A DNA stretch of 64,000 nucleotides from the IMG/VR virus record IMGVR_UViG_3300031998_000010; one strand, written 5' to 3'. A program made the position numbers and the translations under genes. Under the pieces are notes generated by a model, which was given only the letters and a program-made list of their open reading frames with translations, did no database searches and was not told the DNA's origin. Origin of the DNA: a virus. Its lineage: Duplodnaviria; Caudoviricetes. The stretch's first letter is position 1, and each line of letters begins with the position of its first letter. Shown here piece after piece: positions 1 to 64,000 of the stretch.

Positions 1-378
1 ACCGTAAACTCTTACAAGGCCATTAATATTACTTTGATTATCTATAATCTTCTGAATAGTTGTATCTTTGATATAAAAAGCAGATGATCTTGTATCATAA
101 GAATTTAAAGAAACATGGTTGGGATTCTTTGATTCATTTATTGTCTTAACATTGTAAGTAAAAAAGACCGTAGCGTTCCAATAACCGCTATCACCGCTAC
201 TTGACATAAGTTCCAAAATAATTGAATCATAATTATTGATATTAGAATGGAGTGTTTTTGTATATGTCCCGAAAAGAACACTACCACTATTATCAGTAAC
301 ATAATCCCATAATACATTTAGAGAATAGTTATCACTACTTGCTGTATAACATCTTCCGTTTAGCATTAGTTTCCCCAT
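1..378 (-). CDS. Partial tail-fibre-associated protein (runs off the window)
   Basis: GGAG RBS, ATG at 378, open frame to position 1 (MGKLMLNGRCYT...GLVRVYG). N-terminus resembles those of the two adjacent fibre genes. Not in the ORF track. Confidence 0.65.
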   Translation of the reverse strand, partial: MGKLMLNGRCYTASSDNYSLNVLWDYVTDNSGSVLFGTYTKTLHSNINNYDSIILELMSSSGDSGYWNATVFFTYNVKTINESKNPNHVSLNSYDTRSSAFYIKDTTIQKIIDNQSNINGLVRVYG

Positions 379-392
379 AAATCAAATCTCCA

Positions 393-1262
393 TTAACTTG
401 TTTTTGTATAACGGATTGTCACATAACAATCTTGTATAGAACTAAATCCGTTACCAACACCTACTTTATAAGTTGTACTTGTAACATTTGAAATATAAAT
501 CGTATAACTTGATGATATCGAAGTATAAGGTAAATATAAATATTCAGAATTATTATTATATTTACATACTCCTGTAATTGAAATTAATCTACCAAAATTA
601 GATATATTGTGATTGAGTGTATTATCTCCTACTGAACAAGTCGGATTCATAGTTTTTTCATAGATAGTAGAGCCGTCAACCCAAGTGCCAATGATATGTT
701 CATCTTCTGAATAATGAACCGCAGGTACGCCTTGTGGTGTCCAAGTACCGCTTCCTGCAACATCAGTTGATTTTGTGTACCGTATTGTGACAATAAGTTT
801 AGATATAGACTGCCCTGAATAAGAACCTAACCAAACAATTACATTAGTAGTATCAATGGTTTCTACACCATTATAATATGTTGAACCACCGATTGAAGTA
901 GCAGGAATAGGGGTGTAATCCCCTGATGACCTTACAATATAACCGCTTATAGGAAACCTACAATCCCCAATATTTGATATTCCGTGAGGAATCGAATTTT
1001 CGGCATTTGTAGATATTCCACTTGTAACCACTAAAGTTTTTTCATATAAAGGCTTCCCGTCTGTCCAAACACCAATCTCTCTTTCAGTAGTTGAATAAAT
1101 TACAGGCTGGAAATCCTGCCCATCGCCATTAGCATCAGTAATAAAATACATCTTACCATTATGCTTTTCTGCATCAGTAAGCTGGTCATATTGGAGTTGG
1201 GTAAGTTCTACATATTTTGCACCGCTACCATAAACTATATTATTTTTAATGATTTTTGGCAT
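393..1262 (-). CDS. Tail fibre / receptor-binding protein (short paralogue)
   Basis: Two tandem YS..E..IG.W.DG...YEKT...YTK modules, shared with the C-terminus of 1278..3923. Confidence 0.7.
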   Translation of the reverse strand: MPKIIKNNIVYGSGAKYVELTQLQYDQLTDAEKHNGKMYFITDANGDGQDFQPVIYSTTEREIGVWTDGKPLYEKTLVVTSGISTNAENSIPHGISNIGDCRFPISGYIVRSSGDYTPIPATSIGGSTYYNGVETIDTTNVIVWLGSYSGQSISKLIVTIRYTKSTDVAGSGTWTPQGVPAVHYSEDEHIIGTWVDGSTIYEKTMNPTCSVGDNTLNHNISNFGRLISITGVCKYNNNSEYLYLPYTSISSSYTIYISNVTSTTYKVGVGNGFSSIQDCYVTIRYTKTS

Positions 1263-1277
1263 AATGGTAGTTCTCCT

Positions 1278-3923
1278 TTAGGATGATTTTGTGTAACGAA
1301 TTGTTAATCGTAAATCCAATGAGTTTGTCCTTGATGTGCCAAGCGTAACATCAGCATATACTCCGTATTGAGCCGAATTACCTACACCTTCAAGAATTGC
1401 TTTATATGCGTTATCAATAGGCCTCGAACATAAGGAAAGTGTGTTTTCACTACTTCTAAAAATAAATGTCCCCTCATAGTCACGCACAACTACGCTCCCA
1501 TCTGTCCATAATGTATGTGTACCCGTAGAGTTTACACTTACCCTCTTTGTTTTCTCATATAAAGTAGAACCATCAAACCAAGTACCAACTACTTGCTCAT
1601 TTTCTGAATAATGAACTGCCGGAACTCCTTGAGGTGTCCAAGTACCAGAACCTGCAAAATCGGTTGTTTTTGTATATTGAATTGCAATATACCAATCAAC
1701 TAATCGAGTACCAAAATCACTTGGATTTACAACGGCAATATTAGTACTTGTTACATTATCGACACCAAGATACGGTGCAGACATTCTTGGTAGAACCCAA
1801 ATATGTCCATAAGTTGAATATGCAGTATCTTTTACTGTTCCCGTGTAACCTACTACTCTATCAATATTTAAAATATTATGAGGTATTGTAAAATTACCAG
1901 TAACTCCTCCTGCATTGTAAATTGTCTTTTCATACAAGGGTTTTCCGTCTGCCCAAACACCAATCTCACGCTCTATTTCAGAATAAATAACAGGCTGAAA
2001 ACTATCTCCACCATCATCGGCATCAGTAATATAATAAGTGGTATTGGGGTCTTTCGTTACAATAGCATCATACTGTAATTGAGTACCTTCCCAAACAATA
2101 CCCAAATCTTCACTATCTTTATCACCAGATAATGTTACTCCATTTACTTGCGGTTTATTGGTTAAATCATCATAGCTAGATACACCGCCACCACCGCCTG
2201 TACCATTCACCCATTTAGAAGAAGAACTATCATATTTGAGTATCTGACCATCCGAAACAGAAGTGATATTTACATCAGTTAATCCCGATAATGATGAACT
2301 ACCACCACTTTCATTAGCGTTTACCCATTCTTGATTAGTGCTATCATATTTAAGAATTTGTCCATCTGCCAAAGAAGTCAAATTAACATCAGGTAAATCG
2401 GATAAAGGTGCAGCATCACTTTCATCAGTAATATGAATAAGACCTACTTTTTCATCAGCAGAAAGTAAATTAAATTGAGATTTTGTCATCTCCCGAACAA
2501 CATTGACTTCGGTTATGGCATCGGTATTATTATCGGCTGAATAAGCACCTTTAAATTGCAGATCATTTCTCTGCGTAAGGCTTGTACCAGCATTATTTAA
2601 AATGGTATGCCCACCGCTACCACCTCCGCCAGAACCATTTATCCACTGATGAGTAGTGCCATCATATTTAAGAACCTGACCATCAGTAACGGAAGTAATA
2701 TTAACATCAGTTAAATCAGTAAGTTCGGATATTCCTTCTAAAGTATCTGCTACCATTACATCTGCATAGATATATTGCCAAGAACCACTATAAGATGTAG
2801 ATTTAATACTTGTTTTAGTTAGAAGGAATGTTACATTTACATGAAGTGCCAGCGTAAAAGAAATTCCGCTACCTATCTTATTAACGGGAATAAGCGTGAA
2901 ATTTTCATAATCAGTTCCACTAACAGTATCATATACTTTTACAATCGCATACTTATTACTGGAAATATCAGGGAAAGTAGAAGTAACATACGCACTATCA
3001 GAACTAACTGTTCCGTGAGATAATACAGTAGTTGTAGGAACTACTGTAAGACTACTTGTATTAACCCATTTACTTGTTGCACTATCATAGGAAAGAATCT
3101 GTCCACCAGTAGCCGAACTAATTGTTACATCGGTTAAATCATTAAGAGATGAAGCACCACCATTAGGAGCATATAAATCAGTATTAACACTATCAACAGT
3201 AATAGTTGCAATCTTGGTACCTGTGGATTGAATTTGAGTAACAGATACATCAGAACCACCTGACGGAATAGCATAAATAGTATTATCTACTTGAAGTTTA
3301 GTTAAATCAGCAGAACTGGAGCCTGATGGGTTTGCTATTACAGTTGTTCCACCACTTTCAGCGGCATTTGCCCATTTCGTACCGTCATATTTTAATACTT
3401 GACCTGAAGATGCAGAAGTAATTGTTACATCAGATAATTCATTAAGAGAAGATGCACCACCGCTTTCAGCTGCATTTACCCAATCACCGTTGTTGTATTT
3501 CAATACCTGACCGTTTGAAGGTGAAGATACACTAACATCAGTAATATCATTTAAAGCAACCGAAGGCGAAGGAACATTATTATTTATCCATTCTCCATTA
3601 CTATAAGTCAATACTTGCCCATTACTTGCAGAGGAAATATCAACATCTGTAAGGTCTTCAAGAGTAGTTGCACCGCCACCACCACCATTAGCATTTACCC
3701 ATTCAGAGCCATTGTACTGTAAGACCTGACCAGAAGTAGCCGAAGTAATTTCTACATCAGCTAACCCTGCTAATGTGGAAGATGTCCCACCTGCAGCAAG
3801 TTCATCAATAGCATCTTTGACATTAGTAGCCTCCAAGCCGCTATCATAATTGTCATAAGGAAGCATGCTTGCTGAACTAGGTATCGAAGTGTATGGAATA
3901 TTATTTTTAATTATCTTTGCCAT
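1278..3923 (-). CDS. Long tail fibre protein
   Basis: About 9 LxDLTDVxIxSxxxGQxLxYxxxxWVN repeats, Ser/Gly linkers, two C-terminal YEKT modules; lies distal to the baseplate genes. Confidence 0.8.
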   Translation of the reverse strand: MAKIIKNNIPYTSIPSSASMLPYDNYDSGLEATNVKDAIDELAAGGTSSTLAGLADVEITSATSGQVLQYNGSEWVNANGGGGGATTLEDLTDVDISSASNGQVLTYSNGEWINNNVPSPSVALNDITDVSVSSPSNGQVLKYNNGDWVNAAESGGASSLNELSDVTITSASSGQVLKYDGTKWANAAESGGTTVIANPSGSSSADLTKLQVDNTIYAIPSGGSDVSVTQIQSTGTKIATITVDSVNTDLYAPNGGASSLNDLTDVTISSATGGQILSYDSATSKWVNTSSLTVVPTTTVLSHGTVSSDSAYVTSTFPDISSNKYAIVKVYDTVSGTDYENFTLIPVNKIGSGISFTLALHVNVTFLLTKTSIKSTSYSGSWQYIYADVMVADTLEGISELTDLTDVNITSVTDGQVLKYDGTTHQWINGSGGGGSGGHTILNNAGTSLTQRNDLQFKGAYSADNNTDAITEVNVVREMTKSQFNLLSADEKVGLIHITDESDAAPLSDLPDVNLTSLADGQILKYDSTNQEWVNANESGGSSSLSGLTDVNITSVSDGQILKYDSSSSKWVNGTGGGGGVSSYDDLTNKPQVNGVTLSGDKDSEDLGIVWEGTQLQYDAIVTKDPNTTYYITDADDGGDSFQPVIYSEIEREIGVWADGKPLYEKTIYNAGGVTGNFTIPHNILNIDRVVGYTGTVKDTAYSTYGHIWVLPRMSAPYLGVDNVTSTNIAVVNPSDFGTRLVDWYIAIQYTKTTDFAGSGTWTPQGVPAVHYSENEQVVGTWFDGSTLYEKTKRVSVNSTGTHTLWTDGSVVVRDYEGTFIFRSSENTLSLCSRPIDNAYKAILEGVGNSAQYGVYADVTLGTSRTNSLDLRLTIRYTKSS

Positions 3924-3936
3924 GAGTCATTACCTT

Positions 3937-4596
3937 TTATGATGCTGGAGCTTCGACAAGAGTATTTGTGCCTATCGCTAGATAATTTTTATTGTTTACT
4001 GTTACTGTACTATATCGTGTTACTAATGAACAACTTCTAAAATCTGGTAATAATCCAACCGAACCTGCCGATGTAATTATGGCACAAGTAGTGGAAAATA
4101 ATATATAAGGAGAACTCAACTGTGTACCGCATATTTTTACAATACTAAAACCTGAAGTATTTAAAAGACCAGCAGAATCAAATCTGTATATATAACTACT
4201 ATAATCAAGAGCACGATTAGTATTCAAGTATAAAGCAAGATAAGTTATAGTTGAACTACTCTCATAGATAAAGAAAGTATAACCCCATTCGCTATCTTTA
4301 CATACTGTAGCATAAAAACTGTGGTCAGTAATAATTATACGAACAAGTTCTGTCTGATTTCTATTAGTAAAACTACCCGCAGTCATAATTACATTATCAT
4401 TCATATCCAAATAACGAATAGAACTTGATGCAATTACATCAATTTTAATTCTGTTATCAAAAACTACATATTTAGTACCACTTTCTTGAGTAAATCTAGT
4501 GTCATATGTACTAAAACAATTATAGAAATTATCTAACATATCCTCTCTATTAGTTGAAGTCAGAAATATTGTCGTATCATACATCTGTGTTGCCAT
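3937..4596 (-). CDS. Hypothetical tail-associated protein
   Basis: 219-aa ORF with GAGGTG RBS inside the fibre cluster. Confidence 0.55.
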   Translation of the reverse strand: MATQMYDTTIFLTSTNREDMLDNFYNCFSTYDTRFTQESGTKYVVFDNRIKIDVIASSSIRYLDMNDNVIMTAGSFTNRNQTELVRIIITDHSFYATVCKDSEWGYTFFIYESSSTITYLALYLNTNRALDYSSYIYRFDSAGLLNTSGFSIVKICGTQLSSPYILFSTTCAIITSAGSVGLLPDFRSCSLVTRYSTVTVNNKNYLAIGTNTLVEAPAS

Positions 4597-4610
4597 AAAG
4601 TATCACCTCA

Positions 4611-4883
4611 TTAAGTAACTACTGCAAAATCGTCATAAAGTTGTATATTCATATCTATGAATAGCATACTGCCACTACATATAAATAAACCATTACTTTC
4701 TACCACGGTCTCAACAGCATCTGCCATCTCTGAAACCTTCAATCTTTTACCTAATGCGTTAGCAATAGCACTAATATCTTTCTCTACATATAGTTTATTA
4801 TCGTCTGATGGCGAACCTACTGGATATACAATCTCGTTACCATCAGCATAAATTTTACCACCCTCGGCAGGAACCCAAGCCAT
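4611..4883 (-). CDS. Hypothetical tail-associated protein
   Basis: 90-aa ORF tightly packed in the operon. Confidence 0.5.
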   Translation of the reverse strand: MAWVPAEGGKIYADGNEIVYPVGSPSDDNKLYVEKDISAIANALGKRLKVSEMADAVETVVESNGLFICSGSMLFIDMNIQLYDDFAVVT

Positions 4884-4884
4884 A

Positions 4885-6132
4885 TTAACTAATTCTCACT
4901 TTCACAGGCATATCGTGTGTTTGCTCTTCAAATCCTAATGTAATATAACCATTTATAACCGACATAGATATAGGAGATACCCCAAAAAATGCACTATCTA
5001 CATAGACATTTACAGTGGAAGTCCTTTTTATTGCGTCATCATGAAACTGAATACTTGTGGCACCCGTCATTAATGTTCCAGTTAAATCTGTCCAATAGAC
5101 GTTGGTTTCTACAATCTCATCAAGAGCGGATTGGACTGTTGTAGCCGATAATCCCGACCTAGTATTATTATACATTACTGCATCGGCATTAAAAGTTTGT
5201 GCATGAGCATCTGTAATATAATAAACAATATTTGGGTCTTTTTCTTCGATTAAATCATATTCTGCTTGAGTGCCTTCCCAAGTTCCTGCTCCTGTTTCAT
5301 TAACCCATTCTTCACCATTATAAGTTAGTACTTGATTTGTGGTTGGGTTAGTGATATCTACATCTGTAAGCTCGTCTAATCTTGAAATACCGCTTGCGTC
5401 ATCTGCATTTACCCATTTTTCTAATGTTTGGTCATATTTAAGAACCTGACCGCCTGTAACATTATCAATATCTACATCGGTTAAATCATCTAATACACCT
5501 ACAGTACTAACTAAACCATTTATCCATTCGCTAGATTCAACATCATAAACTAATGCTTGACCAGACTGAGGATTATCAATATTTACATCGGTCAATCCTT
5601 CAAGACTTGGAGTAAACGCAGAGGCATCAACATTTTGCCATGACATCGTGCTTGCATTGTATTGAAGCACCTGACCATTTCGTGCATCTGAAATATCGAC
5701 ATTCTGAAGTTCATCAATATCGCATTCACTAACATTCTCAATATCATAAATAAATCCATCAATACTAACTGCGTACAATAATCCTGCGGGTTCACCCTGA
5801 TATACCTGGATATACTGGCCTAAATTTGTAACAATATACTGGTCTTCACTAGTTCCCAAAACATAATTATCACCAACAAGAGGATTGGCGATAACCATAG
5901 AACCTCCACCATTCAATATATTATGGCTGTTATTTGCAATAGGCCTTGCATAGAGCTCATTTATGGCCGCTACTAAAGTATTTGCATTTGTATTTAATTG
6001 AGGAAATTTTGTAGCTAATCCGCCATATTTTAGAATTGAATCAGTATAATTCTTATCAGAGATATCAGGAAGGTCAGGCTTGTTGACTTTTCTGGACTTC
6101 TCAAGTGCAGGCAACTGTCTTCTATCTTTCAT
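4885..6132 (-). CDS. Tail fibre / fibre-attachment protein
   Basis: Four LTDVxI...GQxLxY...WxN repeats; WEGTQxxYD..KDPN..YYITD motif shared with 1278..3923; TLVAAINEL motif. Confidence 0.7.
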   Translation of the reverse strand: MKDRRQLPALEKSRKVNKPDLPDISDKNYTDSILKYGGLATKFPQLNTNANTLVAAINELYARPIANNSHNILNGGGSMVIANPLVGDNYVLGTSEDQYIVTNLGQYIQVYQGEPAGLLYAVSIDGFIYDIENVSECDIDELQNVDISDARNGQVLQYNASTMSWQNVDASAFTPSLEGLTDVNIDNPQSGQALVYDVESSEWINGLVSTVGVLDDLTDVDIDNVTGGQVLKYDQTLEKWVNADDASGISRLDELTDVDITNPTTNQVLTYNGEEWVNETGAGTWEGTQAEYDLIEEKDPNIVYYITDAHAQTFNADAVMYNNTRSGLSATTVQSALDEIVETNVYWTDLTGTLMTGATSIQFHDDAIKRTSTVNVYVDSAFFGVSPISMSVINGYITLGFEEQTHDMPVKVRIS

Positions 6133-6143
6133 ACCTACCTACC

Positions 6144-7199
6144 TCAATTATCCATTGAATCTCCTGATTGTAACATAACTCCGTTGACCTTAGGCACAGG
6201 TGCATTATAATGTTGAGTTTCTGATGTATTGAGAGTCTCAACAGGAAGTGTACCTTCTACGGCTTGTTGAGTATTCAAATCAATAGTCCTATTATATCTG
6301 AGATTATACTTCGGGTCGTTCACATCTACCTCTGTAATTGTATCTACTGTAGGTCCATAACCTAAATCGAATATAGGCTTACTGAATAAGGATTTAACTG
6401 TGTGTTCATTATTAGCCATCTGAAGTGAACTGAGTGCACGATAGCCGGCATCTACATTTGGTGCAATTTCTTGACTTTCGTCATAAGCAGGATTTCTTGC
6501 ATATACTTTATTTCTTATATCACGAGTATCAAGAATAGGAGGATTATCATTCCTCATCTTCTGCATTCTTGCGTAATCATTTCTTGTATAATGTCCAACT
6601 TTTGTAGGTCCTATGATTCCTGTTGCATCAGCAACATTTGCTAATCTTGCATCTACAGAAATTTTTGTCATAGAATCTATCTTTACGCCTGCATGTTGGA
6701 AGCAGTACATTCCGATTGGTCGTACATACTCAATACAAGCATCAATGGGCTTCTCATCTGTAAAGTAGATTATATTGATGCAATTATCTTCAACATTAGG
6801 TTCTACATAAACAGAATTAGCAGGAATTGAGGTATCCTCTAATCTGTTATACAGAATGTCGTTTTCTTTACCATAATCATTAATCGCTTTTTGTTTGAGA
6901 TTAACTTCTGCGGCTAATGTAACACCTAATTGACTTCCTTTATACCTAATCATAGACATAAAGTATAATATTACAAATCTATTGAATGCTGCACAGAATC
7001 TATCGTCATACTGATAGCCGATTGTATCGCCTAACATCCATAACAAATCTTTAGGGCACCTCAAAGCGTCATACAAATCTACAGTATTTGTGATATCATA
7101 CTGTAATTTTGTCAAAGCATATTCGAACCAACGAATGAAAAATCTAAAATCCGCTGATTTCTTGTATTCATTGGGAACTGAAATATCACTTATCTTCAT
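6144..7199 (-). CDS. Baseplate wedge protein (P2 gpI-like)
   Basis: Follows the gpJ-like gene; CPKDLLWMLGDTIGY and RYKGS motifs. Confidence 0.6.
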   Translation of the reverse strand: MKISDISVPNEYKKSADFRFFIRWFEYALTKLQYDITNTVDLYDALRCPKDLLWMLGDTIGYQYDDRFCAAFNRFVILYFMSMIRYKGSQLGVTLAAEVNLKQKAINDYGKENDILYNRLEDTSIPANSVYVEPNVEDNCINIIYFTDEKPIDACIEYVRPIGMYCFQHAGVKIDSMTKISVDARLANVADATGIIGPTKVGHYTRNDYARMQKMRNDNPPILDTRDIRNKVYARNPAYDESQEIAPNVDAGYRALSSLQMANNEHTVKSLFSKPIFDLGYGPTVDTITEVDVNDPKYNLRYNRTIDLNTQQAVEGTLPVETLNTSETQHYNAPVPKVNGVMLQSGDSMDN

Positions 7200-7200
7200 A

Positions 7201-9102
7201 TCAGTTAATTAAACACTCCGGTGCAATTCTTATTGCTGTACTTGCATTATCGGGTTCGTTGTATCTCGCAAATGAAATATAATTGAATGCATCAGGGTCA
7301 CAATTATTCCACTTGATTACAGGATTGCTAGGGCTACCTGCATCGAAATATGTTATTCTATCATCGCATTCCTGAATTATATTTACTACTTCCATCACTG
7401 TTGGCTTCTGATTAAATTGTCTATTAGCAGGAGCAAAGTAAAGAGCTAAAGCTTCCTTTGCCTTTGAAAGAATGATTTCTCCTATATCAGCTGTAACTGG
7501 CCTATTTGTGTAGATTTGACCTACAATGTAGAAATCAAATATCCTACAGGAGCCAAATTGCAAATCTGTTGTCATAGCTTGGAGAGGCCTAAAGTCTGCA
7601 ACAATATTATCAAGGAACATTTGAGGTGGCTTGTATCTTGTATACCCAGGCAAGCTAGAAATCTGAACTGTGTCTGTTTGACCGTGACCCCATGTGTCAT
7701 CTTTGAAGTCATTATGAATAGCAAAGCACACTGCAGTAGAAGTTTTGAAGTTTACTGCAAATGGAAGCTCTTTCTTATTTGCTAAATCGACTATTTCTTC
7801 ATCAAGAATATCTCTCCAGTAGAATGAAGTAGAATCACTAGTAGGAAAGTCCTTATTAGTGATATACATCTTGGATTTTTGTCCTTCAGATAAATTCTTA
7901 TCATTATATATTGCAAGATTTATCTCAAGAGCCTTCTGACAATCAAGTACTACTCCGCAATCTACTCCGGCTTCTCTTCTCAAGAATCTTGTATAGTCAG
8001 GCAAAGTAACAAGGCTGTCCCAAGTATTGATATAATTTCTACTATTATGATATGCTTCTTTTGCAGTTTCAGGAGACCTTCCCGTAACTGTATATGTGTG
8101 AGGCATCTCTACTGTATTTGACAAATTACTTAAAGAAATATCTCCGTTTTCATAAGGAGGATTTCCGTTTGAAATTGTTTTAGCAAAAATAAGATTAGTA
8201 AGAACATTTGAGCCAACACATCCAATTACTCCGGAACAATCAATCCAAAGAATCGTGAGAACATAATCTTCATAATTTGATAACTGATTAAGATAGTTTG
8301 AAATAGTTACTTGAGCGTTTGAATAATTATCATAAGTAACGCAATATCTCGGTTCTGCTGTGTTGAATTCTGCAACATTTGCTACTTGAACCCATTGTGT
8401 TTTATCAAATGTAGTAGAAGATAACGAATTTCTACCTTTAACCCAAACAGCTGTAGTATCAACATGCTGAGAAGGCAAAGTTATAATGTAGTTATTTTGA
8501 ATAACTTCTTTTACTGAGACAGAATAACTTCTTAAATCCCCTTCGATAGCTACTCTTGTACAAGATTCTCCGGGACCTAATGTTACTGTATCATATTCAG
8601 AAAATACGTCGATATAATCAGTAAGAACATTTCTCCTACTTCTACTTTCGCTCTCACCATAACTAGATGTCATTGGTAAGATATTATAAGTAATTACTCG
8701 ACTTGTATTAGTAATATCCGAATATGCATTTACTGTGCAGAAATTAGAACCATTAAAGCCGAAATCAAGATTGGTTGTCCCTAAAGCTGTATTAGTGAAT
8801 GTAACTTCAGTTCTTGCAGCTGTATAGAAACCTAAATCATAACCAATAAGGCCAAATATCTTTTCGGCATCTTTTCTTTGAACTACAGAAGGTGCAAATA
8901 ACTCACTTGCAAGATAATCAATATTTACACCTAACATATCGGCAGCACTTGCCAATAATTTTTCTAAAACTACTCCAGGGTCGGCATCGGCTTCCGGTTT
9001 CCACAAATCAGTGAGCTTGGGAACTAATGCCTCAAACTCTTTCATGAGAGATTGGTAATCTTTGCTTGCGTAATTGACAAGACCACGGTTTGAATCTGCC
9101 AT
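7201..9102 (-). CDS. Baseplate wedge subunit (T4 gp6 / baseplate J-like)
   Basis: N-terminal YASKDYQS...W....ADPGVVL motif and LVTLPDY motif; adjacent to the gp25-like gene. Confidence 0.8.
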   Translation of the reverse strand: MADSNRGLVNYASKDYQSLMKEFEALVPKLTDLWKPEADADPGVVLEKLLASAADMLGVNIDYLASELFAPSVVQRKDAEKIFGLIGYDLGFYTAARTEVTFTNTALGTTNLDFGFNGSNFCTVNAYSDITNTSRVITYNILPMTSSYGESESRSRRNVLTDYIDVFSEYDTVTLGPGESCTRVAIEGDLRSYSVSVKEVIQNNYIITLPSQHVDTTAVWVKGRNSLSSTTFDKTQWVQVANVAEFNTAEPRYCVTYDNYSNAQVTISNYLNQLSNYEDYVLTILWIDCSGVIGCVGSNVLTNLIFAKTISNGNPPYENGDISLSNLSNTVEMPHTYTVTGRSPETAKEAYHNSRNYINTWDSLVTLPDYTRFLRREAGVDCGVVLDCQKALEINLAIYNDKNLSEGQKSKMYITNKDFPTSDSTSFYWRDILDEEIVDLANKKELPFAVNFKTSTAVCFAIHNDFKDDTWGHGQTDTVQISSLPGYTRYKPPQMFLDNIVADFRPLQAMTTDLQFGSCRIFDFYIVGQIYTNRPVTADIGEIILSKAKEALALYFAPANRQFNQKPTVMEVVNIIQECDDRITYFDAGSPSNPVIKWNNCDPDAFNYISFARYNEPDNASTAIRIAPECLIN

Positions 9103-9149
9103 CTATATTTCTCCTAAATTAGTTACATATATCATATAAGGTAGTAATG

Positions 9150-9611
9150 TTATGCTTCCTCAATGACCCACCCTTGCTGATTAACTGTTAAAGTCTTATT
9201 CTGCTCTGGTTCAGAATTTAATTCTAGCGAAATCTCTTTACCAAAAGTAGTTACTAACGCTACTGTCATATTAAGCTCATTTGCTTGTGTAGCATAAGTC
9301 AAACTTGAATTTCCACTGAATAATAAACCATCAGTAAATTGAGTTTTGGACGCTTCAACATCAGGTTCATAAGTTCTAAGTTGAGCTACAATTCTATCTT
9401 TAATCAAAGCCTTTTCGTTCTCTGTATTATACTTCCAAAGATGTCGCTTTAATCCAACACCAAAATTAGGGTCATTATACATTTCAGTAGGTTCAGATAA
9501 AATAAGTAATCTAGTTCTTGTTGTTATAGATTTTAAATCTTCATCTACGGAAACTTTATTTCCTGTTATATTAAACATGTTAGGAAATGAAAGAGATGTT
9601 GTTTCTGCCAT
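9150..9611 (-). CDS. Baseplate wedge / sheath initiator (T4 gp25-like)
   Basis: EPTEMYNDPNFGVGL and YEP motifs typical of the gp25 family. Confidence 0.8.
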   Translation of the reverse strand: MAETTSLSFPNMFNITGNKVSVDEDLKSITTRTRLLILSEPTEMYNDPNFGVGLKRHLWKYNTENEKALIKDRIVAQLRTYEPDVEASKTQFTDGLLFSGNSSLTYATQANELNMTVALVTTFGKEISLELNSEPEQNKTLTVNQQGWVIEEA

Positions 9612-9619
9612 ATACTACC

Positions 9620-9916
9620 TCACTGATTTCCTCTTCTAGTATTAGAATAAGAACCTCCTGTTAGTCCCAATACAAGCCAAGAAGACGAAGTGTTATCAAG
9701 ACTTGTCAGAGCTACAACTTCGCCTTCCTTGGGCATGTAGGGAAGCAACAAAGATGGGTACCACGGAAGGTCAGAATCTTCAACGTAGTTACGAATCTTT
9801 TGTCCTTTATAATCATATTTAAGGTAGGGGCCATGCTCATTTGGGACCCTAACTTGTATGAGGAGAGTGCCATCTCCTGAATATTTGCAACCTTTCACAT
9901 ATCCATATACAATCAT
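9620..9916 (-). CDS. Baseplate spike N-terminal OB-fold-like protein
   Basis: IQVRVP..HG, LPW and P.EGEVV motifs as in gp5/gpV N-termini. Confidence 0.55.
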   Translation of the reverse strand: MIVYGYVKGCKYSGDGTLLIQVRVPNEHGPYLKYDYKGQKIRNYVEDSDLPWYPSLLLPYMPKEGEVVALTSLDNTSSSWLVLGLTGGSYSNTRRGNQ

Positions 9917-10458
9917 AACAGACCTCTCTTATAATTCTTCAAAACTGTCTTTGCATACTTATGGAAGTCATCTAATCCCTTATCTGAAATTAGGGTCAAA
10001 AATTCTAATATCAATTTTTCTGTGTCAGGATGAAAATGCCTGCCTTTTCTAACTTTAACATAATAGTTTAAAGGTTCATTCTGTGTCCACTTTTCATTAG
10101 TGTATGCTTTGCCTGCACCTATCCAATCACACACCATCTCGATAACATAGTTAATTGGCATTTTATTCGCTACAATAGAACCACCATCTGCAAAATCTGT
10201 CCAATATTCCCAATGATGTTTATTATGTCCTTTATGATGTAGCCATGCTTTTGAATATCCTATTTCTTCTTTCTCAGCGTTAATGGGACTTCTATTACCT
10301 TGAAAATATTTTGCAGATGAAACAAATTCTGCAATACTGAATTTTGAATTATCATGAAATAAACCTTGCCAAAATATTCCACAAGCAATACATTCTTTTA
10401 AAACATAATGCTTATGTTTACAAACTGTTTTAAAATGTAAAAAATAGGGTCTAATCAT
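9913..10458 (-). CDS. DUF5662-like HD-type protein
   Basis: HDNSKFS, HHKGHNKHHWEYW and EMVCDW motifs; likely start MIRP at the ATGA overlap (10458). Confidence 0.7.
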   Translation of the reverse strand: MIRPYFLHFKTVCKHKHYVLKECIACGIFWQGLFHDNSKFSIAEFVSSAKYFQGNRSPINAEKEEIGYSKAWLHHKGHNKHHWEYWTDFADGGSIVANKMPINYVIEMVCDWIGAGKAYTNEKWTQNEPLNYYVKVRKGRHFHPDTEKLILEFLTLISDKGLDDFHKYAKTVLKNYKRGLL

Positions 10459-12284
10459 AATCCATAACTCCCATAATTCGTGATACTTGTAACATCTTCG
10501 CCAGACCAACTACCTAATTCGATACCGTCAACAATATTATATGATGAACCTTCCGTCTGTACTGAGCCTTCATATGTGCAGATGCGCTCCCACTCTATTA
10601 CATTGAGATACCCATTATCATAATAGTGTCCATATTCACCGCAATTAGAATCATTGGGATTTTTAGTGTCTGCAATTATTGCTGCAAATGAATCTCCATT
10701 TGCAAGATTTACCACAATTATATCACCCTCAGTTCCAAATGTAGTAGCTACTGCTACGCAATAATAGCCACCTACTAAAGCAATACTTCCTCTATCATAA
10801 GGATAACCTTCATATGCCCACTGGTCAGCTATTCTTCTTTGCATAGTCCCAGCAGCCCATCTGTGATAGAAGTAAGAATAGCTTGTATAGTTCCCATCAA
10901 TACCAGATTGTGCTATATCACTAGGGATACTTACTGTATATTGAACAGTAAGCTTTCTTCCATCAATATCCCTGAGGTCTTTGTCTCCGGCATATCCAGA
11001 AGATTTCTTTGTTATGATTAGGGCTTTGTAAATTTCAGCTGATTTTTCTTTAGCCCTTTTCATTGCTGCATCACTGTCAAAATAATCATTATACTTGTGA
11101 ATAATAGCTTCAGTTGCTTCTTGTGTATACTGAGGAGAAAGTGCTTTATGCTTAAATGAAGATAAAAGATTAGCATAATCTTTTGCAAGTTCATCTACAA
11201 CACAATCTAACTGACCTGGTCCGATAAGGTTATACTTATTATCATATCCTAACTGGTCTTTGACCCATTCCCATCTGGGATTAGGCCATCCGGCTATTCC
11301 TTGAAGTCTTTGCATTGTGCCATCTACCATACCTAAATCTTTGCAGTAATCGACTCGAATAGTAGAATATGCATAAAGACATCCAGTTAATGCGGAAGCT
11401 GCAGAAGCACTGAAATCATTTTCTAACAAATAATCAACGCATTCTTTTACTACTCCCTCTAATTGAGAAGTATCTATATCATAGCCTTCATTTGCATCGC
11501 CTTCTTCATAACTATCAGGAGCAAATTTGGCATATAAATCACCTAACAAAGAAGTATAGTTGATAACAGATATTGCAACACTTGAAGAAGTATTTGATAA
11601 ATTATAACTGCCATCAAGGTACCCAACTTGTCTTAAGGTCATATCATGTCTATCATTTCTTGATTTATAAAGCGGACCTTTCTTTTTACTCTTTTTCTTT
11701 GAATCTCCACTCTTACCTGACCCGCTAGAAGAACCTGATGTATCATCTCCCATATCTTCCCATCTAGCTCTAACATATCCATTAATACTAGAACTACTCA
11801 ATGAATGTGTTAGTCGTTGACAGCAGTTTCCAGCATTGCCTTCAATTGTATGAACACCATATTCATCGACATATTCAACAATACCAATATGACCACCATG
11901 TTCATACCCGGAGTAAGTACTTGCGGGGTCACCTACAAATGAAATTAAATCACCAGGTTCAGGATATACATCTCCACCAGTAAAATATGGGCCTTCAATC
12001 CATTCGGCATCATACTGGTCTACGCTATAACCTGTAATTGCACCTACGCTATCTCCGGGGCCTAATATCTTCCAATCAATTTCTGCCATGACTTCACAGG
12101 CAGTTACAAGACATGCACACCATGCACAAGGAGGATATGCCCACACTTCGGTAGAATGACAAAGGTCAAACATTTCTGCGCCTCTAGGGTCAGTAAAAAG
12201 ATTACTCCCATCTGGGTCTTCTGATAACCCTAAGAAGTATCTTGCTGCGTCTAAAAATGCGTCAAGATGTGGTGCTCCTGCCAT
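10455..12284 (-). CDS. Tail-associated peptidoglycan hydrolase (CHAP + lysozyme-like + 3D-like domains)
   Basis: CHAP motifs WCA, GHIGIV and IEGN; central tail-lysozyme-like helix; C-terminal VAVATTFG..GD...AIIADTK. Confidence 0.7.
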   Translation of the reverse strand: MAGAPHLDAFLDAARYFLGLSEDPDGSNLFTDPRGAEMFDLCHSTEVWAYPPCAWCACLVTACEVMAEIDWKILGPGDSVGAITGYSVDQYDAEWIEGPYFTGGDVYPEPGDLISFVGDPASTYSGYEHGGHIGIVEYVDEYGVHTIEGNAGNCCQRLTHSLSSSSINGYVRARWEDMGDDTSGSSSGSGKSGDSKKKSKKKGPLYKSRNDRHDMTLRQVGYLDGSYNLSNTSSSVAISVINYTSLLGDLYAKFAPDSYEEGDANEGYDIDTSQLEGVVKECVDYLLENDFSASAASALTGCLYAYSTIRVDYCKDLGMVDGTMQRLQGIAGWPNPRWEWVKDQLGYDNKYNLIGPGQLDCVVDELAKDYANLLSSFKHKALSPQYTQEATEAIIHKYNDYFDSDAAMKRAKEKSAEIYKALIITKKSSGYAGDKDLRDIDGRKLTVQYTVSIPSDIAQSGIDGNYTSYSYFYHRWAAGTMQRRIADQWAYEGYPYDRGSIALVGGYYCVAVATTFGTEGDIIVVNLANGDSFAAIIADTKNPNDSNCGEYGHYYDNGYLNVIEWERICTYEGSVQTEGSSYNIVDGIELGSWSGEDVTSITNYGSYGL

Positions 12285-12947
12285 TTATGGTACCTCAAAT
12301 AATTCAGGCTGTAATAATTCATCATCAATAGTGCTTACATCCTTGGGTGCTACTAACCAAAGATAAAATCTATCTTGGAATTGTGTCCAAGTGACACAAG
12401 ACAACCTATCATAATCTAGATATAGCCCTATCTTTGATTTTATGCCCCATTTTTCAGCATACTTATAATATAATTCTATAATATCATCATTTGTTGATGT
12501 ACTGTTGTTTGTTTCAATTTTAATCCATAATCCTAATTCTGGAGGAAATTGAGATATTACATAATACAATGCTTGACATTCATCATCAGCTTCTTTTACA
12601 CTTCTTGCTCGAGTAATCACATATAGCATGAAAGGCATGTTAGCATTATTACAATCAGTTGTCAATTTTGCTAAATGAGGATTTTCATATGTCCTTTGCA
12701 TATGAGATACATCGAAAAGTGCACCACCATAGAAAGCCATAGCACTGATTCGAGCTTGTCTTATTTTTGTATAATCTAATGTATTACTGAATTGAGGTGA
12801 TAAAGTAGCCACAAACGGTCTCATAACAGCAGTATTTATTTCACTGCCGTCATTAGAACTTTCTTCACTTTCAGAAGAATCATCTGACGAACCTTCTTCG
12901 TCCTCTTCCTCTTCGTCTTCGTCGTAGCCTTCGTACTCTTCGTCCAT
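12285..12947 (-). CDS. GH25-like (probably inactive) baseplate protein
   Basis: Acidic N-terminus, then GH25-like pattern (ARSVKEADDEC, LWIKIE, IGLY, LWLV). Confidence 0.45.
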   Translation of the reverse strand: MDEEYEGYDEDEEEEDEEGSSDDSSESEESSNDGSEINTAVMRPFVATLSPQFSNTLDYTKIRQARISAMAFYGGALFDVSHMQRTYENPHLAKLTTDCNNANMPFMLYVITRARSVKEADDECQALYYVISQFPPELGLWIKIETNNSTSTNDDIIELYYKYAEKWGIKSKIGLYLDYDRLSCVTWTQFQDRFYLWLVAPKDVSTIDDELLQPELFEVP

Positions 12948-13381
12948 TAACTTACCTCAGTTAAATCGAGTTGACCCAATAGTATAGGAGTAGGGTCATG
13001 CTTGTATAATTGTTTCATAGAAACTCTTACAGGAAAGAGCCCTTTATCTGGATTACAATATTCAAATCGCATGAGCTTCTTATAGCTGTATCCTATAGAA
13101 GTTCCAACATATACAGGTGCTCCAAGAATAACTTTTACTGCACTCAATGAACAATACCTTACCCATCTTTGAGAAGTTACTTCTATTGTAACACTCCACG
13201 TAGAATTTTTAGGGTCTCTTCCAATATCAATAACAGTGCCTTCACATATACTATTTACATCTTGAGTATTTATCCAACAACCTGCATTGAATGAAGTACT
13301 GCCAGAATATCCTTGGCTTAGAACATCTTTGACTTCTACATTTTCTATTCCTGTTAAAATTGATAATGTTTTTGTGTTCAT
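12947..13381 (-). CDS. M23-fold-like baseplate protein (degenerate)
   Basis: V.SICEGTV, VRYCSLS, V.VGTSIG, MRFE, DP pattern of M23 domains, without the Zn-binding His residues. Confidence 0.45.
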   Translation of the reverse strand: MNTKTLSILTGIENVEVKDVLSQGYSGSTSFNAGCWINTQDVNSICEGTVIDIGRDPKNSTWSVTIEVTSQRWVRYCSLSAVKVILGAPVYVGTSIGYSYKKLMRFEYCNPDKGLFPVRVSMKQLYKHDPTPILLGQLDLTEVS

Positions 13382-14826
13382 CCTGGTATCTCCCTAAATT
13401 CTGGATAAACTGAGTCTTCAAAATCAACTTCGCTTGTCGATTTAATGTTATTAGTTTGAGTATATGCTGTACTATAGCCGTTGCTTCCCAACACAGTTAT
13501 TCCTTGAGAAGCTGCTACTTCATTTGCATTGCTCATAACTAACCTCTGAACTTTAAGTGTTGTCACAAATGTATTAGAAATACTATGTGAAACAGATATT
13601 ACATTGTATATACCTGTTACAGGTGAAACTGTATTACCTGACATTATCAATAACGATACAGGTTGTGCTACACTATATTGTTTTACATTTCCAGGAATAG
13701 TTATTGTAAAATCTCCAGAAAATTGAGATGCAAGAGCATTTACATCATTGATAATATTAGCAGTTTGGAATACATCTGCAAGTGTAGCAGACCAACTATT
13801 AACAATTCGAGTATTCTCTATTATTGTATTACCACTACCGTCAACAGTAAATCCAAGCGAAGAGAATGACATATTGCTCATGTTATAAGCAACACCACTA
13901 TAAGAACCACTTAATGATAATATATTTGTATTAGCGGTCCCATACTCTAACATATCTCCATAATGTTGAGTAGATAACCCTGCATTACTCTTGTAATGGA
14001 TAACTCCTTTTTTCGTCATTGTAGGTTCCTCAACCCAGAAAGAGAATGTTGAACATTGAGGAGTTTCATCTACAATACTCTTTTTGAGATACTCGTTAAG
14101 AGGTGTAATTATAAGGTTGTTCATTAATGTACTTAAATTTCCACAACCATATTTAATTCCTGCAGCCTCTCTTGAGCTATTATAAGATTTAGAAAGCTTT
14201 AAGCAACCTGGAAATTGTTCATAATCATCGCTCAAAGACACATGACCTCTAATGTAACCAACAAGGCTTGTACTCATTGCACCGTGATTAACTAGTGTAA
14301 CTGCGTCATTATGGTCAATATCTAAATCATAATAATCATCTACTCCAAGAGCCTTACAAACGCCTTCAACAAGAGCAGAAGGTTGAACCATTCCGCACAC
14401 AGCTGGAATATTTATAACAGGGACTGCAAATTTATATCCAATTGATGCATATCCGGTTACTGTGTATCTCATGAATAAGCCATCAGTAGATACTTTGAAT
14501 TGTAAAGTGAATCCTTGATAAGCTACATTTTCACCAATTGAACCGTCTTTATTAAGCCAACCAAACATGAAACAAACAGGAATTCCGCTTGAATTTGGGT
14601 ACTTACTTGCGTCTTGAGCTGCAGAATATAATAAAGCTTCAAATGCTGCAACATTTGATTTCTTAGCCTGGTCGCCTCCCACAACTACATTAAGTGTCCA
14701 AGAAGTGAATGAAGTTATTTGAGAATTACTTAATTCAAGAGAGCAGAAAGGACTAGGAATTTCAAAGCCGTAAGAAGTAAGATTCACTCCACTTAATACA
14801 AATGTACAAAACGGCTGCTTAAACAT
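13378..14826 (-). CDS. Baseplate hub protein (gp27/gpD-like)
   Basis: Size and position; C-terminal TGIYNVISVSHSIS..FVTTLKVQR typical of hub proteins. Confidence 0.65.
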   Translation of the reverse strand: MFKQPFCTFVLSGVNLTSYGFEIPSPFCSLELSNSQITSFTSWTLNVVVGGDQAKKSNVAAFEALLYSAAQDASKYPNSSGIPVCFMFGWLNKDGSIGENVAYQGFTLQFKVSTDGLFMRYTVTGYASIGYKFAVPVINIPAVCGMVQPSALVEGVCKALGVDDYYDLDIDHNDAVTLVNHGAMSTSLVGYIRGHVSLSDDYEQFPGCLKLSKSYNSSREAAGIKYGCGNLSTLMNNLIITPLNEYLKKSIVDETPQCSTFSFWVEEPTMTKKGVIHYKSNAGLSTQHYGDMLEYGTANTNILSLSGSYSGVAYNMSNMSFSSLGFTVDGSGNTIIENTRIVNSWSATLADVFQTANIINDVNALASQFSGDFTITIPGNVKQYSVAQPVSLLIMSGNTVSPVTGIYNVISVSHSISNTFVTTLKVQRLVMSNANEVAASQGITVLGSNGYSTAYTQTNNIKSTSEVDFEDSVYPEFREIPG

Positions 14827-15254
14827 TATTCTTCTCCTAAGTTAAGTTGTAGTGCAGCAACAGGGGCTAAGATTTCTCCTGTTGCAAATAAATCAGAAAC
14901 ATTCCGTGGAATGATTAATGTTTGTCCTTCTCTGACAGTATAGCCATCTTCAATGCTGTTAAAGTATGAAATAATCCAACTATATGTAGGAGCACCTAAA
15001 TACTTATTTGCAATTAAATCTAATCTATTCTCTTCCGAATATTCTACAACGTGATAGATTACATTCAATTTATTAGTTGTAACTGGATTAGTAGTTTCAA
15101 GTGTTACAAACCTATCAGCCGAATTAGGGCAATGTATTACCTGACGAAGATTTCTATACCTTGAAATATGTTCGAAATCTCTACAAGTAGAATATGCAAT
15201 GCCTGTGTACTCAGCTTCGTCATAAGGCTGTGTTAAATCTCTGTATGGAATCAT
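14826..15254 (-). CDS. LysM / gp53-like baseplate protein
   Basis: HVV...ENRLDLIANKYLG...WII...N.I....GQTLIIP. Confidence 0.75.
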   Translation of the reverse strand: MIPYRDLTQPYDEAEYTGIAYSTCRDFEHISRYRNLRQVIHCPNSADRFVTLETTNPVTTNKLNVIYHVVEYSEENRLDLIANKYLGAPTYSWIISYFNSIEDGYTVREGQTLIIPRNVSDLFATGEILAPVAALQLNLGEE

Positions 15255-16261
15255 GTAATCAGCCCTTTCTGCATAATTGTTGAGTAACTGAGAGGTGTAT
15301 CAGATACTTCTGTAATTTCAAGAACAAGTTTAAATTCTAAGTAGAAATCATCAAGACCGAGCGGACCACTCCAATCTACTTTACAAGAATTCATAATACC
15401 TGTTATAAGTTTATCTCCGTTTAACAAAAGTGTAACAGTAGGGAAGATAACAGATGAACCTGTATACTCAGGAAAGCAGTTTGCTTCGCAAAATCTAATT
15501 AATTCATTTGCAAGTCCGTCTCTGTGGTCTCCTGTCCACATATCTCGATGCATATGGAAAGTATAAGTATTCTGTCTAGGACCTGAATTCTTATAAACAT
15601 ACCAAGGCTCATATTCATAGAGCATACTAGGCATCTGCTCAAATGAAGCACTATGACCGTCTGATATTTCCTCAGGATATACAGGAAAATCTTTCTTATC
15701 ATCTAATATAGATGAGTATAAACTAATCTTGCCCCAAGGCAATTTAAACCATTCAAAAGGATTCTTCTCACCCTCAGGGGCTAAATCACTTATCATTCCA
15801 AATGAACCATAAGAAGCTAAGCTATATTCTAAGAATATTGAGGGGTCAATCTCATGACTTATATTAGATTTCAATGAATATTCGCATTTTTCATGAACAT
15901 CAGAAGGAACAGATTCTCCATTTCCAAGAATCAAATCAGACATTGCTACTTCAATAGTTTCAGGAATTCTGAAATAATCAGGAAAAGTATTAAGTTGACT
16001 TAAACAATTCCAATCGCTTTCTGTCCCTAAAGCAGCTTTTTCGTAAACATCAGAATCGCCTACCATTGTATTCAAAATATTTAACTTAGTCTGCCAATCT
16101 GTAGTTCCTGTAAGACTTTCAGCACGCTCAATTGCTACTTTACCTACTTTGACTGTCCGTGGAATATTATTGATATTGAGTACAGCATCTACATTTCTTT
16201 CGCCTACAATATCGCCTAAATCAGAAAGTGTAGTATGTTTATCAATCTTTAAAAATTTCAT
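15251..16261 (-). CDS. Tail tube initiator / baseplate protein
   Basis: FPVYPEEISD, YKNSGPR, ITGIMNSCKVDWSGP motifs; N-terminal LysM-like segment. Confidence 0.6.
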   Translation of the reverse strand: MKFLKIDKHTTLSDLGDIVGERNVDAVLNINNIPRTVKVGKVAIERAESLTGTTDWQTKLNILNTMVGDSDVYEKAALGTESDWNCLSQLNTFPDYFRIPETIEVAMSDLILGNGESVPSDVHEKCEYSLKSNISHEIDPSIFLEYSLASYGSFGMISDLAPEGEKNPFEWFKLPWGKISLYSSILDDKKDFPVYPEEISDGHSASFEQMPSMLYEYEPWYVYKNSGPRQNTYTFHMHRDMWTGDHRDGLANELIRFCEANCFPEYTGSSVIFPTVTLLLNGDKLITGIMNSCKVDWSGPLGLDDFYLEFKLVLEITEVSDTPLSYSTIMQKGLIT

Positions 16262-16262
16262 A

Positions 16263-16829
16263 CTATGCCTCCAGACGTAATTGTTTTATTACATGAGGTT
16301 CACCAAAAACAGAAGCAGGCCTAACACCTGGAGCTAATGTTGAGATATATTTTAAACTCGTGTTGTAACAAAGAGCACAGGCTGTGGGTGTAAACTTATT
16401 ATTGGTGTTACTAGCTCCTAAGAGAGCTAATGTATCGTAAATATCTAGGTAGGGAGAATTTGCATATACAACTTCTCCTAACATATAAGTATAAATCCAA
16501 TCGGGCAAAGAAGCTTCAAGACCATTGTCCACATCAGATATACACTGGCTGATAGAATCTTTTATGAATGACTTCAAGTTTTCATATTCGGCTCGGAGAC
16601 TCACTTCGCTAATTACAACTCCATGATTATCTAATTTCTTGTAGATTACATCCTGTTCCTCAAAGGGATTAGGATAGTTATCTTCAAAGAAATGCTCATT
16701 GTCATCATCATTTACATTGATAAAAGCATTGAACATCTCTTTATCAGAAATAAGGTGATAAGGATAACCAGGTAAGTAGCCGAGTTTTGAATATTTGATT
16801 TTTATGATGTCATGAATAAATTCTGTCAT
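16263..16829 (-). CDS. Hypothetical virion protein
   Basis: 188-aa ORF coupled within the structural operon. Confidence 0.55.
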   Translation of the reverse strand: MTEFIHDIIKIKYSKLGYLPGYPYHLISDKEMFNAFINVNDDDNEHFFEDNYPNPFEEQDVIYKKLDNHGVVISEVSLRAEYENLKSFIKDSISQCISDVDNGLEASLPDWIYTYMLGEVVYANSPYLDIYDTLALLGASNTNNKFTPTACALCYNTSLKYISTLAPGVRPASVFGEPHVIKQLRLEA

Positions 16830-19783
16830 ATAATTGTACCATTAATTGTTGAACCACCATAGAAAATATGATAAGAATTAGGCTCCCAACCGTCTATTGC
16901 ATTAACATCCATTGTCATATACTGAGCATCTAACAAATCTGTTGTTGCATCAAAAGCAATAGTTCCCGATGTGAATGTGTCACTATCAGGTCTATATGTT
17001 CCTGTGACAGCTGTGAAATTTGTTGTAATCATTATCCAGTTATTATTTTGTACTTTATATGCGGTTACAAATGTACCTGTTACCTTGAGAGGCTTCACAA
17101 TACATTTCTCAGGATATATTAATTCAGAACCTTGAGGTAAGTTGAATATTCCTCCGATAATTGACCTTCCATATATTACATTTGTAGCAGTAGAACCATT
17201 TGCTACATATAAGCTGCATTCAATGATATTACCATCTCCACCTAATGTAATACTACGTAATGCAGATGAATAGTGGTTATCATTTGGATTGGCTTCGTTC
17301 CAGAAGGTGATATCCTGTACTGTGGGTGTAGCCGCAGGTTGTGAAATCTCCATTCCATTTACTTGAATATCAGGGTCAGTGTCCTTAAATCTATCATACC
17401 ACAATGTAATATCTAAGAAACCTGTGAATGTTCCTGTCCTTATTACACAAGACCTGATATAATCAAATACTGTAGCATCATAATATATGCAACTTCTATA
17501 TACATTGATAACAGGAGTTCCTGCGATATTGCTATCAATTCTAATTTTTTCACAATCTACAATATTGATAATTGTATTAGAATTTGCTTTGCCTAAGATA
17601 TGTAAGTAAACTGCTGTTCCAAATCTAGAATCAATATTATTGATATTAATAACAGTAGCATTACTTTCTTCAGGTAATGTCATGTAGATATTAATAACTT
17701 GCGGTACAGCTGAAGCATTTGCATTGAAAGGAAATGCAATTCTATTATTTACATATTCATCAAGGTTAGCTTGTACCTGAGAAGAAGTAAGTGATGTAGG
17801 TAATGTGAAATCTTCACCTAATTGATATGCTAATGTTCCTGAACGGAGTAACTCGTAATCAATTAACTTGAGTCTTCCGTCAGAATCTAATGTAACATAT
17901 CCACTATCAGTAGCTAACGGGTCTGTATTATAAAATCCTCCGGCTTGAGTTGTAGTTGCAAGAGGAATTCCGCCTGTTACTAAGATATAGTCAGACCAAC
18001 TACGCGGGCCTGTACCAATTACTACGTAGTAATAAGGCGTAACAACATTATCTTCATCATTATGTAAGTCTACTTCAAAATAATCCTTATTTTTTATTCC
18101 ACGATAAGAATTGAACCCAAAGAGTGTTGTTGCATCTTCGTTAAGAATCTTATTCCACTTTGTTTGGTCCCAATCACCTGAAGTAGCTTCAAGGCACTGA
18201 TATAATGCACCATTGTATGCAGCATAATCATCCTTGACATATGATTTACTTGTGTCATAAAAATCTGCAAGATGCTTAAGTGCTTCTGTATCAACAGTTC
18301 TTACACCTGTGTCTTCGTTGTAATCTGTTAAGCCTTCGTTATCTCCTGTCCAGATACCAATTGCTGTATCACCTAATCTTACACCTGAAGGTAAAGATTC
18401 CGAATAATCAATATTTGAAATTGTTCCAGGCAATACTTTATACATTGTAGAAGGAGCCGCTCCTGCATCAGTTGATATCTGTGCAGTAAAATCTTCTCTT
18501 ACAAATATATAATCACCATTTTGATAACTTGTAGGAATTGTGGGCATTACATAATCAACATCTTTAGTATCTAAATACAAGATGAGATTTCCAGACGCTG
18601 TAGGAATATAAGAATTTACATCTACTGTCTGCAATCCTGAAAGCTTTTCACCTAAATTCTTTATTACTTGAGTATATTCAGCATCAACAGTACCAGGAGC
18701 ACCAGAAAGATAATTAGCTTTCGGTAATTTGATATCCCTTATGCCAAAGTATAAATCTTGTCCTGCTGTATTCTTCATAGAATCAATCTGTTGATGAGGT
18801 ACAGCTAAGTGAACATATCCATCATTTGTTGATAAGAATGTTGCTTGAGGAATTGTATCGTTAGGATTTACAGGTGTAAGATGATTTTGAGGTTCAGAAT
18901 CCCAAACCATCAAACTTCCTGTTGAATCACACCATGTAGCCTTATCTGTCTGGCCTCCCTGACCGGAGAATGTATACAACATGTGAGGATTCAAATTATC
19001 CTTTGAAATGAAGTGGTCATTAAATAACTGACTTACATCTCCAATTCTCCGTGAATCAATACAGCTCATCTTCTCTGAATTCTGCTCAATAGTGCTTACA
19101 ACACCATTGATATAGATGAAATCTGCTAACTTCAAATCAGCAGTAACTGCATCTCTATCTTTAGGAGAATCTGCAGGAGTAATAAAATCAGTTGTAGGAA
19201 GTACAACTAACTGAACTCCAATGTAAGTATTATCTTCATTTTCAATGAGCATTGAACCTGCCATTGTAGTTTCTTCACTATAATAAGATTTAATGCCGAT
19301 TGATAACTTACCTAAAAGCGGAGTTGCATTGTTCAATGAAAGTTGAGCATTTGCTAATACTAAATCTACAGTCATAGGAGCTGTCGATTGAACATAATGT
19401 CCATTTATTACTGCACGACCTGGAGCTACTTGAAGAATAGAACCTGTCGAAGTAACTAATGCCCACTTTGTTTTATTGAAAGGTTCAGGTGTAAGTACTG
19501 CTTCAATACAAACATAAGTAGAAGAATTATATGTAACATATTCTCCTATTGTGTATGATTGTCTGCTACTATAGTCAGGAGCTTCTACACTCGATACAAG
19601 AGATACTTTGAAATCTTCAGGTCCGTGAACAAAAGAAGGTCCAACTTCATAAGTAATCTCAGGCTTAGTATTTACCATCTCTCTTGAACGAAGATTGTAT
19701 TCTGTAACAAGCTGACCACCTTTAGTAGAATTACTCAAAGGGAATATATTTGTTGACGCTACATTAAATGTTGGAAAATGCAT
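16826..19783 (-). CDS. Large virion protein with two carbohydrate-binding-like (CBM5/12-type) repeats
   Basis: YSSRQSYTIGEYVTYNSSTYVC...KW and YDTSKSYVKDDYAAYNGALYQC...KW; VAPGRAVING motif. Confidence 0.6.
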   Translation of the reverse strand: MHFPTFNVASTNIFPLSNSTKGGQLVTEYNLRSREMVNTKPEITYEVGPSFVHGPEDFKVSLVSSVEAPDYSSRQSYTIGEYVTYNSSTYVCIEAVLTPEPFNKTKWALVTSTGSILQVAPGRAVINGHYVQSTAPMTVDLVLANAQLSLNNATPLLGKLSIGIKSYYSEETTMAGSMLIENEDNTYIGVQLVVLPTTDFITPADSPKDRDAVTADLKLADFIYINGVVSTIEQNSEKMSCIDSRRIGDVSQLFNDHFISKDNLNPHMLYTFSGQGGQTDKATWCDSTGSLMVWDSEPQNHLTPVNPNDTIPQATFLSTNDGYVHLAVPHQQIDSMKNTAGQDLYFGIRDIKLPKANYLSGAPGTVDAEYTQVIKNLGEKLSGLQTVDVNSYIPTASGNLILYLDTKDVDYVMPTIPTSYQNGDYIFVREDFTAQISTDAGAAPSTMYKVLPGTISNIDYSESLPSGVRLGDTAIGIWTGDNEGLTDYNEDTGVRTVDTEALKHLADFYDTSKSYVKDDYAAYNGALYQCLEATSGDWDQTKWNKILNEDATTLFGFNSYRGIKNKDYFEVDLHNDEDNVVTPYYYVVIGTGPRSWSDYILVTGGIPLATTTQAGGFYNTDPLATDSGYVTLDSDGRLKLIDYELLRSGTLAYQLGEDFTLPTSLTSSQVQANLDEYVNNRIAFPFNANASAVPQVINIYMTLPEESNATVININNIDSRFGTAVYLHILGKANSNTIINIVDCEKIRIDSNIAGTPVINVYRSCIYYDATVFDYIRSCVIRTGTFTGFLDITLWYDRFKDTDPDIQVNGMEISQPAATPTVQDITFWNEANPNDNHYSSALRSITLGGDGNIIECSLYVANGSTATNVIYGRSIIGGIFNLPQGSELIYPEKCIVKPLKVTGTFVTAYKVQNNNWIMITTNFTAVTGTYRPDSDTFTSGTIAFDATTDLLDAQYMTMDVNAIDGWEPNSYHIFYGGSTINGTII

Positions 19784-19819
19784 ATGTTAGTTATCCTCCA
19801 AATATTATCTTTCTTAAGT

Positions 19820-22800
19820 TCATGACCCAGAACTTGAAGTAGATGTTACTCCGAGTCCAAGGGCACTGATTGTATCAATCAACGAAAGACCTCCAACTGT
19901 TGCATTATTCTGTTGCATTATTGCTTCTAATATGATAATAATCTTACCTAATAATGCATTAGTTTGCAACTGAGGGTCCATCTTCTGTAATTCTTCTGCA
20001 CTAAATACATTCATTGCATTTGCTAGAGCAAGTAATGTTTCATTCTGCATATCGCCTTCTGCACGCTTTAAGTCGTCCCAAGCTCGTGCACCAGAAATTT
20101 CGCTAGTATAAGTAGTTCTTTCTGCAATATATCTAGTCCAGTCAGCTAAGCATTTTTGGAACTTGCTATTAGTGCTAACGAATGTCTCTTCAATCTGTGT
20201 ATTTATAGAAGTTAAAGCTCCAATGACAGTGAATTCTGAATAATCACCTAATTGTGCTATCATTGTATCTTCTTTAATTTGAATATTAGTTAATGCAAGG
20301 TCTACTGCATCCATCCTCTGGTCATATCTTGCACCAGAATCAAAGAACGGTTTGAAGTTATCATTAAGGAAAGGTAACCAAATAGCAGTTTCAAATATTC
20401 CATTAGCACCTGTCTCATAATCCCAGAAACCTCTATTTTGTTCTCTAAAAAGTTTCTCGTCATCCTTACGGTCTTGCTCAATTTGAGCACCATGCATAGC
20501 ACTATTAGCTTCATAATAACCTCTAAGTGCTTCTTCGCCATATCTATCATACAAATCCTCTACGCTAACTCCACGGTCTTCTGCAGTTGCCATGTATGCT
20601 TCATATGACATTGTTTTTGAAGCTTCATCAAAACCGGCTATAAACTCTTCATTTCTAGCTCGTACAGCCGCTTCGGCAGCTTCAGTAGCACTTGTAGTAA
20701 TGGTCTTTACTATTGGACTTAAGGCCTTAGATTCCTCTCTTGCAATAGATAATGCACTTTTGCCTACATTAAAGCCTGAATATAAAGATTGAAATGTTGT
20801 ATTGTATCCTACGTCATTTGGCGCACGATAACCTTCCCACATGCCTCCGCCACTACCAAGATTTCTGCTGCCTCCAATTTCATCAATAGCCTCATTCCAA
20901 TCATATCCTGTACTTCCTGCAAGAATAGGATTAAAAATTCCGCTAATTACAGTAGCCCATGTGTTATCTCTAGCTATCTGAGTAGCAACGCCTCCCATCA
21001 TTTCAACAAGAGGCTTAACTAGGCCTAAATCAGTTCCTTGGGTAAGTAAATTATAATAAGAATGATTATTATTTCCTACAGCACCTAATTCTAAGACTTT
21101 TTTCAAGTCTTCGTTCATTTCTTGGGCTTCATCATAATTTTCTTGTATCTTTGTTATACCCTTAGCTATGTATCCTATAGGGTTTAAGAAATTTAAGATG
21201 TTAGCAACAGCATGACGTAATCCTTCTAATACACTTAATGAAGAACCTGTTAAGTCTACAGCATATTGAGTATTTGCTAATTCATTTGCAATCTGTTCAT
21301 CCCACATATGTTGCTGAACCATTCGTCCAGCTTCACTATCGATTACATATGCAAGACCTTCTTCAAGAATTGTATTGTTTATTTCTTGTAACTTCATCTG
21401 CTCAGCAGTTGTTGTAGATTCTCCGCTAGAAAGCAACGCCATGTTTTCTTGCAAGGATGCCTGATTGATTTGCATTGAAGCAACAGATTCTGCAAGTTGT
21501 GCAAAATCTACTCTTGCAAGTGCTTTCATGTCTACGCCAAATACTGATGAAAGTCCTTCTGCGACTTCCATGTAGTTATCAGGCGACATACTTTGTAGAC
21601 TTGCTAAATTCTTGAATATCTGAACAAATACTTCTTGAGGATGTGTAGTAAACGCTTGTAAGAATTCTGTGTTACTTGCATTAATTCCGGCAAGAGAACG
21701 CAAAGCTACAATAGATTCATTATTACCACCAATGGCTGCTTGAACTACATTGTTTACTAATCCCGAAGCTAAATCAGGGGCAATAGCTCCTACTACTCCC
21801 GATACTGCAGTTAATACTGCCGATATATCATGAGCATTATAAATATTCTTAGCAGACTGAGCAATTTCAACTGAACTCTGGAACAACGATTGTGCATCCT
21901 TTAATCCAGTAGTAAATCCTCCTGTTAAAGTTCTACTAGAATATAACAAGTTACTTGCAAATTGCTCTAATTCATAGTTTGCACGAGCCAACGCAACTTC
22001 TTGGTCATAGCCTTGACTTACTACTTCTGCGGCTATCTGTGCATAAGTTGATGCAAACGATGTGAAATCTTGATTAGGAATAGCAGCATTCAACTTAGTT
22101 GCTTCGTATGCAAATTCTTCTGCTATTCTACCACTGAGACCTGTATCTAATATTGTATTTAACTTTTGTATTACGTCAGTAGCAGGAATTACGGAACCAA
22201 GTCCCTCATCAATAAGTCTCTGAGACATACTTTCGTATAAATCATATACATCTTCTTTAGTATATCCCTGAGTTAAGCTTACTTTAGACAAGCTTTGGTC
22301 CCAAGTCTGTGTCCATTCATTGACTGCTTTTTCAAGAATTTCGAATGGCATCTTAGCCATTCCTTCAAGGTCTTTCTGGATACGTTCTTGTGCATTAGCT
22401 AATCGTTTCTTGCGTAAATCTTCATCTTTCATGAGGCCTTTGCCCCAGTTTTTGATGAAATCACCTAATGCATCTAACAGGGGTTTAAGCTGAATATATG
22501 CAAGATATGCAACTGCTCCTACACCTACTGCACCGCCTAAACCACTAAATAACTTACTAGCATTTGCACTCTGAGCAGCAGAGGATAAAGCTCCTTGAGA
22601 TAATTGTTGGCCTGCAAGGCCTCCGCCTGCACTACCGGCAGCTCCACCGGCTGCTCCACCAGCTCCACCGGCTGCTCCACCAGCTCCACCCAACATTGAG
22701 CCCAGCTCAGAACTTCCGCTAGCTCCAGCTTTCTTGAATGCTGATATGATAGCAGAACCGGACTCTTTTCCAAATATACCTTCGGCTAATTTTCCGGCAC

Positions 22801-23281
22801 TCTTAAGTAATTTATCTTGAAATGCTTTTCCAAGTTTAGAATCAGCTAACTGCTTACCTACATGTTTGCCCCATTCATGAGCTAAATCCTTGAATTCAAA
22901 TCCAAATTGATTGGCAAATTCAGAAAGGGCACCATTCATTGCTTTCTTGAAATCGCCACCGGCAACAGAATCTTTTAAGGCATCAGTTAATCCTGTTTCC
23001 CAATCTTCAATAAAATTATCAGTCCTGCGATAATCTTGTTGCTTCTTTCTTCTAGAATTAGCTTCCAAAGTCATCTCACGCTGCCTATCTCTAAATACAG
23101 ACTGAGATGTATTAGCAGGATTGTTATATTGTGTTTGTTGTCTGTTGAGGGCGTCAGCAATTATCTTAGCAGCAGCAACTACATCAGAGTTGTTACCGTT
23201 TGTGTTGATATCATTAAGGAGATTATAATCACCGTTCTGATTGATATTATTAGGATTTTGCTGATTATTGTTTCCTGTCAT
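19820..23281 (-). CDS. Tail tape measure protein
   Basis: 1153 aa, Ala/Gln/Glu-rich and helical, between the chaperone and baseplate genes; contains a Gly/Ala tract. Confidence 0.75.
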   Translation of the reverse strand: MTGNNNQQNPNNINQNGDYNLLNDINTNGNNSDVVAAAKIIADALNRQQTQYNNPANTSQSVFRDRQREMTLEANSRRKKQQDYRRTDNFIEDWETGLTDALKDSVAGGDFKKAMNGALSEFANQFGFEFKDLAHEWGKHVGKQLADSKLGKAFQDKLLKSAGKLAEGIFGKESGSAIISAFKKAGASGSSELGSMLGGAGGAAGGAGGAAGGAAGSAGGGLAGQQLSQGALSSAAQSANASKLFSGLGGAVGVGAVAYLAYIQLKPLLDALGDFIKNWGKGLMKDEDLRKKRLANAQERIQKDLEGMAKMPFEILEKAVNEWTQTWDQSLSKVSLTQGYTKEDVYDLYESMSQRLIDEGLGSVIPATDVIQKLNTILDTGLSGRIAEEFAYEATKLNAAIPNQDFTSFASTYAQIAAEVVSQGYDQEVALARANYELEQFASNLLYSSRTLTGGFTTGLKDAQSLFQSSVEIAQSAKNIYNAHDISAVLTAVSGVVGAIAPDLASGLVNNVVQAAIGGNNESIVALRSLAGINASNTEFLQAFTTHPQEVFVQIFKNLASLQSMSPDNYMEVAEGLSSVFGVDMKALARVDFAQLAESVASMQINQASLQENMALLSSGESTTTAEQMKLQEINNTILEEGLAYVIDSEAGRMVQQHMWDEQIANELANTQYAVDLTGSSLSVLEGLRHAVANILNFLNPIGYIAKGITKIQENYDEAQEMNEDLKKVLELGAVGNNNHSYYNLLTQGTDLGLVKPLVEMMGGVATQIARDNTWATVISGIFNPILAGSTGYDWNEAIDEIGGSRNLGSGGGMWEGYRAPNDVGYNTTFQSLYSGFNVGKSALSIAREESKALSPIVKTITTSATEAAEAAVRARNEEFIAGFDEASKTMSYEAYMATAEDRGVSVEDLYDRYGEEALRGYYEANSAMHGAQIEQDRKDDEKLFREQNRGFWDYETGANGIFETAIWLPFLNDNFKPFFDSGARYDQRMDAVDLALTNIQIKEDTMIAQLGDYSEFTVIGALTSINTQIEETFVSTNSKFQKCLADWTRYIAERTTYTSEISGARAWDDLKRAEGDMQNETLLALANAMNVFSAEELQKMDPQLQTNALLGKIIIILEAIMQQNNATVGGLSLIDTISALGLGVTSTSSSGS

Positions 23282-23284
23282 TAA

Positions 23285-23512
23285 TTACTTCTTCTGCTTC
23301 TCTAAAGCTTGTTGTCTTTCTTTTAATTCTTTCTCAAAAGACTTTACGTATTTTTCTCTAACAAATATTGGTTGTCCCATGACCCATTCGGCACTTACCG
23401 CACCTTCTGAGGCTCTAGATATGAATAAGGTTTCATCAACTATTCGTTCGTATCGTTCTTGCCTCATATCATGGAATGTTTTTACTTCTCCATTAATTTT
23501 TATTGTTTCCAT
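23285..23512 (-). CDS. Small tail-assembly protein preceding the tape measure
   Basis: Likely start METIKING, overlapping the end of the upstream gene; charged helical C-terminus. Confidence 0.55.
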   Translation of the reverse strand: METIKINGEVKTFHDMRQERYERIVDETLFISRASEGAVSAEWVMGQPIFVREKYVKSFEKELKERQQALEKQKK

Positions 23513-24311
23513 CACAGGGTCCACTTGACTTTTCGGCAAGTTTATCAGCTTTCCAGGCCCGGAGATTTCCCAAGGTCGGGCGAAAGAATCTATCATCAAC
23601 TAACGCGATAAATGCTGCTTCTCCGCTTCCGCACTTAGGGCAAACCGTTGTACCTCCTGCTCTGAGACCGTAATCTGTCATTTCTGTTACTACTTGTTTT
23701 AATATAAACAAATCTGCTGAAGATAAATTATTGATAATCTTGAACTTAAAATCAGCCGGAGTAAGATTTGACTCTCCTTTGAATGATTTAATCATATAAC
23801 AAAGTTTAGCCAACTCAGAATCCTTATCTCCATTAGACCTAACAAATAATTTATCATTACCTGCATTAATAGTATCTTGAATTGTAGGAAGTTTCAATAC
23901 AATGTCTCCATCAAAATCGATGAATTCATTCTTTGATACTGTTATACTATTATTAAATCCTTGAGGAAGGGGTTTTACTTCTACTGTGCGGAGATTTACT
24001 TGATATTCACCTCGTGATACTGCGTCACAAGCTCCGCAAAAGATTGCATTTGTAGTAATATATGGACCATAGTTTAAGATTCTTAATGCTCTACAGACCC
24101 AATAAAAATCTATTTCTAATAATCTGTGGAAATCACATTTTTCTTCAATTGCTGCAGGGAAGATAACATCGAGCATTGTAGCCATGAAATCTTCACCGCC
24201 TACATAGTCTAATTCTGTAGATGTAGGAATACTCTTTAAAGTAAGAATATCAGGAATTTCTCCACCATACAGACCTTTGCCTAAAAGTTCGATTTTTTCT
24301 GAAATAGCCAT
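23493..24311 (-). CDS. Baseplate hub assembly / tail chaperone (T4 gp26-like)
   Basis: LLEIDFYWVCRALRILNYG, CGAC, KLPTIQD, CPKCG and DRFF motifs. Confidence 0.7.
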   Translation of the reverse strand: MAISEKIELLGKGLYGGEIPDILTLKSIPTSTELDYVGGEDFMATMLDVIFPAAIEEKCDFHRLLEIDFYWVCRALRILNYGPYITTNAIFCGACDAVSRGEYQVNLRTVEVKPLPQGFNNSITVSKNEFIDFDGDIVLKLPTIQDTINAGNDKLFVRSNGDKDSELAKLCYMIKSFKGESNLTPADFKFKIINNLSSADLFILKQVVTEMTDYGLRAGGTTVCPKCGSGEAAFIALVDDRFFRPTLGNLRAWKADKLAEKSSGPCDGNNKN

Positions 24312-24436
24312 TTAGTAATCCTCCAAAAGTGTTGTTTGATTTGGTATTTCTATGTATTTATTTGTTTCCTTATATCTATCACAAAAGTGTTGATAATAGA
24401 TACGCTACTATCATTATTTAAGGTTGTATACACACA

Positions 24437-24465
24437 AAATAGGAGGCCTTGACGACCTCCTATTC
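24437..24465 (-). terminator. Intrinsic terminator
   Basis: AATAGGAGG...CCTCCTATT hairpin followed by TT on the minus strand. Confidence 0.6.
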
Positions 24466-24467
24466 TA

Positions 24468-24632
24468 TTAAGCAGAATGTCGAAGCTTGTCATAGCATTT
24501 AAGCTCGCGGTACATTCGCTTAATTGCTTTGTTATAATCCCTACGCAAGTAAGGTGACTCAGTATTTGCAATAGCAGATTTATACCAATTTATCTTTTCT
24601 ATAAACTGTTTTCGTTGTATATCCTGTCTCAT
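24468..24632 (-). CDS. Small hypothetical protein
   Basis: Probable start MRQDIQ at an ATGA overlap with the upstream stop. Confidence 0.45.
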   Translation of the reverse strand: MRQDIQRKQFIEKINWYKSAIANTESPYLRRDYNKAIKRMYRELKCYDKLRHSA

Positions 24633-25486
24633 GTTATTTTGACACACTTGCTTCGTTCTTGGTTGACAAACATATCCCATACTCTATTAGCGTCGACGTC
24701 AATTCCATCAAAATGCAAATCAGCTAAAATATCTGTTAGCATATTTCCATGACTTAATCTGCTCTTGATATGACGATATACACCCGAATTAACACTAGAG
24801 AATACAACAGAATGTTCATGCTCTTCTGTGAGGTATTCTTCTAAAGGCATATGAAAATAAACTGCACCGTCTTTTGCTTTGTAGAAAATTTCATCTTCAG
24901 TGTTGTCAGACTCTGCATCTCGACAAATACTCACTTCTAATACATCATGTTTGTTTTTAAAGTTAGTTACAAATTCATAGATAGTATTTGCCCAATTGTA
25001 TCCAACAGAACTGATTCTAAACCATAATTCGGGAAGACCTGCTCGACTATTATACTGACCACCATAACGCACCCTACAAAATTGCTGGTTGAATGAATGC
25101 TTAATAGCATTTTGCAAGTAATCGATATCTAAAGAATCAATGTAATCTAGTAGACTTTCAACTGTATAATTTCCTAACTCATTGTGAATCTTCAAGTATG
25201 CACCGTTAGGGAGAGGTGACATAAACTTATAAGGCAGATGAGATAATACATAGTCAATTAGATAATCCATAGAATATTCAAAGAACCTTGGAATTAATGC
25301 GATTCTCATAGCTAACCAAGCATCAATAACTTCTTTAGCTAATCTAATATCGTCTGATTCAGTATTGATAATGAATGCAGATACTTCAGCTTCTGAACTT
25401 AAATCGTCATCTCCCATAGCATACAGGTGTACGACTACCTTGAAATATCTGCCATCTTGCCTAAGATGATATGCAGTACTTTTCAT
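24629..25486 (-). CDS. Hypothetical protein
   Basis: 285 aa; AGGAGG RBS and AATCGTTATA motif upstream. Confidence 0.65.
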   Translation of the reverse strand: MKSTAYHLRQDGRYFKVVVHLYAMGDDDLSSEAEVSAFIINTESDDIRLAKEVIDAWLAMRIALIPRFFEYSMDYLIDYVLSHLPYKFMSPLPNGAYLKIHNELGNYTVESLLDYIDSLDIDYLQNAIKHSFNQQFCRVRYGGQYNSRAGLPELWFRISSVGYNWANTIYEFVTNFKNKHDVLEVSICRDAESDNTEDEIFYKAKDGAVYFHMPLEEYLTEEHEHSVVFSSVNSGVYRHIKSRLSHGNMLTDILADLHFDGIDVDANRVWDMFVNQERSKCVKIT

Positions 25487-25529
25487 ATGTATACCTCCTA
25501 CTAAATATAACGATTTTTGTATAAGTAAA

Positions 25530-25740
25530 TGCCTTTTGTGTAAATCATATATTTGAATGAAACTCGTAAAAGATTGAATGTACTACGCACTTGACGGGAA
25601 CGCATGAATATTGAATTGTGACCTTGCTACAGGAGAAAATATTTACGCCATATTCATCAATATGATTTACACTTTAACCGTCGGCCATCATGAAATTCGA
25701 AAAAAAAGGCGGAGGCTTCGGAGGGCATACATAACCAAGG
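25530..25740 (-). ncRNA. Candidate structured non-coding RNA
   Basis: Intergenic; 13-bp perfect inverted repeat GTGTAAATCATAT (25538-25550) / ATATGATTTACAC (25660-25672) with further nested pairings; AACCTT motif upstream. Confidence 0.4.
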
Positions 25741-28700
25741 TTAAGTTGACTTATCTAATTCGTCATTAATCTTTGTGTATACTTCAATAAAGAGTTTACT
25801 TACCAATCGAGGGTCTTCATTGTATCTTTTAGAAATTACTACAACTGATTTTGCACAGCAAATACAAAGTTCTCTAATATCTTCAAACATTTTATCATTA
25901 AAATCTTTATTCATTTTCATATGTACCACTTCCTGTAGTGTAAAAATGTAAAGATATTTCAGGGTATACAGGCATCTGACGCTGATAACCTTCAGGTAAT
26001 CCTAACACAGAATCGATATAAGTCGCTGGACTTGATACACTCATACTATCTGCATAGACAGGGACAGTCCAGATGCCTTTATCAGTTTTAATCCTTAGAT
26101 ATGTTTTCTCCGGAGATTTTGTAGGGTCAAGAACTAAATTGATATCACAAAAATCATATACTTTTGAACCACAGAATTCACATCTTCCGTGGTCATTTAA
26201 GTACCCTCCGCAGTTAGGACAATTGTGTAAGTTATTCATGACACTTAACCTCAGACTTGTAGTAATCTTTATAATTTCTTGAGCATTTTCCGCAATCAGG
26301 ATTTCCAAGGTAAGGACCTACTCGGTGACAACCAATACAGCCCTCAGGTCGAAAGGTCTTTGCAATATGATAAATTGCGTCTTTCAGGTCGATGTCATTG
26401 TGCTCACAAAATTCCCACAATAGGTTATAATGAAAATCATCTCTTTCATAGAGAATGTTAATTGCAGATTTTTGGTCTTTTGTCATTTAAAAATTCTCCT
26501 TAGTTAACCCAGTATGTCCTAAAATCGTTATCTCCATCAATACCTACGAGATTGAACATGTTATCATCTATCCATTTGCGATGATATTCTTCACCTCGAA
26601 CAAGTTCATCATAATCAAATTTTTTGATGAATAATCCATCTGTCCTTATAACACGAGCAGACTTAATCTTGGGGACTCTACCATAGATTACTCTTTGCAC
26701 TTCAGTTTACCTTTCCTTTATTTATGTTTTAGCTTTAATTCTGCACCGTCAAAGGAGCAATACATATAATCATCTCTGTATCGTGTACCACATTCAGGGC
26801 AAAACTTGGTCTGCCTATCATCAGAAACATAAGATAAAACGGCCATAATAAAAAGTCCGACCATTAAACCAAAGAAAAGACCTTCTATAAAATATTTCAT
26901 TCTTTATTCTCCTTATCTTCCCAATATTTATTTATGGTAGGTCTTGAAATTCCTGTGTCTCTATAACAATCCATTTTACTGCCGTGAGGATTATTTATTC
27001 GCCATTCCGATACTCTTTTTTGGTTTTCAGATACATCAGAAGGAATAAATACAATCTGTATATTCTTTATCTGACCATCTTTTTGTCTTGAAACATGAAT
27101 ATCTCTTACAGAACATAAATTTATACCAAGATTATTGACGATAAAACACGCTATGGATTTTTTGGTTTCGTCATTTACTACTTTCGTTAATTTTGTTTCA
27201 TTCATTCTTTATTCTCCTTATTAAACCCTATTGCTAATTCAGGAAATTCACCTATAAGCCTATTGTGCATATCAATACGAGATTGACATAATTCATAGTC
27301 AGTAAAAACTACTCCACAATGAGGACATTTATCAATAAGAGGTCGGCTAAATAAATTTTCTGAAACCCCAAAAATTCGTTTATCACAATCATTACAAAAC
27401 CAACCTGTCTGACCTTCGGCAATATCTCTTAAACAGATTTTACTCATTCTTGATTCTCCTTATCTTCAATAGGTTTTGCACAATAAATATTAGTAGTAAT
27501 CTTGTTAATCAGGTCTTGTGTCATTTGGTCTGTATTGTTTGAATAATGTATATTTCCCTGACTATCAAGATATACTTTATCTGTCCAACGAATTTCGTTC
27601 ATATCACTCACTCCTCAAATTTTCACCTTCTAGTATATCAGGAACAACCTCACCTGAACAATGGAATGAATTATAAGGATTACTACCTCTAAATTGAGAA
27701 GTAAAGGGACTTGGAAATTCCTGAACTAATCCACTTCCAATAGTCTCTTCGCAATTCTTCTTCATATATTCTATTTCTTCTTCTGTACCAAAAAGCGTAG
27801 TTGATACTGTTATACTGTAACCGCTAGTAGTTGTTGGGTTATTAACCCGATATGTACTTAATGATTTCATTCTTTATTCTCCTTTAACGATTATCATAGC
27901 AAAGAGTATTAATATGAATGGAGATGCTGGTAAAAATGACCAAGCGATAATATCAAATATAGTATCCATTCTTCACTCTCCTTCGTCCGCAGGGATTACT
28001 ATGGGTGCGTTAATAATATAATTTTGAAAATAAACATCTTCTTCAACTGTAATAGTGTCCTTATCAACCAAATCTCCGTGTCCTTTTGGGAGAACCATGA
28101 AACCATATCCACCAACTTCACAAACTTTACCGTCTATAAAATGAATATATGTGTCAATAATTTCTTGTTTTATAGGTATCATTTCATCAGGTATATCAAT
28201 TACTATCTGCATATTCAATCCCTCACATATACCTATAAGGTAGCAGCAATTCGCCCACCAACATCAACCGCCAAAAACTTGGAAGTATGTATTTTTCGCC
28301 TTCAAATTTGTCATATTCCTCACGAGGTACTTCGTGATACTTATTATCTTTAACGATTACATAGACCATTCTCATACACTTACCTCACACTCCATACATA
28401 TGCGGTATGCAATTTTCCCAGTACTGTTCGGAAGTCATCTGTTTAACTGTCTCTTCCGTGATTATTCTAGAATACACCCCTGAATATGTTACTTGCCAGT
28501 AGATTAATACTGGAGTCCCTAAAAGTGCTTTTGTAAATGCTTCAGCTATGTCTTCTTTTGTTGGGACACCATCACACCAATAGACTTCTACTTTTCTCAT
28601 AATAACCCTCCAGATTTGTTGTGAGCATATTGTTCTCTTGCGGATTTTAGTTCTGTTAAAAATTCTAATAACTGTTTATCCCATGCCAATTGCTTCTCTT

Positions 28701-29460
28701 CTTCCTCTTTTAACTTATGTTTTGATTTGAATTTTTGTTGTTGCAAAAACTTCTCTTCGAGTTTATATTCCTCGCTATTTTCAATTTCCTTAATAGTATT
28801 CTGTCTGCTCAAGACACGAAGCTCCCACTCATAAATCCAATCATCTAATGTATCAAAATTAGATATGCTATTTGGAGTTTTTACTTTTTTCATTATTTAT
28901 CTCCTTAAAATGTTATATCTTCTCCCATCTATCATGTTTAAAGCACTCCCTACAAGCACAGTGTAATGTTTCAGCGGCATGATTATTATGATGTTTACAC
29001 GTATCACAAGTTCTCGTATCTTCTGCAGTGAAAGTATCTCTACCATTAGAGATACTAGTGAAATTCTGTATTTGTTGATTACTTGTAGTTGTTACTGTCT
29101 GTTGTTTCTTCCAATCAATATCTGAAAAAGTTCCCGTCCCTGTAATTGTTATATCCGTTCCTGTGGTTGCTATACTTTCCCCACCACAGTAATAACACAT
29201 CATTGTAAGTGGCGAATATACTCGCTTACATATAGGACACTGCCAACCTTGTTGTACTGTAAAATCATTCATACTTCTGTCTCCTTATCTGCTTCAACCA
29301 CTGTCGGGACTTGCTCATTATTCTTTAACAGTAGGGCAACAAACAATAAGGCTTGTTCTGTTGGTGCTTTCTCATATGTTTTGACCAACATTTCACTTAA
29401 AGCGTCTGCGTCAATTAGTCTCATTTTTCTTCACCTCATAAGCCTTTATCAAATCTGATA
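25741..29460 (-). other. Array of small hypothetical genes (several Zn ribbons, one with a C-terminal HTH at 26897..27205), several joined by AAGGAGAATAAAGAATGA junctions
   Basis: Overlapping ATGA stop/start pairs; near-identical junctions at about 26897, 27202, 27445 and 27868. Confidence 0.65.
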
Positions 29461-29693
29461 TTTCGGCAACCTCCCATTCGTCTTTATCGTTATTTTTCCA
29501 TTTAATAATTGAATTTTCGTCAGGTATTTCTATTATCATTCTTTATCACCTCGCATACTCTCTTAAAGAAAAATTCATAGTCCCATATTTTTTATATTTA
29601 ATATACTGATAGGCATATTCAACTAAAGCACCTATCAATGTTGAATGTAGATAGTAAAAAGGCTGACCTTGACAACATACAATCACATTGAAT

Positions 29694-29936
29694 TTAGGAT
29701 TTTTGCAATTTCTTTGTATCATTCTTATCACCTCTCATATCTGCCTCGCTTTCTATAAGACTATTCCATTCCTCAACCGCCTGCTCTTTTGTTTTATTCC
29801 AAGTAACTTTCTTGTTAAATTTTCCACATTTGCAAGTTCCTTGATAACCAAGATTTTCATAATCGGAACCATAGTCATATTCACTCACAAATAACCAACT
29901 ATCTTTGCAATTAGGACAAGGCAATAACTTTTTCAT
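29694..29936 (-). CDS. Lar-family (restriction alleviation-like) Zn-ribbon protein
   Basis: LLPCPNC...C.C...TKEQAVEEWN signature. Confidence 0.55.
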   Translation of the reverse strand: MKKLLPCPNCKDSWLFVSEYDYGSDYENLGYQGTCKCGKFNKKVTWNKTKEQAVEEWNSLIESEADMRGDKNDTKKLQKS

Positions 29937-32900
29937 TCTTTATCTTCTCTCCTATCTCTGCGTTCATACTTCTCGATAATATCAAGTGCTTGTTGAAGTC
30001 CATTAGCAAACTCTTGTTTTTCAATACTACGATATTGACGATTTACAGTAATCGTATGTTTGATTTCATCTTTTACAGCTTTTACATATTTATCTGTCAT
30101 TATTCATCACTCCTTAGATTGAACAGGAACTACCCAAAATTCGTGATAACTTCCTTCGGGGTAATACTCTCCATCCCAAAAGGAAATACCAAATTCTTCT
30201 GCACCGTCACACTCGAAACTATCAATGTAAATAGTGTTGCCATTGACTTCGTGTTTAATGCCTAACTCATCTAATAGTTTGATTACTTTCTCTTGGTCTG
30301 TCATTCTTTATCACCTCTCATATCTGCTCCACAGTTTGAGCAAAATTCGCTAACCGTAGTGTCTCTCCATCTCAATGTGTATTTGTTACACTTGTTACAT
30401 TTTTGTTCAACAACGTCTGCTCCCCAACGTAAAATTTGCCCACAAGACGCAACTTGATTTTCTACCCACTCGCCTTGTGGTCTTTCTACTGTTGGGGCAT
30501 TGTCGATAATTTTAACAATATCTCCGATAACCTCACCGTTCATAAAACTTGCGAGATAATTACATATATCTCTTTTCAGTTCGTCTAAATCACCTAATCT
30601 CATTCTTTATTCTCCTGCAACTTATCTATCGCATAATCAAGTGCTTCAAGGTCTACCATATCCCTATCAGAAGCAGGGCATAGTGAATTTATTATGTTTA
30701 TGCCCATTTTCAGTCTTTGTAGATGTTCTATACATTCTTTATTAGTCATTCTTCTTTACCTCTTTCGCAAGGTGGAACAAAATCTGTGTCATTTCTTCTC
30801 TTAAAACAATAATTAAAAATAGTTACAAGTATTATTTTACAATTCATTCTTTCTCTTATCTCAACATTGATGCCCCACAATTAGGGCAAAAGTTGGTTTT
30901 CTTTTCATTAGGGCAATTACATCTATTGCACCAAACAAATAATTCATAACCCGTTGGTATCAAATTATGTTGTTTGCAATATTGAATATGACTTACCCAT
31001 TCACCTTTCGGTCTTTCGTACTCTTTCTTTGCTTTTTCATAGCCAGCCTCGTATGCCTCACGCATATTTACATCGTTCTCGACATAAGAATATGGAATTG
31101 ACGCTTGTTTTGCATCGTCTTCCAGTGGTTGGTCTATTACCTTACTTAAAAAATGTGACATATCATCAGATATGCAATTGTGGAAATCTTCATCAGATAA
31201 TGAACAAACAAATTCAGAAGGGCAATTTGTATTCCTTGGCATAATTTTTCTTGAATATATACAATTTTTACAAGTTTTCATTCTTTATCACCTCTCATAC
31301 TATCTTTACATATAATCCTCAATACCAAGTTTACATGCTAAATAAAACAAATCGTTTTCTGAAAACCATTCATCACCAATCTCCAAGTCGTTAGTCTTTT
31401 CGATTAAATTTTTCAAATTTCTAAACATGATACCTAATATAATTTTTTCGTTTTCTGTTAAATCGTTCATTCTTCTTTACCTCTCATATCCGCACCACAA
31501 TGACAAAATGGATAATTTGATATAACGTCTGGGTATTCAATCTTTACCTTACGACCACACTTTGAGCATTTATAAACAGTAGTATAATAAAGGTCACCTT
31601 CGTATGCGTTTATCCACTCACCTTGCGGTCTTTCAAACTCTGCTTTTGCTTCCGCATATCCACTATTAAATGCATATTCAATAGCCTCAACAGAAACAAG
31701 AGATAACTCTTCCGCTTTTGCAAATGTACCTGTTGTATCTTTTGATTTTAATCCATTCCATACTTCTTCAAATGTCATTCTTTATCACCTCTCATATCTG
31801 CTCCACAATTCGGGCAAAAGTTAAAAGCAGCCTCACGCATAACAGTAGGCATATCCTTAACAGTTTCGTAGCATAATGAACAATGCCAACCACTTTGACA
31901 ATTGTGATACCACTCGCCTTGCGGTCTTTTCCTTTCAAATACAACAAAACCGTCTGAAACATCAATGGCAACTGTCTGCAAAGATTTTATTATCTCATCG
32001 GGTAAGTCTGAAAGATAATGTGGTTCAGTTGTTGGAGAATTTTCCATACAAGCCTTGCGTCTTTTTAATGTTTCGATTGCCAATTCTTTATCGTTAGTCA
32101 TTCTTCTCACCTCTCATACAAGCACCGCACCACGGACAATGTGGGAACTTAAATTTAGTGGTATGTCCACAATTAGAACACGCCTTATTGTTTACCTCAT
32201 ACTTAAATCCACAAACAGTCTCATACTGTGTCTGCCACTCGCCTTGCTTTATTTTAGGATTTAATGTTTTTCCGATTTCCATACCATAATGATAACCCTC
32301 TTCATATCCTCTTTGTCTTGCCTTTAATCTTTCAGCACCAACATAATCAGGTTCAAAAGGTTCTACTGTCGGGGCATTGTCGATATGCTCAATAATATCT
32401 GAAGCAATACCCTCTTTTGATTTACTGCCTATATAATCACAGTCATAAACAAAATTTAATGACTTTTTCAAAGCACTACGACTGATTAAATCGTTATTCA
32501 TTCTTTCTCACCTCTCATATCTTATAACGGTTCTTCAAAATCTTCGCAATCAATCTCATAAGGTACATCTATCTTCCCAACAATTTGTCCACAATGGTAT
32601 GATGCCCCATTATCACAAATCATATAATCAGGCTCATTATATTTATCGCCTTCTTCCGATAGCCAACACCATTGACAATCTCGGCAATTGTGCATTCTTC
32701 TTTCTTCACCTCTCATATCCGCAGGTATTACTACTGCATCATCGAAAATTTTAACAATTTCTCCGCACTTCGCATTATCTATATGCTTACCATAAACTAA
32801 ACCAAGAATTACTTTATCTGCATCTACTAAATTTCCGTGTCCTTTTGGGAGAACCTTTCCATTTTTAATATAATTCACATCTACTGCCACAATACTAGTG

Positions 32901-33538
32901 TCATTAACTAATTCTTCAGGTATATCAATTACTATTTTCATTTTTATCATACCTCGTCATTGAAGCACCGCAATTAGGGCAAAAGTAATCAGGAATACAC
33001 AAACTGTGTTCAAAACCGCAATTTGAACATTTACGAATTGTATAAACCATTCCGACTGCACCTTGTTCTGTGCCTGTGATTACCCATTTGCCTTGCGGTC
33101 TTTCGAGTTCAACTGTTGGAGCGTCATCAATAAAACATTTAGGACATTCTAAAATTCCCTTTGCGTTCCAAGAATAGCCTGTTTCTTTTTCATATGTTTT
33201 AATTAGTTCATCTGCGTCAATATTTCTCATTTTGCTTTTTCTCCTCTCATATCTTTCATATCTAAATATTCACCAAGCCGTTTCGTAATATTTTTAAGAG
33301 TAGGCTCAATGCCTTCTTTATTCCGCAAAATTAGGACACCCAAATCCACTCATATCTTCACCTAAACAAATATTATTAGGTTCTTCTGCACTATGCTTAC
33401 ACCTATAACATTTACCTAACACAAACTCAGGACAATCATCAAGCCAATATGTTTCTGAACAATACCCGTCATGTCGCAAATCACAATTCGTGCAAGTATG
33501 TTTTATATTACTTAAATCATAACCCATTTTCTACATTC

Positions 33539-33856
33539 TCATTTCTTAGTATAATCATTTAACCACTTATCGAAATCTGGCTTTGATATTTTACTCTCTT
33601 CGAAAATACCTCCACATTCACCAACTACAGGAAGAATAAATTGTTTAGCCCAAGTTCTCATAGCTTTACCTGTAGGATTCAGAGTTCCGTCTGGGTTCAT
33701 TTCTTTACATTCTGCAACATCTTTGTCGTACATAATAGATGCTATAAAAGAATATAAATCTTCTCCTTCTTCAAATTCTCTATCTAAGTATGTCTGAAGT
33801 CTATCAAAGCGGGTTTCTAATGTTCTTAATAATTCTTTATTGTACATTTTTATCAC
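33539..33856 (-). CDS. Small protein resembling an isolated family-A DNA polymerase fingers segment
   Basis: DLYSFIASIMYD....EC.E..PDGTLNPTGK.MR..AK resembles the region preceding and including the PolA O-helix (RxxAK). Confidence 0.5.
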   Translation of the reverse strand: MIKMYNKELLRTLETRFDRLQTYLDREFEEGEDLYSFIASIMYDKDVAECKEMNPDGTLNPTGKAMRTWAKQFILPVVGECGGIFEESKISKPDFDKWLNDYTKK

Positions 33857-34520
33857 CCATCATTAACAATATCATCAATTTCATTCATATAATTGTCGCT
33901 CCAACCTTCCATATCATATCTCCACTTTTCAAGCAATTCTTTTATTTTTGCAATCTTTTCACTATCGGTCATTCTTTCTCACCTCTCAACCTAATTATCC
34001 AAACACCAAAAATAACAATAGCAGTTGTTATCGAACCTACTAAATCACCGATAAAATAACTCATTAAATCAAAATTCATTCTTTCTCACCTCTCACCATT
34101 GAAGCACCGCAATTCGGGCAAAAGTGTCTAAAACTGTCATAGCCGTACTGTATTTCGTGACATTTGTTACATTCTTGCCCGCTGCCTGTGTCTATCCACT
34201 CGCCTTGCGGTCTTGCATATAACTTCATAGCTGTTATAAAGCCTTGGTCATAGGCTTGATTTTTGGTTATATCAAATGTCGGGGCTTTGTCGATTAACCC
34301 GAAATCATCAACATCATTATCTATAAATGACCTTCTCAAAGCGTCTAAATCACCTAATCTCATTCTTCACCGCCTTTCTTTATTTCGATTAACGGACATT
34401 TACATTGTCTTTTTGTGGTCGTTATCCCTTCGTGAGTAAACAAACATTCATTCCAATATTTAGGGCGAACAACAAAAGGACATTCGACACAATTTTTAGG
34501 CATTGAAATATCAACTTGTA

Positions 34521-34943
34521 TCATTCCGCACCGCCTTTCTTATATGGTTCGGGTAATGGTTGCCAAGCGATAACGTGTAAATCATTCCTCATATGCTTAC
34601 CGCAATTATTAAAAGGAACGCACCACCAACCGTTTTTCTCACCCTCTCCAAAATATGAGGCTTGCATAACTTGATAAGTTTCGTGCCAATATGCCGTTAC
34701 AAGGACAAGTTTTCTATCTTTGGGCAATCTCTCACTAACAGGAATCCACTCGCCTTGCGGTCTTTTTAACACATTTTCAAGTTCCTGTTTGAAATCCTCA
34801 ATTTCTTCCTTGCTCGCATTTTCGGCAAAAACTGTTACTTGTGGTTCTGTCGGGGCATTGTCGATTTTTTCTAATATTCCTAAATCGTCTGAATATTCAC
34901 AATGAATAACCTTTTTCAATTCGTCTGCGTTAATTAGTCTCAT
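34521..34943 (-). CDS. DUF551-like domain protein fused to array modules
   Basis: WIPVSERLP...VIAWQPLPEPY. Confidence 0.7.
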   Translation of the reverse strand: MRLINADELKKVIHCEYSDDLGILEKIDNAPTEPQVTVFAENASKEEIEDFKQELENVLKRPQGEWIPVSERLPKDRKLVLVTAYWHETYQVMQASYFGEGEKNGWWCVPFNNCGKHMRNDLHVIAWQPLPEPYKKGGAE

Positions 34944-36338
34944 TATGATTCACCTCTCATATCTGCACCGCAATTCGGACAAAAGTTATCAGAGATTTTA
35001 TTGCCCTCTCTGTCAGTATTGCAGATGTACTCATTACACTTATTGCAACGAATATGGTGTCCGTCAATTATCCACTCGCCTTGCGGTCTTCCCAAATAAG
35101 TCAATCGCTTTTCAAGCAGTGCATTTGATTGATTCCAAACTTCTCTGCTTATATCTACTGTTGGAGCATTGTCGATAAGCCTTAAAATGTCATATCCTAA
35201 CTGATTGGCACTCATTTCGGTATAAGAACCATTTACCTTTGAAACTTCCTTTTTCAAAGCGTCTAAATCACCTAATCTCATTCTTCTTCACCTGCCATGC
35301 TAGATTTTAATTCAAAGTACCTATCAACAATAGCAATTATCTGTTCATCAGATAAATAGATTTCTTGCTCTTTAGGGTTATGAGAACAAGGTACAATTTC
35401 ATAACGCTCACCATTAAATAATTTCTCATAAGTAATAACTGGAATACCGATTTTAATATTCATTCTTTATTCTCCTTTATCCGCAGGAATTATTGTTGGT
35501 GCTTCATCAATATTAAGTTTGCAAGTCCACCCATACTCACAATTTTGACAAGTAAAATCATAATTTGGTGGGCAATCCATAACATTTTCTTTACACCGAT
35601 AAAATACTAATTTACTCCTGTCAATCAAATCTCCGTGTCCTTTTGGAAGAACTGTGCCTGTCACTATTGCACCAACAATAGATTTTTTATCGGGGTTAGG
35701 ATTATTTTCACAAAGCCACTTGAATTTTTCATCAGGTATATCAACTACAACTTTCATTCTTGATACATCTCCATATAAGCAACATTATCAAGATTTATAA
35801 TCTGCTCTTCAATCCCAACCCACTTTTCTTTCCTGCGTATAGCCTCTTTTATTATTTCTATATCGTCATAATCAGTAACTTCTAATACTCTATCACCAAT
35901 AAATTTGATTACAATTTTACTCATTTTTATTCTCCTATATCTGCTTCAATTACTGCTAGCATGCTTCCAATATTATCTTCAAGTATCCCATAATTCATCA
36001 TGTCAAGTACAGAATTACGGTCAATCAAATCTCCATGTCCTTTTGGGAGAACTGTTCCATCTGAAATCATTCTTAACAGCGTAGGAATATTTTGATTTGG
36101 TAATGGTTTATTTGTTTTAACAATATTTTTAATATCACCAAAAACTTCATCAGGTATATCAATTACTACCTTCATATTAAGAATCCTCGCCATTCATGTG
36201 TTCCAGAACAAGCCTATAACCTCTTACTTTTTGATTCAATAATTCAAACTTCTTGCAATTCGGGCTATTAGGAGGTAATTTCCATATTACTTCATCTAAT
36301 ACCATTTCTATTAAGAATAAATCTATTTCTGTGAAATT

Positions 36339-37336
36339 CATATCAATCTACCTCACCATTAAGTAACTTCCAATTCTCAGGAGTATCACCACAACTCTCA
36401 CTAAACGGACAATCTTGGCAAGAATAATGTTCTGAACAAAATACTTTAAGTATCTCTATTGCCTTATTTGCTTCTTCTGTGTTTACAGTCATATCAATCT
36501 ACCTCAATCTTCTCCTGTGCAAATCTCGTTCTTATCATTAAAGAACCATTCTCTTATCTTACAAGAATGTTTATAGTCAAATCCGTGTTTCTCAAATATC
36601 CCCTTCCGCTTTTCATAACGATACTCATAAGGCATCTTCTTCATCTCATACCAAGTGAATCCTATGTCTATCCTATAACCATCCTCTGTTTCCCAAGTTT
36701 CGCAATAGATGTTTTTACTATAATCTGTCATATCAATCCACCTCTAAATCTGCTTTCGTAATTTCAGCACTAAAATCTCTACCTAATGCTCTGTTCAAAA
36801 TATCACAATACGCTTCACTCATACCTTCAAATAATGTGGCTAAATGCTCATCCCTAAAGTGACCGTTAGCACCCCTATACTTATCTTTAAGCGTATCACA
36901 CTCTTTTATACTTATTTTACAATGCTTAATCAGTTCATCATTCGTCATATCAATCTACCTCACTTACAACTGTCGTCATTTTCAAGAGGGTCAAGTACAT
37001 CACAAGTATGATTATGCAAATATTTACACCCATAGCACCAGATATGGTTAGCAACATATTGCTTCTGATACAAATGCCAAATACGATTCTTGATTCGCTT
37101 AATTGTCCATTTAGGTTTCATATCAATCTACCTCAAACACTTCGAGTATTCTTCTGAAATACTTATCATTAGTGAATATATTTCTACTGTTACCCTTTTT
37201 GTATTCTTTTATAATCTGCTCTAATTCATTGTATCGTTGTAATTTAGTACAGATAATAGCTGCAGCTTTTAGATTAATTGGCTCTTCCGAAGTAAAGGGA
37301 GCTTCTATAATTTTATCTTCCATATCAATCTACCTC
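36339..37336 (-). repeat. Six 16-bp direct repeats (GAGGTAGATTGATATG) separating unrelated small genes
   Basis: Copies at 36339, 36490, 36729 (1 mismatch), 36946, 37119 and 37321; each carries RBS + TGA + ATG. Confidence 0.9.
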
Positions 37337-37535
37337 GAACAATACTGCAAAGCCTTCTTCATTAAGAATCTCTGAAATCATAATCATAGTATTGATAAGC
37401 TTTGAATTGACACATTCTATGCTTCTATCGTCACCGTGAACTCTGCTATCACGAGTGTAAATCATACATCTAGAATTATCTATCTGCGAAATTGTATAAG
37501 TTATTGCTCTATCTTCCATCTGATATTTTCTCCTT

Positions 37536-37739
37536 TCAGTTAAAGTCAAGAATGTCTTCTGACTTGGGATTAAGGTTTAACCAAACTACAACAACATTGT
37601 CTTTTGCTGTAAGTGAATCTACTCTTGCATCAACAGCTACATCAAAATCAATAGAATCTGGATTAAGAATCTTATGAGTAGATGAATCTCCAATCAGAAA
37701 ATCATCAAGTGAGGGAATCAAACTTCTTAGTGTAAGCAT
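37536..37739 (-). CDS. Hypothetical protein
   Basis: AGGAGG RBS, 67 aa. Confidence 0.5.
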   Translation of the reverse strand: MLTLRSLIPSLDDFLIGDSSTHKILNPDSIDFDVAVDARVDSLTAKDNVVVVWLNLNPKSEDILDFN

Positions 37740-37749
37740 ATGTGCCTCC

Positions 37750-38055
37750 TTATCTAATATCTAACTTATTGCTTGTTTTGACGGTCTGGAATTCGGATAA
37801 CTTGTCGCCAAGCATTTCCTTAATCTTATTGCTATCAAGCGAATGAGAAATTACTGTAATATAGGATACTTTGTAATCATCACCGAATACGATAAGAGAG
37901 TTATTATCCTTACCGCCGATTTCACCTTTGGCAAGTACATATTCAATGATATCGTGGTCAATATCCTTGATTCTGTCCTCAATCTTCTTCTTTGTAGCGG
38001 AGAGCTTTCTCCTCTTTGCGACTAACTTGTCGAATTCATCTTTGTTATTACACAT
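37750..38055 (-). CDS. Hypothetical coiled-coil protein
   Basis: AGGAGG RBS; AATCGTTA motif upstream. Confidence 0.6.
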   Translation of the reverse strand: MCNNKDEFDKLVAKRRKLSATKKKIEDRIKDIDHDIIEYVLAKGEIGGKDNNSLIVFGDDYKVSYITVISHSLDSNKIKEMLGDKLSEFQTVKTSNKLDIR

Positions 38056-38220
38056 GATAATTTCCTCCTTTTGGATTATTGATACTTTATCATTTATACT
38101 AACGATTCTTATTCTTCATCTCGCCAATAGGCGATTGTCATCTTAACGGCCTGAATGGTAAAGAGAATGAATGTAAACATGATGAGTAAATCTAAAGGTG
38201 ACATATTCTTACCTCCCTGA

Positions 38221-40380
38221 TTATGCGACCTTCCACTTGAGGAGGTCTTCTTTTCTTTCAACAATTCTATCTGAAAGAGCCTTCTTGCCTTCAACTATAT
38301 CGTGAACATCTTCATCATATGTGTTATAAGCTATGATTGTATGGATTGTGACTGCTGACTTTGTTCCGATTCTGTGAGCTCTATCGCAAGCCTGTTCCTT
38401 CGCACCGTTTGTCCAAGGCTCGTCTAAGAAAACAACTTCTGTTGCTGCCGTGAGCGTAAGTCCAACTCCTGCGGCGCCTGTTGTTGCGCAGAAAACTTTG
38501 ACTGAGTCATCTGTCTGGAATCTGTTGACGATTGCCTGACGGTCTGCATCAGGTGTCTCACCTGTGATGACGACAGGATTGAATCTCTTGAGTCTTTCAA
38601 TAGCAGGATTGATTCCCTGAATCCAATTGCTATATACGATGACCTTTGTGCCGGAGTAGACTGCTTCCTCTACTATCTGCTCAAGACGGTCGAGCTTCGG
38701 ATTGTTCTTGATGAAATTGAAAGGACCAATTCCACCTGAAACCTGACGAAGTCTCATCTTGATTGCAAGCATGCACTCTGTGTTAATGACATCTGAAAGC
38801 TCCGGGTCTTCAATTGCATCGTCGATAATCTGATTGTAGAGCTTTTTCTGCTCATCTGTGAGGTCGACGTATTCGTTCTTGTAAATCTTTTCGGGAAGGT
38901 CAAGAACTTCGCCCTTCGTTCTACGAATCATGATAGCACCTAACTGAGCTCTAAGCTGGTCAATGTTCTTGTAGCCTACTACGTTGCCCCATTCGTCATA
39001 TCTGCAGAAGTGATACTTAAACTGCTTGAATTCGTAGGGCTCATATCCTAACCACTTGAGGATTGAGTAAAGGTCTAACGGAGTATTGATTAAGGGTGTA
39101 CCTGTCATCGCGATGCGATAATAAGGCTGAAGCTGAACCAAGCCCTGACCCTGCTTGGTCTCAAGATTCTTACATCTATGAGATTCGTCTGCGGCTATCA
39201 TGTTGATTATACCTGAATCACAAAGCTCTTTAAGTTTTGCGGCTATCTCAGGGTTTCTAAGGGACTCAATATTTGTGATTATGAAATAATGAGAGTCAAT
39301 AGCAGAGCCTGTGCCTAACTCGTTGATGTCTGCAAGCTTATCGGCATTGCTACCGATGTAGGTCTTGCCGGAACGCCTCATCGTTCTCTGACCGAGGATA
39401 TAACCTGTCTCGTTGGAGTGCTTTGCAATCTCCTCAACCCAGTTCCACTTAAGAGAATTTACACAAGCGATGATAAGGCAGTGCTTGAAATTCTGAGCGT
39501 TCTTGCGAATAAGTGCAAGGTCAATAACTTCCTTTGTCTTGCCCAAGCCTTGGTCGTCTGCAAGAAGGAATCTGCTGTGCTCTAAGCCGAACTGAATGCC
39601 TTCCATCTGGTGGGTCATCGGTTCTGTCTTGAAGTTGAAACCTGCATCAACTTCAACGGCATCGGGAACGATTTCTTCGTTCTCGATAACCCAATTGAAG
39701 CTAGAAAGTGCGGACTTGAGTTCGTTCAACTCTCTGTACTCGATTTCCCATCTCTTGTTATCCGGGTCCCAGAATCTAGCTCTGAGAGCCTTGACAGAAG
39801 CAACTACTTCCTTATTGTAATCGAAAGTAAGGAAAACTGAGAAGTCATCTGTGCATCTGATAGGCTTATCAATCCTAGCAGTGATTGTGGCAACTGCCTT
39901 GGTCTCTGCTACTTCGACTTCGCCTTCTGCCTTCTTCTCGATGATGGTCGGAAGGTCTTCAAGAGAAACTATGTTCTCTTCGTCATCTTCGATGGACCTG
40001 ATGGCAGACTTTGCAATCCAGCCGGTCCAAGTTGTGTTGACTAACTTCTCGCGATAAGAAGCTACTGCTTCGTTGAGCTCTTCCTCTGTATCAAAAGGGC
40101 TGACGTAATTGTGGCCACCGCAGATAGGACCAATTCCGAAGAACTGAGAAATCTTGTTGGTGAGCGGTCTTCCGCATCCCATGCAAGTTGTGATAATCCT
40201 CTGCTTAATATCGCCGTGAAGCGTCATCTTAACCATCCCGCGAGTTTCAGCAAGCTTACCGCTAGTGTACATGACGACTAACGGCATCGGGATATCATCG
40301 TTGAACTTCTGCATAAAATCGAAACCATCAGAAGACTTAAGGGTCATCCAAGGCTTAACTTCTACTCTGTACTCTTTCAT
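38221..40380 (-). CDS. SNF2-family helicase with N-terminal Zn-binding (DUF6011-like) and HARP-like domains
   Basis: LADDQGLGKT (motif I), DESH (II), TGTP (III), GVGLTL (V), QACDRAHRIG (VI); CMGCGRPLT...GIGPIC. Confidence 0.9.
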   Translation of the reverse strand: MKEYRVEVKPWMTLKSSDGFDFMQKFNDDIPMPLVVMYTSGKLAETRGMVKMTLHGDIKQRIITTCMGCGRPLTNKISQFFGIGPICGGHNYVSPFDTEEELNEAVASYREKLVNTTWTGWIAKSAIRSIEDDEENIVSLEDLPTIIEKKAEGEVEVAETKAVATITARIDKPIRCTDDFSVFLTFDYNKEVVASVKALRARFWDPDNKRWEIEYRELNELKSALSSFNWVIENEEIVPDAVEVDAGFNFKTEPMTHQMEGIQFGLEHSRFLLADDQGLGKTKEVIDLALIRKNAQNFKHCLIIACVNSLKWNWVEEIAKHSNETGYILGQRTMRRSGKTYIGSNADKLADINELGTGSAIDSHYFIITNIESLRNPEIAAKLKELCDSGIINMIAADESHRCKNLETKQGQGLVQLQPYYRIAMTGTPLINTPLDLYSILKWLGYEPYEFKQFKYHFCRYDEWGNVVGYKNIDQLRAQLGAIMIRRTKGEVLDLPEKIYKNEYVDLTDEQKKLYNQIIDDAIEDPELSDVINTECMLAIKMRLRQVSGGIGPFNFIKNNPKLDRLEQIVEEAVYSGTKVIVYSNWIQGINPAIERLKRFNPVVITGETPDADRQAIVNRFQTDDSVKVFCATTGAAGVGLTLTAATEVVFLDEPWTNGAKEQACDRAHRIGTKSAVTIHTIIAYNTYDEDVHDIVEGKKALSDRIVERKEDLLKWKVA

Positions 40381-40524
40381 ATGCGACCTCCTGTCCTATG
40401 GGACTATTGATACTATGGGTCAAAATACCTATCGTGACATTATTATTATAATATAAAATAGAAGAAAAATAAAGATGTTGAAATAATTTCAAAATTGTAT
40501 ATGTAGATTATAAAATTGATTTTA

Positions 40525-40612
40525 TAAATTGAAACCGGCTACCCAATTCAGAAAGTAGCCGGTCGAGCCAAGGAGATTAACAACAATGGAAAATTCTGAT
40601 TGCTGCTATACT
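40525..40612 (-). ncRNA. Putative small RNA 2 (hairpin - antiSD - terminator)
   Basis: AATCGTTATA at 40616-40625, 5' hairpin, single-stranded AUCUCCUU, 9-bp GC-rich stem (40534-40563). Confidence 0.55.
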
Positions 40613-40635
40613 TCATATAACGATTCATATTTATC

Positions 40636-40725
40636 AAAAAAAATAAGAACCTCTTACGCCGCTCAATACGCAAGAGGTTCGAGGAAACGAGTATCATGCA
40701 CCTAATCTTAAGCATGACTTCTATT
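40636..40725 (-). ncRNA. Putative small RNA 1 (hairpin - antiSD - terminator)
   Basis: AATCGTTATA at 40729-40738, UCAUGC/GCAUGA hairpin, CUCGUUUCCUC, terminator stem 40647-40680 followed by a U-tract. Confidence 0.55.
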
Positions 40726-40739
40726 TACTATAACGATTT

Positions 40740-40943
40740 TTATTTACCTAAAAATTTATTCCAATCACAACCGCATTTGATAAATTTCTCAATGTCATCA
40801 AAGTATGAAAATGTATGATAACTTCGACCTGGAAGGTTTCTATCTGGAATAAGAAATGAAAGGCCTGATACAGATTCTATATCAGGCTCTACTGTTACAT
40901 CGTAACCTTTGTATTTGAAAGTATTTCGTTCTCTATCAGTCAT
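40740..40943 (-). CDS. Hypothetical protein
   Basis: Probable start MTDRER after a GAGAGG RBS. Confidence 0.55.
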   Translation of the reverse strand: MTDRERNTFKYKGYDVTVEPDIESVSGLSFLIPDRNLPGRSYHTFSYFDDIEKFIKCGCDWNKFLGK

Positions 40944-41016
40944 GTCATTATTTCCTCTCAATTTATTAATTATAATTAACAAATTTTACTATGAAACATT
41001 CATTAATCAATTTTGC

Positions 41017-42252
41017 TTAAGCTAAATTTACTTTAATTGGTTGTGACATTGCAACCGCTATCCCATTTGCATATGCATTTGGGAATACTTTCTTAAGAAT
41101 CTGTAAGCTGCCATTTACATCGGCGTTTATTAGATTGCCAGAATTTGTTCTAAACAAGCCTCGATGAATTCTACGACGCTTATCATAATTTGATTTAATT
41201 GGTTCTTCGGAGTCCAGAAAACTTGTTCCTGAAGTATAAGATTCTTCAGTTATTCTAACACCAATTCCTATCTCTCTTGACTTGTATTGAATTTGTTCAA
41301 TTAACATGTTAAATGGAATTTGAATAAAGTGTTGATTATTCTTTTTGCCCAATTCGCAATTTTGCTTCCATTCTTTATTATGCCCAATTACAATGCAGGT
41401 TACGTCATGCGCTTCAGCATAATTAACAATATACCGACTAGACTTATGAATATAATCTTTAATCCTAGCGTTTCGCTTATCTGTTAATTTTTGCTGACGA
41501 TTTGTCCAATAAAGGTTATTGATTCTTTTAGCTGCTTCTTTATAATGAGCTAGATTTTTATTGTAATATTGATTAATTGACTTAAGACCTTTACCGTTTA
41601 TTATAAATGGCTTTTCATTAAAATTATTTGTTACGGTTGCTAAGTTATCTACGCCTATATCAATACTTAAATATCTCCCATTATCTATTTTCTTTTCATC
41701 GGGAATTTCTATTCTATAGACCACCTCCGCTATAATTTTATTTTTCTTAGGTATAAATCTAATTTGCTGAATTGATTTGAAATTTTCCCTGTCTATACAG
41801 ACAGGACTTAAAGTAAACCCATCAAATGATTTAGGGAAATAAATGATGTTATCCTTTATTGTGATGGCTTGCCCTGTCACAATAAGGACCATTGCACAAA
41901 CCTTTTTCTTGTATCTAGGTAATCTAGGTCTACCTAGATATTTATTCTTATTATTTGACCAATCTTTAATTGATTTGAAAAAAGACCTCCAATTACTGTC
42001 TAACAGACGCAGTGTTTGCTGAGCTGATTGGGCATGAGGCATATTTCTATAATCAGGATATTCAATATCTTGTTTAAGTAATTTATCTAAATCTTGATAT
42101 TGAATATATTTTCCATTGTTAATGAATTCCTGACGTATAAGGTAATTTGCATGATTATATAAGTTCTTAGACATAACACAGAAATGCAAGAATAACGCAA
42201 AATTAGGATTATTTGAAGAAATAGGAATTTGTTCAACTCGTTCTATAATCAT
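41017..42252 (-). CDS. tnpB: RNA-guided endonuclease TnpB family protein (solo)
   Basis: SKNLYN, AQSAQQTL, PRLPRYKK, RuvC-I SIDIGVDN, IVIG, EESYTS, RuvC-III NADVNGS. Confidence 0.9.
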   Translation of the reverse strand: MIIERVEQIPISSNNPNFALFLHFCVMSKNLYNHANYLIRQEFINNGKYIQYQDLDKLLKQDIEYPDYRNMPHAQSAQQTLRLLDSNWRSFFKSIKDWSNNKNKYLGRPRLPRYKKKVCAMVLIVTGQAITIKDNIIYFPKSFDGFTLSPVCIDRENFKSIQQIRFIPKKNKIIAEVVYRIEIPDEKKIDNGRYLSIDIGVDNLATVTNNFNEKPFIINGKGLKSINQYYNKNLAHYKEAAKRINNLYWTNRQQKLTDKRNARIKDYIHKSSRYIVNYAEAHDVTCIVIGHNKEWKQNCELGKKNNQHFIQIPFNMLIEQIQYKSREIGIGVRITEESYTSGTSFLDSEEPIKSNYDKRRRIHRGLFRTNSGNLINADVNGSLQILKKVFPNAYANGIAVAMSQPIKVNLA

Positions 42253-42286
42253 TATCTATCCTCTTCAAATATTTCTTCGCTACCTA

Positions 42287-42649
42287 TCACTCATAATCTG
42301 CTTCAATAAGTTCGTCTAAACGATTTTGAGCATCTACGTCAGTATGCCAATCTTGATAAGAACCAACATAGTAGAAACCATCTGCTACTTCTACTGCTTC
42401 GTTGTTGTGACACATTCCCTCAAGGGCACCTAATACTGTATACAAATCAAATTCTTCTTGTCCTTCGTCGCATTCAGGGCATTCTTGTTTAAGTAATTCA
42501 GCTACACTAGCAAGACTGAATTCTTCTCCTGCGTCACAATGTGAAACTCTTTTTGAAATAACCCAACCATCGCATAAATCAGCAATGAATCTTCCGAAAA
42601 GGTCTCTTTCGTCTTTTCCAAAATACCAATGGTCAAAGAATGATGTCAT
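42287..42649 (-). CDS. Hypothetical acidic protein
   Basis: 120-aa ORF with ATGA coupling. Confidence 0.6.
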   Translation of the reverse strand: MTSFFDHWYFGKDERDLFGRFIADLCDGWVISKRVSHCDAGEEFSLASVAELLKQECPECDEGQEEFDLYTVLGALEGMCHNNEAVEVADGFYYVGSYQDWHTDVDAQNRLDELIEADYE

Positions 42650-42840
42650 ATTTTAGCTACCTTTAATTCCTTCCTTTCAAAAATCAAATCTGGTTCCCCT
42701 CCGGCTATTCCTACATGATAGTACTCACCGTCATAATAGTTAACGATTCCCCATTCACCATCTGCCCAACTGCCAGGAGATTTTATAAATACTTTTGTAC
42801 CTAAGGGAATTTCTTTTGCTGATTTTATGTATACTTTCAT
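42646..42840 (-). CDS. Small SH3-like protein with MKVYIKSA leader
   Basis: Leader motif; GTKVFI...WGIV...YHV beta pattern. Confidence 0.6.
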   Translation of the reverse strand: MKVYIKSAKEIPLGTKVFIKSPGSWADGEWGIVNYYDGEYYHVGIAGGEPDLIFERKELKVAKI

Positions 42841-42845
42841 TTTAA

Positions 42846-43085
42846 TTATCTCTCTACTTCTGTGATGCTTAAGATTCTATCTATGTCATCTCTTCTATTT
42901 AACTGGGATTGAGCGAATCTATAAGCTGATTCAAAGTTAGGAGCAGTAATTCTGCTTGTTTTAATATATCCATTTACAAGTATGAATTGAATCCTATACC
43001 AAAATTCAGATTCTTCTGCATATTCATATAATTCGCTATCGGGAATATCTCTTTCTAAGATTTCGCTTGGGTTATACTTTGACAT
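42846..43085 (-). CDS. Hypothetical protein
   Basis: 79-aa ORF within the operon. Confidence 0.5.
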   Translation of the reverse strand: MSKYNPSEILERDIPDSELYEYAEESEFWYRIQFILVNGYIKTSRITAPNFESAYRFAQSQLNRRDDIDRILSITEVER

Positions 43086-43189
43086 GAATCATTCTCGCTT
43101 TCTTCTTGTTCGTCAATTACAAAATTTAACCAATACTCAAGTTCGGCTTCAGTCATTGTTGTCTTCCTCTCTTTAGTTAACGATTCAAT

Positions 43190-43228
43190 AAAAAATAAGG
43201 GCAGACAACTTTCGTCATCTGCCCTTAG
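43190..43228 (-). terminator. Intrinsic terminator after the sheath gene
   Basis: TAAGGGCAGA...TCTGCCCTTA hairpin with GAAA loop, followed by TTTTTT. Confidence 0.85.
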
Positions 43229-43243
43229 ATGTTATAAAAAGAC

Positions 43244-45475
43244 TCAGGAGGTCAAAGCAGCTGACTGAGGAAGTGCAATGAGGTCAATTGTGATATCTTC
43301 AATTACACCGGCTGTCCTGATTACAATCTTACCAATTACTGAATTTGCATTGACTGAATCAAGTCCGTTGATGTCTGCTGACATTGTTACAGAATAGCCA
43401 GGGTCATCAAGGTCGGTTCTACCAGGTACGTCTGCACCCTTTACAAGTGCACCGAGGTTAGACATTGTATCAAGAATCGGTGTAACTCCTGCATAGAATC
43501 TATCATATGCATTAGCATTGCTGTACTGATATGTGATTCCAATACCTACTCTATAAACTACATCCTGAATTGCATTGAAGATGTATCTTGTAGAAAGGTT
43601 AGCAAGAGCCTGATATGTTGCCGGAGGAACTTCAAATAATGTTGAGTTACCCCAAATACCAGCACCAATTTCAGGAAGGTTTGTGATAACATTAAGTCTG
43701 CAACCTTCGCTTGACTGCCACTTCATTAACAAATCTTCAGGTACTGTGTAATCAAGCTTGCTAAGCTTGAAGTTTGTACTTCTGATTGTAGGAAGTGCCC
43801 ATTCATACTGGTTAGCCTGATTAAGAATCATTGCTCTTGTAATCATGAGAGCTAAGAAGGAAGGTGACGCAGGAGCTTGTCTGCTTGTACCAGCATAAGT
43901 ATACTGACCCCAAGGAGCAAACAATGCTGAAGAAGAAGTAAATAATCCTGTCTGGTTAACAGACTCGGCAGGAATATATCTGCATAACTTCTGTACATAA
44001 CCTTCTTCAAATTCCTTTGTAGAATCATTCCAAACGCCATCACGAGACAAACTCTTAGGAATATCAAGAAGTGCTGTTGCACATCTGCTGTTGTATGCTA
44101 CATCCATGAGTTTGACATGCATCGGAGATAATGTACCGAAATGAGCCTTCGGGTCAGATACTCCAAGCTCGTAGAAGTTTTGGTCATCCCAAGGTGAGAT
44201 AATTCTATTCGGGTTATATGTGAGCTTATCCTTAAGGAGGTCAAGTACCTTAGTTGCATATGTGAATGTCCACTCTCTAAATCTGATTGCATATGCGACA
44301 TTCATATCTGTTGTAGCATAATGTGCAGGAACAGCAGAAGCATCTTCAATAGCCTTAAGATATTCTACTTTATTAAGGTCTTCTTCCTTGACTGAAAGCA
44401 AGAATCTATCAGAAGCAAGAGCCTTAGCAGCAGTAAGTACTGTCTGATAAGTGTCTCCGCTATCTTGAGCGGCTGTATCAGAACCATTTGCTAATCTGAT
44501 TGTAGGAACGTCTGAACCAAACTGAGCATCACCAGCTAAATCGCTATCCTCTGTAAGACCATCATAGTTAGTAAATGTGATGAAATTGGATTCAACCTCG
44601 CTAATATGAAGTACATTATCTGTAGCATTGTCTACGTCAAATACGAATACTAAGTTCTCAAGCGAAGTTCTTACATTAGTAGAATCTACTGCATATACAA
44701 TAGCATTCCAATATGTCATTCCGCTTGAAGTAACCTTTCTAAGTGTTACTATGATGTTGTTACCAAATGTACCAGCATATTTTGCCTTGATGTTGAGTGT
44801 ATCACCGCCATCAGTCTTCTTATAATAAGTATTCTGAGCAAAAGCAGGTGCAACTGTTTCTGTACCATCTTTGATATAGTAGTCTGTATAATTAGTTGCC
44901 CAATCATCCGGCTGAGATGATAAGAGAACATATTCATTATCTTCTAACTTATAATAAGTATCTACGGCAAATTCAGGAGCACTTTCTCCTGTAACATTTA
45001 CATACTTGTCCTGAACTACACCTTGAACAGGAGCATAATTATCTCCACTCTTTGTGTAGTAGTTAGCATAATCAGTTGCCCAATCTGCAGGTGCTGATGT
45101 AAGGAGTTCGTATACATTCTCTTCTACAAACTCACCGGAAGACCTTGTACCAGGGCATAATCTGCAAACAAGTACATCATATCCATTTGTAATAAGTGAA
45201 AGGGCAATATAATATGAATAATCTTTTGCCCTTCTGTAATTGGCAGCAGGTCCTCTAAATGTTGAAACGAAACTCTGCAAGCCGGTTTGTGTAGCATTAA
45301 ACCTACTCCAAACTGTATCTTCTAATGCAAGTTTCAAATCCTTACCTGTGGTAGTCGGGTCCTCAAAAGCAGGGCCCCAAGATGCCGTGATAGGAAGTGC
45401 GACTGTAGCATAATTAGAATTTACAACATTAATCGAATAATTATTTGAAATCGGATTAATTGTTATCTTTGCCAT
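43244..45475 (-). CDS. Tail sheath protein
   Basis: Start MAKITIN with GGAGGAG RBS; WGP, AKYAGTFGN, ALLDIP, IWGNSTL and LSTR motifs typical of contractile sheaths. Confidence 0.85.
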   Translation of the reverse strand: MAKITINPISNNYSINVVNSNYATVALPITASWGPAFEDPTTTGKDLKLALEDTVWSRFNATQTGLQSFVSTFRGPAANYRRAKDYSYYIALSLITNGYDVLVCRLCPGTRSSGEFVEENVYELLTSAPADWATDYANYYTKSGDNYAPVQGVVQDKYVNVTGESAPEFAVDTYYKLEDNEYVLLSSQPDDWATNYTDYYIKDGTETVAPAFAQNTYYKKTDGGDTLNIKAKYAGTFGNNIIVTLRKVTSSGMTYWNAIVYAVDSTNVRTSLENLVFVFDVDNATDNVLHISEVESNFITFTNYDGLTEDSDLAGDAQFGSDVPTIRLANGSDTAAQDSGDTYQTVLTAAKALASDRFLLSVKEEDLNKVEYLKAIEDASAVPAHYATTDMNVAYAIRFREWTFTYATKVLDLLKDKLTYNPNRIISPWDDQNFYELGVSDPKAHFGTLSPMHVKLMDVAYNSRCATALLDIPKSLSRDGVWNDSTKEFEEGYVQKLCRYIPAESVNQTGLFTSSSALFAPWGQYTYAGTSRQAPASPSFLALMITRAMILNQANQYEWALPTIRSTNFKLSKLDYTVPEDLLMKWQSSEGCRLNVITNLPEIGAGIWGNSTLFEVPPATYQALANLSTRYIFNAIQDVVYRVGIGITYQYSNANAYDRFYAGVTPILDTMSNLGALVKGADVPGRTDLDDPGYSVTMSADINGLDSVNANSVIGKIVIRTAGVIEDITIDLIALPQSAALTS

Positions 45476-45755
45476 TGCTGACTCCTCCTGTTGTATTGTT
45501 ACTTGTTTTATCTTTCTTTGTATACTGACGCTTAGGTTTTTCCTTGACCTGGGCCTCAATTGTAGGAATTACTTCTTTCTTTTCTACCTTCGGTGAGATA
45601 ATAACCTTCACAGGAGGCTTCGGCTCAACAGTATCCTTGACCTTTATCATCTTATCATGATTGATAAAACCAGGTACTTCTTTGATTTCATTCGGGTTGA
45701 ATGTTATGCCGTAGAAAGTAAGTGGATAAGACGAAATGTTTTTGTACTTTATCAT
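45456..45755 (-). CDS. Small basic protein upstream of the sheath gene
   Basis: GAGG RBS; YKNIS...FYGITF.PNEIKEVPG. Confidence 0.6.
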   Translation of the reverse strand: MIKYKNISSYPLTFYGITFNPNEIKEVPGFINHDKMIKVKDTVEPKPPVKVIISPKVEKKEVIPTIEAQVKEKPKRQYTKKDKTSNNTTGGVSNGKDNN

Positions 45756-45777
45756 ATTTCTACCTCATTTATATCAT

Positions 45778-46767
45778 TTAAGGTTGTACCTCATTAAGAG
45801 AAGGCTCAGCAGTAGCTCTCAAATCGTCTGTAGTCTGATATTCAATAGGTTCTATCGGCTTAATATAAATCTTTTTCATCTTATATGTTCTACGTTCTGC
45901 AGTATTGACTGTACCTGCCGGAAATGATGTTGAATCACCTGAGAGCCAATGGAAGGTGTAGAATTTAGGTGTGACAGAATCAACCTTAATCCAGCCCTTG
46001 CCGTCAACACCTGGATTTGTTGAATAACTAGAATATCGGTCATAAGAATCCTCTCTAACGATATTAACTTTAATCCAGATATCTTTTCCAATGATTCTTG
46101 CAATGTTGTAATTAGTTATTTGTTCATCTAATTCAGAAGTATCTAAATAACCAGGGTCTTTTGTTTTGATAAAATCTGCTTCCTTTGGCTCACCATTGTT
46201 GATTCTATCAAGAATTACTTGCCAATCAATTGTTTCAATCTTAGCAAACAGGTCATATGTCTTCTTAAGGATATCTAAGTCTTCGGACTCTAATACATTA
46301 GCCTCAATCTTAGGGATTTTCTTAAGTATCTTTGTGTGTGTCCTGTCATACTCATGTGTATCATAATTATAATTACTATCTGTTTTTGTCCATATGAAGA
46401 TTGTATATGACCAACTAATTCCTTTAATTCGACCACCATCTACATCATGTTGATAATCGCTATATGTAGATTTGGGATTAGCATGCTTACTAGAATAGTA
46501 ATACATCTTGACAAAATAATCACTTTCTTTTGTATAATTATTCTTTTCAGACATTTTTACTTTTATCTGAGCTCCAGGAATTGCTTCAAGCTCACTTGAT
46601 AAGAAAGCTTTAATGAAATTCTCCATATCTGTAGAATAATTATCACTAGCAGATTTGAACTGAGCTACCTCAGTGTCATATGCAGTTTTCTTAGCATTAT
46701 AATCATCTACATATTTTTGACGCTCTCTAATAAGACGCCCTCTTTCAGATGCAAATACAAATTTCAT
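45778..46767 (-). CDS. Leader-bearing hypothetical protein (paralogue of 49006..49866)
   Basis: MKFVFAS leader; shared WSY, DPGY, TPKFY and PIE..T..L motifs. Confidence 0.65.
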   Translation of the reverse strand: MKFVFASERGRLIRERQKYVDDYNAKKTAYDTEVAQFKSASDNYSTDMENFIKAFLSSELEAIPGAQIKVKMSEKNNYTKESDYFVKMYYYSSKHANPKSTYSDYQHDVDGGRIKGISWSYTIFIWTKTDSNYNYDTHEYDRTHTKILKKIPKIEANVLESEDLDILKKTYDLFAKIETIDWQVILDRINNGEPKEADFIKTKDPGYLDTSELDEQITNYNIARIIGKDIWIKVNIVREDSYDRYSSYSTNPGVDGKGWIKVDSVTPKFYTFHWLSGDSTSFPAGTVNTAERRTYKMKKIYIKPIEPIEYQTTDDLRATAEPSLNEVQP

Positions 46768-46768
46768 A

Positions 46769-47041
46769 TCAAAGTCCCTCGTAATCTAAGATTTGAGTTA
46801 TTTCGTCATCGCTATATCCTAATTCAAGAAGCTTACTACATATCAAGTCTAAAGCTTCGTCATCATTAGATGCTACTGAAAATGCTTCATCTTTGATAGC
46901 ATCAAACTTAAGTAATTCATCTTCGTTGAATAATTCGCTTGAGCAGACTGTAGTAGAACTTGTTACTACTTCATCTTGCTCTAAATCTTCAATTCTGTTT
47001 TCAAGAGCATCTAAAAAGTCTTGGATGTTATTCCACTTCAT
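46769..47041 (-). CDS. Small acidic protein
   Basis: Start MKWNNI after a GGGAGG RBS; DFLDALE...EVVTSSTTVCSS. Confidence 0.6.
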   Translation of the reverse strand: MKWNNIQDFLDALENRIEDLEQDEVVTSSTTVCSSELFNEDELLKFDAIKDEAFSVASNDDEALDLICSKLLELGYSDDEITQILDYEGL

Positions 47042-48740
47042 ATCGAGTACCATCCTCCCTGATTTCAATCGGGATATATCCCTTGTTTACACTGATTAAT
47101 TCTTTGCAATCTTTGCTACAGATAATCAATTTTACATTTTCAAATTCATAAGGTTCATCTGCCTTATCCCATTCAATTGTTAAGTTAGGACAATTATCAA
47201 ATACGCTGAGGCCTAATTCTGTAGAATCTGTAACTGTTACAAGTCCGTCCATATCATTATCTGCAAAAGCATAAGAACCTACTTTAACACCGTCAGGATT
47301 GAACTCTACAACCTGTAAATTGGGGCAATCACGGAATGCGCTGCCTCCAATATAAGTAAGTTTTGAGATGTCAATATAACTGATATTAGACTTGTAGAAT
47401 GCACTTGAGTTTACTTTTGTAACATTGTTTAATTCAATTCCGTTTATAGACTCACTCTTAAATGCTGCAGAAATGATTTCTGTTGTGCTATCAGGCATCT
47501 GTATGGGGTCTAGTTCTTTACAGCCATCGAAAACGTACTTTCCAATATATTTTACACTATTAGGAAGTTGAGATTTTAACTTCGTGCAATCCTGGAAGCA
47601 CCCTTCTCTTACAACAATAAGATTTTCACTATGATTAATAATAGTAAGTGAAGTGCATCCCTTGAAGGCTCTTTCATCATACATTCTAACTGAATTAGGA
47701 ATTGTGATTTCCTCTAATGCTACACATCCACTAAAGAAGCCATTTGGAAGTTCTGTCATTGTTTCAGGCAATCTGACAGTCTTTAAATTAGGCATATCAT
47801 TCAAACGTGTGCGATACCATCCATCATTTGAAATTTTGACACTATCAGGAATGTATAGAGATTCAATATCTCTAGGAATTTGCATATTACCCCATTTGAA
47901 ATCATCAGGTAAAGTGATTTCTTTGATACCAGGTACAAATCCTAAGCACTTTTGTCCCATGTATAAGATTCCACCACGCTCTTCAATGCCAAAGTATTGC
48001 TTGATAGCAGGATGAGCTTCACAGAATTCTAAGAACTTGTCCTGACCTAAGCTCCTATCTTGCTTATCAAACCACCAGTCCCCAGATGCAGGACATGATT
48101 GAAATTTATTGATAGGGTCATTTCTGTTGATAAAGATATAAAGAGGTCCTTGTCTTGTATATCTGTTATAATATCCTTCATTTGCTGCTGTGCACCATCT
48201 TGCTTTCAAATTGTTATCGTCAGCTTCAGGATACTTATAAGGTTTAGTCTTATCACATCCAACTTCTGCTAATGCTATAGAACCAGCAAAAGTTTTAGGT
48301 GTATATAACTCCCAATCTCCATCAGATGCAAGAAACTCAATTTCACCATTAGAATCATCTACTAATGCTTGTTTTACTTTCTTATGGGTTTCACGCTCCT
48401 TCTGTCGCTTTGAAAGAGGAGTAGGATTATTAAGTGCTATATGATATGCATCTATAAATTCATCTACTGTCTTATACTGATTCAAATCCGGCTTAGGAAA
48501 TGCTTTTCTGTCTTTCTCGAGCAAGAGTAAAGCATCAGTAATATCATGATAGATATCAGGATTAGTGAGATTGCCTAACTTATTCTGCTTAAAAATCCAT
48601 GGCATAAACTTACCACGCTTCTTACTGGCATAATTAGCAGTAGGGTCAACATCAACTAATTGGGCGAAATCGTGTTCCTCCATGTCAGGATACTGTTTCC
48701 TTAAATCTTCAATAGAAACAGCTTGGATATATACTTTCAT
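47028..48740 (-). CDS. BspA-type leucine-rich-repeat protein with leader and N-terminal WCTA domain
   Basis: Repeated LP.S...I...AF.GC..L units; MKVYIQA leader. Confidence 0.8.
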   Translation of the reverse strand: MKVYIQAVSIEDLRKQYPDMEEHDFAQLVDVDPTANYASKKRGKFMPWIFKQNKLGNLTNPDIYHDITDALLLLEKDRKAFPKPDLNQYKTVDEFIDAYHIALNNPTPLSKRQKERETHKKVKQALVDDSNGEIEFLASDGDWELYTPKTFAGSIALAEVGCDKTKPYKYPEADDNNLKARWCTAANEGYYNRYTRQGPLYIFINRNDPINKFQSCPASGDWWFDKQDRSLGQDKFLEFCEAHPAIKQYFGIEERGGILYMGQKCLGFVPGIKEITLPDDFKWGNMQIPRDIESLYIPDSVKISNDGWYRTRLNDMPNLKTVRLPETMTELPNGFFSGCVALEEITIPNSVRMYDERAFKGCTSLTIINHSENLIVVREGCFQDCTKLKSQLPNSVKYIGKYVFDGCKELDPIQMPDSTTEIISAAFKSESINGIELNNVTKVNSSAFYKSNISYIDISKLTYIGGSAFRDCPNLQVVEFNPDGVKVGSYAFADNDMDGLVTVTDSTELGLSVFDNCPNLTIEWDKADEPYEFENVKLIICSKDCKELISVNKGYIPIEIREDGTRYEVE

Positions 48741-49009
48741 AAAGAAGTCTCCTCTACTTTATCAAATATGTATCTTATTAACATTTCAGTATCGATAGCA
48801 TACTTCAGTGTCTGCGTGACAGATTTTTCTAATCTATCAGTTATGTAGATATTATAATTAGATTGAAATACTTTGGGGTCAAATTTTTCAACAAATAAAT
48901 TTGCAATCTCAATTTTAGGTAAGATTGATTTCAAATCTAATATAATATCATCTAACTCGTCAATTGTACGAGAAGTGAAGTATGTTAACGGATACTTTGC
49001 TACTCTCAT
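48737..49009 (-). CDS. Hypothetical protein
   Basis: ATGA-coupled ORF. Confidence 0.5.
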   Translation of the reverse strand: MRVAKYPLTYFTSRTIDELDDIILDLKSILPKIEIANLFVEKFDPKVFQSNYNIYITDRLEKSVTQTLKYAIDTEMLIRYIFDKVEETSL

Positions 49010-49866
49010 AAAGCTCGTCCAACCATCTGAACTAACTCGTCAGAAGTTTTTGTTTCAATAGGATTTGTAAACTTGACCTTATCTTTCTTAACTCTATCAA
49101 TGTAGTAGGGTGAAGAATTTGCGGGGTCTGTAATATGATTGATGATGTTATTAGCATTAGTATCACTTGCATGTGTGATATCATACTCACTAATACTTGT
49201 AATCTCATAAAATTTAGGTGTTTGAGAGATGATGTAGCTCCATCTATCATATCCATAGTTTCCTACAGTCTTGAACCACTTATCAGAAGTTATTGCTTCT
49301 TCAATCTCAGCTTCTCTAATCATTCTATCATAACCTGGGTCTCTATATTCGTCATCTCTATCAGGGTCTCTAACAGCAATATATTGAGAAGGTTTAGGCA
49401 TAGAATTTTTTGCTTCCTGGAGGAGCGGTGCCCAATCATAGTCTACAATAGCTTTTAGGAAATTAGCTGAATTCATGAGGTCTTCAACTTGTTCAGGAGT
49501 AACTGCGTCAAAACCGGACCATGAATTTGTCTCTCTTTTAACCTGACCACTCTCTGTTAAAGAAATATCATAGCTCCAGCGGAGTGATACATTTTCAGCG
49601 TCACGACCATGATAATCTGCATACCTGAATCTAACTTCTATCTGACGCCAACTATAATCTACATTGATTTCAAGATAGGGAAGCTTATCAATATAAGACT
49701 TGAATGTCTTTCTAATTAAATCTGCAATATTATCTTGCCAATCCCATCTTGCTTGTGAGAACTGACCTTCTTGGTCATTGTATAACTGCTTCCTGGCATC
49801 ATGTCTCATCTGCCATTGCTGTTTTTCTTTTCTGAGGTCATCTACCTTACTAGCTCTGATATTCAT
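49006..49866 (-). CDS. Leader-bearing hypothetical protein
   Basis: MNIRAS leader; paralogue of 45778..46767. Confidence 0.65.
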   Translation of the reverse strand: MNIRASKVDDLRKEKQQWQMRHDARKQLYNDQEGQFSQARWDWQDNIADLIRKTFKSYIDKLPYLEINVDYSWRQIEVRFRYADYHGRDAENVSLRWSYDISLTESGQVKRETNSWSGFDAVTPEQVEDLMNSANFLKAIVDYDWAPLLQEAKNSMPKPSQYIAVRDPDRDDEYRDPGYDRMIREAEIEEAITSDKWFKTVGNYGYDRWSYIISQTPKFYEITSISEYDITHASDTNANNIINHITDPANSSPYYIDRVKKDKVKFTNPIETKTSDELVQMVGRAL

Positions 49867-50189
49867 TCTGGATAAACCTCCCCTAAATAAGTTTCAATAT
49901 CATCATAGCCTGTTCTTGCTCTGATAATCTTATTAAGAGTTTCTACAGTCCAACCGGCTACTGAGCCTACTAATGCAATTTCATCATCAGTGGCGATATT
50001 ATACTTAACGATTTCATCTGCCAATGCATCAAATTCAGCATCTGTATCTCCGATGTATTCATCTAATAAATCAACATCATCGTCAGCAGCAGTAATATTA
50101 GTAGAAGTAAATACTTCTTCTCCGGCAAGTTCACTATATTTTTCCTCAAGAGCATTTATGAGGTCATAGGGATTGTTACTCTTAGGCAT
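49863..50189 (-). CDS. Small acidic protein
   Basis: Start MPKSNN after a GGAGAGG RBS; DLINALE...EVFTSTNITAA. Confidence 0.6.
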   Translation of the reverse strand: MPKSNNPYDLINALEEKYSELAGEEVFTSTNITAADDDVDLLDEYIGDTDAEFDALADEIVKYNIATDDEIALVGSVAGWTVETLNKIIRARTGYDDIETYLGEVYPE

Positions 50190-50243
50190 AATTACCTCTC
50201 CTTTTATTGAATTTATTTTAATTAAGGTTATCCTGAATACAAC

Positions 50244-50272
50244 AAAGGCTGAAGGTGTGCCTACCTTCAACC
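50244..50272 (-). terminator. Intrinsic terminator
   Basis: GGTTGAAGGT...ACCTTCAGCC hairpin followed by TTTGTT. Confidence 0.65.
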
Positions 50273-50309
50273 AATGTTGCGTCGGACGTTGTATGGCAAA
50301 ACATATGAC

Positions 50310-50849
50310 TTACTGTGGAATGTATTCTTCTATTTCCCCTTCGTAATCAAGGAATTCTTTTCTATTATTTGGAACTGTCCTGATTTCTTTATAAGGAATT
50401 GGCCATTTAGAAATCTTTTTAATATTTAAGGATTTGATTTTCAATTCTGAAATAGTTTCAGATTTGTTTAATCTTGTATTCAATTCTAATAACGAATCCT
50501 CTTTGTCAATTAATTCTGCAATATCTTGAATATTGAATACAAATGCCCTTTTATGAGATTGAAATAATACTATCACAAATCCATAAACTCCGGGAATTTG
50601 AGATTTCAACATCAACCCATCTCTTTGTTTATTTGTAAGACAGCTAAAAGGAATATTATCATTATATGTGCATTTTGACTCTATGTAATACTTATATGGA
50701 TACTTGTATAATTCAAAATCACAAATATTTGACGAACCATACATGCCGGTAACTTGGTCAGGAATTCTGTCAAAACTATAACCATCGTCAGGACGATGTA
50801 ACCATTCCTTTATTTTACCTTCGGCTTTCTTTCCGTGTTCGTTATCCAT
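50310..50849 (-). CDS. RecU-like Holliday junction resolvase (PD-(D/E)XK)
   Basis: GKKAE, RIPD, ICDF, YIESK and IPFSCL..KQ motifs; probable start MDNEHG. Confidence 0.7.
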   Translation of the reverse strand: MDNEHGKKAEGKIKEWLHRPDDGYSFDRIPDQVTGMYGSSNICDFELYKYPYKYYIESKCTYNDNIPFSCLTNKQRDGLMLKSQIPGVYGFVIVLFQSHKRAFVFNIQDIAELIDKEDSLLELNTRLNKSETISELKIKSLNIKKISKWPIPYKEIRTVPNNRKEFLDYEGEIEEYIPQ

Positions 50850-51198
50850 TATCAATAGCTTCTCGCAACTGTGCAGTAGTATAGCTTTCAACAGGCTCAA
50901 CAACTTGAACACAATCTTTCAATGCTGTTACTTCATGACTGAGTGCCTTATCAATAGATACTTCATGGTCTACTATGTATGATAAAACGCTATCATAATT
51001 ATTTTTATAGTTAAAATCTAAAGGAATGATATTGCACCAAACACTTCCGCGAATCCTATTAATCTTAATGAGTGCTCGCTGTATAACTTTACCAGAATAA
51101 AAATTGATGTTATTAACAAGAACCCATTCATCTTTTCCAACGAAAGATTTAAGTAATTCAAGATTAGATTTCTTTGATGCTTTTACATATAATTTCAT
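50842..51198 (-). CDS. Leader-bearing hypothetical protein
   Basis: MKLYVKAS leader; GKD.W and PVE.YT motifs shared with the C-terminus of 45778..46767. Confidence 0.6.
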   Translation of the reverse strand: MKLYVKASKKSNLELLKSFVGKDEWVLVNNINFYSGKVIQRALIKINRIRGSVWCNIIPLDFNYKNNYDSVLSYIVDHEVSIDKALSHEVTALKDCVQVVEPVESYTTAQLREAIDNG

Positions 51199-51202
51199 AA
51201 TA

Positions 51203-51817
51203 TCACCTCAAAGACCTAACATATGCAAGATAACTTTCTGCGTCATAGTCAGTCATATCTTCTACTCCGGCATCAGGTCCATAGGTTGCATAAAGGTCTG
51301 CACCATTCTGAAGCATTGCTTCTTCTGACCAATCATAACCGTCAGTGTAGTTAATATTTACATATTCAAGAATTTCATTAAACCACCAATCATTATCATC
51401 AGATAATGTTATCTTTGCCTTGGAAGTAATTCCACCATAAGTGCTATATACAAAAGCTTCGATAGCATCGATGGGATTATCCATATCTTCTACAACATCA
51501 TTATATGAACTTTCATTAAATTCATCAGCGATTAATTGTATTACTTCTCCATACCAATAGGGAAAGATATTTTTACCATACAAATATTTATCTATGAATT
51601 CATCTAAATCATAATTAGCTTCATGCTTAGCCTTAAGTCGATATACTCCAGTCGATTCTCCGATAATAGATAATACTTCATCAAATGTTAAAAATTGACC
51701 ATTCTTGCAGTCAAACCAAAGATTTTCTCTTACTTCTTCTTGGTCCCACTTATAAGCGATATCAAAATCAGGATGAAGATATTGAGATGCATCTATTTTA
51801 GATTTCTTTCTTTTCAT
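51203..51817 (-). CDS. Acidic hypothetical protein
   Basis: MKRKKSKIDAS leader variant. Confidence 0.6.
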   Translation of the reverse strand: MKRKKSKIDASQYLHPDFDIAYKWDQEEVRENLWFDCKNGQFLTFDEVLSIIGESTGVYRLKAKHEANYDLDEFIDKYLYGKNIFPYWYGEVIQLIADEFNESSYNDVVEDMDNPIDAIEAFVYSTYGGITSKAKITLSDDNDWWFNEILEYVNINYTDGYDWSEEAMLQNGADLYATYGPDAGVEDMTDYDAESYLAYVRSLR

Positions 51818-51868
51818 AAGATGTTATTCTCCCTATAATTAGTTAAAAATTGTAATTACTTGACTTTC

Positions 51869-52444
51869 TTAAACTTCTCTAATTAACCAACAATCATCAG
51901 TATCATGCGGGCCAATTTGATATTCTATTCCGTCTATCTTAACATTCCAAGAGGTCCAACTTCCTCCTCTACCTGTACCGAAGTACTTACCTCCAAGGTC
52001 TTTGAGCAAATCATCAATGAATGCAATTAATGAATCTCTATCTTCATAAACTCCTGTATACACGTGGAAGCCGTCGTCTTGAATATCATAGTCGAAATCT
52101 TCCATCTTAAGATATCGTTCAATTGACTCATTAACTCTATCAGCCTTATCTACATTATCAGCATATTTGTTGATTGTTTCTTCGATATAAGTAAGATGAT
52201 TATATAACCAATCAAGAATTAAATCTACTTTATCATCAAAGTCTACAATACCTTGCTTTTCAGCTAATTCGTCCCAAATCTTCTTAACTGCCTTAGGGTT
52301 CCAGGATTCTATATCACAAGCGTCTAACTCTTCTTGATTTTGGCATCTTGCTACTTTTCTAATATCATGCTTAGTTGCTTTTGCCCATGCTTGATACCTA
52401 GGCAATTCACTTCGTGTATAAGAACATCTGATATACTTTTTCAT
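51869..52444 (-). CDS. Leader-bearing hypothetical protein
   Basis: MKKYIRCS leader. Confidence 0.6.
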   Translation of the reverse strand: MKKYIRCSYTRSELPRYQAWAKATKHDIRKVARCQNQEELDACDIESWNPKAVKKIWDELAEKQGIVDFDDKVDLILDWLYNHLTYIEETINKYADNVDKADRVNESIERYLKMEDFDYDIQDDGFHVYTGVYEDRDSLIAFIDDLLKDLGGKYFGTGRGGSWTSWNVKIDGIEYQIGPHDTDDCWLIREV

Positions 52445-52887
52445 TCCATATCTCCTTCGTAGTTATCTAAAGCAGGATTTCCTGTATATTCTGGTAATGT
52501 GTAATGTCGTAAAGATACTACTTCATATCTTAAATCAGATATCTTGAAAGCTTTTGCAATTAAATTTATTGCATCAAGGTCTGAAGCTATTTTGTAACTA
52601 CAAGTAATTTCATATACTTGTGTACGATAGTTATAAACTACACGACCTCTTTCTAATGCCCTATATCCTTTTGGAATCAAATCGATAGCTTCGGGAAGTT
52701 GCTCCCTGATTATGTCCTCCCATAAAGTAACATGATTATCACATTTACTAAATTGGATACAGCCGCTATCTTCTACACCTTCAGATAAAGGGCAAGACTC
52801 TCCAATGACTTTACCATTGTAAAGCCACCAGATACCTATCTCACCTTCATGGGCATCTATAGTAGTTGACCTAACATATCTTTTCAT
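52441..52887 (-). CDS. Leader-bearing RGRV-motif protein
   Basis: MKRYVRS leader; H...W...RGRV motif shared with 53938..54435. Confidence 0.6.
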   Translation of the reverse strand: MKRYVRSTTIDAHEGEIGIWWLYNGKVIGESCPLSEGVEDSGCIQFSKCDNHVTLWEDIIREQLPEAIDLIPKGYRALERGRVVYNYRTQVYEITCSYKIASDLDAINLIAKAFKISDLRYEVVSLRHYTLPEYTGNPALDNYEGDME

Positions 52888-52905
52888 ATATAAAATAAGG
52901 TTACA

Positions 52906-53925
52906 TCAGTGTATAGGTTTAACTAAAGTTCTTACATGCAAGCGTTGAATTGCGTATCCTCCGGCCAGAATTGATTCTACTGAGGCCTTGCCATCCTCAC
53001 CTTCTACTACACCATTAAGAACAGCCCATCCGCCATTACCTTGAGTAAGATGCAATCCGGCATATGAAGTAATAGGACCAGTTATCTTAGTTACTCTATC
53101 TGTGAGGTCAAGAATTACTCTTTGACCTTCTTTAATATTTCTATCATGAATCTGTTCGTCTGACCTATTCCATAAGTCCTGAGCATAATCTAATGATACA
53201 CCAAATTCTCTTTTAAAGGGAACTAAGAGATAATCTTCTTTGAAATTATCTTCCATTGCCCATTCAATCTTGTATTTATCGTAGCTATCTGCTCTTGCAT
53301 ATCTGTCAGCAAATCTAGGATAAAGCTCTAATAACTTTTCTGTCTTCTCTTTACCTCTGAATGAGGTAGGCATCACCTCACGCATCTTTGCTTTAAGCTC
53401 CTGATAGAACTGAGGTGACCTTTCTTTAATATCTAAGTCGAATCTGTCCCACTCGTCAATGAGCTGATTCATGAAATCTTTCATAACTTCAGGAATTTCA
53501 TCAACCTTCTTGTCTTTTTCTTTGATAGCATTTAACTGTGCAACATACTTATTCTTGATTGCTTCTGCTTCAACAATTGCTTGAGCAGAATTTCCAATAG
53601 ATTCTGCGTCATCTTCTGCACTGCTTAATGCATCACGAACAGGATTTCCCCAATCCCAATCATATTTTCTGAATATGTGTGATATACTATAACCATCAGG
53701 TCTTCTGTATGTGTTGCTATCAGGTCTACAGAGATACTCAAAAACCTTATTGATTTGAGTTAGTTCTTCTTCAGTAACTGCGGGTTCAAAAACAGCCCGT
53801 TTCTTATCAATAGCAGCCTGTTTTTTAGCAATCCAAGCTTCTTTCTTATCAATCTCAGCTTGTTTCTTTGCGATTTTTGCTTCGATATCTGCTACATTTG
53901 TTGCTGACTTGATATAAACTTTCAT
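52906..53925 (-). CDS. Leader-bearing coiled-coil protein
   Basis: MKVYIKSA leader; C-terminal AGGYAIQRLH motif. Confidence 0.65.
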   Translation of the reverse strand: MKVYIKSATNVADIEAKIAKKQAEIDKKEAWIAKKQAAIDKKRAVFEPAVTEEELTQINKVFEYLCRPDSNTYRRPDGYSISHIFRKYDWDWGNPVRDALSSAEDDAESIGNSAQAIVEAEAIKNKYVAQLNAIKEKDKKVDEIPEVMKDFMNQLIDEWDRFDLDIKERSPQFYQELKAKMREVMPTSFRGKEKTEKLLELYPRFADRYARADSYDKYKIEWAMEDNFKEDYLLVPFKREFGVSLDYAQDLWNRSDEQIHDRNIKEGQRVILDLTDRVTKITGPITSYAGLHLTQGNGGWAVLNGVVEGEDGKASVESILAGGYAIQRLHVRTLVKPIH

Positions 53926-53937
53926 ATATTGACCTCC

Positions 53938-54435
53938 TTAGAATTCATCAGAAAATCCATGCCCTATATCCCAATGGACATCTTTTTCAAACTTTGTATC
54001 TCTGGGAAGATTAAATTCATTAAGTATATATTGTTTGACTTGAGGATAATCATCTATCCAATCTCCTGTGAATACAATGAATCCTTTATCTTTGAATTCA
54101 AATACTCGACCCCTAGGAATTAGTGTGTGGTCTCCCTGAAATCTCTTATCTTTACCTCTGAAGAATTCTTTTTGCCAGATATTTTTATGAAGATGCTTAT
54201 CTGTTCTTATATCGGTATTCCATTGATTTGAATGATACCAATTCAAATCTGTTGCTAATGTACTTTTGATTCCAAATAGTTCATCTTCTTCTGGGTCATA
54301 CCAAAACATTGCAACCTCAGGGTCATCTTGATATTTGTCATTTTCAAGCATCAAATCCATAGCAGAAGAAGATTCGGAATTTCTATTCCTACGTTCTTCA
54401 TTTGCTTGGTCAGCTGATTTGATGTAAACTTTCAT
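53938..54435 (-). CDS. Leader-bearing RGRV-motif protein
   Basis: MKVYIKSA leader; PRGRV motif. Confidence 0.6.
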   Translation of the reverse strand: MKVYIKSADQANEERRNRNSESSSAMDLMLENDKYQDDPEVAMFWYDPEEDELFGIKSTLATDLNWYHSNQWNTDIRTDKHLHKNIWQKEFFRGKDKRFQGDHTLIPRGRVFEFKDKGFIVFTGDWIDDYPQVKQYILNEFNLPRDTKFEKDVHWDIGHGFSDEF

Positions 54436-54519
54436 TAGTTGAATCTCCTAAAAATGTAGCCCTTTGTTTAGAAGGGCTAATTTATTTGTCTCATATATTA
54501 TAACGATTCTGATTTAAGA

Positions 54520-54789
54520 TTATGATTCCCAGCTAATATGAGCAATATCTTCAGGATTTACTTTTGCAATATCGTATGTAATTGTATAACCTTCAGTCTC
54601 TAACTTCGTTAGAACTGTTTCAAGAATCTTGCCATTGTATGTTACATCATATTGACCGCAGTTTGCTGCAGTATTGATAAGATAAGCGATAGCTTGCTCT
54701 TGCTGGTCTGCTTCTGCACTCTCTGCTACTGTTTTTACATCAGAAGCATTCTTTAATGTTTGAAGTTCATCCATTGGAATAAGTGCCAT
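54520..54789 (-). CDS. Hypothetical protein
   Basis: GAGGAA RBS, 89 aa. Confidence 0.6.
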   Translation of the reverse strand: MALIPMDELQTLKNASDVKTVAESAEADQQEQAIAYLINTAANCGQYDVTYNGKILETVLTKLETEGYTITYDIAKVNPEDIAHISWES

Positions 54790-54805
54790 TTATTGTTCCT
54801 CCTAT

Positions 54806-55135
54806 TTATGTCCAAGCTGTAGCTTCATCAGCATTTATATCATCTATAGCAGATAAAATATCATCAAATAACTGGTCTGCTTCTTCAACAGTGCAATCGT
54901 CCCATTCTTCAGCTGCTATACTTTTATAATCTCTAAGAATTTCAGATTGAACAGGACCAATTGCGTAGTCGTAATCTTCATCAAGATAACGAGGGTCTGA
55001 ATATGTGGATAAAAGCTTATTTCTGCACTCCTCAACAAGATGAATCTTATCTGTTGCTACTTGATTTAAGAATTCTTGAGCCCCTCTAATCTTTTCGTAA
55101 TCAGGCCACTTATTTGATTTAATATATATCTTCAT
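54806..55135 (-). CDS. Leader-bearing acidic protein
   Basis: MKIYIKS leader. Confidence 0.6.
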   Translation of the reverse strand: MKIYIKSNKWPDYEKIRGAQEFLNQVATDKIHLVEECRNKLLSTYSDPRYLDEDYDYAIGPVQSEILRDYKSIAAEEWDDCTVEEADQLFDDILSAIDDINADEATAWT

Positions 55136-55145
55136 ACTATTTACC

Positions 55146-56159
55146 TCACCAACTCATAAAAAGTGCTGCTCCGCCATCACGAGCTAAATCATCAAACCAA
55201 TTATCTGGAGAAAATTCTGTGATTACACCATCTGTGAGATTATGAACTCTAATAAAATAACCTCTATTAGCATAATCATTAATAAGTTCATTAAGTGCAG
55301 ATACATCAGAAGTTTCTGCGGATTCTGCTAAACCTCTATATTGATTATCATAATATCCTTCAACAAGGAACTCATCACCTAATTCATCTTTTGAACAATT
55401 TACCATTGTAGCAAGATACTTTGTATCTGATGAAGCTTTGATATCTCCACAAGCTTCTACTTCATCACAAGGAGTAAATATTCCATTTTCAATGGAAGTA
55501 TTAAACCAATCTTCGAAAGAAGTGAAATCAGCTAAAGAAGAATCCCAATCTTTAAAGCTGTACCAATATTCTTTCAAATCATCATATGTGTAACTATCTC
55601 CTGTTTGAGTATCAAGATAACAATCTGAATTTGCATGTATTTTTGTTGAAGTCGTGATATCTCCACAAGCTTCTACGTCATCACGAGGGTCTTTACCTGT
55701 CTTAATGTAGTAATCAAGAATTGCTTTTGTTCCCATATTTGATGGCTTAGTCCCGCCATTGTACTTGGTCTCCCATTCTTCAATATTCTTGTATGTAAGC
55801 TTGCCTTCATTGTAAGCATCAATTACTTTACAAGAAAAATTAGAACCCCACCACTTAGGTTCTCTTGCTGACTTGACATAAGAGCTTGCTTCAACTTCAT
55901 CGCAAGGAACAACGTCTCCGTCCTTCTGGCAATAACCAATTCTGTCAAGATACCTATTTATTTCTGTCTCGGAAGGGATATCATAAGCTTTGAGTTCAGT
56001 AGTTCTTAAGAATCTATCAAGCCAGACTGCTGTATAGCCGTTGGGAAGGTCCTTTTCTTTGACAATTGCTACATCTTTAGGAATTGTACCGGGACCTAAT
56101 CCATGCTTAAAGATATACAAGTAACCATTATGTGAATCAGATTTGATATATATTTTCAT
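55146..56159 (-). CDS. Leader-bearing multi-domain protein (candidate polyprotein)
   Basis: MKIYIKS leader; three internal (C)D(E/D)VEA(S/C) linkers. Confidence 0.65.
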   Translation of the reverse strand: MKIYIKSDSHNGYLYIFKHGLGPGTIPKDVAIVKEKDLPNGYTAVWLDRFLRTTELKAYDIPSETEINRYLDRIGYCQKDGDVVPCDEVEASSYVKSAREPKWWGSNFSCKVIDAYNEGKLTYKNIEEWETKYNGGTKPSNMGTKAILDYYIKTGKDPRDDVEACGDITTSTKIHANSDCYLDTQTGDSYTYDDLKEYWYSFKDWDSSLADFTSFEDWFNTSIENGIFTPCDEVEACGDIKASSDTKYLATMVNCSKDELGDEFLVEGYYDNQYRGLAESAETSDVSALNELINDYANRGYFIRVHNLTDGVITEFSPDNWFDDLARDGGAALFMSW

Positions 56160-56195
56160 ACATGATTCTCCTAGGAATTATATTTATATGTATGA

Positions 56196-56204
56196 TATAA
56201 GGTT
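56196..56204 (-). promoter_or_regulatory. Putative phage late promoter class 2, (A)ACCTTA-AT-rich (representative copy)
   Basis: Copies at about 9135, 24418, 45778, 50222, 52895, 56196, 58890, 60112 and 61592, mostly upstream of virion or lysis genes. Confidence 0.55.
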
Positions 56205-56965
56205 TACCAAGACTGATAATGGAAGATATTTTTCTTAGGAATTAGACCTTCTTCAATAAGTTCCTCAATTGTTTCATCCCCATCAGGTTCTATATAACCT
56301 GTGATAAGTCCTTTGATGTTTATATACTGAACATTTTCATCTATTACCCAGATTCTTTCTTCTGTTTCATTTATACATGTATGCTTTGACAAATAAGTAA
56401 TTGCTTCAGGAGAAAGTGTTGCTTCATTGAGTCGGAGGCCGCCATGTTGTACTCTGTAGAGATATCGAGTTATTGCAGCTCTACCATTTCGCTTACTTAG
56501 GTTATGCCCAACCTCTAACCTATTGAGGTCATTTGCACCATCGGCATTATTAAGAATTGCCTGTTCAATTTCTTCATAGATATTTCTAGGTACTTTTATT
56601 GCAGGTCTTGATGCTATCTTAAGTATGAGGTCGCCATTATCATACTCTGCTAGATAGTTTACACGAAATGCACTACTCTTACCTTTGAATCCAATTCCGG
56701 CAGATGAATAAGGAACGATTTTGTATCTATCTGAAAGTGCTGTACCATCTAGTTGTATTCCATACACCCACTTAGCCGGATTTCTCCCTGCATGGTCTAA
56801 ACTTCTAAGTAAAGATACAAAGTTATGTTTACCTCCGCCATAGTAACCTTTCTCGGGAGTATCTGTTACCTTGATACGACCTTCTTTGACAATAGTTACT
56901 ACAACATAAGGGTCTTTAACAAGATAGTAAACTTTTCCTAAATTTTTACTTGCGTATATTTTCAT
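56204..56965 (-). CDS. Leader-bearing protein with ADP-ribosyltransferase-like motifs
   Basis: MKIYAS leader; FVSLLRS, LDG..LS.RYKI.P and ETEERI motifs. Confidence 0.4.
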   Translation of the reverse strand: MKIYASKNLGKVYYLVKDPYVVVTIVKEGRIKVTDTPEKGYYGGGKHNFVSLLRSLDHAGRNPAKWVYGIQLDGTALSDRYKIVPYSSAGIGFKGKSSAFRVNYLAEYDNGDLILKIASRPAIKVPRNIYEEIEQAILNNADGANDLNRLEVGHNLSKRNGRAAITRYLYRVQHGGLRLNEATLSPEAITYLSKHTCINETEERIWVIDENVQYINIKGLITGYIEPDGDETIEELIEEGLIPKKNIFHYQSW

Positions 56966-57378
56966 GAAATTTCCTCTCTAACTTGCATGAGTAGTTTACC
57001 TAACATGTTTTTGCCTTCACCCTTACAGACGCCCCAGAAAGTATCGCCCCAAGTATTACCTTCAATAAGTTCCTCATTTCCAGTTGCTTTAAGCTTCTGT
57101 GCAAGTTCAGGATTCTCAAACTTAGATTTAAGAATTTGATGCATTATATCTACTTTTACATCTTCCCAATCATATCTAAGGTTTATCTTTCTTCCGAATT
57201 TCTTTGCATCTTTTGCACTTGGACATACAGACATTGTGATTCTTGTATCTTTATCAAGCGACTTCATGGCCTGAAATGCGTGTTCAGCCGAAGGATAAGA
57301 TTCTCCATTGATATAAACCATACAAGAATGCATATTTGAGAGGAATTCATATTCTCCCCTGAATTTAGTGATTGCCAT
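56962..57378 (-). CDS. NADAR (YbiA-like) family protein
   Basis: FLSN, YPSAEHAFQAMK, AKKFGR, LIEGNTWGDTFWG and GKNMLGKLLM motifs. Confidence 0.9.
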   Translation of the reverse strand: MAITKFRGEYEFLSNMHSCMVYINGESYPSAEHAFQAMKSLDKDTRITMSVCPSAKDAKKFGRKINLRYDWEDVKVDIMHQILKSKFENPELAQKLKATGNEELIEGNTWGDTFWGVCKGEGKNMLGKLLMQVREEIS

Positions 57379-57410
57379 GGTTAGTATCCTCCTTAAATTT
57401 CGTTACATAG

Positions 57411-57420
57411 TATAACGATT
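57411..57420 (-). promoter_or_regulatory. Putative phage promoter class 1, AATCGTTATA (representative copy)
   Basis: Perfect copies at 25506, 40616, 40729, 54499, 57411, 58658, 58828 and 60608, all at gene boundaries and in the same orientation. Confidence 0.7.
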
Positions 57421-57597
57421 CTCATTTAAAATCATTATCATAATCTGTTTCGATATCATGATAAATGTCATCAACACAATCTAAAGCATCTAATATCTGA
57501 TTATTTTTGATATACTTTCTTAAAACAATAAGGCGAGCAAGAATATAATCCTGCTTGCCTCTGTTGTAATTCATTAAATCTTTGTTATCAATCATCT

Positions 57598-58605
57598 TTA
57601 ACCAATGTAATTTTCCAGAGCTTTGTATGTCTTATGAGGGACAATACCATATATTTTCTCAAGTGCAGATTCATCTTTGATATTGATAAGTCTCTGCAAC
57701 TCCATAAATTCTTCAAAACTAGCTTCGTTGTAGAAAAATTTGAGTACTTCAAAAATCAAATCGTCAGTATTAATGACAAGAGGAGAAGTTGACTCTGATG
57801 AAGTAGTAATCTGCGGTTCTGTAAGATAATGTTCATGCAGAAGATTGAATGCATTACTTCCTGTAGTTATATCAACGCCTCCATACAAACCGCAAAGCAT
57901 TCTAATCTGGTTAAAATTAGGAACAACTTCTCCTGTGAAATATTTAGCAACTTTGCTTTCTTCAACATTAAGATAAATTGCTACATCTTTACAAGAAAAT
58001 TTGGCATTTGCAAACAACGAAGGCCAGAAGGTGTAATCAATATTCGAAGGCTGATTTGTGTTGCCAGACTTGACCTCTTTTGTCTCCGCTTCTTCAGGAA
58101 TTTTTATTTCATATGAATCACTTGTGAGTGCAAGATACTGCTCGTGAGCTTTCTGAAATTCTTCTTTTCCTTGCTCAAGTGAAATATCAAAGAGTTTGCA
58201 GTATTTTTCAAGAGCCGGCCTCCTTGGAATATTTCTACCACTAAAATTAGTTGAAATGACTGCAACTCTGATTCCTGTCATTTCTGAAATATCTTCAAGA
58301 GAAAGATTATTTTTCTCTCTAAGTTCATTCCAGAAGGTCTTATAGACATGTTGAGTCTTCCTAGTTGAATCCCACTTTCTTTCTTCGTGGTAGAACTCAT
58401 TATATCCTTTGTCATATGGAATATCAAAAAGTTCACACAACTGCTGGATATGACGCGCATTTCTTGGAGACTTAGCTCCAGAAAACCAATAACCAAGAGT
58501 GGTCTGAGGAATTCCGGTCTTCCTTGCAATATACTTAAAAGACCATCCTCGCTTTACTCTTTCGTTGTTCCAAAAAGTTTCCTTTGATGCATGTGCCTTA
58601 ACCAT
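57598..58605 (-). CDS. Transcription regulator with three tandem XRE-type HTH domains
   Basis: Three FW....(I/V)A..(TG/LN)....FSG..P.....C.LF repeats. Confidence 0.75.
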   Translation of the reverse strand: MVKAHASKETFWNNERVKRGWSFKYIARKTGIPQTTLGYWFSGAKSPRNARHIQQLCELFDIPYDKGYNEFYHEERKWDSTRKTQHVYKTFWNELREKNNLSLEDISEMTGIRVAVISTNFSGRNIPRRPALEKYCKLFDISLEQGKEEFQKAHEQYLALTSDSYEIKIPEEAETKEVKSGNTNQPSNIDYTFWPSLFANAKFSCKDVAIYLNVEESKVAKYFTGEVVPNFNQIRMLCGLYGGVDITTGSNAFNLLHEHYLTEPQITTSSESTSPLVINTDDLIFEVLKFFYNEASFEEFMELQRLINIKDESALEKIYGIVPHKTYKALENYIG

Positions 58606-58839
58606 AAACTATACTCCTTGTATTATTGATACAATGCCTAAGGGTTTCCTTACATACTATAACGATTCTGATTTTTCTAGCCTCCTCAAATCCTTCTTTG
58701 CATTATCTAACTGTTCTTCTAACACTTTTATTTGCAACTTAAGTTGTTGAATTCTTAATTCTTTTGACGAATTTGATAATTGAGTGGGTCTACCTTGCTG
58801 CATATAATCCTCCTTATATCATAGTATTATAACGATTTA

Positions 58840-58878
58840 AAACAAGAGACCTCGAAAATATATCTCGAGGCCTCTTGC
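58840..58878 (-). terminator. Intrinsic terminator after the endolysin gene
   Basis: CAAGAGGCCTCGAG...TTCGAGGTCTCTTG hairpin followed by TTTT. Confidence 0.8.
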
Positions 58879-58908
58879 TACTAAATATAATAAGGTGGAT
58901 AGAGTGAA

Positions 58909-59706
58909 TTATCTTAGAAGTAAATTCCACATTTCAGCATCTACAATTCCATTCTCATCTAAACCATAATTTTCTTTGTAGCGATTAACTGCTACTTCGG
59001 TGTCATAATCGAAGTCACCATCAAGCGGAAGGTTATCTGCCCACCCGAACTCATTTAAAAGAGCTTTTAAGGTATTAACCTGACCGCCTGTTGAACCTCT
59101 GCTCAAAACATCTAACTTGATGAGGACTTCTTTCTTCTCAGGGTCAGGTTTTGGAGGCTCAGGAGTAGGTTCAGGCTCAGGAGTATCCGGTTCGTAGCCA
59201 TCATATGAAGGCCTACCGAAACCGGCTATACGACTATCACCGTAGTCATACCATTTTCTTTGAACTTGGTCTCCTGCATTTCCTTCAATTGTTGTAATAC
59301 AACCGTCGGTGTCTTCTACAATACCAACATGACCGATATTTCCATCAGACATCTTGAAGAAAATCATATCACCTTTTTCAGGGTCATCATAAAATGCTCC
59401 GGCATTCTTGAAATATCCTGCAAAGAGAGCGGCAGAAGCAGAATAATTATTGTAACCGGGCTGATACATGAAATTCTGAGCATCCCACTTTTTCTCTTCA
59501 TCATCTCTATCTTCAGGAATTGCTGCCTTCAATACGCAATAATTGCAGAAGGTTGCACACCATGCTACATTTTGTTTAGTTTGTGGTGCATAATATCCGC
59601 AATCATCAAGAACCTTTGCAAAAATAGTCCAGTTATTCGGACCTTCATGATATCCAATATTATCTTTTGCGATGTCAATTACATCTTTTGCATAAATACT
59701 ACCCAT
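58909..59706 (-). CDS. Endolysin (CHAP + peptidoglycan-binding domain)
   Basis: WCATF, GHVGIV and IEGN motifs; Pro-Glu linker; LSRGSTG...DGDF...T..AV PG-binding domain. Confidence 0.9.
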   Translation of the reverse strand: MGSIYAKDVIDIAKDNIGYHEGPNNWTIFAKVLDDCGYYAPQTKQNVAWCATFCNYCVLKAAIPEDRDDEEKKWDAQNFMYQPGYNNYSASAALFAGYFKNAGAFYDDPEKGDMIFFKMSDGNIGHVGIVEDTDGCITTIEGNAGDQVQRKWYDYGDSRIAGFGRPSYDGYEPDTPEPEPTPEPPKPDPEKKEVLIKLDVLSRGSTGGQVNTLKALLNEFGWADNLPLDGDFDYDTEVAVNRYKENYGLDENGIVDAEMWNLLLR

Positions 59707-59707
59707 A

Positions 59708-59995
59708 TCACTTATCTCCTGTAGAAGATGTCAAAGACTTAATTTGCTTGAAAATCTGATTAATACCTGTTGCGGCAAGACCTGATGTGATACCAATAGC
59801 AACAGCGTCTGCCCAATTATCTGCTGGAATGAAATTTGGGATTGTATAGAAAGTAACAAGCCCCAAAATCAGCCCAAGTGTTCCGCAGATTACAGGGATG
59901 AATGAATCAAGTTTCTCAATCTTAAAAGATTTGCAAATGAAACCTGCAAAATAGCAGATTACTACAATTGCAGGAACTGATACGAATTCTGTCAT
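59708..59995 (-). CDS. Holin
   Basis: Three hydrophobic segments; GITSGLAATGINQ motif; directly upstream of the endolysin. Confidence 0.85.
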   Translation of the reverse strand: MTEFVSVPAIVVICYFAGFICKSFKIEKLDSFIPVICGTLGLILGLVTFYTIPNFIPADNWADAVAIGITSGLAATGINQIFKQIKSLTSSTGDK

Positions 59996-60137
59996 AATGT
60001 TATTTTCCTCCTATATTTTCATAAATTGTAATAATTATTATGCCTACAAGAGTAATACAAAATATAATAATTGCAAGTTCTGTAAGCAAATCCCAATCTA
60101 TCATAATATAAATAAGGTTTGAAAGAAATTCATGCTA

Positions 60138-60176
60138 AAACAAAAAGCCTTGAGATATTACTCTCAAGACTCTTTG
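60138..60176 (-). terminator. Intrinsic terminator
   Basis: AAAGAGTCTTGAGA...TCTCAAGGCTTTTT hairpin. Confidence 0.7.
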
Positions 60177-60206
60177 CTAGACATGAACCAAAGAATGTGT
60201 TATTAT

Positions 60207-60425
60207 TTATATTCTACTTGCCCTTGTACATATCCATCTATCAGTGCCTAATTCTTTAACAGTAATTACACAAGATTTTCCATACTGCTGTTTATAATAT
60301 TCTAGCATATCGCTGCATTCAATTAAAGAAGACGCTCTACCTTTGTATAACGCAGTCTTAGTGGACTTATCTTGAAAAATCCAATAGAAGTAGTCAGAAT
60401 TAGACGAATTGATATAGAATTTCAT
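60207..60425 (-). CDS. Small leader-bearing protein
   Basis: MKFYINSS leader. Confidence 0.5.
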   Translation of the reverse strand: MKFYINSSNSDYFYWIFQDKSTKTALYKGRASSLIECSDMLEYYKQQYGKSCVITVKELGTDRWICTRASRI

Positions 60426-60623
60426 GATTAAGAATTAACTTCCTTTAACATATCAGAATACAATTCACCCAAGAAGCAGGCTCAAAAGGCCTACCGCACA
60501 TTTTACATAATTTCGTCATAATCACCTCCGCCAAGGTTAAAGATATAAATTGAGGTAATCAAATATAGCGGTATTTGAAACGTCCGTCGACGCTGTCCCT
60601 CAAGTTATATAACGATTAATAAA

Positions 60624-61548
60624 TCACTGAATATCTTCAGGCTTCAAATAAATTGCACGGGAAATTTCAAAGGAACATGTTACTGTTACGATGCCGCCTG
60701 TCTGGTCCATTCCACCGTTGTTTAAACTAGAAATCCAGGTTCCCGGGCACTTGATTATGTCACGAGCTTGCCCGCCAGTTCCGTCATATTTAATGAAGTA
60801 AACTTGACGCATATATTGGGAGGGAAGACCAAGGCACTCGGTGAGTGGGTCATAAACCTGCTTTCTCCATGCTCTCAATGCTTCAAGGACATTAGGTGTT
60901 GTATAACAATTCAATGTCCATGTTACGGTATTGTAAGATACTTTCTGAGGGAACTTGATGAAGCCATTACCATAATGTACTGTGATAGCTTCCTGTGTTT
61001 CCTGAATTTCTCCTACATCCTGAGTAGAAAGTGTCAATGTGTCAGAAAATTCTGCAGGGCTTGAACCATCCATATTGTAGATTCTGATTTCGAAGTTGTT
61101 CTTATATAAGGGAACATAAGAATCAACGCCTAACATATGGTTTGTACTTTGTCTTATCTACAGGTCGCAACTCTGTAATCTCTATCTTTCGATAGAAGTT
61201 GTGATTATATCTTCATCCAGAACTGGAGCCGCATTTTTCTTTCCGCATTTGCTTCGGATTCTACTCTCCCTCAAGGAGATAATCGATGGACCTTTCGCTT
61301 GCTATATTAAGTTTAGCGAAGTGGCTGCTGAAGACCAATTGTTTATAACCTTTAGGACATATCTCTATGCTTTTATTTCACCTTAGGTCATCCTGTAACT
61401 TTTTTCTGCTTTCGCTCTATCACGCTTATCTTTTCAAATTACGTTGTAGCATACAGGCTTTAAGGATTCAGAGCAGTTAACGCGGTAGCCGACACTAATT
61501 ACTTAATGTCGAGGGCACAAATCAACCCATTGCTAAAGGTGTAAACAT
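60624..61548 (-). CDS. Tail tube protein (T4 gp19-like), two exons: 61548-61525 and about 61145-60624
   Basis: NNFEIRI, ITVHYGN, W...VYDP and GTWISSL motifs. Exon 1 (MFTPLAMG) has an AAGGAG RBS; the track start at 61136 has none. Confidence 0.8.
61146..61524 (-). ncRNA. Group I intron (IA-like, no ORF) in the tail tube gene
   Basis: P1 GGGU/GCCC with U.G pair; P2 hairpin; P3 CCGCGUU/AAUGCGG; P (AACUGCUCUGAA), Q (UUCAGCAGC), R (AUCGAUUAU), S (AAGAUAUAAUC); P9 with GAAA tetraloop. Confidence 0.9.
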
Positions 61549-61649
61549 AAATTTTGCTCTCCTTTTCTTATTATAGTTTGATGTTCATATCAAAGGTTCT
61601 TTTAACCTTTATTCAAATCAAATTCACAAATTAAAATAATATTAGTACA

Positions 61650-62462
61650 ATGTTGAATCTGAGAGCTAAAACTACAATCTATAATAAATTTGGTGTTGAA
61701 AATATTCGTCAATGCGAAGAATATGTTAATATCTGCCGACCTGATAAATCATCTGAAATATATAAGAAATTTGAGGAAGTGATTAAGGACAAAATCAAAC
61801 TTGCCACAACATGGTTATCTTCTCGTGATATTGAATATACTTGGAATGAAAGAATTGATGGTCACTTGTATCGACTTTGGATTCCCGAGAAAAACTTATT
61901 ATTCGACTTTGAATTCTATCCTGTTATAAATATGAATTATAATTATATAAGAATAAATTATGATGACGATATTATATTGATTCTGGAGAGATTATACCCT
62001 CAACACATTCTTGAAACTTCAGAATTACAATTACATTATAGAGTTAGTCAGAAAGAAGTCAATAAATTCTTAAAAGAAAACGGACATGCTCCTGTATATG
62101 ATAAATCGGTGTTAAGAATGGCTTGGATAAAAGATGAAAAGATTTATCAGTGTTTCATATTGAAAGAGAATCAAATCATAGTAAATGTAACTAAGCGAGG
62201 ATATAAGATTAATCACGGAACATTTATGCTTCTTCGATACTTGAAAGAAGTTTTTGAACTTCCTGAAATCATCATTAAAGACAATTTAGACAATTCTTTT
62301 AATACAGACGCATATCCAATATGGGGTCTTAAAGTTATCAATAAATATTCAAAGAAGAAAATATGGTGGAATGGTGAACACAATAAATGGCACATATCTC
62401 AATCTGATGTTGATAAATATGTACCATTTTATTTTACTGAGAATATTACTTATTGTCGTTAG
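61650..62462 (+). CDS. Divergently transcribed endonuclease-like protein (degenerate PD-(D/E)XK homing-endonuclease type)
   Basis: KFGVEN motif; IDGHLYRLWIPEKNLLFDF resembles the YDIYIPE.NL.IE core with catalytic residues altered; only long plus-strand ORF in the window. Confidence 0.5.
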   Translation: MLNLRAKTTIYNKFGVENIRQCEEYVNICRPDKSSEIYKKFEEVIKDKIKLATTWLSSRDIEYTWNERIDGHLYRLWIPEKNLLFDFEFYPVINMNYNYIRINYDDDIILILERLYPQHILETSELQLHYRVSQKEVNKFLKENGHAPVYDKSVLRMAWIKDEKIYQCFILKENQIIVNVTKRGYKINHGTFMLLRYLKEVFELPEIIIKDNLDNSFNTDAYPIWGLKVINKYSKKKIWWNGEHNKWHISQSDVDKYVPFYFTENITYCR

Positions 62463-63078
62463 GTTTTGCCGGAGATTCAAAATATACACTTGAAGTATCA
62501 TATACTTCTCTTGTTAAGTGTCTGCTTGAGTATGACAACATAACGCAACCTTGTGTATTGAGATGGATTGTAGATTGATATAATGCACCTGTTTTAGTGT
62601 ATTCTGTGCTACTAGATTCTCTCTTTATTCCATAACCTAAATCTACTTCAATGCCAAATCTAATCTTTCTATCAGATTCGTAAGGAAGTCTAATAGTGAG
62701 ATAATACATTGATAAGTATTTGTAGAAGAGTTCACGGGCTAATTCATCTGTGTCAGCTACGTTTGTGGTCAATATTCTTATTGTGTATTGCAACCCAACT
62801 TGGAGTGATTTTTCATAGTATATGTTGTTTGTTTTATTATCAAAAGCAGCCGGAATGCCAAATTGAGCCCTTGGAAAATTCCAAAGCTCTTGAATAATCG
62901 GCATATCAGGGTCTCTTATTACAAGGATTACTGGGTATGTGATTGTATCATCTTGAATCTGTGATAATATTCCCTGATATGTTTCAGGGTCTGCTATCAC
63001 TACATTGGGATTTGCATTATCAGCATTGATAGAAGCTTTGATGTCATCAACTATTGCATTGTCGTAAAGGTATAACAT
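62446..63078 (-). CDS. Tail terminator / completion protein (gp15-like)
   Basis: Position between neck and tube genes; ITYPVI.V.R and LQYTIRI motifs. Confidence 0.5.
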   Translation of the reverse strand: MLYLYDNAIVDDIKASINADNANPNVVIADPETYQGILSQIQDDTITYPVILVIRDPDMPIIQELWNFPRAQFGIPAAFDNKTNNIYYEKSLQVGLQYTIRILTTNVADTDELARELFYKYLSMYYLTIRLPYESDRKIRFGIEVDLGYGIKRESSSTEYTKTGALYQSTIHLNTQGCVMLSYSSRHLTREVYDTSSVYFESPAKPNDNK

Positions 63079-63623
63079 TACTTATCTCCTGGTCTGTATA
63101 CACCATCAACAGCCCTGCCTCTGTAGTCTGTATCGTTCTTTAAGAAATGGCTAGAAGAATTGAAGGTTTGAGCAACTTCTTTTCTGGTTCTACCAACTAT
63201 AGGCTGACCATTAGCAATAGGAATTACTTGGCAAACAAGATGGTCTGCGGCTACCATATCATAAGTGATTTCTGTAACTCTGAATTTTCTTTCTGTCAAT
63301 TCTGAGTAGAGACCTGACATTGTGAAAATGCTATCTTTTTGAACCTTGGGCAGATTCCAACTACAATGTAATAAGAAGGGAAGATTTGCATCACCATCAA
63401 CTACCCATCCGTATCTCTTGAAAGTTTTAACTTTAGGATTTCCATCAAAGAAGATAAAAGTATCCATAGGTTCTGAATAACTATCAATTTCAGGCTCGCC
63501 TTGTTCATTTGCTTTAGCTAAGTTTGGAAACTGATATTTGACAGGTATGCCTTGCAGTGAAAGAGCTTCGTCGTACCTCTTTCTCATTAATAAAATATCA
63601 GGACCTATTAAGTGAATACTCAT
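63078..63623 (-). CDS. Neck / head-tail connector protein (gp14-like)
   Basis: GIPVKY..P, K.YGW and FRVTEI motifs; position. Confidence 0.5.
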   Translation of the reverse strand: MSIHLIGPDILLMRKRYDEALSLQGIPVKYQFPNLAKANEQGEPEIDSYSEPMDTFIFFDGNPKVKTFKRYGWVVDGDANLPFLLHCSWNLPKVQKDSIFTMSGLYSELTERKFRVTEITYDMVAADHLVCQVIPIANGQPIVGRTRKEVAQTFNSSSHFLKNDTDYRGRAVDGVYRPGDK

Positions 63624-63650
63624 ATGCTATCCGATTACTTTCTCATAAAA

Positions 63651-63962
63651 TTATGCTGATTTTACTTTAACTATTTTTGAGTTAAATCTTGGTCGTACAG
63701 TATTATCGTAAAGTGTCACTTCTCTGGTAACTGTATATGGCTTCTTTCCTACACCATAAAGAGTGAAATCTTCAGTATAGTGTTCTAACATATGGTTATC
63801 TGTTAATGGCAAATCTTTTCGATTTTCACCCACGCTTGTGTAGTTTAAAGACTTTAAACTAATTTCATCACCATCTGATAAATAAATAAAGCGACCATTT
63901 GTTCCTAAACCATCTTCTATAGTAAATTGGAATTCTTTGTTAGACCTAACATATCTTTTCAT
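63651..63962 (-). CDS. Leader-bearing hypothetical protein
   Basis: MKRYVRS leader; first 20 nt identical to those of the gene starting at 52887. Confidence 0.6.
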   Translation of the reverse strand: MKRYVRSNKEFQFTIEDGLGTNGRFIYLSDGDEISLKSLNYTSVGENRKDLPLTDNHMLEHYTEDFTLYGVGKKPYTVTREVTLYDNTVRPRFNSKIVKVKSA

Positions 63963-64000
63963 AAGCTTTATTCTCCTTGTCCGTTATCTTCAATAATATC

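Follow-up and report, generated by a model that had tools for sequence, protein, structure and literature searches.

Two tandem candidate small RNAs with an exposed anti-Shine-Dalgarno tract upstream of the helicase gene of a large, apparently lytic phage

Two consecutive minus-strand units in a large phage genome look like dedicated small-RNA genes: judged from the sequence, each is equipped with a promoter and a terminator of its own, and neither strand contains a conserved ORF. They were found in the window, the stretch of 64,000 nucleotides analysed here, which comprises bases 2045-66044 of a 175,559-bp IMG/VR virus record (about 35% GC). Both units carry a promoter motif and a terminator, fold into a defined structure and expose a tract complementary to the Shine-Dalgarno (SD) sequence, and this architecture is conserved in related loci. 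We infer that they are expressed as two independent non-coding RNAs which act in trans against translation-initiation regions (TIRs), with the gene for a 220-aa protein, p220, and the adjacent helicase gene as candidate targets and a feedback loop as the outcome. Taken as a whole, we hold this reading to be slightly on the probable side of even.

The initial annotation had described each unit as a motif followed by a 5' hairpin, a pyrimidine tract and a terminator stem, and all of these elements were indeed present at the positions listed in Table 1. The fold of small RNA 1 had an energy of -29.6 kcal/mol (z = -4.0 vs shuffled controls), with a probability of 0.97 for its anti-SD core to be unpaired; the corresponding fold of small RNA 2 reached -28.4 kcal/mol (z = -4.05). 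The further statement that the units encode no minus-strand ORF was correct in substance, but not to the letter. A 55-codon minus-strand ORF (40715-40548) does span both units, crossing terminator 1 and promoter 2. It was rejected as a gene since it lacks an SD and is broken by non-triplet indels in close relatives. Rfam 15 yielded only chance-level matches to unrelated families in the window region (E up to 10) and no match at the gathering score in nine related loci. Comparison of the locus with 50,697 GenBank phages by blastn gave no match either.

Table 1. Features of the small-RNA locus and its surroundings; positions are those of the window.
Feature	Position	Strand	Remarks
Small-RNA locus	40520-40738	-	between the 67-aa gene and the SNF2-family helicase gene
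Promoter motif P1, AATCGTTATA	40729-40738	-	-10-like TATAGT at 40732-40727
Small RNA 1 (family A), about 87 nt	40636-40722	-	own promoter P1
Small RNA 1, 5' hairpin, 7 bp	40718-40693	-	
Small RNA 1, unpaired tract UUUCCUC (ACUCGUUUCCUC)	40687-40681	-	CAU 10 nt 5' of the tract
Small RNA 1, terminator stem, 13 bp	40680-40647	-	also found by a terminator consensus scan
Small RNA 1, U tract, U8	40646-40636	-	
Promoter motif P2, AATCGTTATA	40616-40625	-	-10-like TATATG at 40619-40614
Small RNA 2 (family B), about 88 nt	40522-40609	-	own promoter P2
Small RNA 2, 5' hairpin, 10 bp	40608-40578	-	
Small RNA 2, unpaired tract UCUCCUU(GG) (UCUCCUUGG)	40576-40568	-	CAU 10 nt 5' of the tract
Small RNA 2, terminator stem, 12 bp	40564-40533	-	
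Small RNA 2, U-rich tail	40532-40522	-	weaker than that of unit 1
Helicase's own promoter and leader	40381-40455	-	TATAAT -10 at 40450-40445; AATGTCA..ATAGG..TATCAATAGTC; SD GGAGG
SNF2-family helicase gene	38221-40380	-	downstream neighbour; Pfam SNF2-rel_dom and Helicase_C
67-aa gene, no assigned function	40740-40943	-	upstream neighbour; stop codon abuts P1
IS200/IS605-family TnpB gene	41017-42252		just upstream of the locus; OrfB_IS605 and Cas12f1-like TNB domain
Mini-ORF 1, 39 aa	40586-40705	+	good RBS
Mini-ORF 2, 40 aa	40696-40818	+	good RBS; overlaps the 67-aa gene on the other strand

The minus strand carries almost every gene of this genome, and no tRNA or tmRNA genes were found in the window. 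The 67-aa gene matched no Pfam or PHROG family, and homologues occupy the same position in the related loci L004, L020, L023, L026 and L027. On the other side of the units, the TATAAT-type promoter/leader situated directly before the helicase gene is kept in all loci down to about 60% helicase identity. Transcription of the helicase would therefore be independent of the small-RNA units. The TnpB gene, identified through PF01385 (1.5e-17) and PF07282 (5.8e-7) in Pfam and through the transposase family PHROG 506 (1e-45), belongs to an element of about 1.3 kb that is missing from the relatives; comparison with these indicates a recent insertion that ends at about 40955. TnpB and its guide RNA were considered as part of the small-RNA units and rejected; this end lies upstream of the 67-aa gene.

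The distribution of AATCGTTATA marks it as a promoter-like element rather than a chance repeat, with a presumed promoter activity. Eight exact copies were counted in the window, all of them on the minus strand, and 22 in the 175,559-bp genome, again confined to the coding strand, the plus strand having none. Almost every copy lies in a gap between genes, with an SD and ATG following 10-100 nt further on. The layout is AATCGT followed by TATAnT, with no conserved -35 element. In two related IMG/VR records, 12 of 13 and 6 of 6 copies of the motif shared one strand (control pattern: 1 and 1). What follows the motif depends on where it stands: with the exception of a bare copy in L004, every promoter in the slot upstream of the helicase has an anti-SD at +32 to +59. 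Where the promoters of these loci head protein genes, the first 110 nt are free of anti-SDs; the one exception is an L002/L003 copy, which has one at +100.

Relatives were compared at 16 further loci upstream of the helicase gene, which were retrieved with the helicase as anchor from IMG/VR and JGI metagenomes and covered about 55-96% helicase identity; the JGI samples behind Ga0310690, Ga0265298 and Ga0247608 are among the sources. Units of the same build occupied the same slot in 10 of these 16, which together with the window amounts to 17 units in 11 loci. Two families could be aligned. Family A, the type of unit 1, combines UUUCCUC with a terminator whose loop is AUUGAGCGG and has homologues in L020, L021, L023, L025, L026 and L027; family B, the type of unit 2, combines CUCCUUGG with the terminator CCGGCUAC and has homologues in L020, L021, L022, L023 and L027. 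L002/L003, L004/L010 and L025 contain additional units, unalignable with these families, that bear CCUCCU or CUCCUU. Compensatory double changes were observed at three terminator pairs in each of the two family alignments, each in at least one sequence. Furthermore, the 5' hairpins of family B in L022, L023 and L027 were swapped for unrelated hairpins, with the CU tract retained. The notion of a modular system, put forward in the initial annotation, was strengthened by this comparison: from one relative to another the 5' hairpin and the terminator may be replaced, but the CU tract persists. No units were found in six related loci (L012, L017, L024, L028, L029 and L030), and the cassettes are thus accessory and dispensable. 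The first unit of L002 lacks a promoter of its own and would represent the 3' UTR of the gene before it. Beyond this set, helicase homologues of about 46% identity (L005-L008, L013-L015) belong to unrelated phages and are not accompanied by such units. Pattern scans of IMG/VR for the signatures of families A and B returned only chance matches, on unrelated and often high-GC contigs.

The CU-rich anti-SD tract, present in all 17 units of the 11 loci, is the conserved, exposed and putatively functional core of these RNAs. In partition-function folds of the 17 units, the mean probability of being unpaired was 0.85 for this core vs 0.46 for the whole RNA, and the core exceeded 0.7 in 14 of them. 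Within the non-coding DNA of this genome, the sense strand contains few anti-SD pentamers (18 in about 12.5 kb), where SD-like pentamers number more than 120. A CAU occurs 7-11 nt 5' of the core in 8 of the 12 distinct units, where shuffling gave an expectation of 2.0 (P = 1.1e-4), so that the RNA mirrors an SD, a spacer and an AUG. For units 1 and 2 the complements read GAGGAAACGAGTATCATG and AAGGAGATTAACAACAATG. The initial annotation had taken the complement of each unit for a full translation-initiation region, and this description fits both window units and extends to the majority of the distinct ones. Since the start-codon complement beside the anti-SD generalises in this way, a toehold-then-unzip mechanism, in which the anti-SD would pair first and the start-codon complement in or near the hairpin would follow, is plausible.

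Which mRNAs such RNAs may act on was addressed by pairing predictions. In the first scan, which covered 487 SD-plus-start sites of the phage, no site did better than whole-seed shuffles, which reached similar best energies. The second-best match of unit 1 was the gene of p220, at genome position 97525. The helicase promoter/leader has a single other copy in the genome, and this copy sits before the p220 gene. p220 was picked post hoc, after the window data, and the ranks that followed are to be read against restricted TIR backgrounds. Against these, window unit 1 ranked 1 of 409 for the p220 TIR. One unit of L002 (unit b) ranked 1 of 234 for the helicase TIR and 2 of 234 for that of p220, the other (unit a) ranked 3 of 234 for the helicase TIR, and the L004 unit ranked 2 of 175 for p220. 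The p220 TIRs of the relatives stem from separate contigs of the same samples; on the relatives' IMG/VR record fragments G001-G003 the p220 gene was not found. Longer contigs on which the p220 and helicase loci occur together include Logan SRR21912360_6169 (97.8 kb), ENA STEW19-1 scaffold_17 (196 kb) and JGI Ga0265298_10000030 (193.6 kb). The family B 8-mer CUCCUUGG is complementary to CCAAGGAG, which occurs at just two TIRs of the genome, one of them that of p220. In addition, three mutually unrelated units, L002_b, L004_u and L025_u1, pair through their 5' parts with AUGUCACAGUUCAGAAC, the conserved sequence at which the p220 ORF begins; shuffle p was 0.02, 0.01 and 0.005, respectively, and 0.02 resulted when the 12 distinct units were combined by Fisher's method.

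Other tests were less favourable to these targets. With core-preserving shuffles, p was only 0.04-0.07 per RNA, and shuffle p values for the p220 and helicase TIRs as a whole spanned 0.03-0.07. A cross table of small RNAs and TIRs revealed no specificity of cognate over foreign pairs, foreign TIRs being paired equally well. Window unit 2 displayed no energetic preference for p220 or the helicase, 12% of shuffles equalled or beat the pairing of window unit 1 with the full p220 leader, and neither unit 1 nor unit 2 paired better than shuffles when the helicase and p220 leaders were taken in full. The match between the window RNAs and the helicase TIR extends over no more than 4-5 nt (ranks 77 and 224 of 409), and the cognate helicase ranks in L020-L027 are unremarkable. 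For the window and for L020-L027, a general role of the helicase as a cis or trans target finds no support. On balance, p220 and the helicase may be regarded as the best candidate targets, with moderate support from predicted pairing, and we would give this assignment clearly less than an even chance. These best computational targets are genes of the phage itself, and nothing points to host or defence targets. Were the pairing real, compensatory changes would be expected between RNA and target, such as CCAAGGAG with CUCCUUGG vs CCUAGGAGG with CCUCCUACGG.

p220 itself is probably a divergent two-domain sigma factor, according to its modelled structure. It matched no Pfam family at E up to 1 and no PHROG family, and the PF04542 profile found no match anywhere in the genome. 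In a language-model protein atlas, its nearest named clusters were viral Sigma70_r2 and Bacillota sigma-70 (score 0.94). An AlphaFold (AF2) model was built from 25 homologues and had a mean pLDDT of 78; in a VIA structure search, independent of Foldseek, about 17 of its 20 best matches were sigma factors. Residues 20-110 align to sigma domain 2 with middling Z scores of 5-6.7 (rmsd about 3.3 Å over about 90 aa) and residues 142-220 to sigma domain 4, again with middling Z scores (4.3-5). Foldseek lists sigma chains weakly, all with E-values of 0.27 or worse, and a search of PDB sequences with the p220 alignment profile returned noise only.

From these elements the following course of events can be proposed. 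Each RNA, of about 87 nt, would have its start at a promoter specific to the phage and belonging to the AATCGTTATA class, which also heads the non-structural genes of the phage, and would end at its own intrinsic terminator. The RNAs would thus be made while this promoter class is active. The 5' stem-loop and the terminator hairpin are predicted to bracket the open CU tract complementary to the SD. This exposed anti-SD may nucleate in trans on the RBS of a target mRNA, whereupon pairing would invade the 3' arm of the 5' hairpin and proceed across the start codon. The resulting duplex would keep the 30S subunit off the mRNA, which would probably become open to decay. The likeliest targets in this scheme would be p220 and the adjacent helicase, which share a promoter/leader unique to both in the genome. 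If p220 reads the AATCGTTATA promoters, a link that is pure inference, the RNAs could provide negative feedback which, with some delay, brings the early phase to its end. A bolder version is conceivable, in which the slot would be a hot spot of exchangeable cassettes mirroring TIRs in 175-200-kb phages of rumen and similar metagenomes; the RNAs, made from promoters read by the sigma factor, would hit the RBS of that sigma factor and of the helicase and work as an early-to-middle timer. We consider it unlikely that this version holds in full.

Other explanations of the locus have to be weighed against this scheme. The SD-plus-AUG image on the opposite strand might mean that it is the plus strand which is functional, encoding mini-ORF peptides that, together with the antisense RNAs, could make up a pair resembling a type I toxin-antitoxin system. 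The spacing of SD and ATG is good in the window, the two ORFs overlap by 10 nt, and a weak sigma-70-like promoter is found on the plus strand at 40488-40516. Expression of these mini-ORFs was also the alternative that the initial annotation had set against its own reading. Comparison with the relatives disposed of it. The equivalent ORFs there have 0, 1, 3, 4, 5, 7, 9, 13, 17 or 30 codons and are unrelated; even in L020, where the helicase N-terminus is 96% identical, the ORF comprises 9 codons (MENSNCYLI-stop). The peptides of the window are neither hydrophobic nor members of a PHROG family, ORF 2 overlaps the 67-aa gene, and the plus strand is hardly used for genes in this genome. With opposite-strand ORFs ranging from 0 to 40 codons and not conserved, plus-strand peptides and a type I toxin-antitoxin system were rejected as very improbable, and we take the image of an SD and AUG to reflect the antisense character of the minus-strand RNA.

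Two further explanations accept the minus-strand transcripts and deny them a role in trans. The locus could serve as transcriptional punctuation, with tandem terminators that close the upstream operon, AATCGTTATA promoters that restart transcription, RNAs that are by-products and a CU tract that is incidental or concerned with processing or stability. The position at an operon boundary, with a stop codon immediately before it, would fit, as would the terminator-promoter pairs found elsewhere in the genome (e.g. at window position 58835), the six relatives devoid of units and the case of L012, where the promoter lies inside the terminator loop and no RNA body exists. On these grounds, however, it is difficult to see why a promoter should stand before a terminator when there is nothing to be expressed, in two tandem copies here and in ten relatives as well. 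Nor would punctuation call for an anti-SD that is kept, mostly unpaired, in 17 units despite its rarity in sense-strand non-coding DNA, for the enrichment of CAU at an RBS-like spacing, or for a 5' hairpin that is retained despite replacement of its sequence. We regard punctuation as an unlikely explanation. Alternatively, the units could constitute a cis-acting leader or attenuator of the helicase operon, where most transcripts from P1 and P2 would stop at the terminators, regulated read-through by antitermination would carry them on into the helicase gene and the anti-SD would fold onto the helicase SD. Units are always found directly upstream of the helicase, the U tail of terminator 2 is weak, in L004 and L012 the helicase leader is served directly by a bare AATCGTTATA promoter, and the L002 units rank highly against the helicase TIR, as described above. 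Yet terminator 1, with its 13 bp and U8, is very strong, a separate conserved promoter/leader intervenes between the units and the helicase in all relatives, and neither the short matches and low ranks of the window RNAs nor the cognate ranks of L020-L027 speak for such a contact. We therefore consider attenuation quite improbable, and retain trans-acting RNAs directed against initiation regions as our preferred reading.

In T4, the RegB nuclease cuts GGAG. If the preferred reading is true, phages would time their gene-expression programme by means of anti-RBS RNAs, the job of RegB in T4, and would possess small, portable modules for translational repression. To our knowledge, hardly anything has been charted of the regulatory RNAs that large lytic phages possess, and a full-text literature search for phage-encoded small RNAs and anti-Shine-Dalgarno sequences retrieved nothing on a phage RNA. 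The phage small RNAs that keyword look-up located in a 2025 review come from temperate phages of Gram-negative bacteria, and none of the entries found there is an anti-SD small RNA of a lytic Bacillota-type phage (PMC12197685). The locus described here offers two compact and well-delimited RNA families with comparative support and with testable targets, one of them sigma-like. Even when read conservatively, the locus contributes two RNA families that had no annotation, together with a defined promoter class, to a poorly known phage clade.

Known small RNAs resemble the units in part. In phage lambda, the oop RNA and the 6S transcript pR'-tR' are small RNAs that run from a phage promoter to a nearby terminator before a long operon; oop is cis-antisense to cII, and lambda 6S is a substrate of Q antitermination without an anti-SD seed. 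The units differ from both in that the downstream gene has a separate promoter/leader and in that their conserved core is an anti-SD. In function, and by analogy, the closest systems appear to be the C-rich-seed small RNAs of Bacillota (RsaE/RoxS, LhrC) and the c4 RNA of phages P1 and P7. RsaE/RoxS and the Listeria LhrC family are trans-acting small RNAs of about 90-100 nt whose unpaired C/U-rich motifs pair with G-rich SD sequences; they end in an intrinsic terminator, are chromosomal and stress-regulated and present several CCCC/UCCC loop motifs. The units described here are phage-borne and have a single tract resembling the 16S tail (UUCCUC, CUCCUU, CCUCCU), placed between two hairpins and combined with a start-codon complement; no sequence or Rfam relationship connects them to RsaE/RoxS/LhrC.

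With c4, no match was obtained by Rfam in the locus region. As described in the 2025 review, c4 is an antisense RNA of the immI operon of phages P1 and P7 which pairs in trans with the RBS region of a phage mRNA and blocks its translation, and it resembles the present units in being phage-encoded and in displaying its complementary segments in open parts of a folded RNA (PMC12197685). Whereas c4 is cut from an operon transcript of a temperate Gram-negative phage and finds its target in the same operon, the units described here each have their own promoter and terminator, carry a seed that is a generic anti-SD plus anti-AUG and have a candidate target 55 kb away, in a phage that is large, apparently lytic and SD-rich (Bacillota-type).

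A promoter-and-leader segment about 75 nt long, which precedes the SNF2-family helicase gene, occurs exactly twice in the genome, the second time before the gene for p220, a 220-aa sigma-like protein. The elements of the segment follow in the order TATATTATAAT, an A-rich stretch, AATGTCA, ATAGG and TATCAAnAGTC. A 13-mer of this leader, CACATATCAACAG, has an additional copy, which abuts the Shine-Dalgarno (SD) sequence of the gene immediately downstream of p220.

Further upstream of the helicase lies the palindrome TTGAAATAATTTCAA, a candidate operator. Similar sequences (TTGAATTATTTCA and the like) were found at the same place in five of the related helicase-upstream loci (L002, L021, L023, L024 and L029). 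Some helicase homologues (P0004, P0058 and P0062) are 849-1073 aa long and have Pfam domains of the intein or LAGLIDADG type (PF14890, PF14528, PF05203), which suggests that the helicase of some relatives contains inteins.

The IS200/IS605-family element near the small-RNA locus carries TnpB as its sole gene and is inserted between two genes, which overlap by ATGA in the related loci L023 and L027. Homology to the relatives is lost at window positions ~42272-42286 and comes back at ~40943-40954. A guide (omega) RNA of the element, if there is one, would be expected at ~41100-40955.

Features of the helicase and p220 loci and of further promoter and anti-SD sites
Feature	Position	Remarks
Promoter and leader, ~75 nt	window 40381-40455; genome 97526-97610 (L031)	before helicase and before p220 gene
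p220 gene, 220 aa	genome 96863-97525 (L031:464-1126)	minus strand
Palindrome	window 40478-40492	~30-40 nt upstream of helicase TATAAT box
IS200/IS605-family element	window 40955-42285	TnpB ORF 41017-42252, minus strand
AATCGTTATA in terminator-hairpin loop of upstream gene	L012:2826-2880	
AATCGTTATA promoters of protein genes with immediate terminator-like hairpins	genome 120502, 121362, 56550 (= window 54506)	
AATCGTTATA promoter before long ORF-free stretch	genome 167389 downstream (window-equivalent 165345)	
Cis anti-SD	genome ~153700-153772 (window-equivalent 151650-151728)	
Anti-SD adjoining terminator	genome ~142190-142260 (window-equivalent ~140208)	

The promoter-like motif AATCGTTATA was also seen together with hairpins or terminators. 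In L012, a related helicase-upstream locus, it is enclosed by a terminator hairpin with the arms AACTTCCT and AGGGAGTT and a T run behind it. An RNA initiated at the motif would not include the 5' arm of the hairpin and would therefore escape termination. At three promoters of protein genes, terminator-like hairpins with T runs stand between AATCGTTATA and the SD; the hairpins may serve as promoter-proximal attenuators or as 5' stabilisers. The ORF-free stretch behind another copy exhibits long-range pairing of AACCGCCACCCCTCAAAT with ATTTGAGGGTTGGCGGTT.

Two other sites in the genome have an anti-SD tract. At the cis site, CCTCCCGAATCGTT is complementary to AACGATTTGGGAGG, a segment that includes the next gene's SD; such pairing would give a hairpin sequestering the ribosome-binding site. 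At the second site, 3' of a gene end and without a AATCGTTATA promoter, a hairpin is followed by CAUACCUCCG and a strong terminator (GCCGCCACCT...AGGTGGCGGC, then a T run).

As for p220 itself, no Pfam or PHROG family was found for the protein, and its homologues form 57 clusters in metagenomic phage contigs. Its fold appears to be like that of a two-domain sigma factor (sigma 2 and sigma 4).

Follow-up and report, generated by a model that had tools for sequence, protein, structure and literature searches.

A short N-terminal tag on unrelated proteins of an uncultured phage as a candidate capsid-targeting and cleavage signal

The window analyzed here, a 64,000-nucleotide stretch of DNA from an uncultured phage, contains a cluster of genes whose products share a short N-terminal tag of 5-7 residues (Table 1). 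This tag reads MK-x-Y-I/V-K/R-S/A, has a short form MK-I-Y-[AC]-S, and is found on about one-tenth of the phage's proteins. All 15 N-termini singled out in the initial annotation are starts of minus-strand open reading frames at the coordinates in Table 1, and 13 of these genes do lie between the sheath and tube genes, where most had been placed. The sheath gene, which comes directly after the neck genes in distant relatives, forms the lower edge of the cluster. Untagged holin, endolysin, NADAR and RecU-like genes are also housed in it. The tag is probably absent from the multi-HTH protein; this gene has an orthologue starting MSRAAKD and an early-type motif of its own. The leader MNIRAS is a true tag variant because the homologues in relatives start MKIYSSRVDDVR. 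The leader MKRKKSKIDAS matches [IV]-x-A-S without the MK-x-Y part, and its membership is uncertain because the protein has no homologues in the relatives' loci.

Table 1. Tagged genes of the window, with their untagged neighbors and the genes bounding the cluster.
Position	Strand	N-terminus or product	Length (aa)	Remarks
42646..42840	-	MKVYIKSA	64	Downstream of sheath gene; not assigned to a Pfam or PHROG family; relatives' loci have no homologue
43244..45475	-	Tail sheath	743	hhalign probability 93.4%, E 2.5e-7, against Listeria phage LIS04 sheath
45778..46767	-	MKFVFAS (loose variant)	329	No family assigned; distant paralogue of 49006-49866 (BLAST E 6e-10)
47028..48740	-	MKVYIQAV	570	BspA-type leucine-rich-repeat body (Pfam LRR_5, 145.6 bits); orthologues in relative G001 start MKVYISAA, MKVYIRAA
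49006..49866	-	MNIRAS (variant)	286	Homologues in relatives start MKIYSSRVDDVR
50842..51198	-	MKLYVKAS	118	"GKDxWV" small-protein family, ~30 paralogues in G001
51203..51817	-	MKRKKSKIDAS (I-D-A↓S; candidate)	204	Longer basic leader
51869..52444	-	MKKYIRCS	191	No family found
52441..52887	-	MKRYVRST	148	AACCTTA 15 nt upstream of ATG; no ribosome-binding site; orthologues (55-64% identity) start MKLYVRTA or MKRYIRTV
52906..53925	-	MKVYIKSAT	339	G001 orthologue 47% identical, starts MKVYIKSAV
53938..54435	-	MKVYIKSAD	165	No homologue in relatives' loci
54806..55135	-	MKIYIKSN	109	Homologue in L021 starts MKRYIKSS
55146..56159	-	MKIYIKSD	337	First body domain YLYIFKHGxGPG
56204..56965	-	MKIYAS (short form)	253	Start overlaps end of NADAR gene; G001 orthologue likewise tagged, with GTG as its start codon; ART-PolyVal/GNAT as a weak lead only (Atlas score 0.78-0.82)
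56962-57378	-	NADAR, untagged		Pfam
57598-58605	-	Multi-HTH protein, starts MVKAHAS		Pfam
58909-59706	-	CHAP endolysin, untagged		Pfam
59708-59995	-	Holin, untagged		Pfam
60207..60425	-	MKFYINSS	72	Immediately downstream of tube gene
60624..61136	-	Tail tube	170	tblastn with LIS04 tube protein, E 1.8e-13; upper edge of cluster
63651..63962	-	MKRYVRSN	103	Among neck genes downstream of portal; first 20 nt as in 52441-52887

Across the whole genome record (G000, 175.6 kb), the strict pattern ^MK.Y[IV][KRQN][SAC] matches 16 of the 269 called genes, against an expectation of 0.014 from background composition and of 1.7 (maximum 7) in column shuffles of the 64 MK- starts. Chance occurrence of the tag is excluded. 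The strict motif has no internal match in 54,566 protein residues, and a scan of every start codon, made without gene calls, finds 20 matches on the coding strand and none on the opposite one. The tally for this genome is 16-20 strict and ~28 loose tags, and it extends beyond the range first annotated, to genome 72-108 kb and 154.6 kb. In three further genomes the strict pattern, read at the DNA level, is found on the coding strand only, and a reversed-pattern control gives 0 matches. Synonymous codons within the tag vary as they do in the rest of the genome (TAT/TAC 16:5; ATC/ATT/ATA; TCA/TCT/TCG/TCC), and the three MKVYIKSA copies differ at third codon positions, as had been noticed earlier. 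The identity of the first 20 nucleotides in the MKRYVRS pair is also real, but these are the whole of the case for the leader capture by recombination once proposed from them, and that case is weak because the two genes have unrelated sequences upstream and would make the same codon choices by chance with an estimated probability of ~1%.

When residues 1-10 are removed, 28 tagged proteins form 26 BLAST clusters, which agrees with the claim that the bodies are otherwise unrelated. These bodies range from 64 to 570 aa and include LRR, HTH and other types. Of the types first suggested, the LRR is confirmed by Pfam (LRR_5), the "ART-like" one is a weak lead only, and the "SH3-like" one is not significant. 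The YLYIFKHG domain is tagged in 55146..56159 and untagged in the relatives L021 (MTGYLYILKHG) and L024 (MNRHPGVDSYLYIFKHG), where in-frame stops lie upstream. In an AlphaFold model of the 50842..51198 protein, residues 1-11 are coil, with a confidence below that of the following helix; in this one modelled tagged protein, a member of the GKDxWV family, the tag is thus predicted to be an extension outside the fold. Most tagged proteins are acidic, with a median pI of 5.6 in G000 and 4.9 in G001. Sequence comparison therefore supports a modular tag that acts and is selected as a peptide, and that is carried by fast-changing, unrelated proteins.

Relatives with a portal identity of at least 72% have 1-8 tagged genes per 20-kb locus. 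The tag is kept in orthologues that are 31-66% identical, and 13 of the 28 tagged G000 proteins have no homologue in the relatives' loci. All ~30 copies of the GKDxWV family in G001 start MKIY. In this relative, 48 of the 320 genes are tagged. Up to 15% of a proteome would be much head cargo, which weighs against a loading role. The strict tag was not found in G008, a complete relative with the same protease type.

The motif AACCTT[AT] stands upstream of several tagged genes, as was claimed for its core ACCTTA, and it also precedes portal, terminase, sheath and fibre genes. Counted inside and outside the units headed by this late-type motif, tagged genes stand at 17:7 and other genes at 44:172 (Fisher p 9e-7), the late- and early-type promoter classes being consensus guesses. 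An equal frequency of the tag on early or replication genes, which the initial annotation had set against its own proposal, is thus not what is found; early-type units hold 7 tagged genes.

No head protease or capsid gene was found in the window's own 175.6-kb record, and synteny with G001 would place the missing genes in the gap between the record's ends. The tag is therefore linked to a protease through relatives with 81% portal identity. There, a gp21-type protease fused to the scaffold is followed by a Gp23-family capsid gene (Pfam Gp23, 64.5 bits). Against Pfam S77, the protease scores 27.5 bits in G003 and 22.7 bits in G001. The best PDB match of its model is T4 gp21 (5JBL; E 2e-5, TM 0.52-0.61), and His, Ser and Asp emerge as putative catalytic residues when it is aligned with gp21. 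These profile and model matches support a T4-type head in the relatives, whose capsid protein belongs to the Gp23 family and whose protease has the gp21 fold.

The G001 scaffold contains nine [IVL]xA[STA] sites against 1.6 expected, and none of 5,000 shuffles reaches nine. By comparison, [IVL]xE is not enriched (7 vs 7.9 expected), while it is in the positive controls, T4 gp22 (20 vs 10.1) and LIS04 (17 vs 7.7). A conserved I-A-A-S site, with A167 and A168 invariant, marks the protease/scaffold boundary. Across 13-17 relatives, a V-T-A-S↓T site is conserved at the scaffold C-terminus, and [IV]-x-[AG]-A-TNTSNI before the mature capsid N-terminus. The tag end, [IV]-x-[ASC], resembles the scaffold sites. 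This comparison favors the cut at (I/V)-x-(S/A/C) proposed from the tags alone, since the scaffold linked to the protease is strongly enriched in the motif, which, as the initial annotation had suggested looking for, is also present and conserved at the boundary, at the scaffold C-terminus and in the capsid propeptide; it is a predicted motif, short and permissive. Among 132 fused proteases, the 52 with a T-R-N-x-R segment have medians of 20 for E-type and 1 for A-type sites, and the 80 with N-x-N-x-L/M have medians of 6 for both (A-type z +3.7), a difference in site type with a Mann-Whitney p of ~1e-20. The segment reads N-x-N-x-L/M in 80/80 representatives of the clade, whose size is given as ~80 protease clusters at 50% identity. 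Loss of T-R-N-x-R and the switch from E to A sites were probably one evolutionary event rather than many independent ones. In this clade, small residues (Ala, Ser, Cys, Gly) have apparently replaced Glu as the preferred P1, a change that appears tied to the loss of two arginines.

The tag is most likely a variant of the T4 capsid-targeting sequence, because it ends in the motif that the relatives' head protease appears to cut. We consider it probable that it serves as a T4-like capsid-targeting and cleavage tag with a herpesvirus-like Ala/Ser specificity. Its constant MK-x-Y head would be the candidate targeting part. Its tail, [IV]-x-[A/S/C] followed by S/A/T, would be a candidate cut site for the head-maturation protease, presumably the serine protease of T4 gp21 type that is joined to a coiled-coil scaffold in one protein. 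The tagged proteins would be produced mainly late and co-assemble into the prohead scaffolding core. The protease would then trim 5-7 residues off them, cut up the scaffold, where [IV]-x-A-S sites are many, and take ~85-93 residues off the capsid protein, while the trimmed proteins would remain in the head with the DNA. We infer the cut of the tag, prohead targeting and head retention from sequence; delivery into the host is speculative. The capsid-targeting analogy of the initial annotation thus keeps its modular peptide tag and, in relatives, its T4-type head, but the link runs via relatives only. The "injected effectors" it proposed are an extrapolation, the tagged proteins being mostly acidic whereas T4 internal proteins are basic.

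Rather unlikely, in our view, is that the tagged proteins are ordinary virion or prohead-core parts (fillers, decoration, neck or tail proteins) that are processed by the protease and not injected, some perhaps being degraded or expelled. Longer basic leaders ending in V-x-A-S do occur on conserved head-module proteins (genome 72866-73291 and 172898-173335), the cluster sits among tail and neck genes, and the acidity of the tagged proteins would suit such parts, as would the fact that T4 gp67, gp68 and gp22 are cut and expelled (PMC9958956). However, the tagged set is hypervariable, with 13/28 lacking homologues in close relatives, and its LRR and HTH bodies are unlike core structural parts. 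Like T4 internal proteins, tagged proteins have one site at the tag end and few internal ones (3 vs 6.5 expected, P 0.10 with composition kept, a depletion that is not significant), so the pattern fits retention rather than degradation.

The tag might instead have another N-terminal function, as a docking strand for a chaperone or another assembly, as a signal for stability or degradation, or as an enhancer of translation initiation, its likeness to the scaffold motif being coincidental; this we judge quite improbable. Tyr4 and Lys2 are absent from the scaffold and capsid sites, gene starts in general often have MK- and A/T-rich second codons, and both the seven tagged genes in early-type units and the complete G008, with the same protease type and without the strict tag, would fit. 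On the other side, free synonymous variation, with Y, I/V and S/A kept as peptide, speaks against an RNA-level signal, and the lack of a hydrophobic stretch against secretion. Sec, Tat and lipoprotein signal peptides were rejected, as they need a hydrophobic core of at least ~7 residues after a basic N-region and the tag has 5-7 residues followed by polar ones. The last three tag residues also equal the independently derived protease motif, including A, S or C at P1, tagged genes are enriched in late-type units, and the T4 capsid-targeting sequence likewise starts MK-T-Y and ends in its own phage's protease motif. Hardly credible is a set of divergent paralogues that inherited the N-terminus as the first strand of a common fold. 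There is one real family, GKDxWV, but even there the model shows the tag as coil that is not part of the fold, 26 unrelated groups are found among 28 bodies of 64 to 570 aa, and the YLYIFKHG domain also occurs untagged.

A broader reading can be put forward, tentatively and with slightly more doubt than belief: a T4-type protease retuned to Ala/Ser in a large uncultured gut/rumen clade, the 5-7-residue tag as a general capsid-loading code on up to 15% of genes, and MK-x-Y, found in T4 too, as an element of ancient origin through which proteins dock onto the scaffold of T4-type heads in general. Such a code would give the largest and most rapidly exchanged head cargo set known in a phage. Should this cargo enter the host together with the DNA, it would represent a rich, unexplored source of phage proteins that act early. 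Proteins of choice could also be loaded into phage heads conveniently with a packaging tag of only 7 residues. The localization of proteins to the T4-type scaffolding core is still termed "mysterious" (PMC9958956), and a tag of 5-7 residues that recurs across many genomes, on dozens of proteins without common ancestry, offers a natural mutational series with which the cut site could be told apart from the docking part (MK-x-Y). An apparent P1 change of a gp21-type protease from Glu to small residues is likewise documented by the clade, with sites and a fused architecture that mirror herpesvirus assemblins.

Assemblin (pUL26) is a protease-scaffold fusion that cuts itself at an R-site (for example YLQA↓T) and an M-site (VQA↓S) (PMC4498786). 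Like the sites predicted here, these have Ala at P1, Ser or Thr at P1', and an aliphatic residue at P3. [quoted passage not shown] Membership in the assemblin family was rejected, herpesvirus proteases being weak fold matches only (E 0.06-0.3, TM 0.3-0.4). From the gp21 alignment, the phage enzyme would use His, Ser and Asp rather than Ser-His-His, and its nearest protein by fold and sequence is T4 gp21. The predicted resemblance lies in sites and architecture, not in family. Use of the cleavage site as a portable loading tag is not known from herpesviruses.

The consensus sites of the giant phages phiKZ and SPN3US retain Glu at P1 (S/A/G-x-E or A-x-E), and their propeptides are long and dissimilar rather than a common 7-residue N-terminal tag. 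In these phages, a gp21-related protease (gp175/gp245) cleaves numerous head and ejection proteins at sites with a short consensus (PMC5694885, PMC7411985, PMC10052503). Among cultured phages of Firmicutes, Listeria phage LIS04 (genus Thornevirus) has the same gene pair as the clade, with a Gp23-type capsid gene after a 559-aa protease-scaffold fusion. The capsid proteins of LIS04, Bacillus phage vB_BceM-HSE3 and Streptococcus phage vB_SagM-GXN1, the nearest cultured ones, are 27-29% identical to that of G001. In contrast to the clade, LIS04 keeps T-R-N-N-R and its enriched E-type sites, with 2 A-type sites, and no MK-x-Y-I-K-S tags were seen in a 41-kb stretch of it.

In T4, the capsid-targeting sequence MKTYQEFIAE is cut once and loads foreign proteins (PMC8442874). 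It is carried by IPII and IPIII, with short propeptides on IPI and Alt, and gp21 removes them. T-even internal proteins are diverse and have only this sequence in common (PMC3012670). Here, Ala, Ser or Cys is predicted at P1 where T4 has Glu ([IL]-x-E), the tag has 5-7 residues instead of 10, and 25-48 proteins per genome are tagged instead of a handful; they are mostly acidic and not basic, and the protease is fused to the scaffold. In both cases, a short N-terminal leader is found on unrelated, non-essential, fast-evolving proteins (PMC8442874, PMC3012670, PMC9958956). This leader starts MK-x-Y and ends in aliphatic-x-P1, which is, here by prediction, the motif of the phage's own gp21-type protease, and T4 and the close relatives of this phage share a T4-type head with a Gp23-family capsid protein and a scaffold rich in that protease motif.

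The N-terminal tag MK-x-Y-[IV]-[KR]-[SA] is real, clade-wide and acts at the peptide level. All 15 N-termini listed in the initial annotation are starts of minus-strand open reading frames. In G000, the 175,559-bp IMG/VR virus record of which the window forms bases 2045-66044, the strict motif ^MK.Y[IV][KRQN][SAC] opens 16 of 269 proteins and has no internal match in 54,566 residues, against a chance expectation of 0.014 from composition, or, after shuffling of the columns of the 64 MK- starts, of 1.7 (at most 7). When every start codon is scanned irrespective of gene calls, it is found 20 times on the coding strand and never on the other. A long form, M-K-x-Y-[IV]-[KR(QN)]-[SAC] followed by S, A, T, N or D, and a short form, M-K-I-Y-[AC]-[ST], have the constant MK-x-Y in common, and a few longer basic leaders (MKITKNAKKVTAS, MKTTKTVRAS and MKRKKSKIDAS) end in V/I-x-A-S. 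An aliphatic-x-small triplet followed by Ser, Thr or Ala fits all three forms. A protein beginning MVKAHAS was considered as a tagged gene and rejected. A literature search on the tag strings found no paper.

An RNA-level explanation of the tag is rejected in view of its synonymous variation. Tag codons vary like those of the genome at large (TAT:TAC 16:5, three Ile codons, four TCN Ser codons), so selection acts on the peptide, and the MKVYIKSA copies do differ at third codon positions, as had been noticed. Among 21 tagged genes, serine at the last position of the tag (position 7, the presumed P1 residue, just before the putative cut) is encoded by TCN in 11 of 11 cases and never by AGY, although 31% of all Ser codons in the genome are AGY, a pattern that fits frequent interchange of Ser and Ala (TCN/GCN) through a single base change. 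The two MKRYVRS copies share their first 20 nt, as the initial annotation stated, and its suggestion that recombination had captured the leader gains little from this identity, because the upstream DNA differs and the chance of such a match is estimated at about 1%. Common ancestry of the tagged proteins is rejected on three grounds. Without residues 1-10, BLAST sorts the 28 tagged proteins, strict and loose, into 26 groups; two relatives encode the first body domain of the 337-aa protein with no tag, and with in-frame stops upstream; and in the AlphaFold model of a 118-aa member residues 1-11 form a coil, with a confidence below that of the following helix. One orthologue of the MKIYAS protein that seemed to lack the tag does have it, behind a GTG start.

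Among the loci around 19 related portals, the tag is found in all relatives whose portal identity is 72% or more, and more distant relatives show MKRVIRAS, MKKFVKSE and MKIFVRGN. In the relative G001 (200,233 bp, 81% portal identity), 48 of 320 genes are tagged, about 30 of them paralogues of the GKDxWV family of small proteins. No homologue exists in any related locus for 13 of the 28 tagged G000 proteins, and orthologues that are 31-66% identical keep the tag.

The tagged genes of the window cluster between the tube and sheath genes, where most copies had been placed at the outset. Distant relatives have the portal, neck genes, a 99-aa gene and the sheath gene in one uninterrupted run, and thus the cluster fills a variable slot. 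Inside it, holin, endolysin, NADAR and RecU-like genes are untagged. Pfam and PHROGs searches on about 28 tagged proteins recognised only LRR and HTH domains, the ESM Atlas gave no usable match or scores below the reliable level, and PDB sequence searches were empty; the fold search with the GKDxWV family returned only non-significant SH3/Sm/PsaE-like rows. The NADAR gene (92 bits) and the start of the tagged MKIYAS gene overlap. The product of the latter has as its sole leads ART-PolyVal/GNAT clusters, at scores below the reliable level; the two genes could pair a modifying enzyme with its reversing enzyme. A TnpB/IS605 OrfB-like gene (Pfam OrfB_IS605, 64 bits, with a Cas12f1-like TNB domain) lies downstream of the sheath gene, and the region's only sizeable plus-strand gene, which encodes 270 aa of no Pfam family and may be a mobile insert, lies between the tube gene and the neck genes. 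Small early-type genes (50-140 aa) form a long array that sets the tail genes apart from the rest. In these fast-duplicating genes the ribosome-binding regions are nearly identical (GATATGAGAGGTGATAAAGA, for example), and N-termini such as MRLGDLDAL... and MK[IV]V[IV]DIPDE... recur.

Positions of the features discussed (nucleotide coordinates of the window unless stated otherwise)
Feature	Position	Strand
Array of small genes	25700-37000	-
TnpB/IS605 OrfB-like gene	41017-42252	-
Sheath gene	43244-45475	
118-aa tagged protein	50842-51198	
337-aa tagged protein	55146-56159	
NADAR gene and overlapping tagged 253-aa MKIYAS gene	56204-57378	-
MVKAHAS protein	57598-58605	
Tube gene	60624-61136	
Plus-strand 270-aa gene	61650-62462	+
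Tagged genes in position-7 Ser codon count (examples)	42820, 53905, 54415	
Intergenic motifs (examples)	58830-58840, 45785	
AACCTT close to ATG, two tagged genes	52887-52902; genome 154642-154660	
Tagged gene MKRYIKSS, 279 aa, from start-codon scan	genome 154642	
584-aa head-module protein	genome 171050-172804 (outside the window; L012:15491-17245)	
Protease domain of G001	L044:2308-2880	
Scaffold C-terminus of G001	L044:3600-4200 (homologous loci L048-L063)	

Two motifs are enriched in the intergenic DNA of G000. An early-type motif, AATCGTTA, also given as (G)AATCGTTATA, precedes replication and small early-type genes. A late-type motif, (T)AACCTT[AT], precedes the portal, small terminase, 99-aa/sheath unit, fibre gene and head-module genes and, in line with the first reading, several tagged genes. 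These are probable early/middle and late promoter elements. With each gene assigned to its nearest upstream motif, and with the promoter classes being consensus guesses that ignore terminators, the ratio of late-type to early-type is 17:7 for tagged genes vs 44:172 for other genes (odds ratio 9.5, p 9e-7). On this assignment the tag is not equally common on early or replication genes, being enriched in late-type units. Two tagged genes lack a ribosome-binding site and have AACCTT as close as ~15 nt to the ATG, which suggests that their mRNAs have very short 5' leaders or none.

The head protease itself has to be sought in relatives. Neither a gp21-like nor a gp23-like gene is present in G000 by Pfam S77 and Gp23 searches, motif strings or tblastn with the relatives' proteins. 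In G001, a stretch of about 16 kb (roughly 152-168 kb) holds the protease-scaffold and major capsid genes and adjoins sequence matching the end of G000, so that synteny places both genes between G000's two ends. Thus the record must be incomplete or broken there, despite its '100% complete' label; an exact-match scan found no contig bridging the end. Two genes near the record end, of 236 and 584 aa, were considered as protease and capsid and rejected, the 236-aa protein being a neck/adaptor homologue. The 584-aa head-module protein has a weak Dps/ferritin-like match at its C-terminus (PDB, E 0.012; PHROG DNA-binding protein, E 9e-6). The record has a GC content of about 35%, with almost every gene on the minus strand, and neither nucleotide nor portal-protein searches of 50,697 phage records in GenBank found a similar phage. 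The capsid protein alone finds cultured relatives, at 24-29% identity.

In G001 and two further relatives, G003 and G005, the gene for a 487-497-aa protein is followed by that for a 479-487-aa protein. The latter is recognised by Pfam Gp23 (64.5 bits), and the former by Peptidase_S77, with a score above the cut-off of 27 bits in G003 (27.5) and below it in G001 (22.7). When the first 190 residues of the longer protein are modelled, the best PDB match is T4 gp21 (5JBL; E 2e-5, TM 0.52-0.61), followed by weak matches to herpesvirus proteases. This relationship emerges from the fold search only, as the protease-domain profile has no match among PDB sequences. The remaining ~330 residues are coiled-coil, and the protein is thus a protease-scaffold fusion.

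The initial annotation had proposed cleavage at (I/V)-x-(S/A/C), and the end motif of the tag does recur in the scaffold and capsid propeptides. The scaffold part of G001 contains IKAS twice, VVAS, ISAS, IQAS, VTAS and VAAS, that is, seven [IV]xA[ST] sites vs 0.53 expected (P 1.5e-6), a number reached in none of 20,000 shuffles. In a second shuffle test, applied alike to three proteins, [IVL]xE (E-type) sites number 20 vs 10.1 expected in T4 gp22, 17 vs 7.7 in LIS04 (a cultured Listeria phage with the same fused architecture) and 7 vs 7.9 in G001, and [IVL]xA[STA] (A-type) sites number 1 vs 1.7, 2 vs 2.2 and 9 vs 1.6, respectively. The method thus recovers the known T4 motif and reveals a different one in G001. 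Each of 13-17 relatives has 5-10 sites of the latter kind. In all of them the protease domain closes with an invariant I/V-A-A-S/T, a V-T-A-S↓T-type site lies ~40 residues from the scaffold C-terminus, and [IV]-x-[AG]-A-TNTSNI lies ~20 residues before the Gp23 domain of the capsid protein, whose propeptide also has ITAA, INAG, ITSA, VTAS and PVNAS-type sites. The string with which the mature capsid protein is predicted to begin, A-T-N-T-S-N-I ... P-x-F, occurs again at the scaffold C-terminus, here preceded by I-K-C, I-Q-G and similar triplets. The repeated string could be a docking or cleavage element common to both proteins, and its occurrence behind these triplets suggests that Ala, Ser, Cys and Gly can all serve as P1, a set that is also seen at the last position of the tag.

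The protease and its predicted sites also covary. A search with the protease-domain profile of 1.84 billion cluster representatives retrieved 3,923 proteins (E ≤0.001), and 132 full-length fusions were taken from the best 150. The segment T-R-N-x-R (or N), as in T4 gp21 and LIS04, is found in 52 of them, and the medians for their scaffolds are 20 E-type sites (z +3.6; z >2 in 48/52) and 1 A-type site. The other 80 have this clade's N-x-N-x-L/M, and here the median is 6 for E-type (z 0.45) as well as for A-type sites (z +3.7; z >2 in 67/80). Both motifs separate the groups with a Mann-Whitney p of ~1e-20, the groups being also two similarity tiers of the search, and the covariation probably reflects one evolutionary switch, not many independent ones. 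The P1 glutamate, we infer, was bound by the two lost arginines.

The best reading of the tag, and one we consider fairly likely, is that of a capsid-targeting and cleavage leader of the T4 type, adapted to a head protease whose cuts fall after Ala/Ser. Cut motifs inside the tagged bodies number 3, vs 12.5 at the rate of other proteins and 6.5 when their own composition is kept (P 0.10), and the strict tag is absent from one complete relative whose protease is of the same type. Since, moreover, the tagged proteins are mostly acidic, few have assignable functions and the protease is seen only in relatives of G000, the 'injected effectors' of the initial annotation are a guess. In T4, IPII and IPIII are loaded through the roughly 10-residue MKTYQEFIAE, which gp21 cuts once and which suffices to load foreign proteins (PMC8442874; PMC9958956), and the diverse internal proteins of T-even phages have nothing but this sequence in common (PMC3012670). 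The phage tag likewise begins with MK-x-Y and ends in aliphatic-x-P1, but P1 is Glu in T4 and a small residue here. The scaffold-fused herpesvirus proteases cut YLQA↓T (R-site) and VQA↓S (M-site) (PMC4498786). These sites match the tag, read as Y-[IV]-[KR]-[AS]↓S, as well as the phage boundary and C-terminal sites, although by fold the phage enzyme groups with gp21.
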